Assembly (NCBI GenBank): GCA_038046805.1
Contig: JBBSVO010000006.1
Location: 215,166 to 279,165 of the forward strand
Direction: 5' to 3'
Source of the DNA: Candidatus Micrarchaeota archaeon
GTDB taxonomy: Archaea > Micrarchaeota > Micrarchaeia > Anstonellales > Bilamarchaeaceae
Length of the DNA stretch: 64,000 bases
Under the pieces are notes generated by a model, which worked only from the letters and a program-made list of their open reading frames with translations, was not told the origin of the DNA and made no database searches. The position numbers and the translations under genes were made by a program. This document shows positions 1 through 64,000 of this stretch, one piece after another (position 1 is the stretch's first letter; every line of letters starts with the position of its first letter).

Positions 1-582
1 GCGAAACACAACGAACCAGAACAATTCGGGACAAAGCAGTTAATCGAACCTGTTCCGATAGATATCGAGCATGTTCCAATAAACGCAGGTCGTTCTATCA
101 AATCATCTGCTCATAGTTCTGAAATAGTTTCAGCTACTCAAAATACAAAACTAGTCAAAGCATCCGAGCAATTACCGCATTCTGTTTCCGTTTCTCAGAA
201 AAAGGAAAAAACATATGTGCCTGCCATTAAGTCCGAAGTCGTGCTTGAACCTTCTGTTAAACATGCAATAGAAGAAAGCATTGTCAGGAAAGAACGTGCA
301 GAGACGGATATTGGTCAAGAAATTGTTTCAATCGAGCGGGTTGTGGTGTCAATTCGCGATAGGCATATCCCGCTGGAAAAGGCAATCCTTGCCCTCCCCC
401 CAATAACCAGGGCACGCTTCAGTGCAGTTGTAAAAAAGAAGCACCTTCCTGCATCAATGATTCTCTCTCTTTTGGAAAAGGACATCTCTTTCCTAAAATC
501 AGTCAAAAAGAAGCTTGCAACGCTTTCGTTTGATGACCTGCTTTCCGTGGTTCGCGCAGTTAAATCTCTTTCTGCGAAATAG
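1..582 (+). CDS. Hypothetical protein, 5'-truncated by window edge
   Basis: Frame 1 is open from base 1 through the tracked ORF 217..582; no recognisable motif. Confidence 0.6.
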   Translation, partial: AKHNEPEQFGTKQLIEPVPIDIEHVPINAGRSIKSSAHSSEIVSATQNTKLVKASEQLPHSVSVSQKKEKTYVPAIKSEVVLEPSVKHAIEESIVRKERAETDIGQEIVSIERVVVSIRDRHIPLEKAILALPPITRARFSAVVKKKHLPASMILSLLEKDISFLKSVKKKLATLSFDDLLSVVRAVKSLSAK

Positions 583-635
583 CCATGAGCCTTGGGCCAT
601 GAGCCTCGGATGTATTTTGAATAAAAATAAAAAAA

Positions 636-866
636 AGCCTCAAGAGAGATTTGAACTCCCGACCTCCTCCTTTCTACACCCAATCTCCCCGTAAGAGGGG
701 GTTTGGGCGGCATGAAAGGCACTAAGGGGGACGCTTCCCCCTTTGGGCCTTCTACAAGAGAGGCGCTCTACATCCAGAAGTCTTGCGTTTCGTATTCCGT
801 GTTTTGAGCCGGATAAGACTCAGGACAATAGGACAAAACCCAAAACTTTCACTGAGCTATTGAGGC
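636..866 (-). tRNA. tRNA-Thr(UGU) with a D-loop intron (~772-849) and an anticodon-loop 37/38 intron (~672-752)
   Basis: Reverse complement reads GCCTCAA-TA-GCTC-AGTG[78 nt]GTA-GAGC-G-CCTCT-CT-TGT-A[81 nt]A-GGAGG-AGGTC-GGGAG-TTCAAAT-CTCTC-TTGAGGC; all stems pair; intron boundaries approximate. Confidence 0.85.
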
Positions 867-951
867 TATGTATGATTTTTTGTGCCACGTATGTATTTAA
901 AGGATTTCCATATATAGTTTTTTCACTAACTTGTTGTTTAGGTGAATCTTT

Positions 952-1104
952 ATGGGTAAATTTCCAGAAGCTGATGCTGAAATATCAAAAATAATGATCT
1001 GTAGAAAATGTAAGTCAAGGAATCCAAAAGGGCTTAAAAAATGCAGAAAATGCGGCTCCCAATACCTTAGACCAAAGAAGAAGGAAATAAGGGCAAAGAA
1101 GTAA
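952..1104 (+). CDS. rpl40e: 50S ribosomal protein L40e (not in ORF track)
   Basis: MGKFPEADAEISKIMICRKCKSRNPKGLKKCRKCGSQYLRPKKKEIRAKK; CxxC..CxxC; GGTGA RBS upstream. Confidence 0.95.
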   Translation: MGKFPEADAEISKIMICRKCKSRNPKGLKKCRKCGSQYLRPKKKEIRAKK

Positions 1105-1133
1105 CGGTCATGTGCCGTTAATCTGGTGAAAAT

Positions 1134-1418
1134 ATGAACATTGGAGATCTTAAGGCAGGTTCAAAGGAAGTTTCGATAGACGCAGAAGTTGTTAGCATAG
1201 ATTCTGTACGGGAAATCAACAAATACGGAAGAACCCTTCGTGTTGCGAATGCAAAAATCGAAGACAAGAGCGGTTCAATAACGTTGGTTTTGTGGAATGA
1301 CGACATAGACAAGGTCAAGGAAGGTTCGAAGATAAAAATCGAAAATGGCTATGTTAACGAATGGCAGAACAACCTGCAGCTAACAAGGGGAAAATTCGGA
1401 ACGCTTACTGTTTCATAA
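1134..1418 (+). CDS. Single OB-fold ssDNA-binding protein (SSB/RPA-like)
   Basis: IGDLK...LRVANAKIEDKSGSITLVLWNDD...IENGYVNEWQ, typical of archaeal SSB. Confidence 0.85.
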   Translation: MNIGDLKAGSKEVSIDAEVVSIDSVREINKYGRTLRVANAKIEDKSGSITLVLWNDDIDKVKEGSKIKIENGYVNEWQNNLQLTRGKFGTLTVS

Positions 1419-1431
1419 TCCCTCGAGTTCA

Positions 1432-1812
1432 TTAGCCTATCTTTATTTTTCCGCCATAGTTTTCTATTTTTATTTTTTTGTTTCCGCTTCCCTCAATCCT
1501 GCACGTAGTGTTTTTATGAATCGTTTTCGTTTCACTACCAGGATTAGAAACCATAAATCCGCTTTCGGTTCCGCTTACTGAATTTTCTCCGGAGATTTCA
1601 ATTCCACGCGAGTTTCCACTCCCAAGTGCGCAAACCGCTTCTATTTCTATGAATAACTTTTCCGCGTTTGACTCCAGCTCTATCTGTTTTTTCTGTTCTT
1701 CCGCGTAATTCCTAATCCCGCTTAATGCAGCTATGGAAAAGGTTAGTGCTGCCAACATAATAAGCGCCAAAAATAGATACTCAATCGAAACTTGGCCACG
1801 GGACATAATCAT
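1432..1812 (-). CDS. Class III signal peptide (pilin-like) protein
   Basis: N-terminal RGQVSIEY followed by a hydrophobic helix. Confidence 0.8.
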   Translation of the reverse strand: MIMSRGQVSIEYLFLALIMLAALTFSIAALSGIRNYAEEQKKQIELESNAEKLFIEIEAVCALGSGNSRGIEISGENSVSGTESGFMVSNPGSETKTIHKNTTCRIEGSGNKKIKIENYGGKIKIG

Positions 1813-1871
1813 ACCTTGTCTCTAGCTTTTGGGTAGTGGCTAGGGGTTAGTACCTGAAAGCCAGTAGCCAA

Positions 1872-2135
1872 TCATGTGCATGATTTTTCCTGGGTATTGC
1901 AGTTATTGGACTGGCAATCTATGTCATCCACGCAAAAATCTCCACTTTTTCCTTTTACTGCCTGTTCTGTCTTTTCTAAAATAGATGCACTCTGAACCCC
2001 TATTTTTTCGCTGGTTTTTTGCGCAGTGCCTATTAGCTGGGTTGCCACAATTGCTACTATTGCCAGTATGACTGCAATCAGAATCAGCATTTCTGCGGAT
2101 AATTGCCCCTTTACAACATTTGTGGTGTTATCCAT
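1872..2135 (-). CDS. Class III signal peptide (pilin-like) protein with Cys-rich tail
   Basis: KGQLSAEMLILIAVIL; C-terminal CxxxxxCxxxxCxxxxxxC. Confidence 0.8.
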   Translation of the reverse strand: MDNTTNVVKGQLSAEMLILIAVILAIVAIVATQLIGTAQKTSEKIGVQSASILEKTEQAVKGKSGDFCVDDIDCQSNNCNTQEKSCT

Positions 2136-2573
2136 CTACACAACCCTTAAGATTAGTCTTTTCTTCACGTAATTGAGTACCTTTTCGTAATTGATATAAT
2201 GCGAATATGCGGTTAATTCCATAGGGTAATTCCCATCTCTTGTCTGGTTGCTTCCCCAGATAGGGATAACCAATTCTACGGAAACCCCTGCCTTTATTTC
2301 TCCAAGTCTTTTTTCCATATGCTTGTTTATGCAGGTTGGTTCAAATCCAATCATTTCCTTTTTTGGAAGTAGGATATCTACAGATACCAGTTGCAGTTCA
2401 TTCGTAGTATTCGTCAATTTGACGATCATCCTCACCATGTTATCCTTTCTTGCAGACAATCTTACTGGAACAAAAGAAGTAACTACGTTGAATGGGGCAT
2501 TGGATTGTTGTACCTCTGTCCGAACTTCTTTGCGTTCACTAGAACTTCCCATCAATGAATCTAAAAATCCCAT
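2136..2573 (-). CDS. Hypothetical protein (Ig-like beta fold likely)
   Basis: ORF with GGTGA RBS before MGFLDS; beta-strand pattern. Confidence 0.6.
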   Translation of the reverse strand: MGFLDSLMGSSSERKEVRTEVQQSNAPFNVVTSFVPVRLSARKDNMVRMIVKLTNTTNELQLVSVDILLPKKEMIGFEPTCINKHMEKRLGEIKAGVSVELVIPIWGSNQTRDGNYPMELTAYSHYINYEKVLNYVKKRLILRVV

Positions 2574-2785
2574 TTTGTCACCTTTTACATCTATTATAAT
2601 TCGTTGCCTTTTCTGACGTATATGCAAATGGACAGAAACCTTTAAATATAGTTAGTAATAAAGGAAATTTGCTAATAAGAAAGACATTCATTTCACGCTC
2701 TTTCTTTGTATGGGAGGATAACTGGTCGCCTTGCCAGCGCATAATTGCGCTGGCCTCTTTCTATTTGAAGCTTTTTGGATAAGGA

Positions 2786-3021
2786 GTTATAAGGGCAAAA
2801 ACCTTCAGGAAAAACCATGGAGGTTTACGGAATCCTCCCATGCAGGGATTTTAAAAAACAATTGAGCCTTTTTGGCTTAGGGGTTATCAGGGCAAAAACA
2901 CGTCCGGTTGAACGGCGATCCGTTCAATGGACCATTGAAACCACCTTGTTTCAATAGGTCGCGAAAAACCATGGAGAAGCCAATAGTTTCGGCGCAATAC
3001 TCCCATGCAAAGGATGTTAAA
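2786..3021. repeat. Degenerate tandem duplication (copy 1 ~2786-2855, copy 2 ~2883-3021)
   Basis: Shared blocks gttat(a/c)agggcaaaaac, gaaaaaccatggag, ctcccatgca..ggat.ttaaa. Confidence 0.75.
2903..2960 (-). mobile_element. Double-hairpin micro-element copy 1
   Basis: Reverse complement GA-CCTA-TTGAAACA aggt GGTTTCAA-TGGTCCA-TTGAACGG atcg CCGTTCAA-CCG-GA. Confidence 0.75.
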
Positions 3022-3073
3022 CTTCTTCTTGCAGTCCACATGTTTTTAACAATAGCGGAACAAATTTTCAATT

Positions 3074-4186
3074 ATGTCCGAAGCACCATTAGTTGAAATA
3101 GACGCGTCAAAGGGAGAAGGCGGTTTGTTTGAACGACGAATCGTCCAAAGCCCGCCTTCCCAAAAAGGCAATTGCATGGTTGAAATAGACGCGTCAAAGG
3201 GAGAAGGCGGCGGTCAGATTATCCGAACTGCCCTTTCACTCTCAGCAATTACCAAAATTCCGGTTCGTATTTTCAATATTCGTGCTAAAAGACCTAATCC
3301 TGGCCTTCAGGCACAGCATCTTATGGCTTGCAAATCCGTTCGCAATATTTGTCGCGGAACTCTTGAACATGCGGAATTAAATAGCAGCGAACTTGTTTTT
3401 CATCCAGGGGAAATCGTCGGGGGCAATTATGAATTTGATATAGGGACTGCGGGTTCTGTTGTTCTTGTTGCCCAGACTTTGATTCCTATTCTTCTATTTG
3501 CAAACAAGAAAAGCACCGTTCGGATAAAGGGCGGTACTCATGTCATGAAATCTCCAAGTTATGATTATTTCGCAGAGGTCTTTGTTCCTGCTCTTCGGAA
3601 ATTTGGAATCGCTATTAAAACCCGTGTCTTGAAAATCGGTTTTTATCCTGTTGGCGGAGGAGAAATAGAATTTGAAATAGAACCGAACCTTCCGCATGGT
3701 GTGGTGAATTGGGCAACTCCTGATAATTCTGAAGGAAAAAGAGTATTGATCCGCACTTCCTCGTCTTTGCCCGAACTCATCTCTATTCGCGAAAAGAAAA
3801 TTTTTGTCCAGAATAATCTCGAAAATGTGCGGGTATTCTCCGACCAAACTGCTTCACAAGGAAACGCCATCTTGTTCTGGGAAGGTTTCTGCGGAGCATA
3901 TTCTCTTGGAGAAAGGGGAAAACGTGCAGAAGTGGTTGCTCAGGAAGCTCTTGATGAATTCAGAAAAGAAGAATCTGCGCAAGCCGACGTAGATAAGCAT
4001 CTTGCAGACCAGCTTCTTCTCTACGCGGCCCTTGCTGACGCTTCTGGCGAAAAGGCGGAGACGCGGTTCAAAACATCTGAAATAACGGAACATCTGCGTA
4101 CGAATGCAGAAATAATAAAAAAATTCAATAATAAAAAAATAGAAATAAATGAAGAGAAAAAAGAGGTTTTTGTTGGATCACTATAG
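3074..4186 (+). CDS. rtcA: RNA 3'-terminal phosphate cyclase; N-terminal 32-bp duplication, alternative start at 3176
   Basis: EIDASKGEGGGQIIRTALSLSAIT, RPNPGL, GFYPVGGG, DKHLADQL motifs. Confidence 0.93.
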   Translation: MSEAPLVEIDASKGEGGLFERRIVQSPPSQKGNCMVEIDASKGEGGGQIIRTALSLSAITKIPVRIFNIRAKRPNPGLQAQHLMACKSVRNICRGTLEHAELNSSELVFHPGEIVGGNYEFDIGTAGSVVLVAQTLIPILLFANKKSTVRIKGGTHVMKSPSYDYFAEVFVPALRKFGIAIKTRVLKIGFYPVGGGEIEFEIEPNLPHGVVNWATPDNSEGKRVLIRTSSSLPELISIREKKIFVQNNLENVRVFSDQTASQGNAILFWEGFCGAYSLGERGKRAEVVAQEALDEFRKEESAQADVDKHLADQLLLYAALADASGEKAETRFKTSEITEHLRTNAEIIKKFNNKKIEINEEKKEVFVGSL

Positions 4187-5437
4187 TTATTTGGTCGTCT
4201 CTGCTTTATTTAGTATTTCCTCCATATTTTTCTTGTCATCCTCGCTTATGTTCTGCCCGGTGGTGTTCTCCTTTGTAGGATTTTCGAACGGTTCATCACT
4301 TTGTTTTATCGTAGTCTTGTTTGTGGTGGCAAACTCCTCGCACATCGCAACCTTGGTGGAGTTCATTATACTGCTGCATATACTGGCGTTTTTCATTGTT
4401 CCGCCAAGTTCAATGTAACAATCGTCTTTTATGCCAGATTCGGTTACGAGTTTGCATATTCCAGTGTCTTTAGCCATTATTGCTAAATTGAGAATGCAGA
4501 TATTCTTTCTTCCACCGGCAAATTCGCACAGTTCAAGGTTTTCTTTGTCCAATGCCATAGAATAAACGCATTTATCATGTTCTATTCCCTCTTTTTCAAG
4601 GCATGCTATAAACGCATTCTGGTCATCGCTTGCAGCCTGAAGCAGGGTGACGGCCTTTCCGGCAGTCAGGTTCTCCGGAACTATTATCTCCTTATCATAT
4701 TTCCAATCGGATGAAACAAGATTCCATTTACTCGTGCGATCCTTTCCAAGATAATTATATGCGAATTCCTTAGAGATAATTTCGTTCTTTTCTTCGTTAT
4801 AACATAGTTTACTTTCGTATCTCTTTGGATCTCCCTGTCTTACATTAAGGCTCATCGCCTCGCTTAAAGTAAGGTTTGAATAGTCTATAACAAAGTTTAC
4901 TTCCGAGCATTTTTCTCCTTTTTCCGTGGTTTCAATAACCTCCTCAAACGTAATGGTGTTTTTTCCCTTCAGGAATTCAAATGTTTCCTTTGCAGAATCT
5001 ATCTTTTCGTTGCTGAAAAATTGCCCTCCAATCACCTTTAAGTATTTCGAGAGGGCTGCACTGGTGTTTTTTACAGAACTGCAGGCATATTCATCTTCAT
5101 ATTCTACACACATTACCGTGTCGTTTTCCGCAAAATAAATATTTCTTTCAGATATTGGAGTTTCTATAGTTACCTGGCGCACTGCTCCGTTCTTGCGAAG
5201 TGTTGTCCTCATGACATATTCATCAAGCGTTTCGTCATAGGCATATTCGTAATCTGTTGCGCCCTGGCCAACAAGAAGGCTTTTTTCATATATTTCAAGC
5301 GCATTGCCTGTGCTATCTTCTCCTTCACCACCGTGTTTTTGAAGGTTCGGAAGTGCATACATATAAACCGCATAACCTGCGGCAAGGAAAACGATAATCC
5401 CTAAAACCACCAGCAAAATATTTTTTACATCTGTCAT
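4187..5437 (-). CDS. Membrane-anchored extracellular protein with Cys-rich C-terminal repeats
   Basis: Start moved to MTDVKNILL (5437) because the upstream part of the tracked ORF overlaps a tRNA; N-terminal TM helix; repeated CxxI..D.CY-type motifs. Confidence 0.7.
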   Translation of the reverse strand: MTDVKNILLVVLGIIVFLAAGYAVYMYALPNLQKHGGEGEDSTGNALEIYEKSLLVGQGATDYEYAYDETLDEYVMRTTLRKNGAVRQVTIETPISERNIYFAENDTVMCVEYEDEYACSSVKNTSAALSKYLKVIGGQFFSNEKIDSAKETFEFLKGKNTITFEEVIETTEKGEKCSEVNFVIDYSNLTLSEAMSLNVRQGDPKRYESKLCYNEEKNEIISKEFAYNYLGKDRTSKWNLVSSDWKYDKEIIVPENLTAGKAVTLLQAASDDQNAFIACLEKEGIEHDKCVYSMALDKENLELCEFAGGRKNICILNLAIMAKDTGICKLVTESGIKDDCYIELGGTMKNASICSSIMNSTKVAMCEEFATTNKTTIKQSDEPFENPTKENTTGQNISEDDKKNMEEILNKAETTK

Positions 5438-5493
5438 AAGATAACCTCTGAACATTGGCTTTTTATATTTCTCATCTGTGCTTAAAAAGTTAT

Positions 5494-5895
5494 TGCAGGG
5501 GACAGGATTTTCAATTACCACGGGAGTATCACGCCTACGTTTTTCTTTTGGCGTGTCAGGAACGACCGACAAAACGACGCTTCGTTTTGTGGTCCATAAA
5601 ACGTTACGACGTTTTATCGGACGCATCGTTCCTGAGCATGTTCAAGAACGAAATGTCGTTCTTGACATGAAACCCTCAGACCTTTTCTTTTTTAAAAGAA
5701 AAGGGGTATGGGTTTGAACCTGTGAAGACGCTAGGTCATCAGATTTCCTATCCCGCATTCGGGAAAAGAACAAACGAGATCTTGAGTCTGACGCGTTTGA
5801 CCGTTGCGAAACCAGTTTCCAGTTGCCTGTTTCCAGTTCCCAAAACGCGAAACTGAAAACCCTAGACAGAAAACTGACTTCTCCGCCACCCCTGC
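5494..5895 (-). tRNA. tRNA-Leu(CAA) with three introns: D-loop (~5804-5880), anticodon loop (~5745-5780), T-loop 59/60 (~5508-5712)
   Basis: Reverse complement GCAGGGG-TG-GCGG-AG[77]CGGTCAAA-CGC-G-TCAGA-CT-CAA-G[36]A-TCTGA-long variable arm-ACAGG-TTCAAA[205]T-CCTGT-CCCCTGC-A; acceptor, anticodon and T stems pair perfectly after removal. Confidence 0.85.
5564..5621 (+). mobile_element. Double-hairpin micro-element copy 2 (inside tRNA-Leu T-loop intron)
   Basis: GA-CCGA-CAAAACGA cgct TCGTTTTG-TGGTCCA-TAAAACGT tacg ACGTTTTA-TCG-GA. Confidence 0.8.
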
Positions 5896-5955
5896 GCATT
5901 ATATTTGCTTTTTGCCGCACCACATTTTAAAACCTTGTTAGTCTATCATCTACTC

Positions 5956-7149
5956 ATGGCAGAGCCACTATGGTTCATTGAATACCCAGTATCATTCATC
6001 TCAATTTTCGTAGCCGTATTTTTCACACTGATTTATCTGAAGAATTTCAATAGGATGGAACACAAGTCAAAGCAGGCGCATGGCTGGGAACCAAAAATAA
6101 CAATTCTCATTCCTGCTTACAATGAGGAGAATTCTATAGCTGCATGTTTAGATTCAGTTCTGGCATCAGATTATCCTCGGGAAAAGATGGAAATACTTGT
6201 TCTGGATGACGGTTCTACTGATAAGACTGCAGAGATTGCCAAGCGTTATTCAACACATGGGGTAATCGTCTGCTCAAAAGAAAACACTGGAAAAGCAGAC
6301 TCTCTTAATTTCGGAATAAAAAAATCAACAGGAGAAATAATTGCAACGCTTGATGCGGATTCGTTTATAAGTCCATATTCCATACGCAGAATGCTTCCAT
6401 TGTTTGAAGATGAGACTGTTGGAGCGGTTGCTTCTGCAGTTAAAGTGAAAAAAGCAAAAAACCTATTGGAGGAGATCCAGCGCATAGAATATCTTTTTGC
6501 ATTATTTTCCCGCAAGGTTGTCAGCTTTATCGAATCCGTGCAGGTAACCCCCGGACCGTTTTCCATGTTCCGCAGATGGATTTTTGACAAGGTCGGCGAT
6601 TTTGATACAAAGAGCCTTGTTGAAGATCAGGAAATAGCACTGAGAATCCAATCTCATCATTACAAAATACGCTGCTCTCTCGATGCCGACGTTTTCACCG
6701 AAATCCCACGCACGTTCCTTGACTTGATGAAACAGCGCACCAGATGGCAACGCGGAGGGTTCTGGAACTCATTAAAATATCTTAAAATGATTAATCCAAA
6801 ATACGGGGATCTGGGAATGATTATTCTTCCGTTCGGTGTGTTTGGATATCTGATGCTTGTCATCTTCCTTGTGCTTGCGGTGTACTATATGTTTTATGGT
6901 TCTCCCTATCAGGAAGCGCTTAGCTATGATTCCTATCTGCTGGCATTCCGCGAGCTTCATGTTTTCGGAATTCTTATGATAGGCCTTGCGTTCCTGTGGC
7001 TGTTCTATGGGATGGGGAGGCTTTTCCGCGAGCAGGAGCTGCATCCAGTGTCAATCTTTTTATATATCATACTATATCCTATGTTGATAACGTTATTTTG
7101 GTTCTCCGCAGCGTATAAAGAGCTGCGCGGAGAGGGTTTCTCGTGGTAG
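5956..7149 (+). CDS. Family 2 glycosyltransferase (cellulose synthase/PgaC-like, multi-TM)
   Basis: IPAYNEE, DDGSTD, DAD, ED and QRTRW motifs. Confidence 0.9.
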   Translation: MAEPLWFIEYPVSFISIFVAVFFTLIYLKNFNRMEHKSKQAHGWEPKITILIPAYNEENSIAACLDSVLASDYPREKMEILVLDDGSTDKTAEIAKRYSTHGVIVCSKENTGKADSLNFGIKKSTGEIIATLDADSFISPYSIRRMLPLFEDETVGAVASAVKVKKAKNLLEEIQRIEYLFALFSRKVVSFIESVQVTPGPFSMFRRWIFDKVGDFDTKSLVEDQEIALRIQSHHYKIRCSLDADVFTEIPRTFLDLMKQRTRWQRGGFWNSLKYLKMINPKYGDLGMIILPFGVFGYLMLVIFLVLAVYYMFYGSPYQEALSYDSYLLAFRELHVFGILMIGLAFLWLFYGMGRLFREQELHPVSIFLYIILYPMLITLFWFSAAYKELRGEGFSW

Positions 7150-7174
7150 GTGTTGAAGTCGTAAAGGTGAATCC

Positions 7175-8239
7175 ATGGAAGACGATGCAAAACTGGAAAG
7201 AAAATCTCCGAATATTTCTCTCTATGTAATAGCGTTGGCTATTACGATCCTGATCTTCTTCACTGGAATCTATCTTGGTAGGGTTGTTGATAATTCGGTT
7301 CAACAGGGTATTGGCACCGATGTCGCATCACTTATTGAGCGAACAAATTCAATGGAGCTTTTGTTCCTTTTGGATAATTCTTCTGATTTTTGCCCGGTAT
7401 TCAAAGATGAATTATTGAAGATAGATTCGGATACAGAAAAACTCGGATACAAACTTGCGTATATCGAAGATATAAAAGGTGCTGGTGCGTCTGACCCAGA
7501 CCTAAAGAAAAAATATTTCGTTCTTGAAACCGAGGCCTACCTTCTTTCCAAGAGAATCGCGGAAAGTTGCGGGTCGAGTTACGCTAATTTCGACCTTGCG
7601 CTTTATTTCTATTCTAACAAAAAGGGCGCCTGTTTTGATTGTGATGCACAGGGAAAGGCCATTCTTGATGCGAAAAAAGAGCTTAACCGACCATTTAAGG
7701 TTTATTCTTTTGACGGGGATCTCGGAAGCACGGTTGCGGATGCGCTGAAAACAAGACATGGTGTGACGGTCTATCCTTCACTTGTAGTCAACGGGGTTCT
7801 TTATGAGGGTTTTGTTTCAAAGGAGGAATTGCTCGGACTTCTTTCCAAAAATGCAAAAGGTGATGAAGAAATGAAACTTACAGGGGAAAAACTTTTTGCA
7901 CCGTTTGGCGGGCAAACCTGCGTTTATTGGGAGAATTATGTCATAGAAGAAGGTCGCGTTTCTCAAAGTAAAAATCCATTCTATGCGGTAATTGACGGAA
8001 AGAAAATCGAGCTCGGTCTTCCACCCGCGCGCATTTTTATGAAACCGACATCTGAAAACGAAACTGTAAAAGAGTGGTGCCTCAGTCCGGATGCGGTTTA
8101 TCTTGTGGAAAAGGTAACTGAAACTGCGTCTCTTCCGGATTGGGACGAAGAAAAGACTGCGTATTACATTTCTGACGCAAAATACTCTTCAGAAGAAAGG
8201 AAAAAATATTCGACGCCTGCGAGCAAATGGACATACTAA
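7175..8239 (+). CDS. Membrane-anchored thioredoxin-fold protein with C-terminal extension
   Basis: N-terminal TM; YFYS..CFDC..G...YPSLVVNG; internal GGTGA + ATG at 7871. Confidence 0.6.
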   Translation: MEDDAKLERKSPNISLYVIALAITILIFFTGIYLGRVVDNSVQQGIGTDVASLIERTNSMELLFLLDNSSDFCPVFKDELLKIDSDTEKLGYKLAYIEDIKGAGASDPDLKKKYFVLETEAYLLSKRIAESCGSSYANFDLALYFYSNKKGACFDCDAQGKAILDAKKELNRPFKVYSFDGDLGSTVADALKTRHGVTVYPSLVVNGVLYEGFVSKEELLGLLSKNAKGDEEMKLTGEKLFAPFGGQTCVYWENYVIEEGRVSQSKNPFYAVIDGKKIELGLPPARIFMKPTSENETVKEWCLSPDAVYLVEKVTETASLPDWDEEKTAYYISDAKYSSEERKKYSTPASKWTY

Positions 8240-8314
8240 TATTTTGTCAGAATCGAAGCTTGTCAATGGAAATGTTTAAATATCCGCTATTCGTTATGTC
8301 CTTGGTGATATCGA

Positions 8315-8872
8315 ATGGTATTAGAGCTTGTCCTGATTGTGATCGTAGTCGTATTAGTCCTTATCTTATTGTGGGCAATGGGCACTTTCAATCGTTTCAT
8401 CGTCCTGCGCAACAGAATTGACAATGCCTTTTCACAAATTGACGTTCAATTGAAGCGAAGATACGACCTTATTCCAAACCTTGTTGAGTGTGTTAAGGGT
8501 TATGCAAAACACGAGAAAGAGACGCTTAATGATGTTATCAAGGCCAGAAGCGGGCTTGTGCAGGGAACCCCTGATGAAAGAATTGCAGCCAACAACATGC
8601 TTACTGGGGCATTGGGAAGATTAATGGTTGTCATGGAACAATATCCCAAGCTTATGGCAAACGAGAATTTCCTGAAATTGCAGGATGAGCTTGCCGGAAC
8701 CGAGAACAAGATTGCATATGTGAGAACAGCTTATAACGACTCTGTGCTTGAGCTTAACAATGCGATTATGGTGTTTCCCGGAAGTGTAATTGCAGGAATG
8801 TTCGGATTTGTCCAAAAGGCATTCCTCGAAACTCCGGGAGAGCAGCGCGAGAACGTGAAAGTCAAGTTCTAG
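8315..8872 (+). CDS. lemA: LemA family protein
   Basis: QIDVQLKRRYDLIPNLVE.VKGYA.HE; E.YP.L.AN.NF..LQ.EL..TENKIA. Confidence 0.95.
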   Translation: MVLELVLIVIVVVLVLILLWAMGTFNRFIVLRNRIDNAFSQIDVQLKRRYDLIPNLVECVKGYAKHEKETLNDVIKARSGLVQGTPDERIAANNMLTGALGRLMVVMEQYPKLMANENFLKLQDELAGTENKIAYVRTAYNDSVLELNNAIMVFPGSVIAGMFGFVQKAFLETPGEQRENVKVKF

Positions 8873-8958
8873 GCGCGCACTGGAGCCGTCCGGTTCCATT
8901 TCGTTATTTTTTCTCTTTTATTCTTATTCCGCTTTGTTTTTCGCACGGGGTTGCCATT

Positions 8959-9861
8959 ATGGAACAAAAAATCAGTTTCTTTGACGCGATTGAAACGAAC
9001 AAGCGCAACTCCCTTATTCTTCTTGTGTTTTCATTTGCCCTGTTGATGGCTGTGGGATGGGCATTCTCAGAAATATTAGGCCTTGGCGGGCTGGGCTTTG
9101 TAATCTCGCTGGTTGCAGTGCTCATCTATATGGGAGTTGCCTATTTTCACGGAGCAAATTTCGTTTTGTCCATGAGTGGTGCAAGGCCACTTGAGCGCAA
9201 CGAGTATCCTTTTGTTTATCATACTGTGGATGGACTTGCTGCTGCGGCAGGTATTCCTGCGCCGAAAGTTTATATCATCGATGATCAGGCAATGAATGCA
9301 TTTGCAACCGGTAAAGACCCGAAAAATTCCTATGTCGTGGTTACAACAGGTCTTGTCAAGAACCTTAAACGGGAAGAGCTTGAAGGCGTAATCGCGCATG
9401 AAATCTCTCACATTGCAAACTATGACATCAGATTCATGCTGTATGCGGTTGTTATGGTCGGAGCAATTGCGCTTCTTTCCCAGGTAGCGAGCAGGGCGCT
9501 TTGGTTTGGGGGTGGGCGCGGCGGTTCTGGCAAGCGTGGCGGGGGAAATGCAGTAGGGTTAATCATTGCACTGGTTCTAATCATTCTCGCACCAATCTTC
9601 GCCGAGTTAATCCGATTTGCGATTTCAAGACAGCGGGAGCATCTTGCCGATGCCAATGCAGCAAAACTCACGCGTTATCCTGCAGGGCTGATAGGTGCTC
9701 TAAAAAGAATAAGCGGAACTCCTGAAGCTGCAAAGGTAGCGACTGCAAATGATGCAACTGCGCCTCTTTACATCGTTTCTCCGTTTTCTGGAAAAATAGG
9801 GCATTTATTCTCCACACATCCACCAGTTGAGGAAAGGATAAAACGACTTGCTGCAATGTAG
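8959..9861 (+). CDS. htpX: Zinc metalloprotease HtpX (M48)
   Basis: NAFATG, HEISH, SRQRE..AD, FSTHPP..ERI. Confidence 0.93.
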   Translation: MEQKISFFDAIETNKRNSLILLVFSFALLMAVGWAFSEILGLGGLGFVISLVAVLIYMGVAYFHGANFVLSMSGARPLERNEYPFVYHTVDGLAAAAGIPAPKVYIIDDQAMNAFATGKDPKNSYVVVTTGLVKNLKREELEGVIAHEISHIANYDIRFMLYAVVMVGAIALLSQVASRALWFGGGRGGSGKRGGGNAVGLIIALVLIILAPIFAELIRFAISRQREHLADANAAKLTRYPAGLIGALKRISGTPEAAKVATANDATAPLYIVSPFSGKIGHLFSTHPPVEERIKRLAAM

Positions 9862-9965
9862 AACTGTCAAGGTTGGTTCTTTATCAACGTCTAACTGCCA
9901 AATGCCAACCTTTAAATATGTGTTCTGCAAACATCTGTTTGTTTCTAATTTAGAGGTGAAACTAT

Positions 9966-10673
9966 ATGTACGGAGTATCCCCACAGGCTTATGATAGGGC
10001 AATTACTGTTTTCAGTCCAGATGGAAGGCTGTTTCAGGTTGAATATGCAAAAGAGGCAGTGAAACGCGGTGCAACTGCAATTGGCATTGTTGCAAAGGAC
10101 GGAGTTGTTCTTGTTGCGTATAAAGCAACTCACTCCAAACTCGCGCTTGCGGATTCCCTTCGCAAGGTGTTTGATATCGATTCTCATATTTCAGTTACTG
10201 CAAGCGGACTTATTGCAGATGCAAGAAGGCTTGTTGATATGGCGCGCGTTGATGCGCAGAGGCACCGGATTACCTACAATGAACCTGCGAATGTAGAATC
10301 AATCTCCAAAAGCATCTGCGATCTTATGCAGGTTTATACCCAATATGGCGGTATCAGACCGTTTGGCGTTTCTCTTCTTATTGCCGGTGTTGATAGCAAA
10401 CCGCGTCTTTTCGAGGCAGAGCCAAGTGGTGCAATGACTGGCTATCTTGCAGATTCCGTCGGAAGCGGAAAAAAAGAAGTTGACGAATATCTGGAGAAAA
10501 ACTACAAGGAAAGCATCACAGTTGAAGATGCAATCGAGTTGGGAATAAGCGCATTGAAGAAAGCAGTTGATGCGAAGCTATCACCGGAAAACGTGGATAT
10601 TTCCTATATTGAAGTCAAGACAAAGAAATCCGTTGCTGTTTCGGACAAGGATGTGGCGAAGTATTTGAAATAG
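9966..10673 (+). CDS. psmA: Proteasome subunit alpha
   Basis: YDRAITVFSPDGRLFQVEYA signature; RPFGVSLL. Confidence 0.97.
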   Translation: MYGVSPQAYDRAITVFSPDGRLFQVEYAKEAVKRGATAIGIVAKDGVVLVAYKATHSKLALADSLRKVFDIDSHISVTASGLIADARRLVDMARVDAQRHRITYNEPANVESISKSICDLMQVYTQYGGIRPFGVSLLIAGVDSKPRLFEAEPSGAMTGYLADSVGSGKKEVDEYLEKNYKESITVEDAIELGISALKKAVDAKLSPENVDISYIEVKTKKSVAVSDKDVAKYLK

Positions 10674-10726
10674 ACTGGGTTATACTCCCTACCACTTTAT
10701 AAATCCTTGCAAAGAAAATTCTATTT

Positions 10727-11599
10727 ATGAACTTGGCCAGTGCTTATGCTGTAAATAATCATCAGGACGCAGTTAGGTTTAGATCCAGCGTTCATTCTTA
10801 CAATCCAAAGAGTCGAATGTCCAGGGAACTGCGAAGAGCATTGGGGTTCGAGTCATGCCATCATTTGCAGGAACCTTTACGTATTTTGGATGCAATGTGC
10901 GGCCCGGGTAAAGTCGGTCAGCTAATAACTTCGGAAGCGCTGCTTCATGAGGTCCCCACAAATCTCTTTTTCAATGATGCCAGAGCCGCTGCGCTTGAAT
11001 TGGCCACCCCTGATTCGGAAAAAAGAATCCCTGGGAACGTGTGCTCGGTCAGAGATTTATATGCTGGTTTTTTTGATCTGTCGGTGGTTCGGTTCGGCCT
11101 TAAAGATATTCCAGACCTGGCCAAATTGCAGGCAGTGGAGTCATTGCATGCATCTTTGGTTCCGGGAGGGCGCCTGGTTGTTGCTGATTTGTATGCCCCA
11201 GCTTCTATTCGATCTGATGTTAATACTATCCACAGAACCAAGCAGCGTTTTAGCGGGAGAAATGAGTCTATAGAAGGAGAATTATTTATACCGACCAGGG
11301 GGCAATGGACCCAATTGTTGTTGCGCGCAGGTTTTGCTCGGGTTTCAACAGAATATTTTGGCCGTACGGTGGTAAAAATCTCTGATTGGATAGACCAATT
11401 CGGCACCGATCCGGTTGTGGCATTATCCAAAGTCCGGTTGATTGAGCAGATGATTATTGCTATGTCGGCATTAGACAAGAAATTCAATTCAGTAATGCGG
11501 ATAAAAACATCCGAACCACTCAATCCGGATGATGGAATATTGAGTTTTGAATCACCCATCGTAATTCTAGTGGCACACAAATCTCCAGGTGTCATTTAA
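10727..11599 (+). CDS. Class I SAM-dependent methyltransferase (divergent)
   Basis: ILDAMCGPG motif I; L.PGGRLVV. Confidence 0.7.
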   Translation: MNLASAYAVNNHQDAVRFRSSVHSYNPKSRMSRELRRALGFESCHHLQEPLRILDAMCGPGKVGQLITSEALLHEVPTNLFFNDARAAALELATPDSEKRIPGNVCSVRDLYAGFFDLSVVRFGLKDIPDLAKLQAVESLHASLVPGGRLVVADLYAPASIRSDVNTIHRTKQRFSGRNESIEGELFIPTRGQWTQLLLRAGFARVSTEYFGRTVVKISDWIDQFGTDPVVALSKVRLIEQMIIAMSALDKKFNSVMRIKTSEPLNPDDGILSFESPIVILVAHKSPGVI

Positions 11600-12302
11600 C
11601 TATAGTCCCATTTATTCTTTTTCCTTCAATCGCATTTTTTATTTCTTTGAGACCTTCCGTTCCCTGCCCACCAACGAAAAACAGCTCTATTTTTGACCTT
11701 GCCGCAAGCTTGCATGCCAGCATGTCAAATACAAAATTCGTTCCGGCGGTTCTTTTATCCGAACTGTTTGCAAGCGCAATAAGCTCGTCGTACGTCATAC
11801 CGTCAAACTTCATTGCATTTGGATTAGTTTTCGGATTTGAATCATAAATAGCATCCACGTTGCTTATGTTTACAAGTCGTTTTGCTCCGAGTTTTTCCGC
11901 AAGAAGAACGGAATCTGTATCTGTTGTTATTCCGGGAATCGTCCCGCCCATTACTACAACGGCATACTTCTGTGCAGCCTTTCCGGCTTCAGTAAAATCC
12001 TTCGCGACTTTCGGATAAACTTTAATTTTTTTTCGTTTTTCCGCGCGAAGCGCACCAACCAGTAGTTTTGCGTTCTTCCATGTTTCCTTTATCGCTTCCT
12101 CGTCTGCCTCAAACTCGCTTCCTCCGCGAGTGCGTACGGCATTTGCCTTCTGCCTTGCGGTCCACCCCCCACCAGTAACAATTCCAAACTTCCCGCCATT
12201 ATCCCCAAGAATACTGGAAATTCTCTTCAAAAACCCATCATCAATTCCGTTTTCCTTATTTATGAGACTTCCGCCAACAGAAAGAACTGTAATCACAACC
12301 AT
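11592..12302 (-). CDS. pyrH: UMP kinase
   Basis: SVGGS, VTGGG..AR, PG.TTD, NVDAIYD.NP. Confidence 0.93.
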   Translation of the reverse strand: MVVITVLSVGGSLINKENGIDDGFLKRISSILGDNGGKFGIVTGGGWTARQKANAVRTRGGSEFEADEEAIKETWKNAKLLVGALRAEKRKKIKVYPKVAKDFTEAGKAAQKYAVVVMGGTIPGITTDTDSVLLAEKLGAKRLVNISNVDAIYDSNPKTNPNAMKFDGMTYDELIALANSSDKRTAGTNFVFDMLACKLAARSKIELFFVGGQGTEGLKEIKNAIEGKRINGTIVK

Positions 12303-12354
12303 GCACCTCGTTCCGATACAATTAAAACCTCAAAACTTAAAAACTAAAGTATAG

Positions 12355-12915
12355 GTGATTTGTTTGAGTTTGGATTTGGGTATTTCGGAAATAGAATCCT
12401 CATTAATGAAAAAAGAGGAAAAACTGGATAAGGTCATGATTAAAAGCAGGGAAATAGTTCGGCTCTGTTCAAATGCAATCAAGGCAATACATTCAAAGGA
12501 ATTTGACGCGGCAAAAAAACTTCTAAAAGAAGCCGATTCCGAGGTTTCTGCAATAAAAAAATTCGAAGACGAGTTCCCTGGTCATGTTAATCATATAATG
12601 CAGGAATATGTCGAGGCAAGGATTGTATTTTCCGCAGTAGAAGATGGGAAAATCCCCTCATTCAAGGACCTTGATGCGCCAATGGAGGCATATCTCACCG
12701 GGCTTCTTGATGCAACCGGAGAACTAAAGCGCGAGATGTACGAATCACTAAGACGAAAGGACAGAAAAGGCGCGGAATCCTATTTTAAGATGATGGAGGA
12801 CATTTACGACGCGCTTCTTCCACTCCGCTTCTCAAATGCGGTCCTGCCTGAATTCAGGAGAAAGCAGGATGTGGCGAGGATACAGTTGGAACAGGCTAGG
12901 GGAGAATTATTGTAG
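12355..12915 (+). CDS. Translin/TRAX-like (C3PO) protein
   Basis: QEYVEA, YLTGLLDATGELKR, RRKQD.AR motifs. Confidence 0.85.
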   Translation: MICLSLDLGISEIESSLMKKEEKLDKVMIKSREIVRLCSNAIKAIHSKEFDAAKKLLKEADSEVSAIKKFEDEFPGHVNHIMQEYVEARIVFSAVEDGKIPSFKDLDAPMEAYLTGLLDATGELKREMYESLRRKDRKGAESYFKMMEDIYDALLPLRFSNAVLPEFRRKQDVARIQLEQARGELL

Positions 12916-12936
12916 ATTAATCCAAGCCAAGAAGGG

Positions 12937-13383
12937 CTATTCGTTCCTCATTCCGCCACCGGTAGTTATTCGCGGCAGTTCCTTTTGTTTTGCCATCTGT
13001 TCTTCCTTATATTCTTTCATTTCCGCATGTGCGAGATTCTTTCCATGAGAAAGCGCAAGATTTGCGAAAATCTTTGCAGTAGAATCAGTGAACGTTTCCC
13101 GATGGAGTTTTGGAAGGTCAAGTTCGTCAAGTCCCTTTTTTATTTTTCCAGCTCCCAATCCAGTTATTTCCAGCCTATGTTCGTCTATCATTTCTTTTAC
13201 TCTTGCTATAAAATTCACTTTTGAGTCTGCGCTCATTCCCTCCCCCATGCGTTCGTTACGCAAGGCTTCTGATCCAAATGTCTTAAGCATCTCTCTTTCG
13301 TCATTATGAAGATTAGCACTGAGTGCATCCCAAAGCTTTTTTGCCTGCTCAAAATTTTCATTCCCCATTTTCTCACCACTCAT
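12937..13383 (-). CDS. Hypothetical protein
   Basis: 148-aa ORF filling the gap, charged helical composition. Confidence 0.5.
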   Translation of the reverse strand: MSGEKMGNENFEQAKKLWDALSANLHNDEREMLKTFGSEALRNERMGEGMSADSKVNFIARVKEMIDEHRLEITGLGAGKIKKGLDELDLPKLHRETFTDSTAKIFANLALSHGKNLAHAEMKEYKEEQMAKQKELPRITTGGGMRNE

Positions 13384-13418
13384 TCTTTACCAGAACCAAT
13401 TTTAATCCTATCCCCGAA

Positions 13419-15245
13419 ATGACAGATGATACTATGCTCCTTTTTTCAGATGTTGCTAAAGTTTTCTCGGAAATCGAATCCCGCTCGGGAAGACTGGAAA
13501 TGACGGATATTCTCGCGGAATTGTTCAAGCGTGCGGACAAGTCCGAAGTTGGCCGTCTTGTTTATTTAATCCAGGGAATTCTCGCACCACCATATGAAGG
13601 AATAGATCTTGGGCTCGGTGAACAGTTTGCGATAAGGGCAATTGCCGCCTCAGCGGGCTATTCCCGCGAACAGGTTGAAGCCAACTACAAAAAATCCGGG
13701 GATCTGGGTCTAACTGCCGAAGAACTTCTAAAAAAGAAAAGACAACAGGCACTTTCATCAACCGAGATGGATGTCGTATACGTTCATACGGCATTCGTGA
13801 AAATGGCAAAAACCGGAGGAACCGGTTCACAGGAATTAAAGATAAAATATCTTACTGAACTTTTGAATAATTCAGAACCGCTCGGCGGGCGGTTTATTGT
13901 TAGATTTGTAATCGGGCAGCTAAGGTTGGGCGTAGGGGATCCAACAATCCTGGACTCGCTTTCTGTTTCTCGCACTGGGGATAAATCTCTTCGCGAGGAA
14001 TTGGAGCGTGCTTATGGTGTTTGCGCTGACATGGGTTATGTTGCAACCGTTTTCTTTGAAAATCCAGATAAAATAAGAAAATTCTCTGTTCAGCCTTTCA
14101 AGCCGTTGATGCCTGCGCTTGCTGAGCGTCTTTCCACTCCTGAAGAAATCATTGAAAAAATTCCAATTTGTTCGGTTGAGATGAAATTTGATGGGTTCAG
14201 ACTTCAGGTGCACAAAAAAGGCAGTGGTGTGGAGTTCTACTCCAGAAAATTGGAAAAAATGACCCCCATGTTTCCGGAACTGGTTTCCGCGGTGCAATCC
14301 CTAAAATGTGATTCAATAATATTTGAAGGGGAGGCGTTGGCATATGAGGAGACCGGAACTGGAAAATCATTAAAAAAGAACTATCTTTCTTTTCAGGAAA
14401 CGATCCAGCGAAAGCGAAAGCACGGTATTTCAGATGCAGCAAAAGCATTCCCGCTTAATTTGTTTTCTTTTGACATACTTTATCTTGACGGAAAGGACCT
14501 TACAACAGAACCATATGAAAAACGCAGGAAAATTCTTGAAAAAATATTTCCGAGCGGAAAAAATTTGAAACTAAGCGAAAGAAAAATCATCAAATCAACA
14601 AGCGCATTGGAAAAATTATTCCGTGAATCGATGGATTCCGGGCTTGAAGGAATAATGGCAAAGGATCCAAATGCCCAATACGCCGCCGGAAAGCGCAAAT
14701 TCGCCTGGATAAAGCTGAAAAAATCCTATGGTAAGGCTGTGGATACAATTGACGTGGTTATTGTTGGTTACTATCTTGGAAAAGGTGCTCGTGTGGAGTT
14801 TGAATTCGGCGGTCTTCTCGCAGCCGTGCAGAATACCGAAAGCGGAAAGCTCGAAACCGTGGCTAAAATAGGAGGTGGTTTCTCAGAAGACGAACTGCGC
14901 CAGTTTAAGGAAATGCTTGAAAAAATCCAGACAAAATCCCCACCAAAAGATTTGGAATTCAACGATGCACAGAAGCCGGATTACTGGGTTGTTCCAAAGC
15001 ATGTGGCCGAAGTTGCGTTTGATGAAATTACGCAATCGCCTACGCATACGTGCGGAATGAAAACTAGTAAAGAAGGGGGTGCAAAAGGACCTTCAACTTC
15101 GCAGAAGTTGGAGGGGCAGAGAACGAAGTTCTCTGGATATGCACTGAGATTCCCGCGTCTGCTCGTTCTCAGAGAGGATAAAAGCGTGAAGGAAATAACC
15201 ACGAGCGAAGAAGTTGAGTCGCTTTATTACAAGCAGAGAAAATGA
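13419..15245 (+). CDS. lig: ATP-dependent DNA ligase
   Basis: EMKFDGFR (motif I), EGE, EGIMAK, WIKLK, ALRFPR. Confidence 0.96.
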   Translation: MTDDTMLLFSDVAKVFSEIESRSGRLEMTDILAELFKRADKSEVGRLVYLIQGILAPPYEGIDLGLGEQFAIRAIAASAGYSREQVEANYKKSGDLGLTAEELLKKKRQQALSSTEMDVVYVHTAFVKMAKTGGTGSQELKIKYLTELLNNSEPLGGRFIVRFVIGQLRLGVGDPTILDSLSVSRTGDKSLREELERAYGVCADMGYVATVFFENPDKIRKFSVQPFKPLMPALAERLSTPEEIIEKIPICSVEMKFDGFRLQVHKKGSGVEFYSRKLEKMTPMFPELVSAVQSLKCDSIIFEGEALAYEETGTGKSLKKNYLSFQETIQRKRKHGISDAAKAFPLNLFSFDILYLDGKDLTTEPYEKRRKILEKIFPSGKNLKLSERKIIKSTSALEKLFRESMDSGLEGIMAKDPNAQYAAGKRKFAWIKLKKSYGKAVDTIDVVIVGYYLGKGARVEFEFGGLLAAVQNTESGKLETVAKIGGGFSEDELRQFKEMLEKIQTKSPPKDLEFNDAQKPDYWVVPKHVAEVAFDEITQSPTHTCGMKTSKEGGAKGPSTSQKLEGQRTKFSGYALRFPRLLVLREDKSVKEITTSEEVESLYYKQRK

Positions 15246-15258
15246 GAAATACGGATAT

Positions 15259-15357
15259 TCAATCAGTTTTCTTCAGGGCTTTCGTGCGGCTCTCCAAATA
15301 TAAAGAAATCACATTAACCATAATCAATGCAATTGAAATCGCCGTAACCCCGTTCAT
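15259..15357 (-). CDS. Possible small membrane peptide (32 aa)
   Basis: MNGVTAISIALIMVNVISLYLESRTKALKKTD; single hydrophobic helix. Confidence 0.3.
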   Translation of the reverse strand: MNGVTAISIALIMVNVISLYLESRTKALKKTD

Positions 15358-15384
15358 ACGAAAAACTTCGTTGGTTTGATATAT

Positions 15385-15756
15385 TTACACTAATTTCAAC
15401 CCTTTCACAAACTCAAAATCCTTTCTATTTTTTGTGAAAAGGAATGCGTTGTTTTCAATACACGTTGCCGCAGTAATGACATTATCCACTGAAAATTCCT
15501 TCCCTCGGTCTCTTGCCTCGTCTATTATTCTCGCAGCAGTCTCTGCGGTTTTTCTTCCAAAATCAAGAATGCTTATGTTATTTATGAAAGCAGAAAGAGC
15601 CTCCCCGTTTTTTACTCCAACCATAATCTGAAAAAGCGAATTTGAGGTCATACATATCTCTTCCCTGTCTGCGTAATACTGTATTTTTTTAACGATTGTT
15701 TTGTCCCCGCGCAGGAAATCAACAATAACGTCCGTATCAAGGCAGATTTTTTCCAT
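15385..15756 (-). CDS. vapC: VapC/PIN-domain toxin
   Basis: LDTDVIVDFLRG; D..I.AT; T.N.KDF. Confidence 0.88.
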   Translation of the reverse strand: MEKICLDTDVIVDFLRGDKTIVKKIQYYADREEICMTSNSLFQIMVGVKNGEALSAFINNISILDFGRKTAETAARIIDEARDRGKEFSVDNVITAATCIENNAFLFTKNRKDFEFVKGLKLV

Positions 15757-15798
15757 ATGCTCAACTATTTCCTTTAGATTTTATTTCCTTTAGATTTG

Positions 15799-16002
15799 CT
15801 ATTTGTTCCTCTTCATCCTTTCAATTACGCGCGTATCAATATCCAATTCGCTTATGCTGCCTGCAAATACCAATATGTTCCGTTTTTCTTCTCTTTCTTT
15901 AACCAGATATCTAAGCACTTCGCTAAAGCTCATTCCCTTTGCTCGTTTGATTCGGTATAATTCCGCGTACACATCGTCCATTATCGTGATAACTCTGACC
16001 AT
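15799..16002 (-). CDS. vapB: VapB-type antitoxin (DUF217-like)
   Basis: ITIMDDVY.EL...K....SFSEV..L; directly upstream of PIN gene. Confidence 0.85.
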   Translation of the reverse strand: MVRVITIMDDVYAELYRIKRAKGMSFSEVLRYLVKEREEKRNILVFAGSISELDIDTRVIERMKRNK

Positions 16003-16010
16003 ATTTCTCA

Positions 16011-16036
16011 GTAAATGTATTTACTAAATGTATTTA
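16011..16036. promoter_or_regulatory. Tandem palindromic operator of vapBC
   Basis: GTAAATgtATTTAC followed by TAAATgtATTTA immediately upstream of the vapB start. Confidence 0.5.
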
Positions 16037-16225
16037 AAAGTTTACCTCTTAGACCTTGTTTCTGTGAAGTATGCTTAACAAGCATGGTTTAACTTCATCG
16101 TCGTAAAGATGCATGTTTTTAAATAACTCTTTTTACGAGATAGATACCAGACTTTCACTCCCGTAAGGCGCACATGTGTCTACAGGAGGTAAAAATGCTG
16201 GCGACCAGAAAAAAGGTGTATAACT

Positions 16226-17296
16226 ATGGAAGACTTGGTAAAATCCGTTATGGGCGAAACTGTAGCTCCCTCTACGAGCGATGATGGAAGCTCCGAAACA
16301 ATTAGAATTGTTACAATCGGAGTTGGTGGTGCTGGAAACAATACTGTAAACAGACTCATAAAATCAGGAGTAAAAGGTACAGAGCTTGTTGCAGTAAACA
16401 CAGACAAGCAGCACTTGAATATTGTCCATGAAAGGGCAAGAAAGGTTTTGATCGGCCGATCAGTTACAAAAGGACTTGGTGCAGGTGGTTATCCGGAAGT
16501 CGGTGAAAAATCTGCAGAAGTTGACAGGCCATTGCTTGAAAAAGAGCTTGAAGGTGCTCACCTTGCATTTGTTTGCGCAGGTATGGGTGGTGGTACTGGT
16601 GGTGGTGCTGCCCCAGTTGTTGCACAGGTTGCAAAAGAGCAAGGCGCAATTGTAGTTGCTATGGTTACCTACCCATTTGCTCTCGAAAGAGCAAGAAAAA
16701 AGAAAGCAGAAGAGGGTATCCAGAAATTGAAGAAATTCTGCGACTCGGTAATTATTCTCGACAACAACAGATTGGTTCAGATGTTCCCGAACCTGCCAAT
16801 GACAGAAGCATTTGCAGTTGCAGATGAAATCCTTGCAAGGGCAATCAGCGGTCTTGTATGGACGATTACCCAACCATCTTTGATTAACATTGACTTTGCA
16901 GATGTTCGCTCAATTATGCAGGGCGGCGGAGTCGGATTTATTGCAGTTGGCGAAGGAAAAGGCACAGACAAGGTTCGCTCAGCATCCGAAGGTGTCATAA
17001 AGAACAGGTTGCTTGACGTTGACTTTGAAGGTGCAAAAGGTGCATTAATCCACATCTCTGGCGGTGCAGATCTTACACTTGGTGACGCAATAAAAGCCGG
17101 TGAAATGATCACAGAGAAAATGGATGCAGAGGCTAACGTAAAATGGGGCGCAAGAATAATGCAGAATTACGACGGTAAATTGGAAATTGTCGCAATAGTT
17201 ACCGGAGTAAAAGGAGCGAGCATTGTCGGCGGCTCAACTGACGAAGAGCCAGCATCTATGGGTGCATTCAGCTCTGACCTGGAAATTCTCGGATAA
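16226..17296 (+). CDS. ftsZ: Cell division protein FtsZ
   Basis: GVGGAGNN, GMGGGTG(G)G tubulin signature, INIDFADV. Confidence 0.97.
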   Translation: MEDLVKSVMGETVAPSTSDDGSSETIRIVTIGVGGAGNNTVNRLIKSGVKGTELVAVNTDKQHLNIVHERARKVLIGRSVTKGLGAGGYPEVGEKSAEVDRPLLEKELEGAHLAFVCAGMGGGTGGGAAPVVAQVAKEQGAIVVAMVTYPFALERARKKKAEEGIQKLKKFCDSVIILDNNRLVQMFPNLPMTEAFAVADEILARAISGLVWTITQPSLINIDFADVRSIMQGGGVGFIAVGEGKGTDKVRSASEGVIKNRLLDVDFEGAKGALIHISGGADLTLGDAIKAGEMITEKMDAEANVKWGARIMQNYDGKLEIVAIVTGVKGASIVGGSTDEEPASMGAFSSDLEILG

Positions 17297-17360
17297 ATTT
17301 TTATCCGGAATTTCTTTCTTCTTTTTTCTTATTATTTTCTCTCCTTTTCTTCGTTTTTAT
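17287..17360 (+). terminator. Hairpin plus T-rich tract after ftsZ
   Basis: cggataaa..tttatccg followed by long oligo-T runs. Confidence 0.5.
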
Positions 17361-17434
17361 TCCGCTTTTTTATGATGTTGTTTTTCCGCTTTGTTTAATC
17401 TCTTTAAAAATTCTTTTGCGCACATATTCTTGTT

Positions 17435-17806
17435 ATGAGCAGAGTTACGGTACCTCCATTTACCAAGGTAAGCCGGACTGGCAGTAAACAGACTCCCGAT
17501 GTTACGTCCGACCAGTCCGGAACCAAACCTCATTCATGTTGGGCAAAATTCTGGGGACTTTTTAATCGGGAGTTGTCGCAGTCCAATATCCGTTCATTGG
17601 TTTTGAGCGGAGACGCTGATGGTTTGGAAAGACTGATTGAAAAATATAGATGTGATTCCGGAGAGCTTGATACGATAAATACTACTTTATGGAATTTATT
17701 GAATCTAAAAGGTCGTATTCCTTCCCAGAATGAAAGAGCTATCATAAACAGGGCCAGAGATGTCATACGAAAAATTCAGGAACTGGGAACATATTCGAGC
17801 GGTTAA
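17435..17806 (+). CDS. Hypothetical protein
   Basis: 123-aa ORF after an AT-rich TATA-like region; no motif recognised. Confidence 0.45.
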   Translation: MSRVTVPPFTKVSRTGSKQTPDVTSDQSGTKPHSCWAKFWGLFNRELSQSNIRSLVLSGDADGLERLIEKYRCDSGELDTINTTLWNLLNLKGRIPSQNERAIINRARDVIRKIQELGTYSSG

Positions 17807-17844
17807 AATTTCAAATTACAAAACTGGGAACAAAGAAGATAAAT

Positions 17845-18022
17845 TGGGCCCGTTGTGATTTGAACACAAGACCTTTCGATTTCTATTGCATTTGTGCGAT
17901 ATCAGTCGAACGCTCCAACCGGATTGCTCGTCCCTTCGGACTTTTTCTGCCTCAGGACTTTTCCGCTGGAGCGCTTTTGTCCTTTGGCTTCTGAAGTCAA
18001 AAGGGCCCTGAGCTACGGGCCC
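17845..18022 (-). tRNA. tRNA-Ile(GAU) with a D-loop intron (~17924-18007) and a 19-nt anticodon-loop intron (17881-17899)
   Basis: Reverse complement GGGCCCG-TA-GCTC-AG[84]TCCGGTTG-GAGC-G-TTCGA-CT-GAT-A[19]A-TCGAA-AGGTC-TTGTG-TTCAAAT-CACAA-CGGGCCC-A. Confidence 0.88.
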
Positions 18023-18046
18023 GCCAATACTAACTGTTTAATTGCA

Positions 18047-18148
18047 TTACTTATTCTGCCTTGTAACAAAGTAAGTCGCAAGGAGCACGATTCCCACCAT
18101 CGAAAGGGAGAAAACTACTTCTTCTATCATGTGAATATTTGTATCCAT
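18047..18148 (-). CDS. Possible small membrane peptide (33 aa)
   Basis: MDTNIHMIEEVVFSLSMVGIVLLATYFVTRQNK. Confidence 0.35.
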   Translation of the reverse strand: MDTNIHMIEEVVFSLSMVGIVLLATYFVTRQNK

Positions 18149-18244
18149 TCCCTTTTTTAAAGTGTGTCCCGACACTTTCCACAATTTGCGAATAAACAAT
18201 AACTATATAAACTTATATACTATATAAATACATAGGTGATACGA

Positions 18245-18520
18245 ATGCAAAAATCAATTCAAGAAATAATACATTATCCAAGGCTTGATACGGTTATAAT
18301 GGTAGAAGAAGCTATCAAAAAAGCAAGGGAATACCCGACAAAAGCGGCGCTTCTAAGAAGTCTTAAGAAGAAAGTAATGTATCAAACTTTTCTTGTCATA
18401 CTGGGTTATTTGGAAGAATCAAATAAAATACATGTAGATAAACGGGATGGTCGGGTCGTGTGGATATGGAATCCCAAGGGCGTGGATGATATTCTCTCTT
18501 GCAATCTGGTGGCAAGATGA
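18245..18520 (+). CDS. Small winged-helix protein, probable antitoxin
   Basis: PRLDTVIMVE..I...YP....L.+.L.KKVMYQT; ATGA overlap with downstream toxin-like gene. Confidence 0.6.
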   Translation: MQKSIQEIIHYPRLDTVIMVEEAIKKAREYPTKAALLRSLKKKVMYQTFLVILGYLEESNKIHVDKRDGRVVWIWNPKGVDDILSCNLVAR

Positions 18521-18852
18521 TAAAAGAAAACATGGTCGGATTTGCAGACGAGAAAATAAAACGGGCATTTCTTGATCTTAATCAGGGAAAAGGTGCAGAG
18601 CAGCAATTATGCGAGTTTCTGAATCGCGCATTTGATGACCTTAAATTTAATCCGTTCTGCGGAATAAAAATCCCAAAAACGCTCTGGCCAAAGGAGTATG
18701 TTCGAAAATATTCAATTGATAATCTTTGGAAGTACGATCTTCCTGATGGCTGGAGATTGGTTTATACAATACGTGCCAATCAGGTAACTATTCTTACGGT
18801 GGTCCTAGAATGGTTTGATCATAAAGAGTACGAACGGAGATTCAACTACTAG
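18517..18852 (+). CDS. RelE/ParE-fold toxin-like protein
   Basis: NPFCG..IPK...PK.Y......NLWKYDLP.GWRLVYTI...HKEYERRF. Confidence 0.65.
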   Translation: MIKENMVGFADEKIKRAFLDLNQGKGAEQQLCEFLNRAFDDLKFNPFCGIKIPKTLWPKEYVRKYSIDNLWKYDLPDGWRLVYTIRANQVTILTVVLEWFDHKEYERRFNY

Positions 18853-18900
18853 AACCGCGTGAGCAAATGATTTTAATCGGTTGCCTACCAATTCTTTATC

Positions 18901-20025
18901 GTGAAAATCGCTATTATTTCTGATACTCATTTGGGTTATGCCCGTTTTGAGGATGATGCAGCCGAGCAGGCAGAATCAGCATTTCTTGATGCAGCAAAAA
19001 AAGCAGATCTTATTCTTTACGCCGGAGATGTTTTTGACGTGAAAGTCCCGCGTTTGGAAACAATGAGGCACGCGGTTGACATGCTCAGGAAAGCAGGCGC
19101 GTCCAGAGTTCCAATCTACGCAATCCACGGAAACCACGAAAGAAGAAGCAAGGACATGGTTAATCCTGTTCAGCTCTTGGCGACTGTTGGGGTTCTCAAT
19201 TACCTGCACGCAAGCGGAACAATTTTTGAAAAAAATAATGAAAGGATTTTCATTTTCGGGATGGGGAGCGTGCCAGAGGATTTAGCCGCAACTGCATTGA
19301 AGACCGCGGTAGGGCGGGTTGAAGTGCCGAGTGGAATGCTTAGAATTCTTATGCTTCACCAGACTATAAAGGATTTTTCGCTTGGGGGAGAGGACGATCT
19401 CACGATGGATGAAATTTCAGGCCTACCTTTTGACTTAATTGTGAACGGACACATCCACAAGACGATAATTAATAACGAAGAAAATATGTTAATCCCGGGA
19501 AGTACTGTCATCACCCAGCTTAAGGAGGATGAAACTGCCCCGCGCGGGTACATACTTTATGATACCTCTTCCAAAAAACCAGAATTTGTTGAAATCCCGC
19601 ACCGAAAGTTTCTTTACGCGGAATTGAAATTCTCTTCTGCGAGTATGGTTGAAGTGCGAAATGTAGTAATTGAGAAGCTTGCGGAACTGAAAAAATTGGC
19701 AGATGGGGCGAAAAAACAACCAATAATTCGCATAAAACTTTCTGGAACTCTTAAGGAAGGAATCCGTCCATCAGATTTATTCATCTCAGCAGATGGGGCA
19801 TTTATAGATAATCAGTTGAACCGTAACGATGCGGGGATGAAACTTTCTCTTCCTTCCACTCCATCCGGAAGAACCGGAACAGTAACTGAAATAGCAATTT
19901 CTCTTCTGCGGAATAAAATCGGGGACAAAATGAAGCTGCTGGATCCAGCAATACTTTTTGATAAAGTTTCTGGCGATGTTGAATCTGCAGCGGAATATGT
20001 AAACTCAGCCGGTAATTCTCAATAA
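18901..20025 (+). CDS. mre11: DNA double-strand break repair nuclease Mre11
   Basis: SDTHLG, GDVFD, GNHE, HQ, GHIH, PGS phosphoesterase motifs. Confidence 0.88.
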   Translation: MKIAIISDTHLGYARFEDDAAEQAESAFLDAAKKADLILYAGDVFDVKVPRLETMRHAVDMLRKAGASRVPIYAIHGNHERRSKDMVNPVQLLATVGVLNYLHASGTIFEKNNERIFIFGMGSVPEDLAATALKTAVGRVEVPSGMLRILMLHQTIKDFSLGGEDDLTMDEISGLPFDLIVNGHIHKTIINNEENMLIPGSTVITQLKEDETAPRGYILYDTSSKKPEFVEIPHRKFLYAELKFSSASMVEVRNVVIEKLAELKKLADGAKKQPIIRIKLSGTLKEGIRPSDLFISADGAFIDNQLNRNDAGMKLSLPSTPSGRTGTVTEIAISLLRNKIGDKMKLLDPAILFDKVSGDVESAAEYVNSAGNSQ

Positions 20026-21117
20026 TGCATCTGCAAACTCCTTTGCATTTGCAGCGCTTTTCAAAGAAACATCCGAGAAATGGGTTCTCATGGTTTTGAA
20101 TCCAAGTGAATTCAATTCTTCAATTATCTTGCTCATTTTCGGAACGCTCTTCATGGAAATTCTTCTGCACATCCTGTGAACATTGTAATATCCAGGTGGC
20201 ATTTCAATTTCTCCTTCAATCAGTGCCAGAATTTTTTCTATCTCTTCAATATCCTCATAATCTTTTTTTCCGTTGAGTTTTCGCATTTTTGAGAGTGTTT
20301 CTCCGTCGTTTAGCCTCCCAATCCACAGTGGTCCACCCCATCTGGTTTCATTTCCGCAGTTTCCGCATTTTTCAATTATTTTTCCCCAACTTTCTCTCCA
20401 CCCACATTTTTCGCAATAAGAAATATAACCAAAGTTCCTTATGTTTTCGTCACTTTTTGCCGCACTACTTTCGCACTTTACAATGACCTTGAGATAATGC
20501 CTGTCGGAAAGAGAAACGAGCGGACTTATTCCAAAATTAAATTCCGAGGCTGCCTCGGCAATTCTCCTAATCAGAATCCGCAATCCGTTTTCGTGCGTAA
20601 ACTCATTATTCAGGCTTTTTGCATGATAGTTCTTTAGACAAGCGGTCTTCTCATGGCCGCACAGGACGGCAGTATCTGTTGCAGTAGCGGATAGATAAAA
20701 TGTTTTCGTTCCGCTCTGGTTCATGCGGAAGAATACCGCGAATAAATAGGGGGCAGGTGTTCCAAAAGGATCAAGTTCTATGAAGTTAAATTCAAAGTCT
20801 GTTGCATCAGCCACGAGAAATTTTACTATATCATCATTCACAATTTTTGCCTTTCTTGCCGATATTTTGTTTTTTGCCGCATTCTTTTTTGCAAGTGCAA
20901 TTGCATTTTTGCTCCAGTCAAGGAAAGTAACAGAACTTACGTTCTTGTTTTCTTTCGCATATCGTATTCCGCGTATTCCGCTTGCGCAGAATCCATCCAG
21001 CACATTAAGTTTTTCTCCAATTGCACCAACTGCAAGGGAGCTGAAGCTGCGGCAGAATCGCATCTCTGGATTGTAGAATATTTTATCTGCTGAGAATATT
21101 TTGCTTTCTTCTTCCAT
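20005..21117 (-). CDS. trm1: tRNA (guanine-26-N2)-dimethyltransferase Trm1
   Basis: FYNPEM, ASGIRGIRY, LDPFGTP, TATD...LCG, GPLWIG. Confidence 0.93.
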   Translation of the reverse strand: MEEESKIFSADKIFYNPEMRFCRSFSSLAVGAIGEKLNVLDGFCASGIRGIRYAKENKNVSSVTFLDWSKNAIALAKKNAAKNKISARKAKIVNDDIVKFLVADATDFEFNFIELDPFGTPAPYLFAVFFRMNQSGTKTFYLSATATDTAVLCGHEKTACLKNYHAKSLNNEFTHENGLRILIRRIAEAASEFNFGISPLVSLSDRHYLKVIVKCESSAAKSDENIRNFGYISYCEKCGWRESWGKIIEKCGNCGNETRWGGPLWIGRLNDGETLSKMRKLNGKKDYEDIEEIEKILALIEGEIEMPPGYYNVHRMCRRISMKSVPKMSKIIEELNSLGFKTMRTHFSDVSLKSAANAKEFADALLRITG

Positions 21118-21129
21118 ATTTCTCACGTT

Positions 21130-22377
21130 TTATTTTTCTTCATCAATAAATTCTCTCATTGCAACCGTTGCATAGCTTCCTGCCTGTAGTGAGAACGTAA
21201 ATATGCCAGCAATATTATCTTCTTCATCGGTCTTCATATCAAATTCGAAATCCTTTAACGGTGCAAGAAGCGTTCTCAAACTTCCGTTAGAGCTTATTTC
21301 CGGGATTTTCTTCACACGAAAATCGCTTCTTCTGATTCCAAGTTCCTGCAATACTCTTTCCTCGCGTTCGTTTGTTTCTGTTTCATAACCGATTAGTTTG
21401 CCGACAATATATCTGCCTTCGTCAGTATCTTTTTTATTTATATCCGGAAATCCGAATTCGTTTTCTCCGCAAAAATATTCCCCCTCTTCGCAGGATATTT
21501 CTCCATTCTTTATCCGTTCTGAAATGCAAATGTTAAATATATAGCTTTGTAACGCATGAACAAACATCAAAAGGATATTACGCGGCAATCTTCTAAGTGC
21601 TCCGATATAATCTTCCGGAGTTTCTGCCAAATGTGCAAGCATTGAGCGTTCAAGACGGAGGTGTTTTGGAAAGTTTTTCAGCGCAGCGGCGTAATCTTCT
21701 GTCTCAAGCAATTGTTTTCTTGCCGTGCTTGCAGAATCATTTTTCTCTCCATCCGAGTTTGTCAGGTATTCGGTTACTGCCCCCTCAAAATCTCCTTTTA
21801 CAATCCGTTCGCCAATCCTGTGCGTATTCTTTCGCGTGCTTCCGAATCTCTGCTCGCCAAAGTAATTCGGAAATTTTCCATTCAACTCGGAGTAGATATC
21901 CTTTACGGTTTCTTCAGCGTCTTTCTTATTTTCGCCTTCTTTTTTTATTCCGCTCACGCGAATCCTGAATCTGTTACCAAGAAGAGCGCCAAGATTTACC
22001 TTCTCGCTTGCAGACCACGCGCCATTTATGGAAATATCCTTTATCCTAAGTTCGCGCACCTTTTCGGGCGGAATTCCAAAAACAGAAACAAGCTGAGTAG
22101 TAATCGCGTTCTTGTCCTTTGTTCCTGCGAAATTGAAACGAGTTTGGCTAACGTGCAGCCTACTCGCAATTTCCTTTATTGCATCTGCCGTGCTCCAATT
22201 TGTTTTTTGAAGAACGAATTGCGTAAATTTTCCATTAGTTTCACTGGTTCGCTCAACAATCCGGTCCAATTCCAATATTGTTTCGTCCTCGCATATCTCC
22301 TCGACAACGAAGTCTTCAGGAGTACTCTTTAGTTGTCCTCCCAAACCACTAATTTTTGATCTATAACTGAGATTCAT
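21130..22377 (-). CDS. truD: tRNA pseudouridine(13) synthase TruD
   Basis: PEDFVVEE, AGTKDK.A.T.Q, GNRF.I, PNYFGEQRFG, GSYAT. Confidence 0.95.
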   Translation of the reverse strand: MNLSYRSKISGLGGQLKSTPEDFVVEEICEDETILELDRIVERTSETNGKFTQFVLQKTNWSTADAIKEIASRLHVSQTRFNFAGTKDKNAITTQLVSVFGIPPEKVRELRIKDISINGAWSASEKVNLGALLGNRFRIRVSGIKKEGENKKDAEETVKDIYSELNGKFPNYFGEQRFGSTRKNTHRIGERIVKGDFEGAVTEYLTNSDGEKNDSASTARKQLLETEDYAAALKNFPKHLRLERSMLAHLAETPEDYIGALRRLPRNILLMFVHALQSYIFNICISERIKNGEISCEEGEYFCGENEFGFPDINKKDTDEGRYIVGKLIGYETETNEREERVLQELGIRRSDFRVKKIPEISSNGSLRTLLAPLKDFEFDMKTDEEDNIAGIFTFSLQAGSYATVAMREFIDEEK

Positions 22378-22483
22378 ATCAATACCTATCCTGTTTTTTC
22401 GAACAAACTGTTTATTTGCTCTTGTTTCCCCAGAACTTTCATTTGTAAACATTTAAAAACACCATTCCCCCATTAATATTTGC

Positions 22484-23611
22484 ATGGCTCATGTTCGTGC
22501 ACCAGTTCAGGTTGCAGCTATGCAACTAGCATCTAGTCGAGGGGTTGGCAGTACTTTGGGTGGCCGTACTTTAAGGGATTATATTTCTGCCCCACCAGTC
22601 AATGGCAATTTCGCAGAATTATTCCGTCTTTTTGTTATTGCAGCCGCTCATGAGGTTAATAATTCCGTGTGTTCATTCACTTATTCAGAATCTGATCCTC
22701 CAGATATTCGGGAAAAAGCATTTCGCCTCATTAATTCACTCAAGCGTCTTGAAACGCTTTCTACTATCGCACAAGGTAAGGCGGGTCTTTTTGCCGGACC
22801 ATGCCTTTCTGATGCCGAGTGGCTTCGTCTACATCCTTCTATTACGCTTGCACAATTGGGTTCTGATCGAAGATATATCGTTGATCCACAGGCAGTGAGA
22901 CAATTTGGTTTGGAGGAAGTTCGCTCATTCCGAACAGCATTATTTGATTTTGCCTCTTCGGTAGAAGAGAAAATGGACTCTATCCGGGATGTCTTAAAGC
23001 CAAATTTTGAACGTGCAGTTCGCTTTGGCAAGCTGCTTTCAAATACTCTGGAAAAGCTAATGCAAGGAAATCTTGATCTAGATTGTGAGCTTGAAACAAA
23101 GCCAGTTTGTAATGCGTATACTCTTTGCACTGCTATGGTAAGAGATTGTGGTTTAAACGTTCAAGATTCAGTTCAGTTATCTCCAGAATCCTCAGCCAGA
23201 TTGGTCTCCCTCAATCCCATGTTTCTTGCGCTTATTGTTTCCAATATTACTTCCAATGCAAAGCGTGCTATGGAACCTGCAGGAACTGAAGGAGTCCTTC
23301 AATTAACCACTACTGTTTGCGATTCAGTTGTTCGTTTTGAGTTTGCTGACAATGGTTGTGGGATGTCTGAAGAAGTTCTTGCCAAAATCAATTCCGGTAT
23401 TCCGGTTTCTACAAAAGCAACTCCTACTACCTCAGATTCGGAGCAACACGGAGTCGGAATTGCTTATTGCAGGGTCTTGGCAGAAAAAATGGGCGGAAGA
23501 CTTTATGTAAGTGAGAGTTATACCGACGGTCCACAACGAGGTTCTAAAATAGTGCTTGAGCTCCCTCTTTCTAGTGCTTCGTTTACTCAGTCTCCCATCC
23601 GTGCTTGTTAA
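22484..23611 (+). CDS. Orphan histidine kinase (HisKA-like + HATPase_c)
   Basis: H-box AHEVNN; N-box NITSNA; DNGCGM; HGVGIAYC; MGG.L. Confidence 0.75.
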   Translation: MAHVRAPVQVAAMQLASSRGVGSTLGGRTLRDYISAPPVNGNFAELFRLFVIAAAHEVNNSVCSFTYSESDPPDIREKAFRLINSLKRLETLSTIAQGKAGLFAGPCLSDAEWLRLHPSITLAQLGSDRRYIVDPQAVRQFGLEEVRSFRTALFDFASSVEEKMDSIRDVLKPNFERAVRFGKLLSNTLEKLMQGNLDLDCELETKPVCNAYTLCTAMVRDCGLNVQDSVQLSPESSARLVSLNPMFLALIVSNITSNAKRAMEPAGTEGVLQLTTTVCDSVVRFEFADNGCGMSEEVLAKINSGIPVSTKATPTTSDSEQHGVGIAYCRVLAEKMGGRLYVSESYTDGPQRGSKIVLELPLSSASFTQSPIRAC

Positions 23612-25407
23612 ATCCCAATTAAATTCAGCACCCTGAACACCAATCCGCCAAGCAGGATTGCAAACACAAGTTCAAATGCAGTAATTCCAAGTGCCTTTCC
23701 AAGTCCAAATTCCCTTCTAAGTGCTTCTATGGTTGCAAGGCATGGGACGTAAAACAGTGTGACTACAGTTAGAACGACCATCTGCACCGGAGTCATTATC
23801 GCAGACAGGTCTGTAGTTGCGTATAACACAGCTGGCAACACTACAATAAGCTCTTTCCTAACTATTCCGAACAGCAGAAGCGTTGCCGCATACGCAGGAA
23901 GTCCTAGCCAGCCTTCTGTTATTGGTGCAAAAGCGCTGTTTAGCATGTCAAATGTCCCCGCAAGATACGCGGCTGCAAAGACCAATCCACCAATCATATA
24001 ATACGGGAATACAACTACGAGTATTGATTTTATTTTCCACCAGGTGTGCTTCAGGACCGCGCTCGGGGACGGGACCCTGTATGGTGGCATCTCCATTATC
24101 AATCCCATCGGCTCGCCTGGTAATGCCTTGAAAGCAATCTTTGCCAGAATCGCGATAACTACAAGATTGAATATGTATATTCCAATAGCCCATTCGGCAC
24201 CAAGATATGCCCCTACAAGTGCAAGGATTACGACTGTTCTTGCAGTGCATGGGATAAGGGTTATTGCAAATGCAGTTACTAGTCTGTCTCGATCATATTC
24301 CATTATCCTGCAGCCAAAGCACGCGGGAACGTTGCATCCATACCCAAGAATTATTGGGATTATCGCCTTTCCATGGAATCCGATCTTGTGGGCAATCCCA
24401 TCGAGCAGATATGCGATTCTTGTTATGTATCCGGTGTCTTCAAGTATAGAAAGCAGAAGATAAAACGGAATTGCGTATGGAATGACAAGTGTAATTCCCG
24501 CAACAAGTCCGCCGAACAATCCCTCCCATAATAGTTTTGTAGTTAAATCAGTAGCCTGCGGCTTAAATGTGTTGAAAAATTCCGAGATTGCCGTAGAGAC
24601 CGTGCCGCCAAATGCGAATATCGAGTAAAATACTACCCCCATCACTGCAAGCATTATTATATATCCTAAGAATCTGTGCGTAGTAAGTTCGTCCAGTTTA
24701 TCTACGAGCAGTTCCTTTGGTTCGGTTATTTTCATCACTTTTCTTGCGATTCTACCCGCGGCGAGGTATCTTTCATCGGTGTTCGTCTTTTTCTTTTTAG
24801 TTCTGATTTTGGATATTTTTTTCCTTTTTAGGCCGGACGTAATTGTGCATAATGTAAGCAGTTTACTTACTCCTACCCCTGTTGTAGCAATCGTTTTCAC
24901 AATTGGAATTCCGAGTGTTTTCGAGAGCTTTCTTTCATCTATGAAAATCCCCCGCTTCTTTGCACCATCACTTTGGTTGAGCGCTACAACGACGGGTGCA
25001 CCAAGTTCAAGAAGCTGGAGAGTAAAAAATAAGTTCCTTTCAAGGGCACAGCTATCCACCACATTGATAACTATGTCTGGTTTAGTTTCTTCTATGTATT
25101 CTCTGGTTATCTTTTCCTCGGTTGAGAACGTTGAAAGGGAATATATCCCGGGCAAATCTACGATATCTATTTCATAATCCTTGTAGCACAGGCTTCCTTC
25201 TGCCATTTCCACTGTTTTTCCAGGCCAGTTTGCAACATGTTGGTGTAGTCCTGTCAAGTAGTTGAACAGCGCGCTTTTACCCACGTTCGCGTTTCCGGCA
25301 AGTGCAATCCGAATTTTTTTCGTGCTGCACACCGCCTCGGTTTTTGGAGTTTTTCCTGTCTGGCCGTATCCGCAGCATGATTCACCAAATCTGTTCAAGA
25401 GCACCAT
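23608..25407 (-). CDS. feoB: Ferrous iron transporter FeoB
   Basis: GNANVGKS, NWPGKTVE, DLPGIYSL, GYGCNVP, MEMPPY, YVPCLAT. Confidence 0.95.
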   Translation of the reverse strand: MVLLNRFGESCCGYGQTGKTPKTEAVCSTKKIRIALAGNANVGKSALFNYLTGLHQHVANWPGKTVEMAEGSLCYKDYEIDIVDLPGIYSLSTFSTEEKITREYIEETKPDIVINVVDSCALERNLFFTLQLLELGAPVVVALNQSDGAKKRGIFIDERKLSKTLGIPIVKTIATTGVGVSKLLTLCTITSGLKRKKISKIRTKKKKTNTDERYLAAGRIARKVMKITEPKELLVDKLDELTTHRFLGYIIMLAVMGVVFYSIFAFGGTVSTAISEFFNTFKPQATDLTTKLLWEGLFGGLVAGITLVIPYAIPFYLLLSILEDTGYITRIAYLLDGIAHKIGFHGKAIIPIILGYGCNVPACFGCRIMEYDRDRLVTAFAITLIPCTARTVVILALVGAYLGAEWAIGIYIFNLVVIAILAKIAFKALPGEPMGLIMEMPPYRVPSPSAVLKHTWWKIKSILVVVFPYYMIGGLVFAAAYLAGTFDMLNSAFAPITEGWLGLPAYAATLLLFGIVRKELIVVLPAVLYATTDLSAIMTPVQMVVLTVVTLFYVPCLATIEALRREFGLGKALGITAFELVFAILLGGLVFRVLNLIGI

Positions 25408-25416
25408 TTTTTCATC

Positions 25417-26010
25417 TCACTTTACGAAGATTCTCGCAGCGAGTTTTCTGCCTATTGCAAGGTGCGTTCCACGCACTGAGATTTCTACCGGTCCTTTGAA
25501 CGGCGCTGCCTTTGTGATCGTGACCTGTGTGCCAGTTGTTAATCCCATATCTCTAAGTCTCTGTGCGGATTTTTTATCAGTCATTATCCCTAATATCTTC
25601 GTCTTTGCGCCAACATGCAAATTTGCCAGAGGGACTCCATTTTGCGCCAGAAGTTTTTTTATTCCTTTTTCTACGTCGTCTGGAATTGCATGTTCAAGAA
25701 CGCATGCCTTTTCATGAACTCTTCGTTTTATTCCGATTAATCCAAGAAATCGTTCCATTAACCGGTGTTTTCGGGTTACCTTCTCCCCGATTTTTCCCCC
25801 TTTTTTCGTAAGCTTTGCACCGTAATATGGTTTGTATATTAGTAGTCCTCGTTTTTCAAGTTTTTTCAACATCTCGCTTACGCTGGCAGGCTTTACATTT
25901 AATTCTCTGGCAATAGCGATTGCCTTTGCGCTTTCCTTCTTTTCCTTTTTCCGGTAAATCGCCTCAAGGTATTCTTCCATCTCCTCGCTCAGAAATTCCT
26001 GTTCAACCAT
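25417..26010 (-). CDS. DtxR/MntR-family metal-dependent regulator with FeoA domain
   Basis: EEYLEAIY, V.PASVSEML, RKHRL.E.FL, AC.LEH; C-terminal RLRDMGL..G FeoA domain. Confidence 0.92.
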   Translation of the reverse strand: MVEQEFLSEEMEEYLEAIYRKKEKKESAKAIAIARELNVKPASVSEMLKKLEKRGLLIYKPYYGAKLTKKGGKIGEKVTRKHRLMERFLGLIGIKRRVHEKACVLEHAIPDDVEKGIKKLLAQNGVPLANLHVGAKTKILGIMTDKKSAQRLRDMGLTTGTQVTITKAAPFKGPVEISVRGTHLAIGRKLAARIFVK

Positions 26011-26070
26011 AAAAATTTCACCATAAATTTTTATATTTGAAATTTTCTCTTAAAAATTTCAATCCATAAA

Positions 26071-26090
26071 TGTTTAGGTGTGCCTAAACA
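26071..26090. promoter_or_regulatory. DtxR-type operator
   Basis: Palindrome TGTTTAGG-tgtg-CCTAAACA resembling the TTAGG-N4-CCTAA iron box, 60 bp upstream of the regulator-feoB operon. Confidence 0.75.
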
Positions 26091-26142
26091 AATTTAAAGC
26101 TACTGGATTCGGGCTACTAGTTACTGGCAAACCATTCGATCG

Positions 26143-26703
26143 CTATTTCATCGCCTTTATCAGGTCTGCCCTTGTGATTATTCCACTTACCTTGCTCCCG
26201 TTTTTTACCAAAACTGCCTTGTAGAATTTGAGCATACTGGTTACCAGTTCCATTTCTGCGTTTTCTGGGACTGACGGAAATCCGCTTTCCATTACTTCCG
26301 TTACTGCGACCTTTCCCGCCTTTTCCCTATATTTTTCTATCCATCCTGCGAACATACTGTCAGATATGCTTCCAACTGGTATCCCCTGTTCGATCACCGG
26401 AAGCTGAGAGATGTCCTTACTTCTCATTATTTTCATTGCCTTTTCCAGCGTGTCTGTTGGTGCGACTCCTATAATTCCATGTGTCATGATCTCCTTTGCT
26501 TTTCTTCCTTCGCGGTGCTGTTTTTTTCTGTTTTCCAATGCCTCAAATATCGCAATTACCTTGGAATATGCCGGATCAATCTTTCCGCTTTCTATTTTTG
26601 CAATAAGAGACTGGCTAACTCCGGATAATTTCGCGAGTTCGCTTTGCGTAAGCCCAAGTACTCTTCTTATTTCCCCTATCTTTTCTATTCTCAAGTCGTG
26701 CAC
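26143..26703 (-). CDS. XRE-HTH + tandem CBS domain transcriptional regulator
   Basis: LGLTQSELAKLSGVSQSLIAKIESG..DP; CBS motifs SQLPV, GIITRADL. Confidence 0.9.
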   Translation of the reverse strand: MHDLRIEKIGEIRRVLGLTQSELAKLSGVSQSLIAKIESGKIDPAYSKVIAIFEALENRKKQHREGRKAKEIMTHGIIGVAPTDTLEKAMKIMRSKDISQLPVIEQGIPVGSISDSMFAGWIEKYREKAGKVAVTEVMESGFPSVPENAEMELVTSMLKFYKAVLVKNGSKVSGIITRADLIKAMK

Positions 26704-26805
26704 TATATTCACCTCGTTTTCACTGTTTTTCTTTATTCCCTAAGGAATATTTATATCAGGAATATATAAATATCGGAATAATTTAAAAGGATTCTGGTGA
26801 TAAAG

Positions 26806-27843
26806 ATGACCGTTTCAAAAACAAAAACTGATGGAAGTTGTGGAAGGAGTGCAGAATTTGCGGCAAGACGGGCGAGCGACTTTGAGAAAAGAAATCCGCT
26901 CATCTGCCTGGTTACGGATTATGGAAGGGACGAAGCACCCCATCTGGTAAGGTCTGCCATCCGTGCGATAAGGCCGGATGCGCGTATAGAAGATGTAACG
27001 CATGAAATTCCCGCATTCAATATCCTAATCGGGGCATGGAGGCTTTCGCGGGTTGTGGGCACTCCGACTGAAGCAGAGGGTACTATTTATGTTGCAGTAG
27101 TTGATCCAGGAGTTGGCGGGAATAGAAAAAGCCTGATAGTGCGGACAAACAACGGACAGTATCTGGTAGGACCGGATAACGGCCTGCTCTCGCTTGCATT
27201 TCAGGACAGCGGAATTGATTGCGCGGTTTCAATAGATAATCAGGAGCTGACTCTTCTGCGTTTTGCGAAATCCAGCACATTTGAAGGAAAGGACACGTTC
27301 GGTCCGGTTGCGGCTCATCTGGCAAATGGAGTCGGAATCTCGGAATTCGGAGAGCCGGTTGATCCGGCAGTGTTGAGGAGAATCTCGCTTGCTCCCCCGG
27401 GAACGGAGTCTGTGGATTCTCATTCAGGTTATCTTGTTGACATAGATAGCTTTGGAAATCTTAGAACGACTATCGGAAATGGCGCAATAAATGGAGCCGA
27501 TGGCGCGCGGGTAATTGTTTCCTGCAGGGGTTTCAAGAAGCTGGATGGGGTGTTCCGTCGCACGGGAGTCTGCAATTTTGAATCAGGCAAAGACGGGGAT
27601 TTCCTGCTGGTGCACTCATCCACGGGGTTCCTTGATATTGCGCTAAACCAGGCGGATGCGAGCAAGAGATTAAGGATTGATTCGAATGATATCAGTCTTC
27701 TCACTCGGAACGATGGGTTGCGGCCTTCTGCGGATATTCTTATTAGCACTGCGGCAAGAGATCTGAGGCCAGTTGACGATTCCAAACCAGTCAGACCATC
27801 TCGAAGTGAAAGCCGTTGCACTGGCATTTCGGGTCTTGGATAG
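26806..27843 (+). CDS. SAM hydroxide adenosyltransferase / chlorinase-fluorinase family (DUF62)
   Basis: TDYG, DVTHEI, VVDPGVG, GPDNGLL, STF.G.D.F.P.AA.L, IDSFGN. Confidence 0.88.
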   Translation: MTVSKTKTDGSCGRSAEFAARRASDFEKRNPLICLVTDYGRDEAPHLVRSAIRAIRPDARIEDVTHEIPAFNILIGAWRLSRVVGTPTEAEGTIYVAVVDPGVGGNRKSLIVRTNNGQYLVGPDNGLLSLAFQDSGIDCAVSIDNQELTLLRFAKSSTFEGKDTFGPVAAHLANGVGISEFGEPVDPAVLRRISLAPPGTESVDSHSGYLVDIDSFGNLRTTIGNGAINGADGARVIVSCRGFKKLDGVFRRTGVCNFESGKDGDFLLVHSSTGFLDIALNQADASKRLRIDSNDISLLTRNDGLRPSADILISTAARDLRPVDDSKPVRPSRSESRCTGISGLG

Positions 27844-27912
27844 CCGGCGTATCCATTTAATAAATCTCAGGGGTAATAATGTGTTTATATCATGCGTTTT
27901 TGAGGTGATCCC

Positions 27913-28383
27913 ATAACAACGTATCTTCAACCGACAAGAGCTAGCATAAGACTGCTTCCTACTGGCGAAAGGATAGACAAACCACTTAACCGCGTTCCGG
28001 TGGAAGTTGAGGTTTTTGCAAGGCGCGGACCAGATGGATTAACTCGTTCAATCCTTCGTGCACATGGTCGTGTTACAGGAGTCACTGAATTCGGAGACGT
28101 TCAGACAGATGTTCCGCACGATCCTCTGGATCGGATTTTGGGTGCGGATAAAGTGCGAATCAAATTGTATCCAGATTCCGGAACCGAACGAGTTTTCTGG
28201 GTTGAGCCGCACGATTCCAAACGAACGCCGCTTTGGCCGTTGGGGATTCCGGTCTGTCATAATGATAGAGGGTTGGTTACTTTGGGAACGCGAAATGGTT
28301 TCGCAGTCGAGGCACTTGGGTTACGGGCCCTGTTTTCGAATCCAGTTAATGTCACTCGCCCGCAATTGCCTCCATTAATGTGA
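27913..28383 (+). CDS. Hypothetical protein (start uncertain; ATA at 27913 or GTG at 28000)
   Basis: Frame open from an ATA placed 4 nt after GAGGTGA. Confidence 0.4.
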   Translation: MTTYLQPTRASIRLLPTGERIDKPLNRVPVEVEVFARRGPDGLTRSILRAHGRVTGVTEFGDVQTDVPHDPLDRILGADKVRIKLYPDSGTERVFWVEPHDSKRTPLWPLGIPVCHNDRGLVTLGTRNGFAVEALGLRALFSNPVNVTRPQLPPLM

Positions 28384-28463
28384 GGTCATCGGTCTCACAC
28401 CATTCAATCCACTTATTTTTTATTTTCTTCCCAAATCTAAGTAATATGTCATTTGTCTAGAAG

Positions 28464-30710
28464 GTGATTCAAATAACCAAGAAACAAACGAAACAAAACC
28501 CATCAAAGGCAGAAAATAAAAAAATTCTCATAACATCTGCTCTTCCTTATGTAAATAATGTCCCACATCTGGGCAACATCATAGGCTGCGTGCTGTCTGC
28601 GGATGTTTTCGCGCGGTATTGCCGCTCAAGTGGAAAAGAAACACTCTACATTTGCGGAACTGATGAATATGGAACTGCAACAGAAATAAAAGCGCTCGAA
28701 GAAGGCGTTACCCCATTGGAAATCTGCGACAAATACCATAAAATCCACAAGGAGATTTACGAATGGTTCGGAATTGCGTTTGATTATTTTGGGCGAACCT
28801 CCCGTCCGGTTCATACAAAAATAACCCAGGACATTTTCCTAAAGTTACATGGAAACGGACATGTTGTTGAAGAAGAGGTTGAGCAACCATATGACGAAAA
28901 AGCAAAACTCTTTCTCGCTGACCGATATATAGAAGGCACGTGCCCGTTTTGCAAATCTGAACAGGCAAGGGCAGACCAATGCGATAAATGCGGAAAACTA
29001 CTTACGTTCGCGGAATTAATAAATCCGATAAGCCGTGTATCAAAGACCAAGCCATTGCTTCGCAAGACAAAACACCTGTTCATCGACCTTCCGGGAATAG
29101 AGGAAAAGCTGTCAGTGTGGATCGAAAAGAGTGCAAAAGAAGGAAAATGGTCAAGTAATACGTACAACATTGCAAAAGCCTGGTTAAAGGAAGGGTTGAA
29201 AAAACGTGCAATAACCCGCGATCTCAAATGGGGGATTCCCGTTCCATTGGCTGGCTGGGAAGGCAAGGTGCTCTACGTTTGGTTTGATGCGCCCATAGGC
29301 TATATTTCTATCACAGCGGATTATTTCAAAGAAGACGAAGTAAAATGGAAAGACCAGTGGCAGAATCCCGAGAACACGCTGCTCTATCAGTTTATGGGGA
29401 AGGATAATGTGCCGTTCCATACAGTAATCTTCCCATCCACGCTTATTGGCACAAAAGAGCATTGGACGCTTGTTCATCATCTGAGTACTACTGAATTCCT
29501 CAATTACGAAGGCGGAAAATTCTCAAAATCCCGCGGGATAGGGGTTTTTGGAAACGATGCTATTGAAAGCGGAGTTCCGGCGGATGTTTGGAGGTATTAT
29601 TTGTTGGTGAACCGGCCGGAAGCCGCGGATACCAATTTCACATGGAAGGATTTTGGCGAGAAATTAAACAACGAGTTGGTTGCGAATATCGGAAATTTAG
29701 TGAACCGCACGCTGGTTTTTGCGCAGAATAATTTCGATTCGGTTATTCCTGAATCCAAGGCAACTGACCTGGCCGATGCCGACACTGTATTTATTGCGGA
29801 ACAAAAACAAAAAATTTCCATGATAACCGAATTACTTGAGAACGTGAAGCTAAAGGACGCACTCCATCACACTCTTGCTCTCTCCTCCTCGGCAAACAAA
29901 TATTTTCAGGACAACGCGCCTTGGAAGCTGGTGAAAGAAGGCGACGATAGCAAGAAACGCTGCGGAACCGTCATCAGCGTTCTTTTGCATCAGGTGAAGG
30001 ACCTTGCAATACTTCTGGAACCATATCTTCCGCAGACGAGTGCGGCAATGTTCCAACAACTAGGGTCTTCACCAAGAAAATGGGATGACCTGGGAAAACT
30101 CTCGCTGGCGGGCGGAACAAAACTCGGAATTCCTGCAATTCTTTTCAAGAAAATTGAGCAGAAGGAGGTTGAGGCGCTCCAGCAAAAATATGCAGGAAAG
30201 CAAGGTGAGGCTAAACTGCCTGATATCACCTTCTCGGATTTTGACATCGAAGTCGGCGAGATAACCGATGTGCAAAAGCATCCGAATGCGGAAAAACTTT
30301 ATATTGAAAAAGTGCAGCTCGCTGATGGCGTGCGGCAATTGGTTTCAGGATTGGCAAAATACTATCTACCCGAACAACTGCTTCACAAACGCGTTCTTGT
30401 AGTCCGAAACCTAAAGCCAGCAGTTCTTCGCGGAGTGAAATCCGAAGGAATGCTTCTTGCGGCTGAAAATAAGGAAGGATTGGTTGAAGTGGTCTCTCCA
30501 AAGAAAAGCAAGGTTGGGGAAAAGGTTTTACTTGTCGGTGGCGCGGTTCAAAAACCGAAATCCGAGATTGATATTGACGATTTCTTTAAGGTTAAAATAA
30601 TTGTTGAAAATCAGAAGGTCGTGGTTGCGGAAGGAAAGGAAAACAAGCAGCTTGCGACAAAATCAGAACCTATCCATACTGAGAATGTGATTGAGGGAAA
30701 GGTAAGCTGA
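28464..30710 (+). CDS. metG: Methionine--tRNA ligase with C-terminal tRNA-binding domain
   Basis: SALPYVNNVPHLGN, YVWFDAPIGY, KFSKS, HPNAEKL, SEGMLL. Confidence 0.97.
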   Translation: MIQITKKQTKQNPSKAENKKILITSALPYVNNVPHLGNIIGCVLSADVFARYCRSSGKETLYICGTDEYGTATEIKALEEGVTPLEICDKYHKIHKEIYEWFGIAFDYFGRTSRPVHTKITQDIFLKLHGNGHVVEEEVEQPYDEKAKLFLADRYIEGTCPFCKSEQARADQCDKCGKLLTFAELINPISRVSKTKPLLRKTKHLFIDLPGIEEKLSVWIEKSAKEGKWSSNTYNIAKAWLKEGLKKRAITRDLKWGIPVPLAGWEGKVLYVWFDAPIGYISITADYFKEDEVKWKDQWQNPENTLLYQFMGKDNVPFHTVIFPSTLIGTKEHWTLVHHLSTTEFLNYEGGKFSKSRGIGVFGNDAIESGVPADVWRYYLLVNRPEAADTNFTWKDFGEKLNNELVANIGNLVNRTLVFAQNNFDSVIPESKATDLADADTVFIAEQKQKISMITELLENVKLKDALHHTLALSSSANKYFQDNAPWKLVKEGDDSKKRCGTVISVLLHQVKDLAILLEPYLPQTSAAMFQQLGSSPRKWDDLGKLSLAGGTKLGIPAILFKKIEQKEVEALQQKYAGKQGEAKLPDITFSDFDIEVGEITDVQKHPNAEKLYIEKVQLADGVRQLVSGLAKYYLPEQLLHKRVLVVRNLKPAVLRGVKSEGMLLAAENKEGLVEVVSPKKSKVGEKVLLVGGAVQKPKSEIDIDDFFKVKIIVENQKVVVAEGKENKQLATKSEPIHTENVIEGKVS

Positions 30711-30770
30711 GCCAGTCCTACAATCATATATCTTTTTATACCTATTCCCACATTATATCTATGTTACCTG

Positions 30771-31757
30771 ATGGTGAAGTTGATTTTTATGGTGTTTCGT
30801 CTTGAAAGCAAAACTGTCGTAAGGAATACTGATTATTTCAGAGCTGTTGAAAGTGACCTCCGAACTGCAATGAAAAGATTTGAGACGATGTTGCTTCCTA
30901 TAGCAGAGCAGGCGGCAAGGGATGCCTGTGTTAAAGTTAAAGAGCATCCGAAAGAGGGTTATTACACCGAAACCACCAGTCTTAGCCGCTATTTTGACAT
31001 TCTAAGATCATTGCAGGAAAATTTTTCCCCTATCATAACGGATTCTATCCGTCTTCTTCATGAAATATATTCCCACCGTGTTTTTGGGCTTGGAAAGGCT
31101 GTGCGAACTGCAATAAGCGATGAAGCATTGTTCCCAGCAGAATCTCCAGCAATAATTTCCCCAGTGGCTGACCCGGTGTCCATGGCAAGCGCAAAGGTTC
31201 AGCCAAATTGGACAATTGATGGGATAATGGATGCGCTGGTTGGAATTAAATTAGGGACTTGTTTGGTTGGTTTAGCAATTTTGGTGGATTCAAAGGAAAA
31301 CATTCAGGTGTCCGAACAAAGAAGGTATAATCCACTGGCTACCTGCATGGCTTGCGAAACGACCGTTCTTTCCAGGCATAAAAGTACTTGGAGAGGTGGG
31401 GGATCATCTAAATCGCAGGTTGACTGGCAGGTTGATAGAGCGGTTGAAGAATATGGAAACGCACTCATCGCAGCATATAATGACTTATTCACGAAAGGGG
31501 GGGAGTCATTTTCTATTGGCATTGGAAATGTCACCCCGGATAATATTCTTTCTGAGCTAGGAATCGCACCTGCGATGGAAAGATGCGTTAATCTAAACAT
31601 ATATGCGATAAAAAGGTTGTATTATCATTGGGCAATAGAAAAAAATCCAGAATCTGGGTTATACATTGTCAGGGATTTCAATGCTGGACGAATAATCACA
31701 ACTCAGGAATATCACGATAATCCAGATATTAAATTGGGGTTATCCTTCTTAAGATAA
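30771..31757 (+). CDS. Hypothetical protein
   Basis: 328-aa ORF; no family recognised. Confidence 0.6.
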   Translation: MVKLIFMVFRLESKTVVRNTDYFRAVESDLRTAMKRFETMLLPIAEQAARDACVKVKEHPKEGYYTETTSLSRYFDILRSLQENFSPIITDSIRLLHEIYSHRVFGLGKAVRTAISDEALFPAESPAIISPVADPVSMASAKVQPNWTIDGIMDALVGIKLGTCLVGLAILVDSKENIQVSEQRRYNPLATCMACETTVLSRHKSTWRGGGSSKSQVDWQVDRAVEEYGNALIAAYNDLFTKGGESFSIGIGNVTPDNILSELGIAPAMERCVNLNIYAIKRLYYHWAIEKNPESGLYIVRDFNAGRIITTQEYHDNPDIKLGLSFLR

Positions 31758-31864
31758 AAACTATTGCAGACTACTTCTTCCGAACTATTCAGTGAATTTT
31801 GCATCTTGAGTCCAAACAGTGAAACTCAAAACTCAGAACGCGAAACCCTAAACGCGGGACAATC

Positions 31865-32920
31865 CTAAAACCAGTCCCCTAATTTCTTCTGCCCGCCCTT
31901 TTCTTTCTGGATTCTTTCTACCTCATTGATTACTCTTTGCACGCGTTCCTCTGAAAAATCATGCCCTGAGCAGAGCATTTTCATCAATCCTTCTCCATCC
32001 ATCTTATTGAATTTCAGTTCTGGAACATCTGCGGTGTTTGGTTTCATGAACACATCGAATATCTCCTCGGTTTCTCCTTCACCTTCGTCCCCAAGCCCGA
32101 TTATGTTCCCATATTTCGCATGCACGAATTTCTTCAAATCCTCAAGTGTTTTTATCCCGCTCACAATTTTGAGCGCGGTTTTCGGCCCGACTCCTTTAAC
32201 TCCTTCATTAAAATCTGTTCCAACGAGTAGTCCGAGCATCACAAGCTGTTCCCGGGTCAGATTAAGCGATCGCAGGGTTTCATCAAGCCGTATTTCTTCG
32301 GGTTCCACGAGCACGTATCTATCCTGTCTCGGAACCTTTCTTCTTCCTGTTATAGATAAGTTCCGTACAAGTATCGGAGAACCGAACAAAAGCGAATCAT
32401 AATCCTGTGAAGCAGATGCATATGCTGCCCCGCATCGGACCATTTCGGCTGCCTGTGCCTCCCCTTCCCCCGGAGCCTGAACGTGCGGCAATCCCATCAA
32501 TTCCAGAAGCACCTTGCTTTCCTCAACCATTTCTGGTGTCAGTCGCGAGGTTGCCTGCGCATATTTCTTCGCATCTTCAGTTCTTCCTTCCTCAAGTGCA
32601 GTCTTCCATTTTTCTTCTGCGGTTTTTTTGATTTCCGCACGCGCGATTTGCGTTTTCTTTTTGAACCGAGGCGGTTTCCCGTCAAAAACATAAACGGGCA
32701 GAATCCCGTTTTCCATAAGCCTTGCGGTTCTGTAAAATAATCCCGAAAGATGCGCGGTTACATGTCCGTGTGAGTCCATCAGCGGGGTTCCATCCTCCTG
32801 CCTGATAGACGCAAGAAACTGGTAAAGAGTATTGAATGCGTCTATTGCAACTATCCGTCCGGAAAGGCTGTCCACGGTAATAGTATGCTTGACTGCAAGA
32901 TCGCCTAATTGGACTCCCAC
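31865..32920 (-). CDS. fen: Flap endonuclease 1
   Basis: IDAFNTLYQFLASIRQ.DG.PL, EGEAQAA, SQDYD.LLFG, GTDFN.GV.G.GPK, C-terminal PIP box QKKLGDWF. Confidence 0.97.
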   Translation of the reverse strand: MGVQLGDLAVKHTITVDSLSGRIVAIDAFNTLYQFLASIRQEDGTPLMDSHGHVTAHLSGLFYRTARLMENGILPVYVFDGKPPRFKKKTQIARAEIKKTAEEKWKTALEEGRTEDAKKYAQATSRLTPEMVEESKVLLELMGLPHVQAPGEGEAQAAEMVRCGAAYASASQDYDSLLFGSPILVRNLSITGRRKVPRQDRYVLVEPEEIRLDETLRSLNLTREQLVMLGLLVGTDFNEGVKGVGPKTALKIVSGIKTLEDLKKFVHAKYGNIIGLGDEGEGETEEIFDVFMKPNTADVPELKFNKMDGEGLMKMLCSGHDFSEERVQRVINEVERIQKEKGGQKKLGDWF

Positions 32921-33005
32921 ATATTTCACCGGTTTCAAATATTTCGTTTAGTGTTTCGAAGTTCAATTCGTCTGGTTATATGTTTTGTTTCGAATTCCTG
33001 CAATG

Positions 33006-33536
33006 TTATTTCTTTTTCTTGTTTGAATCTGCCTTTGCCATTTCAAACGCATCTGCAAGAGTAGGCTCTCTGAATTGAGCGCTTCCTTTTCCCTGAAGGC
33101 TTGGCGCTACTTCCTCTTTAACCTGTTCAACTAGTTTTATTCCAAGTTCCTTTCCTATTTTCTTTGCAACATCAAGGGTTGGGTGTACCTTTCCCTTTTC
33201 AATATGGTCAATGAAGCTTTCCTTTTCGCTTATCCGTTCCGCGAGAACTGCAACCGGAAGCCCGATTTTTTCCCTTTTCTGCCTGATGAGCTGGGAATAT
33301 CCATCCACAAGGTCCTCGCGTTCCATGATATTTGGCCTGGTTGTCGAGGCGAATCTCATCCCGCCGGCATTTCCTTTATCTCCTTCTCCTGCTTCTTCAA
33401 ATTCCAGAATATGAATGACTTTTCCATGGCCTTTACAATTTCTGCATGCTGACATTCTTGCGCCCTCAACAGAAATTATCGCCATTGCAGTGTGTTTTCC
33501 GCAGATGTCACATTGAGGTCCTGATACAGATACCAT
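33006..33536 (-). CDS. Archaeal multiprotein bridging factor aMBF1 (Zn ribbon + HTH)
   Basis: CDICG..EGA.M..C..C; HTH REK.GL....LA..I.EKES. Confidence 0.88.
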   Translation of the reverse strand: MVSVSGPQCDICGKHTAMAIISVEGARMSACRNCKGHGKVIHILEFEEAGEGDKGNAGGMRFASTTRPNIMEREDLVDGYSQLIRQKREKIGLPVAVLAERISEKESFIDHIEKGKVHPTLDVAKKIGKELGIKLVEQVKEEVAPSLQGKGSAQFREPTLADAFEMAKADSNKKKK

Positions 33537-33588
33537 GATTCTGATTTGCATCCATAAATTTTTATTCTCATATGGGGAAATCATTGCT

Positions 33589-34977
33589 ATGATTTTCGCA
33601 TTTGTAGTGGTTTTGATAGCCTTTGCACTATTTCTCTACGTGCTTGGGCTGGATATCCCGGGAACATGGAAATTCGCAGTTTCAGTTGCAGAAATGATTG
33701 TCGTGGGGCAGGTTCTCAGCATGAAATATAATCTTGGCGCAAGCTGGGGGCTAATATTATTCAGGACGAAAAAAGGACTGGACATTATCGCGTCACTGGC
33801 AAAACATGAAAAATTCTGGAGTTTTTTCGCAGAAGTTGGAACCCTAATGTCTTACGGGGCACTTTCATTCATTTTCATGCGAAAATCTGTTTCAAGAAAC
33901 AGTGCAATTGTAGGATTTATTCTTCTTTTGTTCCTTGCTTTGTTTGTCTCCGCGCCGGTTCTTGGATTCCTTGCAGTGAATGTGAAGGGGGCACTGCCCA
34001 ATCAAGATGCATTAAGTAGTGGAGCAACCGAGAGCGCAACGCGCAGCATAGACGGCTTTCTCCTCTTATGGTTTGCTTTACTTTTGGGCGGAGGAATGTT
34101 TTTTGTGCTTCTTGCCAGTATTCTAATGTACGGGGTCGTAGTGCTTAGTGCGCTTTCATCAACCGTATTCTCTGGAACAACTGCAATACAGGATACGAAT
34201 CCAGGTGCGACGTTTCTTCTTCCAGGGATAAATATTCCTTTTATTGAGGGCATAATCGCGCTTTTGGTCATTCTTGTAGTTCATGAGGGTGCGCATGCGG
34301 TTCTTGGAAAAATGGCACGCGTTCCGATTCTTTCTTCCGGAGTTGTATTGTTTGGGGTAATCCCTGTCGGGGCTTTTGTTGAACCAGACGAGGATTATCT
34401 GAAACGGATTGAGAAAACCAAGCAGACGCGGGTGCTGGTTGCAGGCTCAACTGCCAATCTTATTACCTCTGTAATTACATTCATAATTTTTGTAGGTTTC
34501 ATGCTTTCCGCATTTGCACTGAATCTGAATGAACGCGGACTTCTTGTTGCAACTGGAGACGCATCCGGCACGCTTCAGAAAGGTGACATGATTTACAAAC
34601 TCAACGGAGAGGACGCGCTCGGTTACAAAAATATTTCAATTCCTAAAAATTCGTCGGTCTCCTTACTCACCAATCACGGGGACATTTCACTCAAAACCAA
34701 TATAGATGGAAAAATGGGAATAACCTTTTATCCGCTATCGGGCGGTTCACTTATCTTCGCAAAATTCAAATATGGGTTTTTGGATTTCATCTACCTGACA
34801 CTAGGCCTGATTTTCGCCCTGAATTTCGTTGTAGGGACAATAAACCTTCTCCCGCTTCCGTTCTTTGACGGTTACAGGATTCTGGAATTGAACGCGCCGC
34901 ATCCGATAGTGGCAAAGGCGCTTATGGTAATTACGCTAATCGCCTTCCTAATGAACTTCGTGCCGTGGCTGTTCTGA
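33589..34977 (+). CDS. Site-2 protease family (M50) membrane metalloprotease
   Basis: VHEGAH, GAFVEPDE, AGS.AN, NLLPLPFFDG. Confidence 0.92.
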   Translation: MIFAFVVVLIAFALFLYVLGLDIPGTWKFAVSVAEMIVVGQVLSMKYNLGASWGLILFRTKKGLDIIASLAKHEKFWSFFAEVGTLMSYGALSFIFMRKSVSRNSAIVGFILLLFLALFVSAPVLGFLAVNVKGALPNQDALSSGATESATRSIDGFLLLWFALLLGGGMFFVLLASILMYGVVVLSALSSTVFSGTTAIQDTNPGATFLLPGINIPFIEGIIALLVILVVHEGAHAVLGKMARVPILSSGVVLFGVIPVGAFVEPDEDYLKRIEKTKQTRVLVAGSTANLITSVITFIIFVGFMLSAFALNLNERGLLVATGDASGTLQKGDMIYKLNGEDALGYKNISIPKNSSVSLLTNHGDISLKTNIDGKMGITFYPLSGGSLIFAKFKYGFLDFIYLTLGLIFALNFVVGTINLLPLPFFDGYRILELNAPHPIVAKALMVITLIAFLMNFVPWLF

Positions 34978-35003
34978 CCTAAGGGTTTTCCGCAGATTTG
35001 AAC

Positions 35004-35059
35004 GACCAATCGAAACGACAGTTTCAATGGTCCATGGAACGTTGCGACGTTCTATCGGA
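35004..35059 (+). mobile_element. Double-hairpin micro-element copy 3
   Basis: GA-CCAA-TCGAAAC gaca GTTTCAA-TGGTCCA-TGGAACGT tgcg ACGTTCTA-TCG-GA. Confidence 0.8.
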
Positions 35060-35118
35060 CGATTCGTTCAATTGGGCTAAAAACAAGAAAATAAGATTGC
35101 GTGTGCAAGAGTTAATAC

Positions 35119-35499
35119 TTATATCTGAACCCCGTTCACAACCCCATCCTGCCCAACGCGGTTTGTGACTTTTACCTTTCCAACTTCGGTATTAAGCACA
35201 GCGCCTTTGGTTATGATATTCTGTCTTACATATTCTGGATTGTGGCTTTCAACAACGCCGAGTATTTTCGCCTTTTTCATCCCATTCTTTGTTACTACAT
35301 TTACAAAAGCAGCCTTTTTGATGCGAATCCGCCTGTTTCCTCCTCTTACTCGTTTGATGCTTCGCACGTCCTTGTCAGAAACCTTTGTTGCAGTGAATGC
35401 ACTGCCTATTTGTGAAAGCCTTTTGTTCTGTGACGGAATTCTCTTTCCGCCGGTTCCTGCTGAAACTTTTTTTATCCTCGGTCTGTGATATTGTTGCAT
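35119..35499 (-). CDS. rps8e: 30S ribosomal protein S8e
   Basis: TGGK, RVRGGN, RQNIITKGAV..TE.G...VT.R.GQDGVVNG. Confidence 0.95.
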   Translation of the reverse strand: MQQYHRPRIKKVSAGTGGKRIPSQNKRLSQIGSAFTATKVSDKDVRSIKRVRGGNRRIRIKKAAFVNVVTKNGMKKAKILGVVESHNPEYVRQNIITKGAVLNTEVGKVKVTNRVGQDGVVNGVQI

Positions 35500-35575
35500 G
35501 AATACACCTCAAGCCAAAATTGGTAACGTTTTAATATTGGCACAGCTTTAAAATCCTTATCCTGACGGTATTTCT

Positions 35576-35983
35576 ATGATCTTCACCCGTGTTTCATCTT
35601 CTCTTGGAAAAAATGCGCTTCTGGACATTGCGGCCGAGCTAAGTATCCTGCTTCTGCGTCCTTCTGCAATCTCCTCAAAAAAACAGCTTGAACTGGCGTT
35701 TTATCTGGCGAATAAGTCGTTCGGAACCGGGCATTCCATTGCAAAAAAATTCCATCTTGAATTTCTCTTGTGGCTTGCTGGCTGCAAGGATATCCGAAAG
35801 GCTTTTGCGGAAACAACATTCACGGATGCGAAGGACATCCTAGTAATTTCGTTCGCACGCGGAACAAAAAAACAAGTAATTGGGCAAATCCTCGATTCGC
35901 TTTCATCTAACGAAAAGAAGTTCTCGCTTTCTGATGAAGTTGAGCCGCTCGTTTTGGAAAAAATCTCCCTCTCAAGGGTTTAA
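35576..35983 (+). CDS. cgi121: KEOPS complex subunit Cgi121
   Basis: A.KSF..G..IAK...LEFLL.LAG...IR.A. Confidence 0.75.
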   Translation: MIFTRVSSSLGKNALLDIAAELSILLLRPSAISSKKQLELAFYLANKSFGTGHSIAKKFHLEFLLWLAGCKDIRKAFAETTFTDAKDILVISFARGTKKQVIGQILDSLSSNEKKFSLSDEVEPLVLEKISLSRV

Positions 35984-37518
35984 CCTTTCTCCAATTCTCT
36001 CAAAAGCAGTTCCTTATCTATCGGCAAATCAATTCTCAGAGTCTTGTGAATAAAGTCGAACATTTCCACGAATTTTGCCTTATTCACAACAGTGTCTGCG
36101 TAAATCCTTTTTGCCATATCCTTTAGTTTAATATCTTTACCTACCAGTTCGTAAAGCATTACGCCCTCTTTCCCATATTTTTTATATATTGCATATCCTT
36201 CATCGCCGTATTTCTTGCGCACGTCTGTGCGTGGCATGGCTTTGAGCATGACAAGGCGTTTTTCAAGAAGAAACGCAAGCACTGTTTCCACTTCATAAAG
36301 CGGTATGGCGTTCTTAATTGCAAAATCAATAATGTCGTTCTTCCCGTTTACGTTTTCGAGTATCTTTCCGCCCCGGTCACCGAATTTTAGCAGAACATTG
36401 CTTTTTGCATAAAGCGCCTGCACCATATCCACTGGCGCCTTTATCGGAACATTTATCGGTCCAACTTCTTTTTTTGCACCACTATTCTCTATTGCTTCGT
36501 CTTCTTCTTCAGCAAGTGGTTTGAATCCGCTTTCTGCAACCGTTGGCGCAGGTTCTTCCTTCTTTTTCTCTCCACCCGGATATTCTAGTTTGATTATTCC
36601 CTCTTCATCCATGAAGTCGAGCATCTCAACCAGTTTTGATTCGCTTACTCCGGTTTCCTTTATTATTTCTTCAGCCGTTCTTTGGCCGTCAATGAGCTTG
36701 TATACTTTTATGCCTGTTTCGCCATATTTATCTTTGATAATTCTTTCAACAGGGCTTAGTTCCTCCTCTTCCGTGCCATGATGGGAAACGGGTTCTATAT
36801 CCTCTTTCATTTCCAATTGAGTCGTTTCCAATTCTTCCTCGTGCGATTTTTCCAGTTCATTCTCTTCTTTTGAGTCTGGTTCCTCTTCTTTTGGCTCAGT
36901 TTTCTCCGCTTCAAATTCCATCCAGCTTTTCGGTTCCTCTTTCTCTTCTTCTGCTTCTATTGGTTCGAACTCCTCTTTTTTCTCTTGAATCGGTTCTTCA
37001 TCTTTAGAAGTATCTTCCACAGGCCCCTCTTTCTCTTTTTTCTCAGGCTTTTCTTCTTCTAATCCTATTGGTTCTATATCTATTGGTTTAATTTCGTCAA
37101 GTGTTTCAGAAGGTTCAGGCTCTTCTTTTGGTTTTAACAAATCTTTTTTCACCCACGGAGGCGCAGGCTCTCCAGTTTCCTGTTCCGCGTTTCGTGTTTT
37201 TGGTTCCGGTTCTTCGGTTCCAAGTTCCGCCTCTTCTGCCGGTTTCTTTCTTCGGGCTTCCGTGCCTCCTGATTCTACTGCTGAAAGCTCTACCATCCCC
37301 GCCTCTTCCATATAACTAAGCATTTCTGCGAATATGTCCGGTTCTATTTCCAAATCTTTTCTAAGTTCTTCGGCGGTTCTTTTTCCAGTAATTGCCTTGT
37401 AGATATGGAGTCCAAGTTCTCCGAATTTTTTTAGAAGAAGATTCTGGTTCTTAAATCGATTAAGCGGACCCTTTTCGATTTTTGTTATCTTGTAATCTAT
37501 TCCAGGTTCCATTGTCAT
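35980..37518 (-). CDS. Hypothetical protein with repeated winged-helix-like domains and acidic linker
   Basis: Repeats of K(F/Y)GE.G..(I/V)Y..I.G.RTAEE.......L..M.E.G; Glu/Pro-rich middle. Confidence 0.7.
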   Translation of the reverse strand: MTMEPGIDYKITKIEKGPLNRFKNQNLLLKKFGELGLHIYKAITGKRTAEELRKDLEIEPDIFAEMLSYMEEAGMVELSAVESGGTEARRKKPAEEAELGTEEPEPKTRNAEQETGEPAPPWVKKDLLKPKEEPEPSETLDEIKPIDIEPIGLEEEKPEKKEKEGPVEDTSKDEEPIQEKKEEFEPIEAEEEKEEPKSWMEFEAEKTEPKEEEPDSKEENELEKSHEEELETTQLEMKEDIEPVSHHGTEEEELSPVERIIKDKYGETGIKVYKLIDGQRTAEEIIKETGVSESKLVEMLDFMDEEGIIKLEYPGGEKKKEEPAPTVAESGFKPLAEEEDEAIENSGAKKEVGPINVPIKAPVDMVQALYAKSNVLLKFGDRGGKILENVNGKNDIIDFAIKNAIPLYEVETVLAFLLEKRLVMLKAMPRTDVRKKYGDEGYAIYKKYGKEGVMLYELVGKDIKLKDMAKRIYADTVVNKAKFVEMFDFIHKTLRIDLPIDKELLLRELEKG

Positions 37519-37639
37519 CAGGATCACTTACCATTTTCGGGTTATAAAATATATGACTTATAGATTAATCTCGCGTATTGCTTTCGCAATTCTTTTTTGG
37601 ATCACTATAATACATAAGTGTGGATTAAAAATATTGATG

Positions 37640-37730
37640 ATTGGCTTTTAGCATTAGTTTATAGTAAGTGGCTAACTGCTAATCGCTAACCACTAACTGC
37701 AAACTGCTAATCGCTAACCACTAACTGCTA
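37640..37730. repeat. Degenerate heptamer tandem repeat (CTAA(C/T)NN) with partial inverted arm
   Basis: ctaactg ctaatcg ctaacca ctaactg caaactg ctaatcg ctaacca ctaactg (37672-37727). Confidence 0.85.
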
Positions 37731-37773
37731 ACCCACCTTCATCTTTTTAAACCATACATTCGTGTATACTGGT

Positions 37774-39501
37774 ATGGGCCTTGACGAGCTTCTCATTACA
37801 ACCGGAGTTGACGCGCTAGTTCGTCTTATTAAGGAAAAAGGTATGATTGAACTTTCTTTAGCTGCGCAGCTTTTGAATATTGATGCCGTTACTATTGAGG
37901 ACTGGGCACACACACTCGAGGAAGAAGGAATAATAAAAATAGAATATCATCTCACAAAGGTCTATTTAGCATGGGTTCAGCCTTCTGCAGAGGAAATTGA
38001 AAAGGAAAAAATCTCTATCACAAAAGGAAAGCAGGAAGTGATGCAGGAGATCGCAATTCTCAGAGAAAAGATTGCCCCCCAGGGAAAGGAACTCCGGGAT
38101 CTGAAGACCGAGTTTTCTGAAGTTTATAAAAAATTAAAGCCTGAAATGGAACGGCTTGGTAAATCCTTCAAGGACATCTCAGCCACACGGGAAAAAGGAG
38201 GAGAAAAGCTGATCAAACATCTTGAAAATCTTGACAATCTGCGTGCAGAGACAAATGGCCTTCAATCTGGCATAAATGATTTAAAAAAACAGATTTCTGA
38301 ACTTTCCGAGCAATTTAAGGAGAAGTCCTCTGCAGAACCACGGATCGTTTCAATAAAAAAGATGCAAGCGTCTTTCGAAGAACTAGGTACTGATCTCGCA
38401 AGCGTTCGCAAGACTGTTACCTCTCTTGCAAAGACAAGTCAAAAACCGCCAGTGCAACATGATGAAATGAAGAAACTAGCTGCTTCAATCAATGAACAAT
38501 TGGCTGCTTTGAAGAAGTCCATCGCAGAAACCCGGGGGTATGCAACAACAATAAAGGATGGCGTCGAACTTGTTGCTTTGACTGATCAAGCTTTCAAAGA
38601 ACGTTCTGATCGCATTTTACAGGCAAAAAAGGATGCCGAATCATTGCTAACTACGTTTGAAGAGTTGAAAGTGCGCAGTACTCTGCTTTCTGAGAAAATG
38701 CATGAAGATGCCGAGGCTCTGTCCCAATTATCCGAATCTGTTTCATTTGCCCATGGTAAGGGAGCTGGAAAGCAAATTTCACCGAGTGATCTCGACAAGA
38801 AACTTGTTGCTATGGAGGAAACAGAAGCAAAACTTGCTGCAAAGCTGGCTGCACTTGAGCAGGCCATGTCTTATGTTCCGAAAGAAGGGGGCGTTTCAAA
38901 AGAAGAAGTGGAAGAACTCCTGAAGACACTTGATGAAAAGAAGAAAATCCTTTCAGGTGAGATCGCGGAATTATTCAGTGCAGTAGAAGAGGAAAGCGGC
39001 ACATATACGACATTCCAGAAGATAAAGGAACGCGCGCTTTCATCTCTGGAAGAATATTCCACCAAACTTGAAAAACTGAGTACCTCTATAAAATCCATTT
39101 CAGAAGAAACAGGTAAAATCGAAAAAGAAGCGGAATCCAGTTTTGAAAAATTAAAAGGAACTGTCGGTGTCAAGGACGTAGAAGGCATTCTTTCTTCAGG
39201 AGAAAAACTAGTGGAAAAACAACATTTACTCGATGATATGGCAGAATCTATAGACGCACTTATTACAGAAGCGGATAATGTCTCCAAACATCTTAGCCTT
39301 CTTGCCAAGGAAGCGGAGTTAGTTTCTTTACGTGAGAGTGGAGTAGCTCCACCCTCTTCGCTTTCCTCAACCGGAGGAAAAGTACCGACCCAGGATGAAC
39401 TTGTAACTAATCTTTCGCTTACAAATAATGAACAAAAAGACTTTGAAAAGAAAAGAGAGGAGCTAAGGAATCTCATTAAAAAGTTGTGGGAAGAAGGTTA
39501 A
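37774..39501 (+). CDS. Long coiled-coil protein with N-terminal wHTH-like domain
   Basis: ITTGVDALVRLIKEKG.I....A...L......IEDW...LEEEG; heptad-rich remainder. Confidence 0.7.
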   Translation: MGLDELLITTGVDALVRLIKEKGMIELSLAAQLLNIDAVTIEDWAHTLEEEGIIKIEYHLTKVYLAWVQPSAEEIEKEKISITKGKQEVMQEIAILREKIAPQGKELRDLKTEFSEVYKKLKPEMERLGKSFKDISATREKGGEKLIKHLENLDNLRAETNGLQSGINDLKKQISELSEQFKEKSSAEPRIVSIKKMQASFEELGTDLASVRKTVTSLAKTSQKPPVQHDEMKKLAASINEQLAALKKSIAETRGYATTIKDGVELVALTDQAFKERSDRILQAKKDAESLLTTFEELKVRSTLLSEKMHEDAEALSQLSESVSFAHGKGAGKQISPSDLDKKLVAMEETEAKLAAKLAALEQAMSYVPKEGGVSKEEVEELLKTLDEKKKILSGEIAELFSAVEEESGTYTTFQKIKERALSSLEEYSTKLEKLSTSIKSISEETGKIEKEAESSFEKLKGTVGVKDVEGILSSGEKLVEKQHLLDDMAESIDALITEADNVSKHLSLLAKEAELVSLRESGVAPPSSLSSTGGKVPTQDELVTNLSLTNNEQKDFEKKREELRNLIKKLWEEG

Positions 39502-39538
39502 TCTGACATACGATTATTTATTACATAAGGTGATCCTG

Positions 39539-41140
39539 ATGGCAAAAGGCGATGAAAAAGAAAATAAACTTGTGGAATCAATAAAAGAGGGTATTGAAGA
39601 AGGCGAAGAAAGCGAAGGCTCAAAAAAGCCAGATTACCAAACGCGGGAATCTGTCAGAAAAACTTCTGCTTTATTGACTTATTATTCATTTTCCAGCGAA
39701 GGCATTCCGGTTGATGTCCGCATCACAAAAAAGGCGGATTTTGTTCCTATTTATGAGGTTACAATTCAGGGAATTGCCGAAGGTACGAAGCTTATACTGG
39801 AAACAAAACTTCGCGCAGAACTTATTTCCGAAGTCAAACTCGATATAAGTGAAATACTTGATCCTAAACGGTTTGCAGATGTAAAGAAAAAATTCCTCGA
39901 TGCCGCCGTGCGCATTCTTCAGAGAAATTTCCCAAGTCTTCCTGCAGATAAGATGAATTCACTGGCAGTATATCTTCTCCAAAACACGCTTGGTCTCGGC
40001 GAACTTGAAATTCTTTTGTCAGATGAATTGCTTGAAGAAATTGCAATAAACAATTCCCGTGATCCAATCTGGATTTATCACAAAAAATTCGGTTGGTGCA
40101 AGACAAATCTTCGCGTAAAAAATGAGGAAATGATTTACGATTACGCGTCTATGATCGCACGAAAGGTTGGAAGGCAGATAAACGTTCTCAACCCAATGCT
40201 TGATGCGCATCTTCCGACCGGAGACCGTGTGAACTCAACAGTGTTCCCCATCTCCCAGTTCGGAAATACACTCACGATACGAAAGTTTTCGAAAAATCCA
40301 TGGACAATAACGAACCTCATCCGTTCCAAAACCGTTTCTCCCGAGGTTGCAGCGCTTATCTGGATATGTATCCAGAATGAACTTTCACTTATTGTTTCGG
40401 GCGGAACCGGTAGCGGTAAAACCTCATTTTTGAATGCAATGGCAGGGCTTATTCCCGCGAATCAGCGTATAATCAGCATAGAAGATACGCGCGAGCTTAC
40501 GCTCCCATCTTTCCTTCATTGGATTCCGATGAACACAAGAGAAGCGAATCCAGAGGGGAAAGGAGAAGTTACAATGCTTGATTTGATGGTTAATGCACTA
40601 AGGCAAAGACCCGATAGAATCCTAGTCGGAGAAATCCGCAGACAGCGCGAAGCTGAGATTCTATTCGAGGCAATGCACACGGGCCATAGTGTTTATGCAA
40701 CACTTCATGCAGATAATTCCGAGCAGACGATCTCTAGATTGCTCAATCCTCCGATAAACATTCCAAAAGAAATGCTTGACGCGCTTGCCGGGATTGTTGT
40801 TCAATTCCGCCACAGGAGATTTAACATAAGGCGCACGATTGAATTTTCAGAAATGCTCAAAAACGGGAACCTCAATACAATGCACCGATGGGATGTAAAA
40901 ACAGATAAAGTGAAAAACATTGCGAAATCCGAGAGGATAAATGAACTTCTTTCGCTTTACTCTGGAATGGACGATGCAGAAATAGATGCTGACCTTGCAG
41001 AAAAAACAGACATACTGAACTGGATGGTCAAAAACGGTTATGAGGGCGTAGATGAAGTAGGGGCAATAGTTTCGCAATATTATCTTGACCCTGATTTGGT
41101 TGTTGATGCGTGCAAGAAGGGCGCAAAGTGGCAGTTTTAA
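39539..41140 (+). CDS. Type II/IV secretion (pilus assembly) ATPase, CpaF/VirB11 family
   Basis: GGTGSGKTS, IEDTREL, LRQRPDRILVGEIR, AMHTGH..YATLHA. Confidence 0.93.
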   Translation: MAKGDEKENKLVESIKEGIEEGEESEGSKKPDYQTRESVRKTSALLTYYSFSSEGIPVDVRITKKADFVPIYEVTIQGIAEGTKLILETKLRAELISEVKLDISEILDPKRFADVKKKFLDAAVRILQRNFPSLPADKMNSLAVYLLQNTLGLGELEILLSDELLEEIAINNSRDPIWIYHKKFGWCKTNLRVKNEEMIYDYASMIARKVGRQINVLNPMLDAHLPTGDRVNSTVFPISQFGNTLTIRKFSKNPWTITNLIRSKTVSPEVAALIWICIQNELSLIVSGGTGSGKTSFLNAMAGLIPANQRIISIEDTRELTLPSFLHWIPMNTREANPEGKGEVTMLDLMVNALRQRPDRILVGEIRRQREAEILFEAMHTGHSVYATLHADNSEQTISRLLNPPINIPKEMLDALAGIVVQFRHRRFNIRRTIEFSEMLKNGNLNTMHRWDVKTDKVKNIAKSERINELLSLYSGMDDAEIDADLAEKTDILNWMVKNGYEGVDEVGAIVSQYYLDPDLVVDACKKGAKWQF

Positions 41141-41210
41141 TTGGCATTGAGCCTTGGGAGTGAGCTTTGAGCCATTGGCCCACGGCCCATCGCCCACTGC
41201 TCACAGCTAA
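41141..41210. repeat. Degenerate heptamer repeats in inverted arrangement
   Basis: tgagcct/tgagctt/tgagcca followed by ..ggccc/..cgccc/..tgctc units. Confidence 0.65.
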
Positions 41211-41224
41211 ATGGTGGCTAAAAA

Positions 41225-43213
41225 ATGGCTGAAACAGCGTCGTTTGATGATTTGGTAGTTTCCGTGCGCAGAATAGAGTCTACTGCACTTCCAAAATCTG
41301 ACTTTCCTGAAAAAATAGATGCACGGAGAGTACTCGAATTTTCCCCAACGAAATTTTTAGACCAGGGATATCATGAAATTTTGAATGACTATTCTGTAAT
41401 TCAGAAGATTATCTCTACGTCAAAGCTTGATATTTTTACTTCTGGGGCAGGAGGAGAAAGAAAAGTCCCGCAGATGCAAACAATGGAAATAGAGTCAAAA
41501 GTAAAAGAAATAACTTCTGCGGCACTTGAAAGCAGGATGAAACTCGAGGAAGTCACTGTACCACCCCCAATAGAAGAATTTGAGGCTGAAAAAGGAGCAG
41601 AAAAAGTATCCTTAGAAAAACCCCAACCCACGAAGCCCTCTAAATCTCCGTCGGCTATGTTGTTCGAATCGGATTTTGACAAGGAATTGGAATCTGAATT
41701 TAAGCTTGAAGTTGAAAAAGAAAAAACCATCTCATTTGAAGAAAAACCCGTAGAAGCGTTGGGTAAGGAAGCGAAAAAGTCCGGGAAACCGGAATTTGAA
41801 GGTTTTGGGAGTGAAAAAGAGGAAGTTGTTGCCCCGCAATTTGAAGTTGAAACCGAAACAAAGGACGAAGCGCAAAAGAAAACTGAAAAAGAATTGAAGC
41901 CAACCAAGCTCACATTGCCCGTTCCAGAAGAAAAGGAGATTGAAAAACCATCAGAAGAATCTTTGCCTGAAAAACAGCTAGTTGAGGAAGTTCATCCAGA
42001 ACTAAAGCATGCGGAACCAAAGGTACCTCCGCTTTTGTTGCAACGTTCTGAGCAAGCCGGAGCCCAGCATTTTGAAAAAATGGAAGAGCACTTCAAATCA
42101 GAGTGGGGCGCGGGAATGAGCGAATCAGATATTCGAAAAAAGATGGTAGAACTTACGCGAGAGCTTTTCAAGGAAAAATCAACTGTTCGTAAAGAGGAGC
42201 TGAAAGCGCAGATTGTGATGTTAAAAGGTATGCTTGGAAAAGGAGAAGGGGCCGTCGTGGCACCAGCGTCTGTCGCTGTCTTAAAATCGGAAAAAGAAGA
42301 AAAAGAAACTGAAAAGCAGGATAAAAAGGCAAGGGCATTGGCTGCCCTGCGAGCCTTAAAAGAAAGGCGCAAGGGCGGTGCTGGAAAAGAAATTCCAATG
42401 GCTCCAGAATCTGCGGCAGTGGCAAAGCCAAGCTATTCCACAGGATTGCTGGAAACTGTTTCAAACACCCAGCGCGTAGAACTAACCTCTGCCAAAGAGA
42501 ATGTTCTTTCATCATTTTCATCGAAAATCCAGGAATTTAAGGATCAATTTAATTCTTCAGTTGCTGCATTGGAGGAAGATGAACGTGAAGAAGGCAAAAA
42601 GAAGGCCTATGATAAATTCATCTTCAGTCTCACCGCTTTGAAGAATCAGCTCCCGGCATTTTCAGCAAAATTTGAGTCATTTGTTGCCAAAAAACATTCT
42701 TCCGAGCTCGGGAAACTTAAGGAATCTGTTGAAAAAGAAGATCCAAAGGGCGCGACGGCCGTTTCCGAAAAAATATCCACACTTCAAAAAATATATGCAG
42801 ACGAATTTGAAAATGTCCGCGATATCATCTCGCGAAATATAGATTCGGTTATAGATTCAATGGGTCCATTCGTATTTGCTGCAAAAGAAGAAGTAAAGGA
42901 AAAAGAAGAGCCTGCGCAAAAAGAGGAAATTTCGGGAAAGAGTGAAACCAAACCCAAAGAAAAGAAACCCGAAAAATCGGAAAAACAAGAAAAACAGGAA
43001 AAGTTTGAATCGGAAGACGTCCTTCGTGAGATCGAGGGTATGGATGACGGCAGTTTGCTATACTATCTCCATTCCACTGATAAAGAAACCTATCGTCAAT
43101 ACGAGCGCAAGCATATATCCAAACACGAGGCGGTTTTCAAGGCAAAGAGATTGATTGCCAAGGAACGTGGCATGAGTGCGGTTCAACTCGCAAAATATTT
43201 CGGAAAAGGTTAG
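41225..43213 (+). CDS. Large Glu/Lys-rich hypothetical protein in pilus locus
   Basis: 662-aa ORF, low-complexity acidic linkers and helical domains. Confidence 0.7.
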   Translation: MAETASFDDLVVSVRRIESTALPKSDFPEKIDARRVLEFSPTKFLDQGYHEILNDYSVIQKIISTSKLDIFTSGAGGERKVPQMQTMEIESKVKEITSAALESRMKLEEVTVPPPIEEFEAEKGAEKVSLEKPQPTKPSKSPSAMLFESDFDKELESEFKLEVEKEKTISFEEKPVEALGKEAKKSGKPEFEGFGSEKEEVVAPQFEVETETKDEAQKKTEKELKPTKLTLPVPEEKEIEKPSEESLPEKQLVEEVHPELKHAEPKVPPLLLQRSEQAGAQHFEKMEEHFKSEWGAGMSESDIRKKMVELTRELFKEKSTVRKEELKAQIVMLKGMLGKGEGAVVAPASVAVLKSEKEEKETEKQDKKARALAALRALKERRKGGAGKEIPMAPESAAVAKPSYSTGLLETVSNTQRVELTSAKENVLSSFSSKIQEFKDQFNSSVAALEEDEREEGKKKAYDKFIFSLTALKNQLPAFSAKFESFVAKKHSSELGKLKESVEKEDPKGATAVSEKISTLQKIYADEFENVRDIISRNIDSVIDSMGPFVFAAKEEVKEKEEPAQKEEISGKSETKPKEKKPEKSEKQEKQEKFESEDVLREIEGMDDGSLLYYLHSTDKETYRQYERKHISKHEAVFKAKRLIAKERGMSAVQLAKYFGKG

Positions 43214-43244
43214 TTTTATAAAACTCCAATACAAAGGTGTTTCA

Positions 43245-44120
43245 ATGGTTGCTAGAAAATTCATTCCTGCCCAGGAACGGCAAAGAAAATATAATCCGTT
43301 TACTCCTATTGCAGAGCTTTTGCTTCCATATTTTCCGGATTTGAAAAAGAAATTGATCGGAGGACAGATCCAGCAGTCACCTATCGAATTTCTCGAAAGA
43401 GCGGCAATGTCTACGAGTTTTCTCTCAATAGCGCTTATCATTCTCACTGTTATGTTTTTTGTGCGAACAAATACATCTCTATTTTTCATTATTCCTTTTT
43501 TAGTCGTATATCCGTTTCTCACATTCAATTTTATGATGCTTTATCCTGATGCTTATCTAAAGAAAAGGCAAAGGGAACTAGATCGGGACATAGTATTTGC
43601 AGGAAGACACCTGGTAATTGCTCTCCGCTCCGGAATGCCGCTTTTTGATTCAATTGTCGGTGTGTCCTCTGGCCATGGAGAAGTTAGCAAGGAATTCAAT
43701 TCTATTGTTGAAAGGGTTACGATCGGTACTCCTCTCTCACAGGCAATCCGCGAGGTTGCTCAGAACAACCCCTCAAAGTCTTTTGTTCGCCTTACAATGC
43801 AGATAAACAATGCCCTTTCTTCTGGTGCTGATGTTGCAAGTTCCATGGATGCAGTGCTTGATCAAATTTCAAAGGAGCAGATGATCGATCTAAAAGAATA
43901 TGGGCAAAAACTTACCCCGATGGTAATGTTCTTTATGATATTCGGGATTATCATGCCATCGCTTGGCGTTGCATTTGCGATAATCCTGTTCTCGTTGATA
44001 AGTGGTGGGAAAGTTGGAATAACTTCTTCGGTTCTAGTGCTTGTGTTTGCGCTTATAGCCGTAGTTCAGTTCTTGTTCCTGGCAATGGTGGAGAATTCAA
44101 GACCCAATTATGTAGTTTAG
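43245..44120 (+). CDS. Type II secretion system F / TadC-like platform protein
   Basis: LRSGMPL, G.VS.EF..IV.....G.PL..A, TM helices. Confidence 0.88.
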   Translation: MVARKFIPAQERQRKYNPFTPIAELLLPYFPDLKKKLIGGQIQQSPIEFLERAAMSTSFLSIALIILTVMFFVRTNTSLFFIIPFLVVYPFLTFNFMMLYPDAYLKKRQRELDRDIVFAGRHLVIALRSGMPLFDSIVGVSSGHGEVSKEFNSIVERVTIGTPLSQAIREVAQNNPSKSFVRLTMQINNALSSGADVASSMDAVLDQISKEQMIDLKEYGQKLTPMVMFFMIFGIIMPSLGVAFAIILFSLISGGKVGITSSVLVLVFALIAVVQFLFLAMVENSRPNYVV

Positions 44121-44125
44121 GTGAA

Positions 44126-45187
44126 ATGACTATGGCCGTACGCTCATCTTTCTTTGAAATCTTCGGAAGGCTCTTATCCAGAGAGCAGATACGCGGCATA
44201 AGCAAGCACCTTTCAGCAGCAGGCATAGAATACTCGGCAGAGGCATTTGCAGGATACTTTGTCCTTAACGTGGTTATTCTCACTCTTTTACTTGCATTTT
44301 CCATTTGGTATGTTCCTTCTCTCAATAAACTGGTGTTCGGCCTTGTTCTTGTCGTACTGCCAACTGCATATGCAGAAGTTGTTGCAATAATGTCTGTGAT
44401 GCTCGCAGTGTTCGTAGTATTTTTTGTTCTATTCTTCGTTCTGTCCTCTGTTCTTATAGTTATGACCGAAGCGCGCAGAAAGGCACTCGAAGCAGCACTT
44501 CCAGACTTTCTCATGCTTGTTGCAGCGAACATCCGCGCAGGAATGCCGCTTGATCAGGCGATGTGGTATTCTGCAAAACCGGATTTTGGTTTAATCTCAA
44601 CAGAAATAAAAAGTATAATCAAAAAATCATTCAGCGGAAGTTCTCTTTCATCAGTGCTTGACGAGCTTTCTGAAAGATTTGATTCAAAGGTTTTTGCAAG
44701 AACTGTCTCATTGATAAAACAAGCATCTAATACTGGTGGAGAGCTTTCAGAAATACTTGAACGCACTTCTCAGGATGCGCGCAATGCGCTTTTAATGAAA
44801 AAGGAAATCTCCGCCTCTCTAGTGCTATACGAAATTTTTGTATTCTTTTCCGCTGCGATAGGAACTCCATTCCTGTTTTCAGTTTCATCAAAACTTATCG
44901 GAGTTCTTGAAAAGGCATTTACCTATCTCCCAGCCACAAAAACATCTGTACAGCAATTTTCATTCTTCAAGCCAGTTGCCCCACTGGTTACTTCAACGGA
45001 ATTTTATTATTTCACCTTGGCAGCCCTGCTTGTAACAGCAATCTTCTCATCATTCATCATAGGTGTGATTCGCACAGGTTCAAAGAACGAGGGAATCAAA
45101 TTCCTTCCGTTTGTTGCGGTGAGCGCGTTTATAGTTTATTTCATTGTGTCCACGCTTTTGGACACGTTCTTTTCAAGTATTTCTTGA
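44126..45187 (+). CDS. Type II secretion system F / TadC-like platform protein
   Basis: LPDFL.L.A.NIRAGMP...A, GGEL..ILE. Confidence 0.88.
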   Translation: MTMAVRSSFFEIFGRLLSREQIRGISKHLSAAGIEYSAEAFAGYFVLNVVILTLLLAFSIWYVPSLNKLVFGLVLVVLPTAYAEVVAIMSVMLAVFVVFFVLFFVLSSVLIVMTEARRKALEAALPDFLMLVAANIRAGMPLDQAMWYSAKPDFGLISTEIKSIIKKSFSGSSLSSVLDELSERFDSKVFARTVSLIKQASNTGGELSEILERTSQDARNALLMKKEISASLVLYEIFVFFSAAIGTPFLFSVSSKLIGVLEKAFTYLPATKTSVQQFSFFKPVAPLVTSTEFYYFTLAALLVTAIFSSFIIGVIRTGSKNEGIKFLPFVAVSAFIVYFIVSTLLDTFFSSIS

Positions 45188-45255
45188 ATATACAAAACCA
45201 ACCAAGTAATTCCGAGTGTTGACTTTGGAATTTCAGAGAGGGTTTTGTATAGATT

Positions 45256-45313
45256 GACCGACAAATCGGCGCACCGATTTGTGGTCCAGTGAACGGTTCG
45301 CCGTTCACTTGGA
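45256..45313 (+). mobile_element. Double-hairpin micro-element copy 4
   Basis: GA-CCGA-CAAATCGG cgca CCGATTTG-TGGTCCA-GTGAACGG ttcg CCGTTCAC-TTG-GA. Confidence 0.8.
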
Positions 45314-45374
45314 GACGAGAAAACATTCTTGTCTCAGGATAAAATACAAAATAACTATTATGGGGTGAAAAAAT

Positions 45375-45926
45375 ATGGTTGAAAAAAGCGTTCGCCACCA
45401 GTCCAAAGGACAGGCGGCGATGGAATACCTTATGACATACGGCTGGGCGATATTGGTTATCGTCATTGTTATTGCGGCACTATTGTTCCTGAATCCGTTT
45501 AAGGCACCGGAAACATGCTTATTCCAGCAGCCTGGTTTTAGCTGCTCTGAAGCAAAGCCGCAGGTTTTTGTAGGTGAAGATGGAGCAACAAAGGTCAGCA
45601 TGAGAATCTACAACAAACAGGGCCAGGTTGTCAAGCTGAAGAAAGTTCTCTGCACGAATGTTGCCAGCGGTGATATAACCTCGGATAATGCAGACGATTT
45701 TTCCGCAGAGCCGATGTCGGTTCCTGCCGGTGGAAGCGTTCTCTTTTCTGGAGATACTGCTGTGACATGCAAGGATGAAAGCGGAAATGCATTGCAGTTA
45801 TCCGCAAATTCCGAGTTCAAGGGAATCGTTGCATTGTGGTATAACTTTGACAATGATCCTGACCAGGACATAGAACGGACGGCTACGGCAACCTTGATTA
45901 GCACTGTGCTTGCGACAGGACAATAA
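45375..45926 (+). CDS. Type IV pilin (class III signal peptide)
   Basis: KGQAAMEYLMTYGWAILVIVIVI. Confidence 0.9.
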   Translation: MVEKSVRHQSKGQAAMEYLMTYGWAILVIVIVIAALLFLNPFKAPETCLFQQPGFSCSEAKPQVFVGEDGATKVSMRIYNKQGQVVKLKKVLCTNVASGDITSDNADDFSAEPMSVPAGGSVLFSGDTAVTCKDESGNALQLSANSEFKGIVALWYNFDNDPDQDIERTATATLISTVLATGQ

Positions 45927-46050
45927 TTCGGAAATTCTTTCTTTTTTCTTATTTTTTCTATTTTTTGATTTTTTACGGTTTCTTTATTATTTTGCTTTCT
46001 TTGTCTGTTTCAGGATGGGCTATTTAAATATTGTGGTATATACTATATTT

Positions 46051-47115
46051 ATGAGTTTAAAGTTGTTTAGCAGTGGCTTTTCAAAAGAAGGTGCCTGCGA
46101 TCGGCGAGTCTTCCTTAAACGTCTTGGTGATTTAGCTTTGGCATCGTCCATCGGCTGTGGCGGAGAGTTGCTTATCTCAACGCATAACTTACACTGCGAG
46201 TCAATTCCCATGCGTACTGAAGATCAACAAGTGTCAGAACAAGTACTCTTGGCTCTTAAAGCCATACCAAAATCTACGGATAACATCCAAGATATGCTTT
46301 TGGCGTTGCCCTTTTTGAATGCCATACACTATGGGTTGACTGGAGATGTTTTTCATCCAGATCTGAGAATCGCGTTTGAATGTCCGGGTGATCTGTTGCC
46401 CACGCTTCCAGATAGAGTGGCAGGCGCAGTGTATATTGGCGAACACAAAACCATTCTCACGCACCAGGTAAGTGGATTTATGACTCGTGGTTTGTGGCTA
46501 GGCGTAGTTATGCACGAAAGTGGGCATGCGTATGACCATCTGGAACTTGGAGATCATAAAAACGAATTTTGTTCAACATTCTTCGAACTGTGTGGTTCAG
46601 TGCTTATCGACAGATCAATTCCACCTCCCGAAAAGCAGTGGGTGAGCGAAGGCGAGAAATTTGATGCAAACATGCTAATGGAAGAAAATCTCTCTGCATC
46701 CCTAAAACTATTGCGTATGAGTATGCATGATGCTTATTTGGAATACCATAGACAACTAACTCAAAAAGAAGCACCAATTCTTAGTTATGGCGCCGGCACT
46801 CTCAATGCGTATGGCAAGTTGGTTGAAGCAGGGGGTATCCAAGGTGCATTCGAATTAATAATATCTAGGGACAAGGCAGAATTCTTGGAAGAGTCCCAAA
46901 AACCGAGATCATTGAAAGAATTCGCAGAATTGCTACGCAATGGTTTGGAAATCCTGAAACAAGAGATGCTGTCCGGGGTATATGGTAAGAAACTAACTCA
47001 AATCGTCTTTACTGATCCTAGTAAAAAAGACGAATCTACTGTCTTTTCGTATGTAGATTATTTATTTCAAAAATTAGAAGAGCAAGTTTCTTTGTATGTT
47101 GCAAAACTCTCATAA
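46051..47115 (+). CDS. Putative exported zincin-like metallopeptidase
   Basis: RRVFLK twin-arginine motif, SSIGC lipobox-like, VMHESGH (HExxH) with downstream E. Confidence 0.5.
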   Translation: MSLKLFSSGFSKEGACDRRVFLKRLGDLALASSIGCGGELLISTHNLHCESIPMRTEDQQVSEQVLLALKAIPKSTDNIQDMLLALPFLNAIHYGLTGDVFHPDLRIAFECPGDLLPTLPDRVAGAVYIGEHKTILTHQVSGFMTRGLWLGVVMHESGHAYDHLELGDHKNEFCSTFFELCGSVLIDRSIPPPEKQWVSEGEKFDANMLMEENLSASLKLLRMSMHDAYLEYHRQLTQKEAPILSYGAGTLNAYGKLVEAGGIQGAFELIISRDKAEFLEESQKPRSLKEFAELLRNGLEILKQEMLSGVYGKKLTQIVFTDPSKKDESTVFSYVDYLFQKLEEQVSLYVAKLS

Positions 47116-48369
47116 ACCCTTTTTATTTCCACACGCCAATTCCTCTATCGCTCTTGCCGCCCTTTCCCCTGATCCTCCGTCAATTGAGAGAAGCTGCTCG
47201 CTTAGGAATCCCTCACGGTTCTTTTCCATATTCTTTAGAAGCGTCGTGTCGCCAAGAAGCCTTCTTATTACTCCTTTGATTTCCTCTTTTTTTCTCATTT
47301 CCAGCGCAACTCCTTTGCTGACGTATTCCTCAGGATATGGGATACACGGGTATGGTCTTCCTGTAAGATTCACTATTCCGACAGGTCGTCCCATTATTAT
47401 TGCGTCAAGCGCAACACTGGAAATGTCTGTTAGAACTGCTCCAGAAACATCTATTAGGTCATAAATATTCGTGTCTTTGGTTACAATTACCCGGGTACGC
47501 TGCTCCGTCGTTAGATATTTGTCATAATCTGATTGAATTTCACGCGGATGGATTTTAATGATGAGTTGAACCTTCTCGTTATCATCCTTCATTTCGCAGA
47601 CTTCTGAAACCACGCTCTTTACAAAGTATTCCATGTCCTCATAAGTCCAGAGCCTTGCGCCTGCCAGATCTGATGTTGCAAGAAGGACAATTTTTTTGTT
47701 TTGCGGAATTCCGAACGTCTTTCGTATATCGCTTTTGGGTTTATATCCTCCGGAAAATTTATCGTAATCAGGGTTTCCAACAACAACTACTCGGGATGGT
47801 TCAGTGCCTTTATCCACAAGCATCTTTTTCGTGAATTCCCCAAACACTGCAATCCTTGTGCAGTTTCCGATTCCATAGCGCGCACGCGGCTTCACATTAT
47901 CATTTTGGATTTTGTTTTTGTTTCCAATCGCACGCAATTTATCTCCCAACCGTTTCAGCAGGTATTGCGGCTTGTAGAGCGAGAATGCCCTTAAAAGATG
48001 CCTGAATGTGAATTTTGTTGTTGCAGTGATTACATGGTATGCCCCGTCCTGAAGAGTTATGCTTGGAATCCCAAGTTCGTTTGCAGCATCAACAAACATT
48101 GCAGGGGTTACTTCAGTATAATTTCCAATGACAACAACAGAGGGCTTTTTGCGTTTTATAATATCACGTGCAGAGTCTATGTTGAGCTCTTCCAGTCTTT
48201 CATACGGGATTCCCGCGGCATCCAACGCTTCTTCTATTCCCTCTTGTTTGAACTTGGCTATGCTCACGACTTCTAATCTTTTGCGCAAATGCTTGGCAAC
48301 CGGAAGAAATTTTCTTATCTGGATGTCATTTCCGGGAATATAAAGGATACAACGATTGTTTTCTGTCAT
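47110..48369 (-). CDS. GT-B fold surface-carbohydrate protein (CDP-glycerol glycerophosphotransferase / UDP-GlcNAc 2-epimerase-like)
   Basis: VVGNP.YD, IKIHPRE, SSV.LDA...G.P, DGGSGERAA. Confidence 0.75.
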   Translation of the reverse strand: MTENNRCILYIPGNDIQIRKFLPVAKHLRKRLEVVSIAKFKQEGIEEALDAAGIPYERLEELNIDSARDIIKRKKPSVVVIGNYTEVTPAMFVDAANELGIPSITLQDGAYHVITATTKFTFRHLLRAFSLYKPQYLLKRLGDKLRAIGNKNKIQNDNVKPRARYGIGNCTRIAVFGEFTKKMLVDKGTEPSRVVVVGNPDYDKFSGGYKPKSDIRKTFGIPQNKKIVLLATSDLAGARLWTYEDMEYFVKSVVSEVCEMKDDNEKVQLIIKIHPREIQSDYDKYLTTEQRTRVIVTKDTNIYDLIDVSGAVLTDISSVALDAIIMGRPVGIVNLTGRPYPCIPYPEEYVSKGVALEMRKKEEIKGVIRRLLGDTTLLKNMEKNREGFLSEQLLSIDGGSGERAARAIEELACGNKKGL

Positions 48370-48394
48370 TTTGGTTCCACCCATGTTTCCTATT

Positions 48395-49180
48395 CTATTT
48401 TTTCCTAACAAGGCGAGACGAGTACTGCTGACTTAAGTCTGCAGGTAAATTTTTTGTAACTACCATACCGGAAGCAGTACCAGAGCCCGACACATCGGGT
48501 CGTCTCACCTTGTTACCCCACATTATTACCGGGTCTCCGAACCCTGTTTTTACAAAAAGGCATTTCTTGGATAAAGAGAACGGGATTGGAATGCGTTGGA
48601 CTGTTTCGACATGAAGTTCTTTCCATTCACCAGCCTTTTTCAGAATTCCTTCCCACTCTTTTGCAGAATGCGCATTTCTATATGCTGTTTTTGCCCTCAA
48701 CATCTTGAAAAAGAATGGGCGTTCAGAACTCGGTCCTGAACAAATAAATGTTCCGCCATCCTTCAGCGCGTTGTAGCAATTCCTCACCACGGCTTCCGGG
48801 TTTTCAATAAGTCCGAGCGTTCCAAGGCACGTGACCAAATCAAATTTTTCATTTACAGGAATCGGAAACGGCTTTGTTGCATCGTGAATGTAAAGATAAG
48901 CCTCGTCAATGTTTTTTCTAGCTTCTGTTATCGCATACGCTGAGACATCAAGACCATAAAGTTTTTCATATCCGTGCTCGCGGAATAATTCAAGCATATA
49001 TCCGTACGAGCATCCGACATCAAGAACCGCGCGGTAGGAACCATCTCCTCCTCTCCACCGGATTCCTAGAAAATCAAAAAGATCTCTGTGATATACTTTC
49101 ACATACTCCTGTATTCTTCGATAAGCCTCTCTTCCTTCCTCTGTTTTGAAATAAGCATCCTTACTGAAATCAAAAGACAT
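48395..49180 (-). CDS. Class I SAM-dependent methyltransferase
   Basis: VLDVGCSYG, GLDVS, FDLV, LKDGG. Confidence 0.85.
   Translation of the reverse strand: MSFDFSKDAYFKTEEGREAYRRIQEYVKVYHRDLFDFLGIRWRGGDGSYRAVLDVGCSYGYMLELFREHGYEKLYGLDVSAYAITEARKNIDEAYLYIHDATKPFPIPVNEKFDLVTCLGTLGLIENPEAVVRNCYNALKDGGTFICSGPSSERPFFFKMLRAKTAYRNAHSAKEWEGILKKAGEWKELHVETVQRIPIPFSLSKKCLFVKTGFGDPVIMWGNKVRRPDVSGSGTASGMVVTKNLPADLSQQYSSRLVRKK
48406..48515. repeat. Structured element with 16-bp terminal inverted repeats within the methyltransferase 3' end
   Basis: taacaaggcgagacga ... tcgtctcaccttgtta (15/16); internal gtactgct/agcagtac and cccga-caca-tcggg stems. Confidence 0.65.
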
Positions 49181-49234
49181 GTAATTTACCTCATTGCCTT
49201 GAGCCCATTGCTCATAGTTCAGGGCCTATGGCTT

Positions 49235-49924
49235 TTATTCTCTTGTTTTAATCACTTGTGCCGGAACTCCAACCGCAATAGAATTCGGCGGAATATCCTT
49301 TGTAACAACGCTATGCGCACCAATTACTGCGCCATTTCCTATAGTTACTCCCTTTAGAACCGACACCCCTCTTGCAAGCCATACGTTGTTTCCGATTTTA
49401 ACTGGTTTTGTGCGAATGCGTTCTTCATTCATATTCTCGCTTGCGTTTGTGTCATGGTCTGTGTCTATTATCATTACAAATCCCGAAATAAGGCAGTTGT
49501 CTCCTATATCTATTTTGTCAAACGCGTTAATGTTTGCAAGCTGTCCGAAATAGCAGTTTTTTCCGATTTTAAGCGTGCCGTTATAGGCTGTATTGAGCCG
49601 CACCATTTTCTCAAGATGCGTTCCGCCTCCGATTTCTATTTTTCCATTGTCCCGTGCCCAGATTTCACAATTGCCATCCAAACCAACCTCGTCGCCTAGC
49701 GCAATCTCGCCTTTATTATACGCGCGGAAGCTGTTCCACCCGCTCAGGCGGACGTTTCGCCCGATCTGTTTGCATTTTCGCATGATATTTAGTCTATTTA
49801 TGATAAGGAAAGGATTAAGCGCATCTACAAGGCGGTCCAGCACTATCTCTATTGTTTGCCAGAATCCGTATTTTGAAAGAAATCCAGATAGTTTATTGGA
49901 GACATGCCCTGGTTCGTAAACCAT
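49235..49924 (-). CDS. Hexapeptide-repeat acyltransferase
   Basis: IGDNCLI, PVKIGNNVWL, GVTIGNGAVIGAHSVVTKDIP...AVGVPA. Confidence 0.9.
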   Translation of the reverse strand: MVYEPGHVSNKLSGFLSKYGFWQTIEIVLDRLVDALNPFLIINRLNIMRKCKQIGRNVRLSGWNSFRAYNKGEIALGDEVGLDGNCEIWARDNGKIEIGGGTHLEKMVRLNTAYNGTLKIGKNCYFGQLANINAFDKIDIGDNCLISGFVMIIDTDHDTNASENMNEERIRTKPVKIGNNVWLARGVSVLKGVTIGNGAVIGAHSVVTKDIPPNSIAVGVPAQVIKTRE

Positions 49925-50005
49925 GCTAATATCTCATCTCCATGTATTTTAATTCTTACAGGTGTATAATCCACGTAATCTTTTATCGGTTTTTGGGTGT
50001 TTTCT

Positions 50006-52330
50006 ATGACTAAATCTAACTCTGGGGTTGAATTGTGGAAGCGTGCAAAGCAGATTATTCCGGGCGGCTCTCAATTGCTTTCAAAGCGTTCGGAAATGTT
50101 CCTTCCTGACCAGTGGCCTTCTTATTATTCTAAAGCAAAGGGGATTAACGTCTGGGATCTTGATGGAAACAAGTTTACGGACATGTGCATAATGGGCATC
50201 GGTGCGTGTATTCTTGGTTATGCTGATGATGATGTAAATCGCGCGGTAAAGGACAGGATTGACCGCGGCAACATGACAACGTTCAATTGCCCGGAAGAGG
50301 TTGAGCTTGCAGAAAAGCTGATTTCACTTAATCCCTGGGCAGGCGGAGTGCGCTATGCAAGAACTGGCGGGGAATCAATGTCAATGGCTGTTCGCATTTC
50401 GCGCGGGTATGCGAAAAAGGACAAAATCGCATTTTGTTACGATGATAAAACAGAGATTTTGACAAAAGACGGATTCAAAAAATTCGAGGATGTATGTGAA
50501 GAGGAATTAGTCGCAACACTTAATCCCCTTACAAATAAGCTGGAGTATCATAAAATAGACCGAAAAATAAAGCTTCAGTTTACAGGTAAAATGATACATT
50601 TTAAGGGCCAAAGAGTCGATATCTTAGTAACTCCTGACCATATGGTCTATCGAAAGTTTCGGTTAAAAAAGGGGCATCATTTTAAACTCATACGTGCTTC
50701 GAATGCTTTACAAAGAAAAGTAATGACTCAAATGACGAGTTTTTGTAATTGGGATGGAGAATCTAAAAACGAGAAATTCATTATTTCTGGGATTGAGAAT
50801 CAATCAAGACCGACAAAAGGATTAATGTCTTTTCCTATAAAGTATTTTGTTAGATTTATGGGTTGGTACTTATCTGAAGGTTGTTGTGTAAAACGAAAAA
50901 AACGTAAAACTTACGAAGTAGTTATAAGCCAGGATATAAAAAACAAAGAAAAAAGTGATGAGATATTTACAACAATCAGAAGTTTGGGATTTAAACCGTA
51001 TAGAAATGGACACCATATTTGTTTTAATTCCAAAGAACTCACACACTATTTGCAACAATTTGGGCATACTAAAGACAAATACATCCCAGCCTGGATAAAA
51101 AACCTGCCGCCTAGTTACTTGGCAATTTTTGTAGATGCTATCGTAAAAGGAGATGGCACATTTGAAAACGGCAGAATCAGAAAATTTTATTCTACTTCAA
51201 AGAAATTGATAGACGGGATGCAAGAAATTCTGTTAAAAATGGGTCATTCATCCACAGTTTCCGAAATTCATGGCAATGGTTTTTCAAAAGGTATGATATA
51301 CCACCTAAATATAGGGAGGGAGAAAATTTTGGGGTCTTGGCCAAAAGAAGAGCACTATGATGGCTTTGTATATTGTGTTACCGTTCCAAATCATATCATA
51401 TTGGTGCGAAGAAATGGAAGAATCGTGTGGTCTGGAAATTGCGGATATCACGGATGGTCTGACTGGTATCTTGCGACTAATCTAAAAGACCCTGGCGGAT
51501 TGAATGACCATCTTTTGAAAGGCCTTGAGCCTCTTGGAGTTCCGCAAAACCTCAGTGGTTCTGTACTGCCATTTCATTATAACAAAATAGAAGAACTCGA
51601 AGCATTAGTCTCCAAAAACAAGGATATCGGCGTAATCGTGGTTGAGGCAATAAGAAGCCAGAAGCCTGAGAACGACTTTTTGGGCAAGGTGCGAAAGATC
51701 GCGGATGAAATCGGGGCGGTCCTCGTATTTGATGAAATTACTTCTGCCTGGAGAATGACTATTGGTGGAGCGTATCCAATGTTTGGGGTAACGCCGGATG
51801 TCGTTGTATTCGGAAAGGCAATGAGCAATGGTTATCCGATGGCAGCGGTTGTTGGAAAGGCCGAAGTGATGGACGTTGCCCAACAGAGTTTTATCAGTAG
51901 CACTTACTGGTCTGAGGGTGTTGGGCCAACTGCGGCTCTTGCAACAATAAAAAAACTCGAGGATAAGGCTGTGCCAAAACATATTGTTGAAATTGGAAAC
52001 TACGCAGGTCATACCTGGGAGCGCCTTGGAAAAGAATCGGGCCTGAAGATTCATGTTGATTTCGGGTTCCCTCCGATAATGCATTTTGATTTTGAATATG
52101 AAAACAAACTCGCAATAATGACTTTGTTCACGCAGGAAATGTTGGCCAGAGGATATTTGGCCACGGGCGGCTTCTATGTTTCTTATTCCCATCAGAAATC
52201 AGACGTGGATAAATATGGGGAGGCCTGCGCCGAGGTATTCAAGCTGATAAAAAAAGCAGTTGATGATGGGAGTGTTGAAAAGCAGTTAAAAGGTCCGATT
52301 AAGCATTCTGGGTTCCAGAGATTGACTTAG
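50006..52330 (+). CDS. Class III aminotransferase (glutamate-1-semialdehyde aminomutase-like), intein-containing
   Basis: IPGGSQLLSKR, WDLDGN, GYHGW, FDEITS, FGKAMSNGYP (PLP lysine). Confidence 0.9.
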   Translation: MTKSNSGVELWKRAKQIIPGGSQLLSKRSEMFLPDQWPSYYSKAKGINVWDLDGNKFTDMCIMGIGACILGYADDDVNRAVKDRIDRGNMTTFNCPEEVELAEKLISLNPWAGGVRYARTGGESMSMAVRISRGYAKKDKIAFCYDDKTEILTKDGFKKFEDVCEEELVATLNPLTNKLEYHKIDRKIKLQFTGKMIHFKGQRVDILVTPDHMVYRKFRLKKGHHFKLIRASNALQRKVMTQMTSFCNWDGESKNEKFIISGIENQSRPTKGLMSFPIKYFVRFMGWYLSEGCCVKRKKRKTYEVVISQDIKNKEKSDEIFTTIRSLGFKPYRNGHHICFNSKELTHYLQQFGHTKDKYIPAWIKNLPPSYLAIFVDAIVKGDGTFENGRIRKFYSTSKKLIDGMQEILLKMGHSSTVSEIHGNGFSKGMIYHLNIGREKILGSWPKEEHYDGFVYCVTVPNHIILVRRNGRIVWSGNCGYHGWSDWYLATNLKDPGGLNDHLLKGLEPLGVPQNLSGSVLPFHYNKIEELEALVSKNKDIGVIVVEAIRSQKPENDFLGKVRKIADEIGAVLVFDEITSAWRMTIGGAYPMFGVTPDVVVFGKAMSNGYPMAAVVGKAEVMDVAQQSFISSTYWSEGVGPTAALATIKKLEDKAVPKHIVEIGNYAGHTWERLGKESGLKIHVDFGFPPIMHFDFEYENKLAIMTLFTQEMLARGYLATGGFYVSYSHQKSDVDKYGEACAEVFKLIKKAVDDGSVEKQLKGPIKHSGFQRLT
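50435..51439 (+). mobile_element. Intein (335 aa) with LAGLIDADG homing endonuclease
   Basis: Starts CYDDKTEILTKDG; block B VTPDH; EN blocks FMGWYLSEG and FVDAIVKGDG; ends VYCVTVPNH...VWSGN followed by Cys+1. Confidence 0.95.
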
Positions 52331-52372
52331 GGGGCTCAGGCAAATATTTGAGGAATGTTACCGAGTTCTTGA

Positions 52373-52386
52373 AGATGCAGGGGAAG
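52373..52386 (-). repeat. tRNA 3'-end-like direct repeat copy A (att-like)
   Basis: agatgcaggggaag = reverse complement CTTCCCCTGCATCT. Confidence 0.6.
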
Positions 52387-52508
52387 GATACTCAGAACTG
52401 ATCTGAGGCGATTTAGCACTCGGATGTAAAATTTGGCAGGAATTGTAATATATGCAAAATTGCCCACAAATAATATAAGATTTATCTAGAACGATACCCT
52501 GGCCTGAA

Positions 52509-53762
52509 CTAGTTTTTTAACAACCAGTCAATCAACGGAACAAACCGGATGCTGATCCCATTAATTTCTTGGGTTTTGGAGACGTTCTTCGTCAAAATTA
52601 TCGCAGTTTTCATCTTGAATTCTTTTGCACATTTGACAATCGCGTCTGTTTCTCTGGCCATTGTTTTTTCATCTTCCAGATCATATACGACCTGAATTAT
52701 CTGTTCTATGTGTGTTCCTTGTTTTATCAAGAAATCCACTTCCCGGCCTTCTGTATTTTTCCAATAGCATACGTCGTTATGTTCTCTTCTTTTTAGCTCC
52801 AGGAAGGTTAGATTTTCGAATAGTCTTCCCAAGTCCATTTTGCCAGTGGTGCTATGGGCAAAGCCAGTATCTCCGCAGTAAGCCTTTCTTGAGTACTGGG
52901 ATTTGTCTTTTATGTTGTAAGCAAATATCTGAACGAAGAAGAACAGATAGCTTGCCTGGGAGTAATGTTCGAATTGAAGTATTTTTTCTTTCCCGACTTT
53001 GTGCCCGATTGTTTTGAGGAAGTTCAGGCATTTGGAAGCGGAAAAGTACGGACTTTGTATCACATACCTTCCGAAAGTTTCAACGACCCCTGCATCTTCA
53101 TTCGAAACCTCGGCGACATCGAGACCGACAATGTCCTTGAAGTAGGAGTTCAAAATACGCACTTTGTCTATTTCCTCGTTTGTTAATGCAATTTCTGGAA
53201 ATCCACCATATTTGAGATATTCAAAAAATGCCTTCTCAAGCCTACCCTTTCCGGCGGTTGTTTTTTCTACTTCTAGTTTTTTGAACTGTAAGAACTCATG
53301 AAAAGAGAGCGGGTAAAGCTCGTATGGTAAGATTCTGCCTCTGAGAGGCTTGCTTGGCCAGACAAGATTCTTGCGTGACGAACTTACAATAAGCCGCAAT
53401 TTTCCCTTGAGCAGTTCATGAGTTCGTGCCAACCAGCCTTCCCAATCCTTCGAACTAGTTACTTCGTCCAGTAGCATGAAACCACCGTCTCCAAACCACT
53501 TTATTGTTTCATCTAGAACGTGTGTGTTATCCTTTATGCGACTGTCCTCTAAATTGATATAACAGACTTTTTCGCCTTGTGCAACAAGCTTTTGTGCCAA
53601 TAGCATAAGAACGCTTGATTTTCCAGCTCTCCGTATCCCCGTAATGGCAATTATTTTCGACTTGGAGTTGGCGATTATGGAATCAAAATCCACTTCTCTC
53701 TCAAGCAGTTTTTTTTTCTTGACGTAAACATTCCATTCTTCGAATACTTCGTTGGTTTCCAT
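52509..53762 (-). CDS. AAA+ ATPase (AAA_14 + DUF4143 type)
   Basis: GIRRAGKS, LDEV, L.GR.....YPLSF.EF, YL.YGGFPE, K.Y..DTG, LFEN, EVDF. Confidence 0.9.
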   Translation of the reverse strand: METNEVFEEWNVYVKKKKLLEREVDFDSIIANSKSKIIAITGIRRAGKSSVLMLLAQKLVAQGEKVCYINLEDSRIKDNTHVLDETIKWFGDGGFMLLDEVTSSKDWEGWLARTHELLKGKLRLIVSSSRKNLVWPSKPLRGRILPYELYPLSFHEFLQFKKLEVEKTTAGKGRLEKAFFEYLKYGGFPEIALTNEEIDKVRILNSYFKDIVGLDVAEVSNEDAGVVETFGRYVIQSPYFSASKCLNFLKTIGHKVGKEKILQFEHYSQASYLFFFVQIFAYNIKDKSQYSRKAYCGDTGFAHSTTGKMDLGRLFENLTFLELKRREHNDVCYWKNTEGREVDFLIKQGTHIEQIIQVVYDLEDEKTMARETDAIVKCAKEFKMKTAIILTKNVSKTQEINGISIRFVPLIDWLLKN

Positions 53763-53764
53763 GT

Positions 53765-53815
53765 ATTGTTCTAGTGTAGAACAATATATAAACTTTTCTG
53801 TTCTGCAGCAGAACA
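53765..53815. promoter_or_regulatory. Two palindromic operators flanking a TATA box
   Basis: ATTGTTCTA-gtg-TAGAACAAT (53765-53785), TATATAAA, TGTTCTGC-A-GCAGAACA (53799-53815). Confidence 0.6.
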
Positions 53816-53957
53816 ATAATCTGATTGTAGATATAGGTATTACGCTAGAGTAACATGATTAAATATTGCATTCCGAATGACGATTTTGTCATGTAGTTAG
53901 TTTATATGACAAGAGAACTACAACCAAAATTGGTTAGTGCACTCAGGTAGGAACGAT

Positions 53958-53974
53958 ATGCAGGGGAAGTAACC
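53958..53974 (-). repeat. tRNA 3'-end-like direct repeat copy B
   Basis: atgcaggggaagtaacc identical to copies C and D. Confidence 0.75.
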
Positions 53975-54112
53975 ACCTGCCAGGACTCAGTTCCCTACGA
54001 CGTAAAAATGTCGATTACAGCACGATTTTGTCGGTATCGGCAACCAACAGGTTGCTGATAGATTGAAACCGAAGCATCGGTTTCAGGATATCTACAAACG
54101 CCAAGTTCTGGC

Positions 54113-54170
54113 TCCGATTGTTCGACGCATCGAACAATGGACCATAAATCGCATTGGCGATTTATCGGTC
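54113..54170 (-). mobile_element. Double-hairpin micro-element copy 5
   Basis: Reverse complement GA-CCGA-TAAATCGC caat GCGATTTA-TGGTCCA-TTGTTCGA tgcg TCGAACAA-TCG-GA. Confidence 0.8.
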
Positions 54171-54389
54171 GTAAGCGTGAGGGGTGTTCTAAGAGGAGAA
54201 TTTTAAAAAGATTGCTATCAGTTGTTAAGAATTCTCTGAATTGATATTATTAACTATTGTTAATTATTGTTAACTTTATGATAGTTAAAGTAAGGCTAAC
54301 TGCCTCGTATATTAGGTTTTACCGAAAGATTTAAATATCTTTAAGTATTATTAACTATTATTAAGTTAATAATGTTTAAGGTGTTAAGC

Positions 54390-55715
54390 ATGCCAGAAAT
54401 TGAAAATCAAAATCTAGAATTGAAAAGAGAAGTAGAAAACTTCAAAGAGATAAGTAAAACTGCTTGTGCATTTGCTAATGCATTCGGAGGAAAGATAATA
54501 ATCGGAATTGATAATTCAGGAATTGTTTTCGGAGTTCCAGAAAAGAATCTTGATAACCTTCAACAAAGAATTGAGGGTGCAATACAACAAACTTCTCCAG
54601 CCCCATTACATAAAATTTCAATTGAGGAACGCGAAGGCAAAAAGATAGTTGTGGCAGAGATTTATCGAATAGGGCAAGGTGCATTCTGTACATTTGGAGG
54701 AATTGTTTATTACCGGTCAGGAAGTATGAATAGTAAGCTAGAGGGCAGAACACTTCAGGATTTTTTGGTCCGTTCTAGAATCCTTTCGTTCGATGATTCT
54801 CTCTCAGATGCCAAACTAGAAGACATGGATGCCACAAAGGTTTCTAATTTTCTCAAAAAACGCTCTCCGAATGTCGCATTTGAAGAAGGCAAACTTGCAG
54901 ATTATCTAATCAATCTGGGTGTAGCCCAGAAAAGCGCAGAACTTGCCATAAAAAACGTGGCGATTCTGTTTTTTGCCAAAGAACCGAAGAGATTTTTACC
55001 TCAAAACGAAATGAAACTGGTGCGTTTCAAAGGATCTGAAGCGATAGAAATCATAGACAGCCGTTTTGTAAATTCCACAGTTTTGGAAAACCTTAAGGAA
55101 GCGGAAGAATTCATAAAAAAGAATACGAGTGTCGCATTTAGGATTGAAGGCCTTGCTAGGAAAGAGGTTCCAGAATATCCTGAGAGTGCAATGCGTGAAG
55201 CTTTGGTTAATTCAGTTTTGCACAGAGACTATTTCAGTAAGGATAGCATCCAAATAAATATCTTTGATAATAGAATCGAATTCATAAATCCCGGAACCTT
55301 GCCTAGTGGTTTGACTATGCAGATTTTAGGAAGTTTATCAGTTCAGAGAAACCCAACTATATATCAATTAATGCGAGAACTTGGTTTTGTTGAGGGATTG
55401 GCAACAGGAATACCGAGAATGCGCTCTGAGATGAGGGTTGCAGGATTGCCAGAACCCAAATTCGAAGAGCTTGGAAACTTTTTCAGAGTGATATTATATA
55501 ATAAAACCATTGCTGAGGAAAGAGAACTTAACGAAAGGCAGAAAAGAGCATTAGATTATTTAGAAAGAAACCCTTCGATAAGCTCGAAAAAATACATTGA
55601 ACTAGGCCACATTTCACATCCAATTGCAGTTGCAGAGCTTAATCGCCTTTGCTTAAAAGGATTAGTGAAAAGAATTGGAAGGACAAGAGGCGCATATTAT
55701 GTTAAGGGGGGTTAG
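54390..55715 (+). CDS. AlbA_2 (Schlafen-like) + HATPase_c_4 (RecG C-terminal-like) + HTH protein
   Basis: ENQNLELKR, CAFANA.GG.IIIGI.N.G, YP..A.REALVN...HRDY, NPG, RNP.I, TGIPRM. Confidence 0.85.
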   Translation: MPEIENQNLELKREVENFKEISKTACAFANAFGGKIIIGIDNSGIVFGVPEKNLDNLQQRIEGAIQQTSPAPLHKISIEEREGKKIVVAEIYRIGQGAFCTFGGIVYYRSGSMNSKLEGRTLQDFLVRSRILSFDDSLSDAKLEDMDATKVSNFLKKRSPNVAFEEGKLADYLINLGVAQKSAELAIKNVAILFFAKEPKRFLPQNEMKLVRFKGSEAIEIIDSRFVNSTVLENLKEAEEFIKKNTSVAFRIEGLARKEVPEYPESAMREALVNSVLHRDYFSKDSIQINIFDNRIEFINPGTLPSGLTMQILGSLSVQRNPTIYQLMRELGFVEGLATGIPRMRSEMRVAGLPEPKFEELGNFFRVILYNKTIAEERELNERQKRALDYLERNPSISSKKYIELGHISHPIAVAELNRLCLKGLVKRIGRTRGAYYVKGG

Positions 55716-55731
55716 GCGATTGATTGAGACC

Positions 55732-55971
55732 CTACCTAAAAGGGGTTTTGCAATTGGGGCATTTATCAGAATTGATAAGACCAAAAGAACTATTGCAGTT
55801 GCTACAATGAACATTTGCAGAAACTGTTTGTCCTTGTGGATTTGGTTCCATTGTAGTTCCGCAAGTTGGACATTTTGGATCTCCTTCGGGAGCAGAACTT
55901 ATTGATGCTCCGATATCTACTGTTGACTTACATTTAGGACAAATAAAACCAAAATACGAAGTTCCTTTCAT
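55732..55971 (-). CDS. Small multi-zinc-ribbon protein
   Basis: CPKC, CPTC, CSNC, CPNC. Confidence 0.65.
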   Translation of the reverse strand: MKGTSYFGFICPKCKSTVDIGASISSAPEGDPKCPTCGTTMEPNPQGQTVSANVHCSNCNSSFGLINSDKCPNCKTPFR

Positions 55972-56495
55972 TTTTCATCACCTTTTTTATAAGAGATTCT
56001 AGTTCCAGTTACGTTGCCTTTCCCTTCTGCAATGACTTTAGTTCCTGGCTTGAAAAAAACTGGTTCTTGAACATCCAGTCCGATAATATTACCCGTACCT
56101 GATGCCCTATGTTCACCGTCTATGGTAGACACCCTAGAATTTACTGATCTATTTAAGTTTGACTTAACCCACGTTTCATGGTCAGTTTTCCATCTTTTCA
56201 AAACATCAACCGAATAGTCTATACCACTATTCTTGTCGATCATATCAGCACAATGGGAGCAGAGAAAAATTCCGTTTTCTGAAGATGATCTTTGTTCACT
56301 AGTAAGAGAAAAATTAAATCTTGGGCCATTAGACGCAGCAGCAGTTATGTGTGCTGCTTTGCCAGTGTAAATAAATTTTGATAAATCGGCAGCTGAGGGA
56401 GCAAGGGTCATAGCGCGACAATCCGGGTTAGAACATATATACTGGGCGCGTTTAGCTATGCTCTCCGTTGTTTTGGGTGAAAAATCATCTCGCAT
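55968..56495 (-). CDS. HNH-like nuclease domain protein
   Basis: CSNPDC...AAHI.AAS.NGPR....N.I.LC.HC...ID. Confidence 0.7.
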   Translation of the reverse strand: MRDDFSPKTTESIAKRAQYICSNPDCRAMTLAPSAADLSKFIYTGKAAHITAAASNGPRFNFSLTSEQRSSSENGIFLCSHCADMIDKNSGIDYSVDVLKRWKTDHETWVKSNLNRSVNSRVSTIDGEHRASGTGNIIGLDVQEPVFFKPGTKVIAEGKGNVTGTRISYKKGDEK

Positions 56496-56497
56496 GT

Positions 56498-56785
56498 TTA
56501 ATTCCTCCGAACCATTATTGTTCCGCACTTATTGCATTTATGTTTAGGTTCGCCACCCATGGAAACTTCCAAACCTATGAATAATGTCGAACCACATTTT
56601 GGACATTTATATTCTGGCTGGAGTCGGTATGCTTCGGGTTTTACATTTCTTGGTCCTACTGTAATTTCGAAATACCGTACCATGTTTTTTATCGCTTCTT
56701 GCTTTGTTTTAAAATTGTTAACTATTTTGTAGACTTCTAATATTTTGGATTCTTCTTCGGATAATTCAAGCAACATTTTAGCCAT
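56498..56785 (-). CDS. DUF2683-like ribbon-helix-helix protein with C-terminal Zn ribbon
   Basis: L.LSEE..+IL.VYK......K.EAI; CPKC...CNKC. Confidence 0.55.
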   Translation of the reverse strand: MAKMLLELSEEESKILEVYKIVNNFKTKQEAIKNMVRYFEITVGPRNVKPEAYRLQPEYKCPKCGSTLFIGLEVSMGGEPKHKCNKCGTIMVRRN

Positions 56786-56960
56786 ATAATCACAAGTTAT
56801 ATTAAGTAATACTAGATTATAAAGCTATCGGGCTCTCCGTCCATTAAATATCTTAGAAAAGTTGGCGTCCTCAAATTAGACCTGAGGACTTCCAGAGTGC
56901 ACTCAGGTTAATTTCGACTTATGCTCACGTCGAAGAAAAGTAGGGATTCTAAGAAAAGTG

Positions 56961-56994
56961 AGATGCAGGGGAAGTAACCCGAGACTAGGTCTCC
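56961..56994 (-). repeat. tRNA 3'-end-like direct repeat copy C (34 bp)
   Basis: agatgcaggggaagtaacccgagactaggtctcc; 33/34 identical to 63874-63907. Confidence 0.85.
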
Positions 56995-57245
56995 GTTCAT
57001 CGACAAGAGCGGAAGCTCTTGGAGAGATTTGAACGGAACGCCGTTCAAACAGATCACCCATTTTTTACCTCGTTACCAAGTATTATTATCGAGGTCAAAA
57101 TATATAAAGGCTGCTCTAGCTGAAATGGCAGAATTCCTAAGAATTAGGGTGGATTGATAGGGAAAAACAATGAAACGATCTAGGGGCCAACAGCACGTAT
57201 AGCCCTACCCACTCGCCCCATTATTGAGAGTACCAAGTCACAACA

Positions 57246-57926
57246 TTACTTTTTGGTTTTGTTATTCTCCTTTTTGTGACATAATTCAAACAAAGTCTGA
57301 TAAGCCTTCATTAAATCTTTTTCTTCTACGAATACTAGCATCTCTGGAACACAGCTCATTATCTCGTAAATATTAACACTATTTAGCATAAGTTCGGTTG
57401 ATATTACCAACACAATGCCAGGCGTATTTACTGCTTCAGGATGCAGATGTATATTTACCTCTGCAAGATCTTCTTGTATTTTTATTATAATTCTTTTAGG
57501 TAAGAGATCCAGCACCTTCTTGAGATTTTTTTCATCCACAAGCACTTTGATTGATTCCTCTCCTTCCACGATACGTAGCGTTTCACCACGTTCGAAATTT
57601 ATAAGGGAAAACAACCGTGGCAATGTTTCCTGTGCTTCTTTTCCTGTTTCCAATGCAATACTGACAATGTGACTTCGGGTAGAGATAGTAGACTGGCTGA
57701 CAATCTTTCCAGCGTTTTCGAATTTATTTTTAAAAGTACTGTCTTTGGGATAGCGGCGTATCGCACTTATTACAGCATCTTCAGTTGGTTCCAAACCTTT
57801 TTCTTCCAGTTGTTTTGCAACAAATCTGCTAAGTGCCCGAATGTTTATCAGGTCGCGTTGCAGGCAGAGCTGGATACTTGGATCTTTCTCTATTATTTTC
57901 CATGTTTCAAACGGTATTTCTGTCAT
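57246..57926 (-). CDS. ACT-domain-containing putative regulator
   Basis: I...L...LIN..AL.R....AVI.AIRRY N-terminal domain; TPGI.........N.VNI.EI.SC..E ACT-like C-terminus; divergent from leu operon. Confidence 0.7.
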   Translation of the reverse strand: MTEIPFETWKIIEKDPSIQLCLQRDLINIRALSRFVAKQLEEKGLEPTEDAVISAIRRYPKDSTFKNKFENAGKIVSQSTISTRSHIVSIALETGKEAQETLPRLFSLINFERGETLRIVEGEESIKVLVDEKNLKKVLDLLPKRIIIKIQEDLAEVNIHLHPEAVNTPGIVLVISTELMLNSVNIYEIMSCVPEMLVFVEEKDLMKAYQTLFELCHKKENNKTKK

Positions 57927-58038
57927 AATTAGCATATTTGTGTTAAAACAATTAATAAATGTATCTTTTGTGCCATAAAATATTAATAGGATGGCTGTTA
58001 CATGAATCAACATCAAAACACAAAATGAGGTGGGAAAT

Positions 58039-58143
58039 ATGAGAATAAGTGTAAGAGAAGGAAATAATGAAAAAATAGGCATTCGGGATAAAGCAGCTAA
58101 ATTGATCTTGAATGAATTGGCCTTGGACCAGGCCTATTGCTAA
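58039..58143 (+). CDS. Putative leader peptide of the leu operon (34 aa)
   Basis: GAGGTG RBS; MRISVREGNNEKIGIRDKAAKLILNELALDQAYC; four TTG Leu codons in 8 codons; T7 tract right after the stop. Confidence 0.5.
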   Translation: MRISVREGNNEKIGIRDKAAKLILNELALDQAYC

Positions 58144-58225
58144 TTTTTTTAATAATAACAAAGTTGCGATAGGCGGAATGAAACATTATGATCAATAGAA
58201 TTGATGGATAAGGGGTGAAAAAACA

Positions 58226-59098
58226 ATGACAAAAGTAAACATGAGTGGGGAAATAGTTGATGAGGCAGATGCTAAAATATCAGTATTCGACCATGGATTA
58301 CTCTATGGCGACGGAATATTCGAAGGAATACGGATATACAATCGGTGCATTTTCAAATACAGCGAGCATATCGATAGGCTCTATGATTCTGCCCGCGCAA
58401 TTTCACTTACGATTCCTATCAGCAAACAAACCTTCCAGGATGAAATAATCAAAACATGTATTGAAAATAAAATAGATAGCGGCTATCTTCGTGTCATAGT
58501 AACTCGTGGGATAGGTGGACTTGGGGTAAGTTCAATTACATGCAAGAATCCACAGTATATTATAATCTCTAAGGAAGTAGATCCGCTTCATGGAGCCAAA
58601 TCAGTTGAAGATGGCGTGGATGTGATAACCACATCAATACGACGAGCAAGTAGTACAGCAATTCCTGTTCAAGCTAAAACCTTAAATTACCTCAATCTAG
58701 TGATGGCCGTTGCCCAAGCGCAGGCTTTAGGAAAACAAGACGCATTAATGTTCAATGAACAGGGATATCTGACCGAGGGAGTAGGAGATAATGTTTTCAT
58801 AATAAAAAACAGAGTAATATGTACCCCACCCCCCAACTCAGGTTGCCTTGCTGGTATTACCAGAAATTCAGTTATTGAAATCGCCAGTAAAATGGGTTAT
58901 AGTGTAGTAGAGATAAATATGACTCTTTACGATATTTACGTTGCAGACGAAATATTCCTTACCGGTACACTTGCAGAGATCGTTCCGGTCAAGAGCGTAG
59001 ATGGCGAAAAAATAGGCAACGGGCAGGTAGGAGATCTAACCAAAAAAATTGCCAGCGAATTTAGAAAGTACATTGTAAACAACGGGGTGAAATACTGA
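58226..59098 (+). CDS. ilvE: Branched-chain amino acid aminotransferase
   Basis: DHGLLYGDGIFEGIR, K.LNY, EG.G.N.F, L.GITR, ADEIFLTGT.AEI.PV. Confidence 0.95.
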   Translation: MTKVNMSGEIVDEADAKISVFDHGLLYGDGIFEGIRIYNRCIFKYSEHIDRLYDSARAISLTIPISKQTFQDEIIKTCIENKIDSGYLRVIVTRGIGGLGVSSITCKNPQYIIISKEVDPLHGAKSVEDGVDVITTSIRRASSTAIPVQAKTLNYLNLVMAVAQAQALGKQDALMFNEQGYLTEGVGDNVFIIKNRVICTPPPNSGCLAGITRNSVIEIASKMGYSVVEINMTLYDIYVADEIFLTGTLAEIVPVKSVDGEKIGNGQVGDLTKKIASEFRKYIVNNGVKY

Positions 59099-60651
59099 TG
59101 GGTACTTTTGTTAGTTATTATAATTTTGATGCAGAAACGCGGCAATCCATGGATCTTCCTAAAAAAGTCAGTGTTTTTGACACCACGCTAAGGGATGGGG
59201 AGCAGACTCCAGGAGTGGTTTTTACAGGAAAGGAAAAATGCCACATTGCAACTGAACTAAGCAAGCTTGGTGTAGATATTATTGAGGCGGGGTTTCCGGC
59301 AAATTCGGAGGAGGAGCAAAAAAATATCCAAGAGATTACAGGGCTTGGCCTAAAGAGCAAAATATGCACTCTTGCAAGGGCAGTTGAAAGTGATATTGAG
59401 GGTTGTATTAAATGCAATCCCAATATGGTACATACTTTCATATCTACGTCGGATATTCATATAAAATATCAGATGAATACAACTAGAGAAGCAGTAATGA
59501 AACGCGCAATAGACTCTGTGGATAAAATCAAGAATCAGGGTTTTGAATGTATGTTCTCTCCAATGGATGCAACCAGGACTGATTTTGATTTTCTGGTAAA
59601 AGTATGTAAAGAAGTTGAAAATGCCGGTGCTGACATAATAAATATCCCGGATACTGTCGGCGTCATGAATCCACCTGCAATGCGCTCGTTGTTTAAGAGG
59701 CTGAAGAATCACTTAAAAATACCACTCGATGTACACTGCCATAATGATTTCGGCCTTGCAGTGCCAAATACCCTTGCTGCTGTAGAATCTGGGGCCTCGG
59801 AAGTTCAGGTTACAGTTAACGGGCTTGGGGAACGCGCAGGCAATGCAAATCTTGCTCAGGTAGTAATGAGTCTTAATATTTTATACGGGGTTAACACAAA
59901 TATCAAAACCCAGGGACTTACCGAGATTTCAAAATTAGTTGAAAGGCTGTCTATGATCCATAATCCTGCAAACACCCCTCTTGTTGGTAAAAATGCATTC
60001 AGTCACGAATCAGGAATACACGCCGCAGCCATACTCAAGAGAGCAGAAACTTTCGAACCTATTTCTGCAGAGATGGTGGGTCAACGAAGTAGAGTGGTTA
60101 TTGGAAAAAACACAGGACGGCATGCAGTTTCAGATGCGCTTAAATCGATAGGATACAAATTCAATGAGGATCAGATAAACACAGTTACACAAAAAATCAA
60201 GGAACTTGCAATAAAACAGAAAAAAATATCTGAAGATGACATAATTGCGATTGCAGACGAGGTACTGTGCAATGAACCAAACACGGAAAAGGCAATTGTG
60301 CTTGAAGATTTTTCAGTATTTACGAGCAACAAGATGGATTCTATGGCGAGCGTTGTGCTTTCTGTGTGCGGCGAAAGAAAAAAAGGCAATGCTATTGGAA
60401 TAGGTGCCGTTGATGCGTCTTATAAGGCAATAAGTTCAGCGCTGGGGATACCGTTCAAGCTAAGCGAATATAACCTGAAAGCGATTACTGGCGGAACTGA
60501 TGCACTGGCCAATGTGCTAATCCGGATTGAAGGTAACAAAAAAGAAATTCAAGCCGAATCTGTCCACGAGGATATTGCATTAGCCTCAGTCAATGCACTT
60601 ATTAAAGGAATGAATAAAATGAAAATAAATGAACTGGGGCAAGCGAAATGA
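59098..60651 (+). CDS. leuA: 2-isopropylmalate synthase (LeuA/CimA family)
   Basis: DTTLRDGEQTPG, HCHNDFGLA, NGLGERAGN, HESGIH; C-terminal regulatory domain; operon context. Confidence 0.85.
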   Translation: MGTFVSYYNFDAETRQSMDLPKKVSVFDTTLRDGEQTPGVVFTGKEKCHIATELSKLGVDIIEAGFPANSEEEQKNIQEITGLGLKSKICTLARAVESDIEGCIKCNPNMVHTFISTSDIHIKYQMNTTREAVMKRAIDSVDKIKNQGFECMFSPMDATRTDFDFLVKVCKEVENAGADIINIPDTVGVMNPPAMRSLFKRLKNHLKIPLDVHCHNDFGLAVPNTLAAVESGASEVQVTVNGLGERAGNANLAQVVMSLNILYGVNTNIKTQGLTEISKLVERLSMIHNPANTPLVGKNAFSHESGIHAAAILKRAETFEPISAEMVGQRSRVVIGKNTGRHAVSDALKSIGYKFNEDQINTVTQKIKELAIKQKKISEDDIIAIADEVLCNEPNTEKAIVLEDFSVFTSNKMDSMASVVLSVCGERKKGNAIGIGAVDASYKAISSALGIPFKLSEYNLKAITGGTDALANVLIRIEGNKKEIQAESVHEDIALASVNALIKGMNKMKINELGQAK

Positions 60652-61739
60652 TCCGTATTGCAGTTCTGCCTGGAGATGGAATAGGACCTGAGATCACAGC
60701 TGAAGCAATAAAAATACTAGAGGCAGTAGCTGAAAAACATAACAGTAAATTCGAATTTGAGTATGCTGATTTTGGGGGAGCTGCGTATGATAATCACGGG
60801 CATCCGTTCCCAGAACAAACAATTCAAATTTGCGACAAAGCAGATACAATTTTGAAAGGTCCTGTTGGTGCACCAAAATATGACAATATCGCTGACCCTA
60901 GCTTAAGGCCTGAACGAGGTGGAGTGCTTGCACTTAGAAAAAGATATGATACTTTTGCGAATTTCAGACCAGTTTATCTTCCGCCATCTTTAATTTCATT
61001 TTCTCCCCTGAAAAAAGAAAACATCAAAAGTGGAATTGACATTCTCATGATAAGGGAGCTTGTAGGTGGGATATATTTTGGGGATAAAATGGAGGGTAAA
61101 AACGAATCTGGAAAATATGCCCAGGATGTGATGGAATACACTGAATTCCAGGTTGAAAGAATTGTCAGAATCGCATTTGAAGAGGCAAGGAAAAGAAAAG
61201 CCCTGCTTTACAATATTCATAAATCAAATGTTCTCCAGTGCAGTGTTTTCTGGAACAGAATAGTTAATGAAATACAAGAAAAAGAATATTCTGATGTGAA
61301 AATGGAACATATGCTTGTGGATAATGCTGCATACCAGCTTGTGGTTAACCCCTGTCAGTTCAAAGTTATGCTTATGGAGAATATGATGGGAGATATACTT
61401 ACAGACGAAGGAGGAGGAATAATCGGATCGCTTGGGCTCATGCCCTCAGGATGTATTGGACCAAAAAAAGCATATTTTGAACCTGCGCATGGTTCAGCAC
61501 CATCAATAGCTGGAAAAAATATTGCAAACCCGTATTCTATGATCGGAAGTGCTGCCATGATGCTGGAAAGATTTGGAATGGGAAAAGAAGCAAATGAGAT
61601 ATGGAACGCTCTGACAAAAGTAATGGAGAAAAATAGAACTTGGGATCTCATGACAAAAGAAAATCCAGATGGCGCAGTTCTCGTTACTACGAAAAAATTC
61701 GGCAATCTTGTAAAAGATAAAATTCTTTCGTGTGGTTAA
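60648..61739 (+). CDS. leuB: 3-isopropylmalate dehydrogenase
   Basis: [48 protein letters not shown]. Confidence 0.95.
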
Positions 61740-61740
61740 T

Positions 61741-63141
61741 ATGTCAGAAAATACTCTGCTAGATAAAATCTGGAAGTTGCACACTGTAAAAGAACTCCCT
61801 ACCGGGCAGACCCAGCTTTTTATTGGGCTTCATTTTCTTCACGAAGTTACGAGTCCTCAGGCATTTGATATGCTACGGGAAAATAACTGGAAGGTGGCAT
61901 TTCCAGAACAGAATTTTGCAACTGTAGACCACATAGTCCCTACAGATAACCAAAATCGCCCTTTCAAAGACATTCTTGCCGAAAAAATGATGGCTGCACT
62001 GGAGAACAATGTTCGGGAATTTGGCATTCAGATGTTTTCAATTGGGGACAAAAACCAGGGTATTGTACATGTTATCGGCCCTGAAACCGGACTTACCCAA
62101 CCAGGCATGACTATTGCCTGCGGAGATAGTCACACTAGTACGCATGGTGCGTTCGGTTCTCTTGCATTCGGAATAGGCACTAGCCAGGTACGTGATGTGC
62201 TTGTTACACAATGTCTTGCAATGACAAAACCAAAAGTCAGAAAGATTAATATCAAAGGCACTCTTCAGAAGGGAGTTTATGCAAAAGACATAATACTCAC
62301 AATAATTAGAAAACTAGGGGTTAATGGGGGTATAGGATACGCATATGAATACGCTGGAGAAACAGTATCGAGAATGACAATGGAAGAACGGATGACAATA
62401 TGTAATATGAGTATCGAAGGCGGGGCGGTAATAGGCTATGTAAATCCTGATCAGAAAACTTTTGACTACATAAAAGAAAGAGAGTTCGCGCCAAAAAACT
62501 TTGAAAAAGCAGGCATATATTGGAAATCAGTCGCCTCAGATCAAAATGCACAATATGACGATGTTTTCCAACTTGATGTAACTAAACTTGAACCAGTAGT
62601 AACATGGGGGGTAAACCCAGGACAATCAATAGGTATAAGCGAGAAGATGCCGTTAATCAGGGGCATACCAGAAAACGAAAAAGAAAGTGCAAAACTTGCG
62701 TATAAGCACATGGGATGTAATCCGGAGCAAAAAATTCAGGGGACAAAGATAGATGTTGTATTCATTGGTTCTTGTACAAATGCACGGCTTTCTGATCTTA
62801 GAGAAGCAGCTGGGATTGTAAAAGGAAAAAAAATAGCATCTAATGTAAAAGGACTTGTTGTTCCTGGATCAGCAAGAGTTAAAAAAATGGCCGAGGCAGA
62901 TGGTCTTGATAAAATATTTACTGATGCTGGTTTTGAATGGCGAAACGCAGGATGCTCGCTTTGCCTTGGGATGAACAGTGATAAACTGACTGGCGGTGAA
63001 ATATGTGCATCATCATCCAATAGGAATTTCATAGGAAGGCAGGGGAGTCCAAAAGGAAGGACTATATTAATGAGTCCTGCCATGGTCGCTGCTGCAGCAA
63101 TAGCGGGGAAAATAATAGATGTACGAAAACTGATAGTGTGA
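61741..63141 (+). CDS. leuC: 3-isopropylmalate dehydratase large subunit
   Basis: [46 protein letters not shown]. Confidence 0.96.
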
Positions 63142-63146
63142 TCAAA

Positions 63147-63749
63147 ATGAATATAACAATAGAACGAATAGACGGAAGGGGCATCCCGCTTCGAGGCAAT
63201 GATATAGATACGGATAGGATTATTCCGGCAAGATACCTCAAGGAAATCACATTCACTAACATGGGAAGTTATCTTTTTTACGATGAACGATTCGATGAGA
63301 TGGGTCAGAAAAAAGAGCATATCCTCAACGTTTCAAGGTTTTTTGGTGGTTCTATTCTCTTAGTAAACAAAAATTTTGGCTGTGGTTCTTCGCGTGAGCA
63401 TGCAGCGCATTCCATCCAGAAATTTGGTATTCGTGCTATCATCGGGGAATCGTTCTCCAATATCTTTGCTTCCAATTGCCTATCTCTTGGCATCCCGGTT
63501 GTTCAGGTTTCATCAGAAGACTCAGAATTCCTGATGACGACAATTGAACGGCACCCACAAACAGTAATCGTTATCTCTATCTCAAAAGGAGAGATAACAT
63601 GTAGTAAAAAAATAATTAAATTCACAATGCCTGAACATGCAATAACGGCGTTACTGGCAGGAAACTGGAATTCGACCCAACTGCTTCTTTCTAACATGTT
63701 TGAAGTACGAACTATGGCTGTAGGGTTACCCTATATAAAGGGGTTTTAA
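63147..63749 (+). CDS. leuD: 3-isopropylmalate dehydratase small subunit
   Basis: DIDTDRIIPARYL, NFGCGSSREHA. Confidence 0.95.
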   Translation: MNITIERIDGRGIPLRGNDIDTDRIIPARYLKEITFTNMGSYLFYDERFDEMGQKKEHILNVSRFFGGSILLVNKNFGCGSSREHAAHSIQKFGIRAIIGESFSNIFASNCLSLGIPVVQVSSEDSEFLMTTIERHPQTVIVISISKGEITCSKKIIKFTMPEHAITALLAGNWNSTQLLLSNMFEVRTMAVGLPYIKGF

Positions 63750-63873
63750 TGAAACAAATAAAAAATGTGTGAAGTCAGGGATCAGATACCTGGCCACCGT
63801 TCTCCCAGACTGCATTTCACATGTCCTGAAAAAAACTCTACGACGTAAAATTAATCAAAAAACTAGCAAAAAA

Positions 63874-63907
63874 AGATGCAGGGGAAGTAACCCGAGACCA
63901 GGTCTCC
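63874..63907 (-). repeat. tRNA 3'-end-like direct repeat copy D (34 bp)
   Basis: agatgcaggggaagtaacccgagaccaggtctcc. Confidence 0.85.
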
Positions 63908-63945
63908 AAACACCCCAAACGGAGTGATCGGATACCAAGTAGGAT

Positions 63946-64000
63946 TGCAGGGGAAGAGATTTAAACCCATGAAGGAATATTCCAATAACTAGTGTTCTGT
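63946..64000 (-). pseudogene. Degenerate tRNA 3' half (probably Leu), copy E; may continue beyond the window
   Basis: Reverse complement ...GGAATATTCC-TTC-ATGGG-TTTAAAT-CTCTT-CCCCTGC-A: variable-arm hairpin, imperfect T arm and acceptor strand like the tRNA-Leu at 5494. Confidence 0.55.

What the first reader, a model, noticed from the sequence alone, without database searches (positions are those of the whole stretch)
2903..54170. A dispersed 56-58 bp double-hairpin element conserved in structure rather than sequence (5 copies)
Seen: copies at 2903-2960(-), 5564-5621(+), 35004-35059(+), 45256-45313(+) and 54113-54170(-) share the scaffold GA-CC(G/A/T)A-[8-bp stem, 4-nt loop]-TGGTCCA-[8-bp stem, 4-nt loop]-YYG-GA. 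The ten stems all differ in sequence (CAAAACGA, TAAAACGT, CAAATCGG, GTGAACGG, TAAATCGC, TTGTTCGA...) yet almost all pair perfectly. They keep their length (one is 7 bp) and usually have CG next to the loop. The scaffold is nearly self-symmetric. It can fold as two bulged hairpins (GACC[G]A..TGGTC and TCCA..T[C]GGA) or as a three-way junction closed by CCGA/TCGG. Inference: a non-autonomous mobile micro-element recognised as folded ssDNA or RNA, conceptually like REP/BIME substrates of RAYT HUH nucleases or integron attC sites, with a possible GA target duplication. I do not recognise it as a described archaeal repeat.
Basis: partly seen in the sequence, partly recalled or inferred. Interest (0 to 1): 0.92.

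Follow-up and report, generated by a model that had tools for sequence, protein, structure and literature searches.

The report
Mobile double-hairpin mini-element in tiny archaea
The five flagged stretches are real copies of a 56-base selfish DNA element that folds into two hairpins, keeps its shape rather than its sequence, and jumps between spots (often into the loops of other hairpins) in a family of ultrasmall groundwater archaea; it resembles bacterial REP repeats, but the enzyme that moves it is unknown.

Summary
All 5 copies sit at the stated coordinates (0 expected by chance). The 1.2-Mb archaeal genome holds 16, and a covariance model finds the family in 61 of 99 genomes of the same taxonomic family.

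Across 43 distinct copies, 98.8% of stem cells are paired. There are 201 compensatory cells and only 3 G-U cells, which fits a DNA hairpin better than an RNA.

The unit is 56 nt (CCNA-hairpin-TGG + TCCA-hairpin-TNGGA), not 58. The left "GA" belongs to the target, so there is no GA duplication. Evidence:
- 13 of 43 copies lie in the loop of another hairpin, and removing the 56 nt restores a perfect hairpin (site GA|CG).
- One clean empty site separates two congeneric genomes.
- None of the 7 sites compared is shared between them, so turnover is fast.

The element belongs to a larger set of hairpin elements in this genome.

Mover candidates, compared with the element across genomes:
- IS200 transposase: no association.
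- Zn-ribbon tyrosine recombinase: no association.
- Reverse transcriptase: no presence/absence association, but it is present in all 5 highest-copy genomes, a post-hoc lead left open.

Closest known are bacterial REP/BIME elements, CGTC-type REP heterodimers and mitochondrial double-hairpin elements. Earlier reports of this scan described the same family on other DNA of this genome.

The parts
2903..2960 (-). Copy 1 of the type A double hairpin (56-nt unit 2903-2958). It lies between divergent genes and is not nested. The flanks read CGCGA|..|CGTG.
   Evidence: The orthologous region of the congener G001 lacks about 180 bp including the element.
5564..5621 (+). Copy 2 (56-nt unit 5566-5621), nested in the loop of the first hairpin of a second kind of double-hairpin element.
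   Evidence: removing the 56 nt restores TCAGGAACGA-cgca-TCGTTCCTGA.
5554..5667 (+). Type B double hairpin (TGTC-hairpin-GAGCATGTTC-hairpin-GACA) that hosts copy 2.
   Evidence: A paralogous sequence at G000:C9:12771-12829 lacks it (TTCA^CGCC against TTCA[TGTC..GACA]CGCC).
5513..5706 (-). G000-specific insertion of about 195 bp that contains the type B and type A elements. It interrupts the T-arm of a tRNA-Leu-like gene (about 5497-5900, minus strand) and is probably an intron.
   Evidence: The alignment with G001, which has the uninterrupted T-arm and acceptor end. ARAGORN and Rfam do not call the gene. The tRNA reading is my inference.
35004..35059 (+). Copy 3 (unit 35006-35059), between convergent genes (M50 peptidase and S8e) and nested in a host hairpin.
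   Evidence: In runs X7 and X8 about half and two-fifths of the contig depth carry A at 35036, which turns the G-T pair into A-T.
34998..35071 (+). Host hairpin of copy 3: arms TTGAACGA (34998-35005) and TCGTTCAA (35064-35071), loop CGAT (35060-35063).
45256..45313 (+). Copy 4, between two co-directional genes; not nested.
   Evidence: G001 carries a type B double hairpin in the same intergenic region instead.
54113..54170 (-). Copy 5, upstream of an AAA_14/DUF4143 ATPase gene. An identical copy with the same flanks lies at G000:C11:19771-19828 (segmental duplication).
   Evidence: It is absent at the orthologous G001:C68 site.
53983..54178 (-). A 196-bp unit, with copy 5 at one end, that is 93% identical in a genome of another genus (G002).
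835..838 (.). Empty site. The congener G001 (C65:623-681) has a type A copy inserted in this A-run.
   Evidence: G000 GGACA-AAACCC against G001 AGACAA[CCGA..TCGGA]AACTC.
57028..57049 (.). Solitary canonical hairpin of the same superfamily (TTTGAACGG-aacg-CCGTTCAAA), of the kind that serves as a landing site.

Best explanation
The five sites are copies of a 56-nt non-autonomous mobile DNA element. The unit is two abutting bulged hairpins, CC(N)A-stem-loop-TGG and TCCA-stem-loop-T(N)GGA. Every scaffold base is paired, so joining the two ends would give a closed rod.

The two hairpins are inverted copies of one kind of unit (tag CCGA, stem of 8 bp plus a closing A-T, loop CGNN, tail TGG), joined tail to tail with one base between them. 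This is a REP-like heterodimer.

The element is recognised by shape and by the short scaffold, not by stem sequence. It inserts strand-specifically without target duplication just 3' of a GA (rarely AA or CA), preferably at GA|CG on the 5' edge of the loop of another hairpin of the same superfamily. That preference produces nests.

Shown: the fold, the covariation, the nesting, the empty sites, and the turnover between congeners.

Inferred: that the recognised form is single-stranded or cruciform DNA, that a circular or rod intermediate exists, and that an enzyme supplied in trans does the cutting and joining. That enzyme is not identified.
For: - **Copy number and range.** 16 copies in the 1.2-Mb genome. 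The covariance model finds matches in 61 of 99 genomes of the family, in 17 of 23 genera. In a phylum sample of 141 genomes (including G000), 15 have a match: G000, 11 of 26 others of the same family, and 3 of 114 in other families.
- **Structure.** 98.8% of 943 stem cells are paired, against 74.8% in shuffles and 27-47% when partners are slid. 201 cells are compensatory and only 3 are G-U.
- **Unit length.** The 56-nt unit folds, linear or circular, into two complete hairpins with nothing left over.
- **Nesting.** In 13 of 43 copies, removing CCNA..GGA restores a perfect hairpin of 6-11 bp with a 4-nt loop. The site reads GA|CG in 12 of those 13.
- **Empty sites.** A clean one lies at window 835-838. 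Copy 5 is missing from G001. A paralogous empty site exists for the type B host element.
- **Turnover.** None of 7 sites compared between G000 and its congener G001 is shared.
- **Strand specificity.** All 16 G000 copies have A at both flank positions together with T at the centre.
- **Location.** All five window copies are intergenic or in a probable intron.
Against: - No mover was found. Y1 (IS200) transposase is absent from 4 of the 5 further high-copy genomes tested and present in 3 of 5 genomes without the element. In the 36-genome set, 5 have both, 16 the element only and 6 Y1 only.
- The Zn-ribbon tyrosine recombinase is found in 29 of 61 genomes with the element and 14 of 38 without. 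Reverse transcriptase is found in 18 of 61 and 10 of 38.
- 0 of 98 ORFs flanking copies in relatives match a transposase or recombinase family.
- No read or contig skipping an element, and no circle junction, was seen (contigs only).
- The copy 5 / G001 comparison fits a 58-nt insertion as well as a 56-nt one, because the flank has diverged.
- The scaffold was fixed by the search pattern, so its invariance among the 43 copies says nothing.
Confidence: 0.7

Rival explanations
1. It is a miniature derivative (PATE/REP-like) of the resident IS200/IS605 element. The IS200 TnpA moves it in trans by the single-strand peel-and-paste route.
For: The genome has an IS200-type TnpA (103 bits, cut-off 55) in at least 2 copies. 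Insertion without duplication, 3' of a short motif, with subterminal hairpins, is the IS200/IS605 style. In G000 and G001 double hairpins cluster just upstream of tnpA. In the first 36-genome set, the genomes with TnpA had the highest element counts.
Against: The IS's own end hairpins (CCCACGGC..GCCGTGGG and ACGGCTAAAGCCGT) are unlike the element's. The prediction failed on new genomes: 4 of 5 high-copy genomes lack Y1 and 3 of 5 zero-copy genomes have it. On one strand the two hairpins are mirror images (bulge and loop inverted), unlike the LE and RE of IS608-type elements. The double hairpins near tnpA lie inside the IS leader, like passengers.
Confidence: 0.15
2. No dedicated enzyme exists. 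The element spreads among similar hairpins by template switching or short-patch gene conversion at stalled forks. Hairpin mismatches are repaired in the folded state, which keeps the stems perfect.
For: Host hairpins share 6-10 bp arms (..GAACGA / TCGTTC..) that could serve as microhomology. No mover is found. Stems are almost purely Watson-Crick.
Against: 30 of 43 copies are not in a hairpin and their flanks share only GA|. The empty site at window 835-838 has no homology to other sites. Orientation is fixed relative to the target strand.
Confidence: 0.1
3. It is a functional structured RNA, for example a transcript end-protecting or regulatory double hairpin, kept at each locus by selection.
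For: Covariation is strong. Copies lie in intergenic regions and within a probably transcribed tRNA intron.
Against: There are only 3 G-U cells in 943, and almost no one-sided changes. No site is shared with the congener (0 of 7). Copies occur between divergent, convergent and co-directional genes alike. They nest inside one another. No Rfam family matches. The scaffold is almost the same on both strands: reverse-strand model scores are only about 18 bits lower.
Confidence: 0.07
4. It is a mobile bulge-helix-bulge intron, or it moves through RNA by reverse transcription.
For: Copies sit in probable tRNA introns. The tRNA genes of this genome are unusually intron-rich: ARAGORN calls only 10, all with odd introns. 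The genome has a reverse transcriptase gene, and the five genomes with the most copies all have one (noticed after the fact). For the mitochondrial double-hairpin elements of Allomyces an RNA route was proposed because they lack flanking duplications (passage in PMC2800124).
Against: The predicted folds show single-base bulges and no 3-nt bulge / 4-bp helix / 3-nt bulge motif (inspection). Most copies are not in tRNA genes. Reverse transcriptase presence does not track the element (18 of 61 against 10 of 38).
Confidence: 0.05

Closest known systems
Bacterial REP / BIME / REPIN repeats moved by RAYT (Y1 HUH) transposases
   Same: A short extragenic palindrome with a conserved tag beside the stem. 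Copies are paired in inverted orientation, dispersed in many copies, and thought to be handled as folded single strands.
   Different: There is no GTAG tag. The two hairpins of a pair have different stems and fold separately, whereas the arms of a REPIN pair with each other. No RAYT is present (RAYT model 22.7 bits against a cut-off of 80). The host is an archaeon. Stem sequences vary far more between copies.
CGTC/TGTC-tagged REPs of bacteria (Rickettsia RPE-4/6, Neisseria dRS3 and others; Di Nocera et al. 2013, PMC3733652; passages read)
   Same: 8-9 bp stems with A/T at the outer positions, 4-5 nt loops and a 3-nt tail. Dimers are often heterodimers, with spacers as short as 1-2 bp. Some sit inside target palindromes and some inside genes. 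No dedicated transposase is known.
   Different: That paper reports them from bacteria only. Their dimers are mostly head to head, whereas type A is tail to tail. The type A tag is CCGA, not CGTC; only the neighbouring type B element carries TGTC.
Mitochondrial double-hairpin elements of Allomyces (Paquin, Laforest and Lang 2000; seen only as cited and summarised in PMC2800124) and yeast mitochondrial GC clusters (PMC4478555; search listing only)
   Same: Tiny two-hairpin elements conserved in fold. They differ in number between close species and lack flanking duplications.
   Different: They are organellar and, as I recall, G+C-rich. No sequence or scaffold relation is evident. Details of their scaffold were not available to me.
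Integron attC sites
   Same: Defined by a folded single strand with extrahelical bases rather than by sequence.
   Different: An attC is one long imperfect hairpin at the end of a gene cassette within an array next to an integrase. Here the copies are solitary, gene-less and scattered between housekeeping genes.
Palindrome-associated transposable elements (PATEs) of haloarchaea, IS200/IS605-derived
   Same: Archaeal, gene-less and bounded by hairpins.
   Different: PATE ends match those of a resident IS200/IS605 element. Here they do not.

Membership tests
REP/REPIN-RAYT system | A conserved GTAG tetranucleotide at the 5' foot of the palindrome | tested here: not met
   The tag is (GA/T)CCNA in all 43 aligned copies.
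REP/REPIN-RAYT system | A many-copy extragenic palindrome, commonly as inverted pairs | tested here: met
   16 copies in 1.2 Mb. Each is a tail-to-tail pair of one unit type. All five window copies are non-coding.
REP/REPIN-RAYT system | A cognate RAYT gene, usually single-copy and flanked by the repeats | tested here: not met
   The only Y1 protein scores 22.7 bits on the RAYT model (cut-off 80) and 103.2 on the IS200 model. It is present in at least 2 copies. It shows no phyletic association with the element.
CGTC-type REP (Di Nocera 2013) | A CGTC (or TGTC/CCTC) tag, 8-9 bp stem, 4-5 nt loop and 3-nt tail | tested here: inconclusive
   Stem, loop and tail fit. The type A tag does not. The co-resident type B element does carry TGTC. 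The features are taken from passages of PMC3733652.
IS200/IS605-derived MITE (PATE) | Ends identical to the LE/RE hairpins of a resident IS200/IS605 | tested here: not met
   The IS end hairpins differ from the element's hairpins.
IS200/IS605-derived MITE (PATE) | Insertion without target duplication, 3' of a short fixed motif, on one strand | tested here: met
   13 nested copies and 1 clean empty site fit a 56-nt insertion after GA (or AA). All 16 G000 copies share one polarity.
Integron attC | Located at cassette boundaries in an array beside an integron integrase | tested here: not met
   Copies are solitary between housekeeping genes. 0 of 98 flanking ORFs is an integrase. The genome's tyrosine recombinases do not track the element.
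Archaeal bulge-helix-bulge intron | Two 3-nt bulges separated by a 4-bp helix at the boundaries | tested here: not met
   The predicted folds have single-base bulges only. This was judged by inspection; no dedicated BHB scan was run.
Any Rfam family | A match at the family's gathering score | tested here: not met
   0 matches in the window at gathering scores. Around copy 2 there are only chance-level hits at E 0.4-0.5.

The most novel reading that the evidence does not exclude
These archaea may carry a REP-like system that runs without a RAYT. In this reading, 56-nt single-stranded circles fold into closed rods and are cut and rejoined at GGA|CC. They are pasted into the look-alike site CGA|CG at the edge of hairpin loops by a structure-specific enzyme of a kind not yet linked to transposition, either host-encoded or carried on an unassembled plasmid or virus. 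The result would be a self-targeting, nesting population of hairpin parasites whose stems are free to drift.
Probability: 0.25. Interest if true: 0.8.

Novelty: new variant of a known kind. Interest (0 to 1): 0.6.

Why it matters
REP-type hairpin repeats are textbook features of bacteria. Their mode of spread is understood only where a RAYT transposase is present, and the CGTC-type REPs still have no known mover.

This is a well-defined archaeal counterpart in genomes of about 1 Mb:
- The unit has exact boundaries (56 nt).
- The landing site is clear (GA|CG at hairpin loops).
- Turnover between congeners is fast.
- Three obvious enzyme candidates were compared with it. Two (IS200 TnpA, Zn-ribbon tyrosine recombinase) look unlikely. 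The third (reverse transcriptase) shows no presence/absence link, but it does occur in all five highest-copy genomes.

The small gene sets make a phyletic hunt for the mover practical. Annotation of these genomes should therefore take them into account.

Tried and rejected
- **Pattern scan of all species genomes.** It was useful only as a no-stem control and says nothing about range.
- **Sequencing runs.** Only assembled contigs were available. DNA contigs of three groundwater runs bridge copies 3, 4 and 5 with the element in place. No joint skips an element. The single RNA run (X16) has thin, patchy cover and says nothing about transcription of the element.
- **tRNA detection.** ARAGORN and Rfam do not call the tRNA-like gene around copy 2, so that reading rests on my alignment with G001.
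- **Search for an autonomous element.** Looking for a longer element with the same ends separated by cargo, I found that nearly all 37 half-units in G000 belong to type A or type C double hairpins. The exceptions are three apparent singles (C3:64180, C4:86385, C7:65840). One of them (C4:86385) is half of a type A split by an inserted type B. No pair with cargo between the ends was seen.
- **IS110-type transposase.** None found in the genome.
- **Copy 1 and copy 2 regions against G001.** G001 lacks about 180 and 190 bp including the elements, but the breakpoints are composite and give no exact junction.
- **Copy 3 site.** G001 has an unrelated 1.26 kb there, and I looked only at its two ends.
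- **Flanks of the G001 copy L027.** They map about 0.55 kb apart in G000, so they are not usable as an empty site.
- **Earlier-findings look-ups.** The look-up by sequence returned nothing.


Full report
**1.

The central heptamer alone is not enriched (8 found, 6.2 expected).

As single-stranded DNA the five copies fold with z-scores of -3.0 to -6.8, and 0 of 200 shuffles fold as well.

The window is archaeal: ribosomal protein S8e, CGI-121 and a class III signal peptide are present. It lies in a 1.2-Mb, 16-contig genome that is 86% complete and is found in groundwater metagenomes. Earlier notes of this scan call the organism Micrarchaeota. I did not check that name.

**2. Census and range.**

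- The strict pattern finds 15 copies in the genome and a relaxed one finds 16. The backwards-read control pattern finds 0.
- In 60 relatives, 12 of 36 genomes of the same family have strict matches, and 0 of 24 from eleven other families of the order.
- A covariance model built from 43 distinct copies finds matches in 61 of 99 family genomes, in 17 of 23 genera. Each element hits on both strands, the reverse about 18 bits lower, so hit counts are roughly twice copy numbers. They also include the related type C elements.
- In a phylum sample of 141 genomes (including G000) at E <= 1e-4, 15 have a match: G000 itself, 11 of 26 others of the same family, and 3 of 114 in other families. Two of those three are in the same order and one is in another order. 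The two largest other families score 0 of 43 and 0 of 25.
- A scan of all species genomes with the bare pattern returned only chance matches without stems.

**3. Structure.**

On the 43-copy alignment, 98.8% of 943 cells form standard pairs. Column shuffles give 74.8%, and slid partners give 27-47%.

All 16 stem pairs, the only variable ones, show changes on both sides. There are 201 compensatory cells but only 3 G-U cells and almost no one-sided changes.

The search pattern fixed the scaffold but put no constraint on the stems, so the stem result is unbiased. The scaffold's invariance says nothing.

The three-way-junction alternative fails. Its only variable pair reads GC 18, GU 13, AU 3 and unpaired 9, which is how two bulged bases behave.

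The near absence of G-U pairs argues for pairing that matters in DNA, or for arms kept identical by repair, rather than for an RNA under selection.

**4. Anatomy.**

The two hairpins are the same kind of unit read on opposite strands. Each has tag CCNA, an 8-bp stem plus a closing A-T, a top that reads CG-N-CG-NN-N'-CG (loop CGNN), and tail TGG. They are joined tail to tail around one base.

Without the leading GA, the remaining 56 nt fold, linear or circular, into two complete abutting hairpins: CC(N)A..TGG and TCCA..T(N)GGA. No base is left over apart from two single-base bulges and two loops. Joined end to end, the unit would form a closed rod. In that rod the join GGA|CC lies opposite the central T. 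This is an inference.

**5. It moves.**

(a) Nesting. In 13 of 43 copies, removing the 56 nt restores a perfect hairpin with a 6-11 bp stem and a 4-nt loop. The insertion point is GA|CG in 12 of the 13, always at the 5' edge of a CGNN loop or its mirror position. Window copies 2 and 3 are of this kind.

(b) Empty sites.
- The congener G001 has a copy in the A-run at window 835-838. The base count fits a 56-nt insertion with no duplication, or equally 55 nt plus one duplicated A.
- Copy 5 is missing at the orthologous G001 site. The flank there has diverged too far to choose between 56 and 58 nt.
- G001 carries a type A nested inside another type A where G000 has neither.

(c) Turnover. Of 7 sites compared between the two congeners, none is shared. 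Coding DNA between the two is 80-89% identical. For the copy 3 site I saw only the ends of G001's unrelated 1.26-kb filler.

(d) Polarity. All 16 G000 copies have A on both flank positions together with T at the centre. In nested copies the element always follows the GA of the target strand.

The left GA is therefore target sequence, not a duplication.

**6. It is one member of a hairpin population.**

The genome has 527 perfect hairpins with stems of 8 bp or more, against 115 in a shuffle. These reduce to 310 distinct hairpins. Of those, 154 have 4-nt loops, 71 have the CG-N stem top, and 52 also have a CG loop.

Other double-hairpin scaffolds exist:
- Type B: TGTC-hairpin-GA(G/A)CATG(N)TC-hairpin-GACA.
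- Type C: CGC(G)-hairpin-GCGCCC-hairpin-(C)GGGA.

Copy 2 sits in the first hairpin of a type B element (window 5554-5667). A paralogous sequence on contig C9 lacks that type B element precisely.

At G000:C4:86385-86545 a type A carries a type B in its centre and a second type A in its second hairpin.

Identical stems recur across genera in different combinations, so hairpins behave as modules. In the one case checked (G002 against copy 5), the shared element is part of a larger 196-bp unit that is 93% identical.

**7. Who moves it?**

- **IS200 transposase.** The genome has an IS200-type TnpA (103 bits, cut-off 55). It scores only 22.7 bits on the RAYT model (cut-off 80), and its best solved relatives are Sulfolobus transposases. 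It lies in an IS of about 844 bp present at least twice. The IS end hairpins differ from the element's. Type B and type C elements lie in its leader. In the first 36 relatives, 5 genomes had both the element and Y1, 16 the element only, 6 Y1 only and 9 neither. The Y1-positive genomes had the highest counts, so I predicted that Y1 would be present in further high-copy genomes. That failed: 1 of 5 has it, and 3 of 5 zero-copy genomes have it.
- **Zn-ribbon tyrosine recombinase.** It has three paralogues in G000, one beside a tRNA gene with an AbiE pair. It is found in 29 of 61 genomes with the element and 14 of 38 without. It is absent from high-copy G001, G020, G029 and G117.
- **Reverse transcriptase.** It is found in 18 of 61 genomes with the element and 10 of 38 without. 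All five highest-copy genomes have it. I noticed this after the fact, and those genomes are not independent.
- **IS110-type transposase.** None found.
- **Flanking genes.** 0 of 98 ORFs flanking copies in 12 relatives match a transposase or recombinase family.

These assemblies are incomplete and repeats often fail to assemble, so absences carry limited weight.

**8. Other checks.**

- No Rfam family matches.
- Contigs from three other groundwater runs carry copies 3-5 unchanged. The exception is A instead of G at 35036 in part of the depth in two of the runs, which repairs the G-T pair of copy 3. No joint skips an element.

**9. Comparison with known elements.**

The best functional match is bacterial REP/BIME. 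Within that group the closest are the CGTC/TGTC-tagged REPs: 8-9 bp stems, 4-5 nt loops, 3-nt tails, frequent heterodimers, occasional nesting in palindromes, and no dedicated transposase (PMC3733652, passages read). That paper reports bacteria only.

A 2025 survey calls generic intergenic palindromes 'REPs' in Euryarchaeota and Crenarchaeota, with no DPANN genomes (PMC12306157, passages).

Mitochondrial double-hairpin elements are a second analogue (PMC2800124, passages).

My searches for Micrarchaeota or DPANN hairpin repeats found nothing relevant. These searches cover open-access papers and bioRxiv preprints only.

**10. Verdict.**

This is a real, mobile, structure-defined mini-element. 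It is a new (archaeal, tail-to-tail, heterodimeric, self-nesting) variant of the REP kind, and its mover is unknown.

Earlier reports of this scan reached the same general reading on other DNA of this genome. My additions are:
- the 56-nt unit and its complete fold;
- the GA|CG landing rule and the strand polarity;
- the covariation statistics;
- the family-wide census;
- the failed association tests for three enzyme candidates.

Noticed in passing
window 5497-5900 (minus strand): A tRNA-Leu(CAA)-like gene whose T-loop is split in G000 by about 195 bp. G001 has the intact T-arm and acceptor end. ARAGORN finds 0 tRNAs in the 64-kb window and only 10 in the whole genome, all with odd introns, so tRNA genes here seem heavily interrupted.
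   Followed up: partly
window 49997-52330 (+): A 777-aa ORF that combines a class-III aminotransferase domain with a LAGLIDADG domain in its middle. It looks like an intein-containing enzyme.
   Followed up: no
window 53983-54178; G000:C11:19763-19959; L033 1493-1687 (G002): A 196-bp non-coding unit with several small hairpins and copy 5 at one end. It is 92-93% identical between two genera whose genes are about 65-70% identical. It lies upstream of an AAA_14/DUF4143 ATPase gene in the window. In G035 a different type A copy also lies next to such a gene.
   Followed up: partly
G000:C11:460-1718 and 6568-7779 (L207); also G005:C71, G013:C87, G064:C38, G082:C41, G033:C4: A reverse-transcriptase gene lies 3-6 kb from a tyrosine recombinase of about 400 aa with a C-terminal zinc ribbon in at least six genomes of the family. 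This looks like a shared integrative element, possibly with a diversity-generating retroelement.
   Followed up: no
window 26009-26062; G000:C4:57947-58000 and C4:64118-64143: Another A/T-rich double-hairpin type (ATAAAAATTT.. and TTGAAATTTT.. stems, 6-nt loops) with at least three copies.
   Followed up: no
G000:C7 last 60 bases and C8:1-100: A 57-bp unit carrying the hairpin AGTGAACGA-aacg-TCGTTCACT, repeated in tandem at two contig ends. The array probably broke the assembly. It does not look like a CRISPR array, but I did not analyse it.
   Followed up: no
L208 1037-1310 (G000:C4:77536-77809): A tRNA gene next to an integrase and an AbiE toxin-antitoxin pair. It has a partial T-arm duplicate and a degenerate type A copy inside its interrupting sequence.
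   Followed up: no
window 2780-2900: A stretch of about 100 bp upstream of copy 1 is a diverged direct repeat of the sequence that copy 1 sits in, without the element. G001 lacks both repeats.
   Followed up: no

Follow-up and report, generated by a model that had tools for sequence, protein, structure and literature searches.

The 402-nt stretch on the minus strand between positions 5895 and 5494 of the window (i.e., the whole 64,000-nt stretch of DNA that was analysed) is, with a probability of roughly 85 %, a working single-copy tRNA-Leu(CAA) gene, whose three introns would be removed by an endonuclease of the epsilon2 type and whose third intron would have grown in layers. The locus shows how introns shared between tRNA genes spread and grow. 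Such long introns keep a history, comprising a putative donor (the intron of tRNA-Cys), empty and filled sites, presence in one genome and absence from another of the same genus, and a first hint that the excised RNA may be stable, so that intron gain and growth become directly testable, with a soluble enzyme of this type already purified. According to the proposed pathway, the gene would be transcribed from an upstream TATA box as a single precursor of ~430 nt, the epsilon2 EndA, the gene of which is present, would cut three strict or relaxed BHB junctions of this RNA, and RtcB would join the four exons to the 84-nt tRNA. Because the endonuclease reads the junction helices only, the intron interiors would be free to lengthen, provided that they still fold back on themselves. 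The features of the locus are compiled in the following table.

Coordinates of the tRNA-Leu(CAA) gene, its promoter, and the layers of its third intron (positions in the window)
Feature	Position	Strand	Remarks
TATA-like box	5925..5932	minus	37 to 30 nt before the mature 5' end; likely promoter
Exon 1, tRNA positions 1-15	5881..5895	minus	identical in G001
Intron 1, 77 nt, D-loop 15/16, HBh' motif	5804..5880	minus	junction unambiguous
Exon 2, D-loop to position 37, including the anticodon CAA	5781..5803	minus	
Intron 2, 36 nt, canonical 37/38	5745..5780	minus	not repeat-built
Exon 3, position 38, anticodon stem, variable arm, T-stem, and T-loop to position 59	5713..5744	minus	
Intron 3, 205 nt, T-loop 59/60, hBH motif	5508..5712	minus	absent from G001
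Module A left part, core of the host intron	5668..5712	minus	contains the supposed 'decoy'
E1 left part	5620..5667	minus	placed in the small loop of module A
E2, about 56 nt	5564..5619	minus	located in the loop of the second E1 hairpin; ends uncertain by 2-3 nt
E1 right part	5554..5563	minus	
Module A right part	5538..5553	minus	
Site-specific 30-nt tail	5508..5537	minus	carries the 4-nt T-loop helix partner
Exon 4, positions 60-73	5494..5507	minus	without encoded CCA

The three introns were delineated by spliced alignment to the tRNAs of two intron-poor relatives. All of their lengths coincide with those of the original prediction, which was made from the letters alone, and their removal leaves the expected cloverleaf (84 nt), which ARAGORN calls as tRNA-Leu(caa). 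Neither ARAGORN nor Rfam reported a single tRNA in the unspliced window, and relaxed ARAGORN settings yielded mostly noise. Central helices with the 3-nt bulge geometry were found at the three junctions. In intron 1, the central helix GCGG:TCGC forms 4/4 pairs and is accompanied by an intron-side helix (HBh'), the relaxed junction of intron 2 has 3/4 pairs (CTCA:TAGG) with both outer helices present, and the pairing TTCA:TGAA that had been proposed for the T-loop intron at 59/60 is indeed complete (4/4), the T-stem serving as the exon helix and the intron side having no adjoining helix (hBH). Taken singly, the comparison of these helices with shuffled sequences gave p = 0.024 for the T-loop, 0.065 for the D-loop, and 0.86 for the anticodon loop. 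Intron 1 folds into a single long hairpin (-27 kcal/mol) that consists mostly of two opposed 7-nt repeat tracts, by which it may have grown, and the fold of the whole gene has a z-score of -9.9 (100 shuffles). A TATA-like motif at -33 to -42 precedes 27 of the 40 tRNA genes as compared to 6 % of random intergenic windows (106/1651), and the box is also found upstream of the ortholog in G001, a genome of the same genus. An independent DNA run of another study (X4) covers the full stretch with 0 differing letters, which excludes an assembly chimera. None of the Rfam covariance models, including those for group I introns, matched at its gathering score; the three matches obtained are at chance level (E 0.29-1). 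The gene is flanked by a reading frame for a protein of 416 aa that is predicted to be membrane-anchored and lacks a Pfam match (window 4187-5437, minus strand) and by a family-2 glycosyltransferase gene (window 5957-7149, plus strand), and a longest-ORF call at 5626 wrongly crosses the tRNA gene.

Heavy interruption is the rule in the genome of the host, a tiny archaeon of the Ca. Micrarchaeota from groundwater (G000; 86 % complete). The spliced aligner retrieved 41 tRNA genes, 40 of which contain introns, with Ser(GCU) alone being intron-free; splicing is thus obligatory. One intron is present in 13 genes, two in 20, and three in 6, and a permuted Ala gene carries two. The 69 introns measured have a median length of 51 nt (the introns of Phe and of the permuted Ala gene lie outside this set, which was used for length and clustering, and the intron junctions of Pro(CGG) and Thr(UGU) are approximate); tRNA-Leu(CAA) has the longest intron and is the longest tRNA gene of the genome. 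When 44 introns were aligned without recourse to the motif, their junction helices reached 3.25 versus 2.69 +/- 0.08 in 300 shuffles, a comparison that leaves out 12 of 40 loci with introns split or mis-set by the alignment. A second Leu(CAA) gene, and in particular an uninterrupted one, was not found in the 86 % complete assembly after masking of the locus, the best scores of 31-33 corresponding to background as compared to 86 at this locus. The anticodon-arm pattern for Leu(CAA) likewise matched once in G000 and exactly once in 119 of the 124 matching genomes (151 searched). No score above background was obtained in the genome for genes of Asn, His, Glu(CUC), Ser(GGA), and Arg(CCG), which the assembly may lack or which may be too heavily interrupted. 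Standard tools recover 6 tRNAs at E<=0.001 in the whole genome and overlook most tRNAs here, so that such genomes look tRNA-poor in their annotation. Among 30 relatives, the number of Rfam tRNA matches ranges from 2 to 63, which suggests that heavy tRNA interruption is patchy within the order.

The splicing machinery is in place. EndA (393 aa) belongs to the epsilon2 type, with a full-length match to PDB 4FZ2 (E=1e-137), and keeps K161, Y236, H251, R275, K282, and W384, i.e., the loop lysine, the catalytic triad, and both recognition residues (residue numbers according to the accessible part of PMC3488258). Its relatives come almost all from Ca. Micrarchaeota records, and the RtcB ligase gene is intact. 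A relaxed-motif endonuclease and a ligase are accordingly encoded by the host, and exons are conserved as introns change, all of which agrees with the earlier view that the tRNA is functional, carries several introns, and depends on a relaxed endonuclease.

The ortholog in G001 is syntenic and shares 83 of 84 exon bases, within flanking DNA that is 81-86 % identical. Its D-loop intron (48 nt) has the same 4-nt helix partner and 39 of 77 columns identical to intron 1, and its anticodon intron agrees with intron 2 at 27 of 36 positions. The T-loop intron is missing from G001 Leu(CAA), reflecting either a gain in G000 or a loss in G001. Over 15 gene pairs of the two genomes, 18 intron sites are shared, 6 occur only in G000, and 8 only in G001. 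A broader set of 107 Leu(CAA) genes was assembled from 90 of 129 matches to the anticodon-arm pattern (newly aligned), 16 genes found before, and the G000 gene; the pattern overlooks genes interrupted between positions 22 and 36. Here, one intron is present in 70 genes, two in 28, three in 7, and four in 2, and T-arm introns occur in 33 of the 107. The canonical 37/38 site is used by 103/107 orthologs, and intron 2 would be the old canonical intron. It is also unmatched by all four module profiles described below, and the earlier statement that all three introns are built from repeat elements is overstated with regard to the 36-nt intron. With a median gene length of 135 nt (n=107), the 402-nt gene ranks second after a 488-nt gene in G034, by which it is ruled out as the longest such gene; the G034 gene (L287) has a 323-nt intron at the same T-loop site, which shows a perfect helix and contains an internal duplication as well as an E1-like element. 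A record number of introns can be ruled out as well, four being present in Leu(CAA) of G004 (L022:990-1224; sites 15/16, 30/31, 37/38, and T-arm) and of G007 (L292; sites 15/16, a second D-loop site, 37/38, and 59/60), and Asgard genes reach five.

Intron 3 consists of a 91-nt host intron, a 58-nt double-hairpin element (E1), and a 56-nt double-hairpin element (E2), summing up to its full length (91 + 58 + 56 nt). At least five hairpins including a double-hairpin element had been described before; five or more hairpins are indeed present, and there are in fact two double-hairpin elements, one nested in the other. The 61-nt core of the host intron (module A) is identical at 60/61 positions to the core of the T-loop intron of tRNA-Cys, which has an empty site where E1 sits in the Leu intron. 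In addition, a double-hairpin similar to E1 occupies the same module-A loop in G150, and the site is empty in G003 (same genus). Intron 3 would have started as a structured module of ~90 nt that is common to several tRNA genes, with the tRNA-Cys T-loop intron as closest copy; subsequently, E1 would have entered the loop of module A and E2 would have entered E1. While the composition is directly visible, we infer this order because of the empty sites. The 30-nt tail of intron 3 is unlike the Cys tail (15/32 columns), and its end resembles the ends of the Leu(CAA) 59/60 introns of G005 and G003; judged by these similarities, intron 3 may combine parts of an older Leu intron with a core derived from Cys. 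The Cys cores of the two genomes G000 and G001 differ at two positions, at both of which the Leu core agrees with G000, and this two-site match is weak evidence that module A may have been copied after the G000/G001 split. At the 5' junction, the same eight bases are common to exon and intron in both Leu and Cys, which fits gene conversion; a stable excised intron RNA, in turn, would fit an RNA route. On balance, we lean somewhat towards DNA gene conversion via the shared T-arm sequence, rather than an RNA intermediate, as the way in which module A was copied.

Four module profiles were searched across the genome, in which tRNA introns amount to 4 % of the non-coding DNA as defined by a rough ORF annotation. 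E1 has 13 copies (2 in introns, p = 0.08; 10 intergenic; 12 outside ORFs) and E2 has 21 (4 in introns, p = 0.005; 14 intergenic; 18 outside ORFs). The heptamer tracts that had been noticed in the D-loop intron and in an intergenic tract are present, the latter at 31821-31848, and the genome holds 54 such arrays (6 intronic, 32 intergenic, 15 in ORFs, and 1 scored as exon), with none in shuffles. In tRNA introns, the density of the double-hairpin elements and of the heptamer arrays is 4-6 times that in other non-coding DNA. Introns are one tolerant site among many for E1, E2, and the heptamers. Modules A and B, on the other hand, are the intron bodies themselves and not passengers: 4 of the 10 copies of module A lie in T-loop introns (p = 0.0003) and 3 more beside tRNA-Val genes, and 16 of the 17 copies of module B lie in tRNA introns (with none in the tRNA-Leu(CAA) gene). 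Local sequence is shared with an intron of another gene by 27 of the 69 introns (0 in 20 shuffles). Whole-intron identity reaches 80 % for 2/69 introns (both of Gly genes), 70 % for 13, and 65 % for 23, with 0 in 5 shuffles each. Related intron sequence thus occurs in different tRNA types of one genome, but identity of at least 80 % over whole introns was not found across tRNA types; intron 3 is not among the 2/69, its whole-length identity being affected by the nested inserts, which alter the intron length.

These distributions bear on the suggestion, already part of the original prediction, that introns act as safe harbours for selfish repeats. In its strict form, introns would be neutral harbours for generic intergenic repeats and no intron family would be copied between tRNA genes, which is consistent with the predominantly intergenic location of E1 (10/13), E2 (14/21), and the heptamers (32/54), and with the 6/10 module A copies outside introns. 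However, the near-exclusive occurrence of module B within 4 % of the non-coding DNA, the presence of module A or B in 26 of the 155 Leu(CAA) introns from relatives, in the anticodon loop as well as in the T-loop, and the almost identical Leu and Cys cores speak against it, and we regard this account as rather unlikely. Of the original suggestion, the enrichment in introns holds, but most copies are intergenic and modules A and B form the introns instead of dwelling in them. Beyond the layered growth of intron 3, one may tentatively envisage structured mobile intron families (modules A and B; cores of ~60-100 nt; protein-free) that would spread between the tRNA genes of this order via excised, probably circular intron RNA, gain a site-matched junction helix, and present a hotspot loop invaded by double-hairpin mini-elements, i.e., a layered selfish system riding on the host endonuclease.

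Several further observations concern the modules. Module B is a structured family of roughly 65 nt with sites in the D-loop, anticodon loop, variable arm, and T-loop (e.g., C6:32827, C4:76187, and C8:6641) and is also found in 15/155 Leu(CAA) introns of relatives. Its only non-intron copy lies in a small array (G000:C3:77850-78110; L138), in which three repeats of roughly 23 nt end T-loop-like and are separated by intron-like units; parts of this array have matches in G001 and G003, a search of 20 relatives did not recover it in full, and it could be a concatemer of intron units. Module A is also part of a tandem duplication of 123 nt that lies apart from all tRNA genes found (G000:C3:36604-36781) and occurs immediately 3' of two tRNA-Val genes (G000:C2:39065 and C6:88246 onward; C7:19676), where it holds a third kind of double-hairpin at the loop occupied by E1 in the Leu intron. 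One of the heptamer tracts (G000:C2:79203-79229) is in frame with a tRNA-synthetase-like ORF, close to its beginning. The genome encodes one Y1 transposase, with an E1 copy ~65 nt from its Pfam match, which is a candidate mobiliser for E1 and E2 only.

Of the 20 sequencing runs listed, one of which is RNA, four were examined. A 201-nt contig from the RNA run, a metatranscriptome (depth 3.1), aligns from 5703 to 5508, wholly within intron 3, and stops exactly at 5508, i.e., the predicted last intron base and 3' splice site, with its last five letters unaligned (one contig from one study); the other four low-depth pieces, from X10 and X15, align in full. By rough arithmetic for a 1601-nt stretch, a clipped end would fall on one of the six splice sites ~0.4 % of the time. 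The contig provides a hint of a circular or linear excised intron, with which it is compatible, as it is with DNA carry-over. Neither a spliced exon joint nor an intron-less allele was seen in the four runs, the low-depth contigs of which cannot show absence. When the equilibrium fold of the 402-nt precursor is modelled, all three junction helices fail to form, and forcing them costs ~12 kcal/mol, which counts against the proposed pathway. This behaviour is common in the genome, as 43/69 junction helices also stay below 0.1 in the equilibrium-fold model. In prefixes of the nascent chain, the D helix attains values of up to 0.75, and the T helix forms locally at 0.58-0.81. These models may point to co-transcriptional folding and an ordered splicing of the precursor, but they do not speak in favour of the pathway.

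The folding models also touch on the question whether the gene, once functional, is now poorly processed or decaying because the precursor is misfolded by the recent nested insertion of 114 nt or by the T-loop intron as a whole, leaving UUG to be read by tRNA-Leu(UAA). The predicted equilibrium fold does pair intron 1 with intron 3, the latter is absent in G001, and a Leu(UAA) gene is present in the genome, the product of which can read UUG through wobble. Nevertheless, the exons are intact and the promoter is in place, the RNA contig stops at a splice site, G034 has the still longer intron with a perfect helix at the same site, and an identical allele was recovered in run X4 of another study. 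Moreover, TTG is used 4281 times in long ORFs as compared to 3250 for TTA. Decay of the locus is therefore considered improbable, and a working gene remains the preferred reading. The remaining alternative, in which the T-loop insert is an integration scar left by an element that recombined at the T-loop and brought along a partial tRNA 3' end, can draw on the C-rich stretch resembling a generic tRNA 3' strand at the start of module A and on the module A copies that start in T-loops (4/10) or lie immediately 3' of tRNA-Val ends (2), but is highly improbable in view of the true 3' exon that follows the insert with a 4/4 helix, the same, not gene-specific start of module A in Cys and Leu, its occurrence at anticodon sites in relatives, and flanking ORFs that are syntenic with G001 and have no cargo between them. 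The 'decoy 3' end' reported earlier does not hold up either. The same 11 bases open the T-loop intron of tRNA-Cys, the acceptor stem of which differs, and in Leu, 2/5 T-stem pairs are possible as read from the sequence; the stretch is the start of module A.

The gene is a member of the BHB class of multi-intron tRNAs, in which the multi-intron state is known, and, as far as the literature searched shows, the length of its introns and their layered, shared content are new. In ARMAN-2 (Ca. Micrarchaeum acidiphilum), 56 % of the tRNA genes are disrupted, with up to 87 % in other archaea, and its epsilon2 EndA cuts a strict motif and the 59/60 hBH motif in vitro (accessible part of PMC3239211). 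Phylum, EndA type, the 59/60 hBH intron, and several introns per gene are common to both systems (PMC3239211, PMC3488258, as far as accessible), and the tRNA-Ile(UAU) of ARMAN-2 was found in this genome, too. Unlike ARMAN-2, with tested introns of 13 and 25 nt in the text available, 40/41 genes are interrupted here by introns with a median of 51 nt and up to 205 nt that share structured modules. Thermoproteales are described as having three-intron tRNAs and intron transposition (Sugahara 2008 and Fujishima 2010, as cited in the accessible part of PMC4033280). Up to three BHB introns per gene and similar introns across tRNA genes are likewise found here, but the endonuclease type differs. More generally, archaeal tRNA introns measure 11-129 nt with medians of mostly 12-25 nt according to the accessible part of a 2014 review (PMC4090602); further background is available in part from PMC3728597 and PMC3293823. 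In Asgard archaea, 97 % of the genes are interrupted, with up to five introns per gene and a median of 22-23 nt, and the available text of this 2026 census describes no general copying, mobile-element, or reverse-transcription route and leaves intron arrival open (bioRxiv 10.64898/2026.10.13.758758). Near-universal interruption, D-arm and T-arm sites, neglect by standard annotators, and fast turnover are shared with the Asgard tRNA genes of that text, whereas the introns here are longer, number ~1.8 per gene, and display visible module sharing. Compared to the intron transposition in Thermoproteales, whole-intron identity is lower here (2/69 at 80 % versus the 28.3 % given in the accessible part of bioRxiv 10.64898/2026.10.13.758758, with different alignment methods), and long cores and nested elements are shared instead.

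REP/REPIN/BIME and MITE are classes of miniature elements, and E1 and E2 resemble them in being short, palindromic, multi-copy, and mostly non-coding. They differ from REP/REPIN and MITE in being double-hairpins of 56-58 nt that are found nested within the loops of one another and within intron modules, and their mobiliser is only a candidate. Long modular tRNA introns or elements of the E1/E2 type were not found described in the literature searched, which consisted mostly of papers available without subscription.

The host genome holds other unusual RNA genes. Its tRNA-Ala(GGC) gene is circularly permuted at 59/60 (G000:C4:76300-76042, minus strand; L137, L144), with positions 60-73 placed 16 nt upstream of the 5' part, a leader/trailer helix of 4/4 pairs, and two more introns; the layout is kept in G001 (L145:1507-1760), with differing introns and a module-B-like trailer. 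Archaeal cases of permuted tRNAs are known from Thermofilum pendens (accessible part of PMC3218864), and no description from Micrarchaeota was found in the same literature. A match to the archaeal SRP RNA model (G000:C2:59775-60029) is weak (54 bits, below the cut-off) and spans 255 nt only. The 16S rRNA gene (G000:C4:1-1088 and C9; L253, L222) is interrupted at least four times by inserts of about 35-45 nt, which are probably BHB rRNA introns and one of which includes heptamer-type repeats. Lastly, the sole reverse transcriptase found was set aside as an intron mover, as it looks like part of a diversity-generating retroelement. The locus (G000:C11:460-2581; L321) adjoins tRNA-Gly(CCC), and its layout presumably fits such a retroelement: the reverse transcriptase is split at a long C/G homopolymer (possibly an assembly error), and an AAC-rich template-like repeat is accompanied by a matching variable repeat that ends an upstream ORF of 235 aa.

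Follow-up and report, generated by a model that had tools for sequence, protein, structure and literature searches.

A gene-free two-hairpin DNA element that nests in the hairpin tips of other repeats in a family of Micrarchaeota

A gene-free DNA unit of mostly 56 nucleotides, which we call element A, recurs in genomes of one family of Micrarchaeota, and about a third of its insertions lie at the boundary between the 5' arm and the loop of resident hairpins. We consider it reasonably probable that element A is non-autonomous mobile DNA which moves as a folded single strand, and that the enzyme responsible binds hairpins tipped with CG and cuts at GA^C-like sites (the caret marks the cut). The window, by which we mean the whole stretch of 64,000 nucleotides that was analysed, corresponds to positions 215166-279165 of contig C6 in the focal genome (G000; 1.2 Mb, 86% complete). 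Coordinates without a contig name are those of the window; C numbers denote contigs, other G numbers the genomes of relatives, and L numbers loci.

Element A is laid out as CC-R, hairpin 1, a GGTCC core, hairpin 2 and Y-GGA, with a length of 54-57 nt and with hairpins that each consist of a 9-bp stem and a four-base loop; its ends read CC... and ...GGA, and it has no terminal inverted repeats. Across 40 copies 99.6% of cells are paired and 16 pairs have changed on both sides, a level of covariation that none of 500 shuffles reached, slid controls also falling far below it. Of the 1476 stem cells in 82 copies, 1465 form Watson-Crick pairs and only 2 form G.T pairs. The copies were gathered with a search pattern that fixes ends and core and a finder that demands 7 pairs per hairpin. 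These counts show a fixed two-hairpin unit maintained by compensatory Watson-Crick changes, and the near-absence of G.T pairs points to folding as DNA, on either strand. When folded as a circle the unit is predicted to form a closed rod or dumbbell whose joined ends are base-paired to the central GGTCC, flanked by two single-base bulges. Both hairpin tips usually carry CGA followed by CG, which is the element's own preferred target (CGA^CG).

After recursive removal, 18 distinct sites of element A were counted in the focal genome. A strict pattern matched 32 stretches among species genomes, with titles naming Micrarchaeota, Bilamarchaeaceae or 'ainarchaeum sp.', and a further 61 metagenome stretches, while none of three patterns, the strict one included, had a match among viral contigs. 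Among relatives, 8 of 36 family genomes have the element, as against none of 24 genomes from other families, and its right half is present in 18 of 98 family genomes. Full-text searches of openly accessible papers listed no description of these elements of Micrarchaeota, and the words 'hairpin' and 'nested' do not occur in the available part of PMC13343696.

Five copies of element A lie in the window, in the following surroundings.

34986..35071, no strand assigned: focal host repeat, which with A excised matches the uninterrupted tip of a tRNA intron on C3
34998..35005, plus strand: 5' arm of the host hairpin at the focal site, ending in the target A
35006..35059, plus strand: element A, 54-nt variant, the focal copy
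35060..35071, plus strand: four-base loop (starting with C) and 3' arm (35064-35071) of the host hairpin
5511..5715, no strand assigned: 205-nt insertion, an outer layer of repeat family C with two passengers, missing at the orthologous site of G001
5554..5667, minus strand: element B (58 nt, TGTC...CATG...GACA), the middle layer, inserted 3' of a minus-strand A and split by element A
5566..5621, plus strand: element A, the inner layer, at the arm/loop boundary of a B hairpin
45247..45341, plus strand: host repeat of family H, with uninterrupted copies in G002 (L177) and, identical at 37 of 39 nt, on C6 and C7
45258..45313, plus strand: element A, near the base of the host stem
2903..2958, minus strand: element A, in the variable tip of a tRNA-intron unit that here lies between genes (about 2862-2980)
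54113..54168, minus strand: element A, in a dispersed repeat, no hairpin being restored

The initial annotation had stated that deletion of the element leaves a hairpin at three of the five copies, and all three hairpins were found, with restored arms at 34998-35005/35064-35071, at 5556-5565/5626-5635, and at 45255-45257 joined to 45314-45336 (one G.T pair). The remaining two copies (2903-2958 and 54113-54168) leave no 8-bp stem, and both lie within other dispersed repeats; an empty counterpart of the former's host occurs at C3:78032-78067, and the host of the latter has an empty version in L101 and a duplicate on C11. At the focal site, where the DNA fold of 34996-35073 gives z = -3.7, the match between host repeat and tRNA intron tip is 93.75% over 32 nt. 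The repeat is placed between convergent genes for an M50 peptidase (ending at 34977) and ribosomal protein S8e (35119-35499, minus strand). The peptidase stop lies roughly where the host repeat starts (34970-34990), and in G001 the frame is a few codons longer. Contigs from three studies, one of which may have supplied this DNA, cover 34500-35466 and show 0 differences, so the focal sequence is no assembly artefact; none of the contigs has a joint at which one of the three copies in 34500-54400 is skipped, though contigs alone do not show absence. Since the orthologous site in G001 holds an unrelated insert of 1.2 kb, the focal site is not polarisable by orthology. Rfam gave no match at gathering score in the window, and no credible match in 1-6500. 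Elsewhere in the window, a class III aminotransferase gene (49997-52330) carries an internal LAGLIDADG domain, probably an intein, and within the final 12 kb a motif of ~30-40 nt recurs, either between genes or downstream of them (52372, 53947, 56952 and 63865).

Insertion of element A takes place 3' of an A, and nothing is duplicated apart from this one shared base. An A precedes the left end at 17 of 17 copies in the focal genome and at 9 of 9 later sites, these being the two sets in which the base was unforced; in the collection matches it is fixed by the pattern. Position -2 of the target is G at 94 of 102 sites and position -3 is C at 54 of 88, giving a preference for GA^C in which only one target base is invariant. 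Earlier the unit to be removed had been described as the element plus one GA: deletion of CC...GGA is equivalent to this, but at unforced sites the base common to target and end is A, not GA. Two related elements obey the 3'-of-A rule too, again unforced: A2 at 8 of 8 sites, and B at 15 of 15 if a fit in one orientation is enough. We did not adopt a guide model in which the central strand pairs with the target, since it suits A (GA pairing with TC) and fails for the flanks of A2 and B.

The same annotation had suggested excising every copy and comparing the empty sites with random GA sites, and the comparison bears out its expectation: a spanning hairpin of at least 8 Watson-Crick pairs is left at 8 of 18 sites in the focal genome, against 628 of 15,500 non-coding GA sites (4%). 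Across genomes, 89 unique sites collapsed into 69 relatedness groups, of which 67 had full flanks (14 from the focal genome, 53 from others), and 27 of these 67 restore a spanning stem of at least 8 bp (6 focal, 21 others), whereas swapping flanks gave a mean of 3.5 and a maximum of 7 in 300 permutations. Of the 27 stem insertions, 20 come where the 5' arm ends, 2 just past the loop and 5 at other places in the stem. The position has a polarity. In all 30 tip insertions (here not collapsed for relatedness) the strand used has a loop starting with C; the other strand also has an arm ending in CGA in 26 of the 30, and its loop starts with a base other than C in 25 of these. Within the focal genome, 6 of 32 tips with a C loop have been hit versus 0 of 42 other tips (p = 0.005).

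How much of this reflects structure? One alternative is that the enzyme prefers the sequence (A)CGA^CG, which the elements themselves bring to hairpin tips, and that insertions survive only in junk DNA, with no recognition of structure at the target; we regard this as unlikely. All 17 copies checked in the focal genome are non-coding; many non-hairpin sites lie within other repeats; and of the 36 places where the word AACGACG occurs in non-coding DNA, 22 are hairpin tips, which makes sequence responsible for part of the tip bias. Element B often sits inside other repeats and yet has none of its 31 sites at an arm/loop boundary, and in a later set of 9 new sites from another pattern only 1 restores a stem. 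Against a purely sequence-based account, non-hairpin sites show no AACGA consensus, and 8 of 20 tip hosts have an arm end other than AACGA. Seven of 9 insertions at CGA^CG are in hairpins, compared with 34 of 113 available sites (p = 0.003). Position-weight models predict 2% of insertions at tips if non-hairpin sites form the training set and 4-7% if all sites do, while 6 of 16 and 20 of 67 were seen. When the comparison is confined to hairpin-bearing non-coding DNA, which served as a stand-in for safe havens, 23-25% are expected at tips, and the observed counts are 20 of 34 and 6 of 10, an excess of about 2.5-fold that persists within hairpin DNA (p = 1-2e-5 across genomes, 0.013-0.018 in the focal genome). 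All these backgrounds come from the focal genome alone, with home-made gene calls. We conclude that sequence preference and safe havens account for part of the bias but not all of it, and that structure and sequence both matter. Of the proposal that insertion targets extruded hairpins, a tip bias survives controls for local sequence and for hairpin DNA, the target being only possibly extruded at the moment of insertion; as a general rule the proposal was overstated, 40 of the 67 sites being without a spanning 8-bp stem, quite apart from the later set and element B.

Hosts are in many cases recognisable as repeats in their own right, direct evidence that they preceded the insertion. For 11 of 18 empty sites the focal genome contains an unbroken copy at another place, compared with 45 of 400 random non-coding GA sites, some of the 11 matches being hairpins of other family members. 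The host at 45.3 kb has uninterrupted twins, matched by BLAST, in G002 as well as on C6 and C7. At 5.5 kb the stack has three layers, repeat C, then B, then A, within the 205-nt block that same-genus G001 lacks (the boundary of the block can slide within a T run), and an empty copy of repeat C occurs on C9; whole composites are missing from orthologous sites. On C4 one A has been entered twice, by B in the core and by a further A in hairpin 2. Stacks reach three layers in the focal genome and four in G029 (a family-H repeat, A, B, B), supporting the suggestion that such structures grow recursively. A composite with B in the core of A occurs five times, in three genomes and at two or more kinds of host site, which we read as composites moving as units, repeated independent insertion being the alternative; its presence at different hosts suggests that an intact central core is not always needed.

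The sister elements share the closed form. Circular folding of A2 (core GCGCCC) and of B (core CATG) is also predicted to give a closed rod, the ends of B having only a 4-nt inverted match. The tip bias is specific to A, however, and is not a property of B, which is inside stems at 0 of 10 sites in the focal genome and 3 of 20 elsewhere; for A2 the count is 1 of 9. Further hairpin pairs were encountered. At C3:64180-64290 a single two-hairpin insert (53 nt, core GTGCAC) lies inside the first hairpin of an A; it is preceded by an A, and its own end is not A. L236 (G340:C34) and L212 (G266:C7) hold additional hairpin-pair families inside the core or first hairpin of an A, the host A in L212 being itself within an IS200-type end palindrome. 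Two-hairpin units of ~59 nt stand in tandem at the end of C7 and the start of C8, as a real array, a rolling-circle product or an assembly loop, and L217 has a partial tandem copy as well.

In the process that we envisage, one strand would be cut at two points, 3' of the target A on the left and 3' of the A that ends the element, and the flanks rejoined; a closed dumbbell of 56 nt would be released, its junction paired with the central GGTCC between two single-base bulges. The dumbbell would be pasted into a new A^ site, and replication would then copy the element. The enzyme would act in trans, binding CG-tipped hairpins and cutting S-G-A^C-like sites. As A, A2, B and their relatives carry CGA-CG tips, resident elements would attract this enzyme and at the same time present it with a cut site at the stem/loop edge, and selection against insertion in genes and functional non-coding DNA would add to the pile-up. 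The likeliest chemistry is an HUH-like peel-and-paste, given the conserved bases 5' of both cuts and the lack of duplication. The left hairpin of element A starts 3 nt from the cut, nearer than is usual for IS200/IS605 ends. Neither a circle nor an excision joint was observed, in material consisting of contigs only, and among insertions with co-oriented flanking genes, by crude gene calls, 23 are in the same orientation and 12 in the opposite one.

If element A moves as a folded single strand, its mover is probably not the ordinary IS200 TnpA of the focal genome, whose sole Y1 gene has an IS200-type end with B and A2, but not A, nearby. Among 99 family genomes, which are incomplete and related and from which an enzyme could have been lost, Y1 transposase is present in 6 of 19 genomes with A versus 19 of 80 others (p = 0.56), reverse transcriptase in 7 of 19 versus 21 of 80 (p = 0.40) and an island integrase in 9 of 19 versus 25 of 80 (p = 0.19). 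Profiles for serine resolvase and IS110 had no match in the focal 86%-complete genome, no neighbour protein recurred at loci L025-L117, and a crude screen for HUH motifs returned 3 unconvincing proteins. Element A half-sites flanking a gene were found neither in the focal genome nor in the loci, and no autonomous partner was found.

Alternatively, a tyrosine recombinase that works on folded single-stranded DNA might move the same dumbbell, in the style of integron integrase and attC or of Xer and folded phage DNA, with the host XerA as a candidate; we consider this improbable. Such chemistry needs micro-homology 3' of the cut, and on the other strand the invariant base of element A falls there; that no mobile enzyme tracks the element would moreover fit a core host enzyme. 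Tyrosine recombinases cut at spacer edges, though, whereas the proposed cut in element A lies at the centre of the core. The three Phage_integrase matches are island-type proteins of 402-403 aa beside which no cassette array was seen, and this family was not found in element-rich G001, G020 and G026. The resemblance to attC, as described in the available part of PMC8946536, lies in a folded single-strand site with dyad arms and extrahelical bases (predicted for element A) that conserves structure and varies in sequence; element A differs in having no cassette gene and no apparent attI or array, in its two closed loops and in its dispersed sites.

Element A is also found in RNA genes. Eighteen tRNA genes were detected in the focal genome, of which three have A, A2 or B in their introns and a fourth another hairpin pair; a fifth tRNA gene, on C4, was identified by eye as carrying element A. 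Nesting thus adds branches in about 5 of ~20 tRNA genes. A common branched intron unit (~100 nt) has a variable tip that accepts inserts, and in 6 of 8 pattern copies (9 rows, one dropped as unrelated) the tip is short and insert-free. The idea that nesting explains the multi-branched tRNA introns is consequently correct as regards added branches, but the insert-free units are still branched, and nesting therefore does not create the basic branched intron. The unit forms introns in tRNA genes such as those at C3:97879, C3:116338 and C6:32910, and it occurs in intergenic DNA as well, 2862-2980 included; it was also noted at 2765-2990 and C3:78030. A GACT...AGTC helix in it is reminiscent of P7 of group I introns, and Rfam, run on one locus carrying the unit, gave no match. 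A tRNA gene split by an intron (666-866, C6:216031, minus strand) was missed by ARAGORN. RT-16 RNA is free of element A in the focal genome but contains it in L017 and L095, and at C11:460-1842 (L121) a reverse transcriptase gene in two pieces adjoins RT-16 RNA (80.8 bits).

These contexts might suggest that the tRNA splicing machinery excises a circular RNA, which then enters structured RNAs by reverse splicing and is copied back into DNA by reverse transcription, copies being present both in tRNA introns and in RT-16 RNA beside a reverse transcriptase. Such an RNA route is largely refuted, and we give it very little credence: element A runs antisense to 4 tRNA genes but sense to one further tRNA gene and to RT-16 RNA, an occurrence in both orientations which argues against passage through RNA; G.T pairs are almost absent; reverse transcriptase does not track A; and the bulges of the predicted fold are single bases on one strand, unlike the bulge-helix-bulge of archaeal introns. 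Equally improbable is a local, homology-driven origin through template switching or recombination between similar arms with no dedicated enzyme, for which the arm style common to hosts and inserts and the partial tandem copies (L217; ends of C7 and C8) might be cited, since inserts are no closer to host arms (p = 0.09) or loops (p = 0.31) than in shuffled pairs (n = 19) and the precise ends and fixed length of the element recur across genera. Arm homology between host and insert, and kissing of their loops, are unsupported by the same comparison.

Taken as mobile DNA, element A has several relatives in behaviour, here compared on the basis of the available parts of the cited papers. Among them are the SMR-A elements of Haloquadratum walsbyi, small gene-free archaeal elements that insert into palindromes of other elements (PMC3119063), as element A does; SMR-A elements are about 110 bp long, with terminal inverted repeats and >95% identity within a type, whereas element A has 56 nt, conserves structure and not sequence, closes into a dumbbell, and nests in its kin and in itself. 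With PATEs and the IS200/IS605 family it shares two hairpins, a plausible single-strand circle and insertion without duplication 3' of a short target (PMC3119063, PMC5027513). IS608 inserts in this manner via a single-strand circle (PMC5027513), and terminal-only PATEs, at 52 bp, are near element A in size (PMC3119063). Unlike these, element A has no fixed target of 4-6 nt 5' of its left end, no autonomous partner that we could find and no co-occurrence with Y1, and its hairpins are, by eye, unlike the IS200 end hairpin beside the only Y1 gene of the focal genome.

The REP, BIME and REPIN-RAYT systems likewise present paired short palindromes that are mobile, intergenic mosaics, and palindromes used as targets (PMC3116915, PMC1525189), and insertion sequences targeting REPs are known in bacteria (PMC1525189). 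Element A differs from them in its fixed, spacer-free geometry, its low copy number, its archaeal host and its lack of a flanked RAYT-like gene or a GTAG-type tag, no such tetranucleotide being present at the hairpin foot in the consensus or column counts. The double-hairpin elements and GC clusters of fungal mitochondria are also tiny, gene-free and constrained by hairpins, and they merge into larger clusters (PMC5910586, PMC4478555), but they are organellar, GC42 having an AG target site, and the available text on them mentions neither a closed dumbbell nor tip targeting. MITEs have the terminal inverted repeats that element A lacks. Element A, then, works like SMR-A and like REP-targeting insertion sequences, yet it does not belong with PATEs, with REP-RAYT systems or with MITEs.

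More tentatively, and with some doubt on our part, A, A2, B and their relatives may constitute an undescribed class of minimal gene-free DNA replicators of 56-59 nt, closed dumbbells moved by a host enzyme and not by a transposase, which would encode their own landing pad in their tips and be mobile as composites. If this is true, selfish DNA would grow recursively in this archaeal family and feed both its branched tRNA introns and its intergenic mosaics. Element A is very small and precisely defined, its cut rule (3' of A) is clear, its closed intermediate can be predicted and its preferred target is built in; these features make testable the old puzzle of how SMR-A, double-hairpin elements and GC clusters move, and why they pile up. 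A warning follows for these genomes, in which strongly covarying, multi-branched predicted 'RNAs' can be stacked DNA parasites. Nesting shows one way for tRNA introns and structured non-coding DNA to become more branched in streamlined archaea.

Follow-up and report, generated by a model that had tools for sequence, protein, structure and literature searches.

The right end of the archaeal DNA analysed here carries a tandem array of cargo modules which, on balance and with somewhat better than even confidence, we regard as stacked, non-autonomous derivatives of an integrative element family that targets tRNA-Leu, detached and served in trans. The stretch (64,000 nt, hereafter the window) covers positions 215,166-279,165 of contig JBBSVO010000006.1 (C6) in the 86%-complete genome GCA_038046805.1 of a Candidatus Micrarchaeota archaeon, a tiny groundwater organism. 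The sequence TGCAGGGGAAG occurs exactly five times in the window, always on the plus strand, at 52376, 53959, 56964, 63877 and 63946. At up to one mismatch, chance predicts 1.18 +/- 1.12 copies, and five were reached in none of 100 shuffles. The exact search thus bears out the five same-orientation repeats of the first-pass annotation, whose starts were 0-3 nt off; the 33/34 identity of copies C and D and the accessory motifs at 53936/56896 and 53995/63838 were likewise as described. The cores (A to E from left to right) bound three cargo modules, namely B-A (52387-53958, 1572 bp, GC 0.396), C-B (53970-56963, 2994 bp, GC 0.379) and the leucine module D-C (56975-63876, 6902 bp, GC 0.398), and one empty 58-bp module (D-E). 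Copies A-D are attachment sites consisting of the core and a 17-bp palindromic arm, with homology to the ends of integrase-bearing elements at tRNA-Leu in relatives; copy E is a different kind of copy. The window ends with contig C6, 44 nt beyond core E. The features are as follows.

52376..52386 (minus): core A, the tRNA-Leu 3' 11-mer, at the far end of the array and 45 nt after an aminotransferase stop
52387..52440 (minus): right arm of module B-A, palindrome at 52391-52407, site score 45.8
52509..53816 (minus): AAA_14 + DUF4143 ATPase, the only cargo of module B-A
53929..53958 (minus): left arm of module B-A, 20/30 against the arm behind the genome's own tRNA-Leu(CAG)
53959..53969 (minus): core B, site score 31.0
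53970..54210 (minus): right end of module C-B, also present in the module that comes first after tRNA-Leu(GAG) on contig C11
54112..54169 (unstranded): 58-nt multi-copy hairpin insert, a passenger inside the C-B right end
54372..55715 (plus): AlbA_2 (Schlafen-like) + HATPase_c_4 protein, cargo of module C-B
55732..56785 (minus): three small ORFs, a 79-aa double Zn ribbon, a 186-aa ORF called HNH-like by eye and a 95-aa Zn-ribbon protein
56869..56963 (minus): left arm of module C-B, with homologous arms in genomes G002 and G183
56964..56974 (minus): core C, site score 42.2
56975..57166 (minus): right end of the leucine module, palindrome at 56979-56995
57246..58082 (minus): ACT-domain protein (domain match), divergent from the leucine operon
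58226..63749 (plus): ilvE-leuA-leuB-leuC-leuD operon, cargo of module D-C
63809..63876 (minus): left arm of the leucine module, matching the arm behind tRNA-Leu(GAG) in G001
63877..63887 (minus): core D, site score 38.0
63888..63945 (minus): empty 58-bp module of left and right arm only; a similar short unit occurs in G012
63946..63975 (minus): copy E, a tRNA-Leu 3' fragment of ~30 nt, decayed and intron-less, T-loop and T-stem damaged

The core was confirmed as a tRNA-Leu 3' end, as this genome's tRNA-Leu(CAG) ends in it. The bare 11-mer was too short for cross-genome searches and had many matches in coding DNA. A site matrix derived from 25 arm-plus-core sequences, with window sites A and C in the training set, picks out A-D together with three further genomic sites, and nothing in two shuffles. 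A relaxed site scan of window positions 40,000-52,380 gave no further site, so nothing suggests that the glycan genes to the left of core A make up an additional module. The arm-plus-core pattern occurs in 32 of 401 genomes of the phylum and 23 of 75 in the organism's own family, with three control hits. Comparison shows that each insertion duplicates the last 11 nt of the tRNA, and in relatives the modules are likewise bounded by these cores. A census of loci chosen by the site pattern gave 38 modules in 23 genomes: five with an intact integrase, one with a remnant, 31 with cargo only and one empty. Autonomous members carry a tyrosine integrase of ~400 aa with a C-terminal double CxxC between left and right arm. 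G258 has an autonomous module and one lacking the integrase at two tRNA-Leu genes, both arms being common to the two modules, and integrase remnants adjoin arms in G012 and G292. In the window itself, the B-A right arm contains, besides the palindrome, a stretch with homology to an autonomous element's integrase-proximal arm; read by eye, 24/27 positions are identical to the arm that lies upstream of the integrase in G015. One B-type arm pattern had no match in viral contigs, and a metagenome scan gave a single locus (L145), a match to the sister species that adds nothing beyond the window end.

Domain searches and tblastn detected no integrase, integrase remnant or transfer gene in the window modules, and the genome's own tRNA-Leu integrase had no tblastn match in the window at E<=1, in agreement with the earlier statement that no module holds an integrase. 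An intact tyrosine integrase of the tRNA-Leu type, one of three integrases in the genome, lies behind tRNA-Leu(TAA) on the same contig, ~100 kb off. It is 402 aa long (167,198-168,406 of contig C6) and retains the catalytic R, HxxR and Y motifs, and its att site is outside the gene, as in non-suicidal archaeal elements. This candidate helper falls below every NCBIfam cut-off; its nearest solved relatives are archaeal XerA-like enzymes (E 1e-15), and a relative with 79% identity over 160 aa sits among identical cores. Leu-adjacent integrases formed no single supported clade in a tree that was computed without pNOB8 or SNJ2 family reference sequences. The helper's own cores differ from the window cores in the presumed overlap. 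Matches to the helper at E<=1e-20 occur in only 13 of 41 genomes, which are drafts, and the draft genomes G001 and G006 have arrays and lack an integrase match. The proposal of a recombinase acting in trans stands as far as an intact tyrosine recombinase is present in the genome, while movement in trans is our interpretation; an adjacent recombinase found no support, as none adjoins the array within the contig, which ends at 64,000. Two other recombination systems were rejected. A casposon array at tRNA-Leu does not fit, since PF01867 (Cas1) is missing from the 86%-complete genome and the four modules have no terminal inverted repeats (end-to-end local scores of only 4-8). A serine-recombinase system of the Dehalococcoides type does not fit either, as the genome has no PF00239 and the core derives from tRNA-Leu, not tmRNA.

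The module ends are mosaic. The right end of module C-B is 95.9% identical over 241 bp (258 bp at 95% with the core) to a module end on contig C11, where the module sharing it carries unrelated cargo; contig depth is doubled (42.7) at this shared end, and 195 bp match G002, another genus, at 93%. The 58-nt hairpin insert within it has further copies elsewhere in the genome and is skipped in a 2.1x allele. The left arm of C-B is 84% identical over 95 bp to an arm directly behind tRNA-Leu in G002 and 77% to G183, with other cargo in both. Similarly, the right arm type of the leucine module occurs beside other cargo in G001, G183 and G004, and its left arm matches the tRNA-Leu(GAG) arm of G001, again in a module of different cargo, with 30/30 identity at the start of the arm (its first 30 nt) and 87% across 79 bp, core included. 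Overall, the window arms are 77-93% identical to arms of other genera, compared with 63-78% for cargo homologues, and left and right arm within one module show little symmetry. The whole leucine module was found in none of 400 other genomes; modules B-A and C-B had no whole copies, only gene pieces in 98. At loci with AAA/AlbA cargo homologues, a core was present in the flank examined at only one of 12, several being cut by contig ends.

These ends bear on a possible, though not probable, alternative, in which each module arrived with its own integrase, or in cis with an integrase-bearing neighbour, and later lost the enzyme by deletion. As in classical CIME decay, the sites would today be either inert or mobile in cis only, with strain differences due to homologous recombination of similar ends. 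Such a relic stack would agree with the integrase remnants and deletion-like derivatives in relatives and with the decay of copy E and of the G001 core; the same route is described for CIMEs in PMC5704250 and proposed in PMC3146451 for 15 Dehalococcoides ssrA islands without an integration module. It accounts less well for window modules free of any integrase remnant, for cores A-D that are all perfect with their arms kept, for non-coding arms better conserved between genera than the cargo, and for an end 96% identical in two arrays of one genome beside different cargo.

The leucine operon appears to be absent from part of one population. In sequencing run X2, the contig of the leucine module has a depth of 13.7, compared with 21.3-21.6 in the flanks, and a 7.3x alternative path rejoins at a core; in one of four runs, roughly one third of the population is thus different at this module, and this run was flagged as a possible source of the window DNA. 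Runs X11 and X13, with low or missing cover, were left out as evidence. The left break of the variant (56811) falls within an arm, ~150 bp in, with unknown letters intervening, and the variant is thus not a clean excision. Of the excised or circular junctions that the first-pass annotation had proposed to look for, neither a core-to-core excision joint nor a circular joint was listed in four of four runs, at the level of contigs, from which rare forms drop out. The off-core break and the lack of such a joint both speak for the relic stack.

An intact tRNA-Leu had been expected to the right of the window. This was not borne out in the sequence, which was read to 64,000: all five tRNA-Leu isoacceptor genes, found by motif and read by eye, are located elsewhere in the genome, and copy E is decayed. 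ARAGORN reported no tRNA in the window, although it also misses most intron-rich tRNAs of this genome, and an Rfam search of 63,700-64,000 gave three chance matches and no tRNA. Copy E matches tRNA-Leu ends at 87-90% and a relative's tRNA-Leu at 27/30. Its alignment score with 19 tRNAs was reached by none of 300 shuffles and by 4/300 with the last 6 nt fixed; an earlier test with too few tRNAs (five) gave 3/500 and 32/500. It lacks the T-loop intron of the genome's own tRNA-Leu(CAG) and has a damaged T-loop. We rejected the idea that copy E is the place where the T-loop intron of an intact tRNA ends, as the 30 nt upstream in copy E align with intron-less tRNA. Judged by its sequence, copy E is a decayed tRNA-Leu fragment that anchors the array. 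Synteny places the array in a glycan gene cluster: in the sister species of the same genus (G001), a single degenerate core is flanked by the same aminotransferase on one side and by an spsF-like gene on the other, and contig C13 of the present genome begins inside the gene that comes after the aminotransferase in G001. One contig of run X5 extends 141 nt past the window end; no overlap with the C6 end was found among the contig ends of the genome.

That the array is an ordinary tRNA-anchored island, with another tRNA-Leu and perhaps an integrase element in an unassembled gap to the right, seems improbable to us. Copy E would then represent either the distal end of an older island or the terminus of the additional tRNA-Leu gene itself. 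The contig does stop 44 nt past core E in a genome that is 86% complete, E resembles long tRNA-end duplications of G415 in length and form, and most mapped arrays of relatives begin at a tRNA-Leu. However, the five isoacceptor genes are all elsewhere, E has its damaged T-loop and no intron of the kind in tRNA-Leu(CAG), and C13 starts inside the gene next after the aminotransferase in G001.

Pfam and NCBIfam searches support most of the cargo proposed earlier (AAA ATPase, AlbA_2, Zn ribbons, ACT and ilvE-leuABCD) but not the HNH-like and RHH labels: the 186-aa ORF has no Pfam or NCBIfam match, its label coming from motifs read by eye, and the 95-aa ORF has only sub-cut-off Zn-ribbon matches. 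Each of ilvE, leuA, leuB, leuC and leuD is at or above an NCBIfam cut-off; the ACT-domain protein would be a regulator. The leucine operon is single-copy in the genome, and leuC is present in five of 99 genomes of the family. Since neither ilvC nor ilvD was found, the operon most likely turns scavenged valine into leucine. No scoring site accompanies the leu genes in seven other genomes, although a bare core is present in one.

Under the favoured reading, the modules are probably still moved in trans. By analogy with tyrosine-recombinase biology, the integrase would bind double-stranded DNA at the palindromic arms, with strand exchange taking place within the common CTTCCCC stretch; any two cores could excise what lies between them, and the circle could enter any core. 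The enzyme would most simply come from the intact element behind tRNA-Leu(TAA), ~100 kb away, or from visiting elements. New modules may have entered at the E end, left in the glycan gene cluster, so that the stack, in the sequence to 64,000, would have grown away from any working tRNA. The observed mosaicism of arms and cargo could have arisen by loss of internal cores and recombination of near-identical ends, and the leucine operon may have been captured by such reassortment. A capture platform and decayed islands, set against each other in the first-pass annotation, are not exclusive; the ends do descend from integrase-carrying islands, and their continued movement in trans is postulated. 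DPANN archaea are uncultured and have patchy amino-acid pathways, and the manner in which whole pathways are gained and lost is unclear. If trans mobilization is true, it provides a route for pathway turnover in DPANN symbionts; if not, the array is a well-resolved case, from a lineage that has received little study, of islands accreting in the ordinary way. The integrase and its short sites are directly testable in E. coli. A bolder form, which we put forward only tentatively, is a working integron analogue in DPANN, in which portable double-stranded att arms, descended from a tRNA-Leu integrative element, bracket chromosomal operons, are shuffled by a distant helper integrase and can seed free-standing arrays on a decayed tRNA fragment, the whole leucine pathway being an on/off cassette in a single population.

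That the array is a genuine integron or CALIN bearing attC sites is, by comparison, highly improbable. Same-orientation sites with short palindromes do lie between cargo genes, and archaeal CALINs exist (bioRxiv 10.1101/2022.02.06.479319). However, no attC R'/R'' consensus occurs within 300 bp of any of the five cores, there is no strong hairpin (fold z-scores only -0.9 to -1.8 for A-D), the one integrase scanned of the genome's three scores 51 bits against a cut-off of 265 (TIGR02249), and the modules hold one to six genes on both strands, whereas integron cassettes generally have one orientation. With neither attC consensus, strong hairpin nor IntI, the earlier term 'integron-like' is retained as an analogy only.

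Among known systems, CIMEs, defined together with their tandem accretion in PMC5704250, share with the array the lack of integration and transfer genes, att sites at both ends and an origin from autonomous elements; they stack at a tRNA 3' end, and the stack described here is also tRNA 3'-derived. As compared with the CIMEs described there, it has no adjoining autonomous element within the contig, no gene remnants and no visible conjugation system, its anchor is a decayed tRNA fragment, and its ends are reassorted between cargos. The Dehalococcoides ssrA islands (PMC3146451) likewise form tandem islands with RNA-gene 3'-end repeats, next to which a conserved motif is found; many of these islands (15 reported there) have no integration module, and they bring adaptive cargo to a small-genome host. 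They use a serine recombinase in a six-gene module, a tmRNA target and a 20-bp repeat; the counterparts here are one tyrosine integrase, tRNA-Leu and a core of 11 bp, the modules being 0.06-7 kb long. In the Methylophilaceae fGI-2 additive islands (PMC10872708), tRNA-end repeats also punctuate a variable module stack; the present stack differs from the fGI-2 described in that we can name both its cognate integrase family and its conserved palindromic arms and that, in the sequence to 64,000, no intact tRNA lies beside it. The autonomous relatives fit the archaeal tRNA-targeting integrative elements (cryptic integrated elements, PMC6563490, which notes re-use of one site into arrays; review, PMC8371274, whose text has no 'Micrarchae', 'DPANN' or 'zinc'); such elements are defined by an intact integrase, which the window modules lack. 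Tycheposons (bioRxiv 10.1101/2020.12.28.424599) are similar as tRNA-targeted carriers of metabolic cargo in a streamlined genome with subpopulations lacking the element, but they are described as encoding their own integrases with mobility shown by experiment, whereas we infer mobility here. With integrons and CALINs (bioRxiv 10.1101/2022.02.06.479319) the array shares, by analogy, recombinase-free cargo and a separate tyrosine recombinase; it differs in having no attC or IntI, multi-gene two-strand modules and a tRNA-derived core. Our full-text literature search found no paper on this element family in Micrarchaeota; island tables (e.g., TIGER/Islander) might list such elements. The kind of structure is already known from CIMEs, Dehalococcoides ssrA islands and additive islands; the present example lies, in the sequence to 64,000, apart from any working tRNA gene and varies in a single population.

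Five copies of the 11-mer core share a single strand, lying at 52376 (A), 53959 (B), 56964 (C), 63877 (D) and 63946 (E) and exceeding the count in all 100/100 shuffles, and the same-orientation copies reported by the first-pass annotation were thus confirmed. The modules between the cores measure 1572 bp (AAA ATPase), 2994 bp (AlbA_2 protein and small ORFs), 6902 bp (leucine operon) and 58 bp (empty), and GC content is 0.38-0.40 in the three long modules vs 0.426 in window positions 1-44,000. The cargo was as previously described, except that the proteins termed 'HNH-like' and 'RHH' had no family match. Likewise in agreement with that description of integrase-less modules, neither an integrase nor a remnant was found anywhere in the 64-kb window. 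The archaeal host genome (1.2 Mb, 86% complete) has intron-rich tRNAs, in keeping with a putative placement in Micrarchaeota, and the window stops where contig C6 stops.

On the minus strand, the core corresponds to the 3' end of the genome's own tRNA-Leu(CAG), which bears out the earlier assignment to a tRNA end, probably Leu. The predicted intact tRNA-Leu to the right of the array was not found up to the contig end at 64,000, and all five tRNA-Leu genes sit elsewhere, none adjoining the array:

C6:49,935-50,162, tRNA-Leu(CAG), three introns, 3' end identical to the core
C6:164,578, tRNA-Leu(TAA), found by motif and by eye
Contig C11, tRNA-Leu(GAG), found by motif and by eye
Contig C2, tRNA-Leu(TAG), found by motif and by eye
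Window, start 5,895, minus strand, tRNA-Leu(CAA), three introns (D-loop, anticodon, long T-loop), found by motif and by eye

The last of these was missed by ARAGORN run on the window. In G001, a genome of the same genus, the orthologue of the aminotransferase to the left of A has a single degenerate core behind it and, after that core, an spsF-like gene (name by eye); contig C13 of the host genome begins within the spsF-like gene. By this gene order, with sequence available up to 64,000, the array is most likely inserted in a glycan gene cluster. The class-III aminotransferase of the window (49997-52330, plus strand) contains an interrupting stretch of roughly 1 kb that includes a LAGLIDADG domain (presumably an intein) and is missing from the G001 orthologue. 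A 401-aa ORF without Pfam match (45910-47115, plus strand) separates the glycan cluster from a pilin-like gene.

Copies A-D carry a 17-bp imperfect palindrome starting C(T/G)(C/G)AG, 4 nt before each core and weak at site B; a search with the site model found no palindromic arm at E. Over 30 nt, copy E best matches intron-less tRNA-Leu ends (27/30) with a damaged T-loop, a score reached by 0/300 shuffles and by 4/300 when the last six bases were kept fixed. Long tRNA-end duplications resembling E occur in G415, a relative's genome. Together, these findings strongly suggest that E is an old tRNA fragment acting as the array's anchor. Two modules at L189 (G415:C67) terminate not in an arm and the 11-mer but in long copies of the tRNA-Leu end, which reach about 44 nt and represent a second specificity of insertion at this tRNA.

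The arm-plus-core pattern was present in 32/401 genomes of the phylum and 23/75 of the family (control hits, 3), some of these counts including matches without palindrome that are probably due to chance. In the mapped hits, one, two or three modules of this kind stand behind tRNA-Leu genes. Among 38 modules from 23 genomes, a sample biased by choosing loci through the site, five carried an intact tyrosine integrase of about 400 aa, one a remnant, 31 cargo only, and one was empty. In G258, integrase-bearing and integrase-free modules have both arms in common, and arm A of the window matches the integrase-proximal arm of an element in G015 at 24/27 positions. The common arms, this match and the mapped modules show that the module ends descend from autonomous integrative elements.

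Three PF00589 proteins are encoded in the host genome, beside tRNA-Thr, tRNA-Gly and tRNA-Leu(TAA) elements (tRNA identities assigned by eye); the one at tRNA-Leu(TAA) is:

C6:167,198-168,406, tRNA-Leu(TAA) integrase, 402 aa, catalytic motifs kept, two C-terminal CxxC

It fell under every NCBIfam cut-off; relatives occur in 13/41 genomes at E<=1e-20. A 23-row tree gave no single supported clade of Leu-adjacent integrases, as the nine fell into three supported clades within a 13-row group also including Gly- and Glu-adjacent enzymes. The cores of the tRNA-Leu(TAA) element differ from those of the window in the presumed overlap, and a 79% relative of its integrase (G392) sits among cores identical to the window's. 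A tRNA-Gly element (C11:226-7970) has the palindrome-plus-core ends of the array and encodes an integrase; it also contains a split reverse-transcriptase-like gene (by eye), and a reverse transcriptase resembling it is present in a tRNA-Leu array of G006.

The left arm of the leucine module occurs directly behind tRNA-Leu(GAG) in G001, and that of the AlbA module follows a tRNA-Leu in G002, the cargo being different in each case. At its right end, the AlbA module shows 96% identity over 241 bp to a C11 module with unrelated cargo and 93% to G002, cargo homologues reaching just 63-78%. By these alignments, the module ends are mosaic. No whole window module was found at a second place in the genomes searched, a core lay near only 1/12 cargo-homologue loci, and no site scored at the leu genes of seven other genomes. 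AbiEi/AbiEii-like pairs (by eye) form 76% identical modules in two genera (C11:19977-21857 and L162:9885-11759), with the same left arm and different right arms, both second in an array at a tRNA-Leu behind rps4-rps11-rpoD-like genes. Arrays of five genomes (L043, L053, L062, L146 and L161) have in common, as cargo, a nucleotidyltransferase-HEPN-like pair (by eye). At the start of contig C9 (1-1489) lies a second module that seems to be an orphan, with an AAA ATPase, a B-type arm and a core; no core was seen at the orthologous place in G001.

Few genomes of the family have the leucine operon: leuC is present in 5/99, and G001 is not among them. Conversion of valine to leucine by ilvE and leuABCD follows the standard pathway, and this role is predicted here since neither ilvD nor ilvC was found in the 86% complete genome. 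Behind the tRNA-Leu(CAG) array (C6:51398-66000) lie genes for aromatic amino acids and tryptophan (names by eye), and in G001 (L045) a core-bearing site precedes aromatic genes; these may represent an older capture.

In sequencing run X2, depth was 13.7 for the contig spanning 56,775-63,905 vs 21.3-21.6 in the flanks, and a 7.3x path branches off close to 56,811 and comes back in at a core. About a third of the X2 population therefore differs at the leucine module, as seen in assembled contigs of one of four runs, possibly the source sample. A 2-kb contig at 7.5x carries a C-type arm and other DNA. Short hairpin inserts in module ends (54112-54169, with copies across the genome, and 57001-57061) are each skipped by a minor X2 allele.

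Both the origin of the ends and the absence of an integrase are well established at the sequence level. We consider it moderately probable that the modules are non-autonomous and that an integrase of the tRNA-Leu element family recombines them in trans at the core they share; strand exchange would occur within the core, and modules would accrete at the E fragment, newer ones entering at that end. The left break of the X2 variant falls outside the cores, and the contigs listed for the four runs include no joint that would mark excision or a circle. The main alternative, which is less likely, is a relic stack whose changes came from homologous recombination alone or took place in cis. The array is unusual in that it seems detached from any working tRNA, in its reassorted module ends and in carrying as cargo a leucine pathway that is partially present in a population.

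The array failed integron tests, so that the earlier proposal of an integron-like platform stands as no more than an analogy, and it also failed those for a casposon. Full-text literature searches gave no paper describing this tRNA-Leu element family, and a review of archaeal recombinases (PMC8371274) does not mention Micrarchaeota or DPANN. Arrays through site re-use are on record in archaea (PMC6563490). The array resembles CIME accretion (PMC5704250), the ssrA stacks of Dehalococcoides, where 15 islands have no module for integration (PMC3146451), and additive islands whose repeats come from tRNA ends (PMC10872708). The array is a real feature and represents a known kind of island accretion with new variations.
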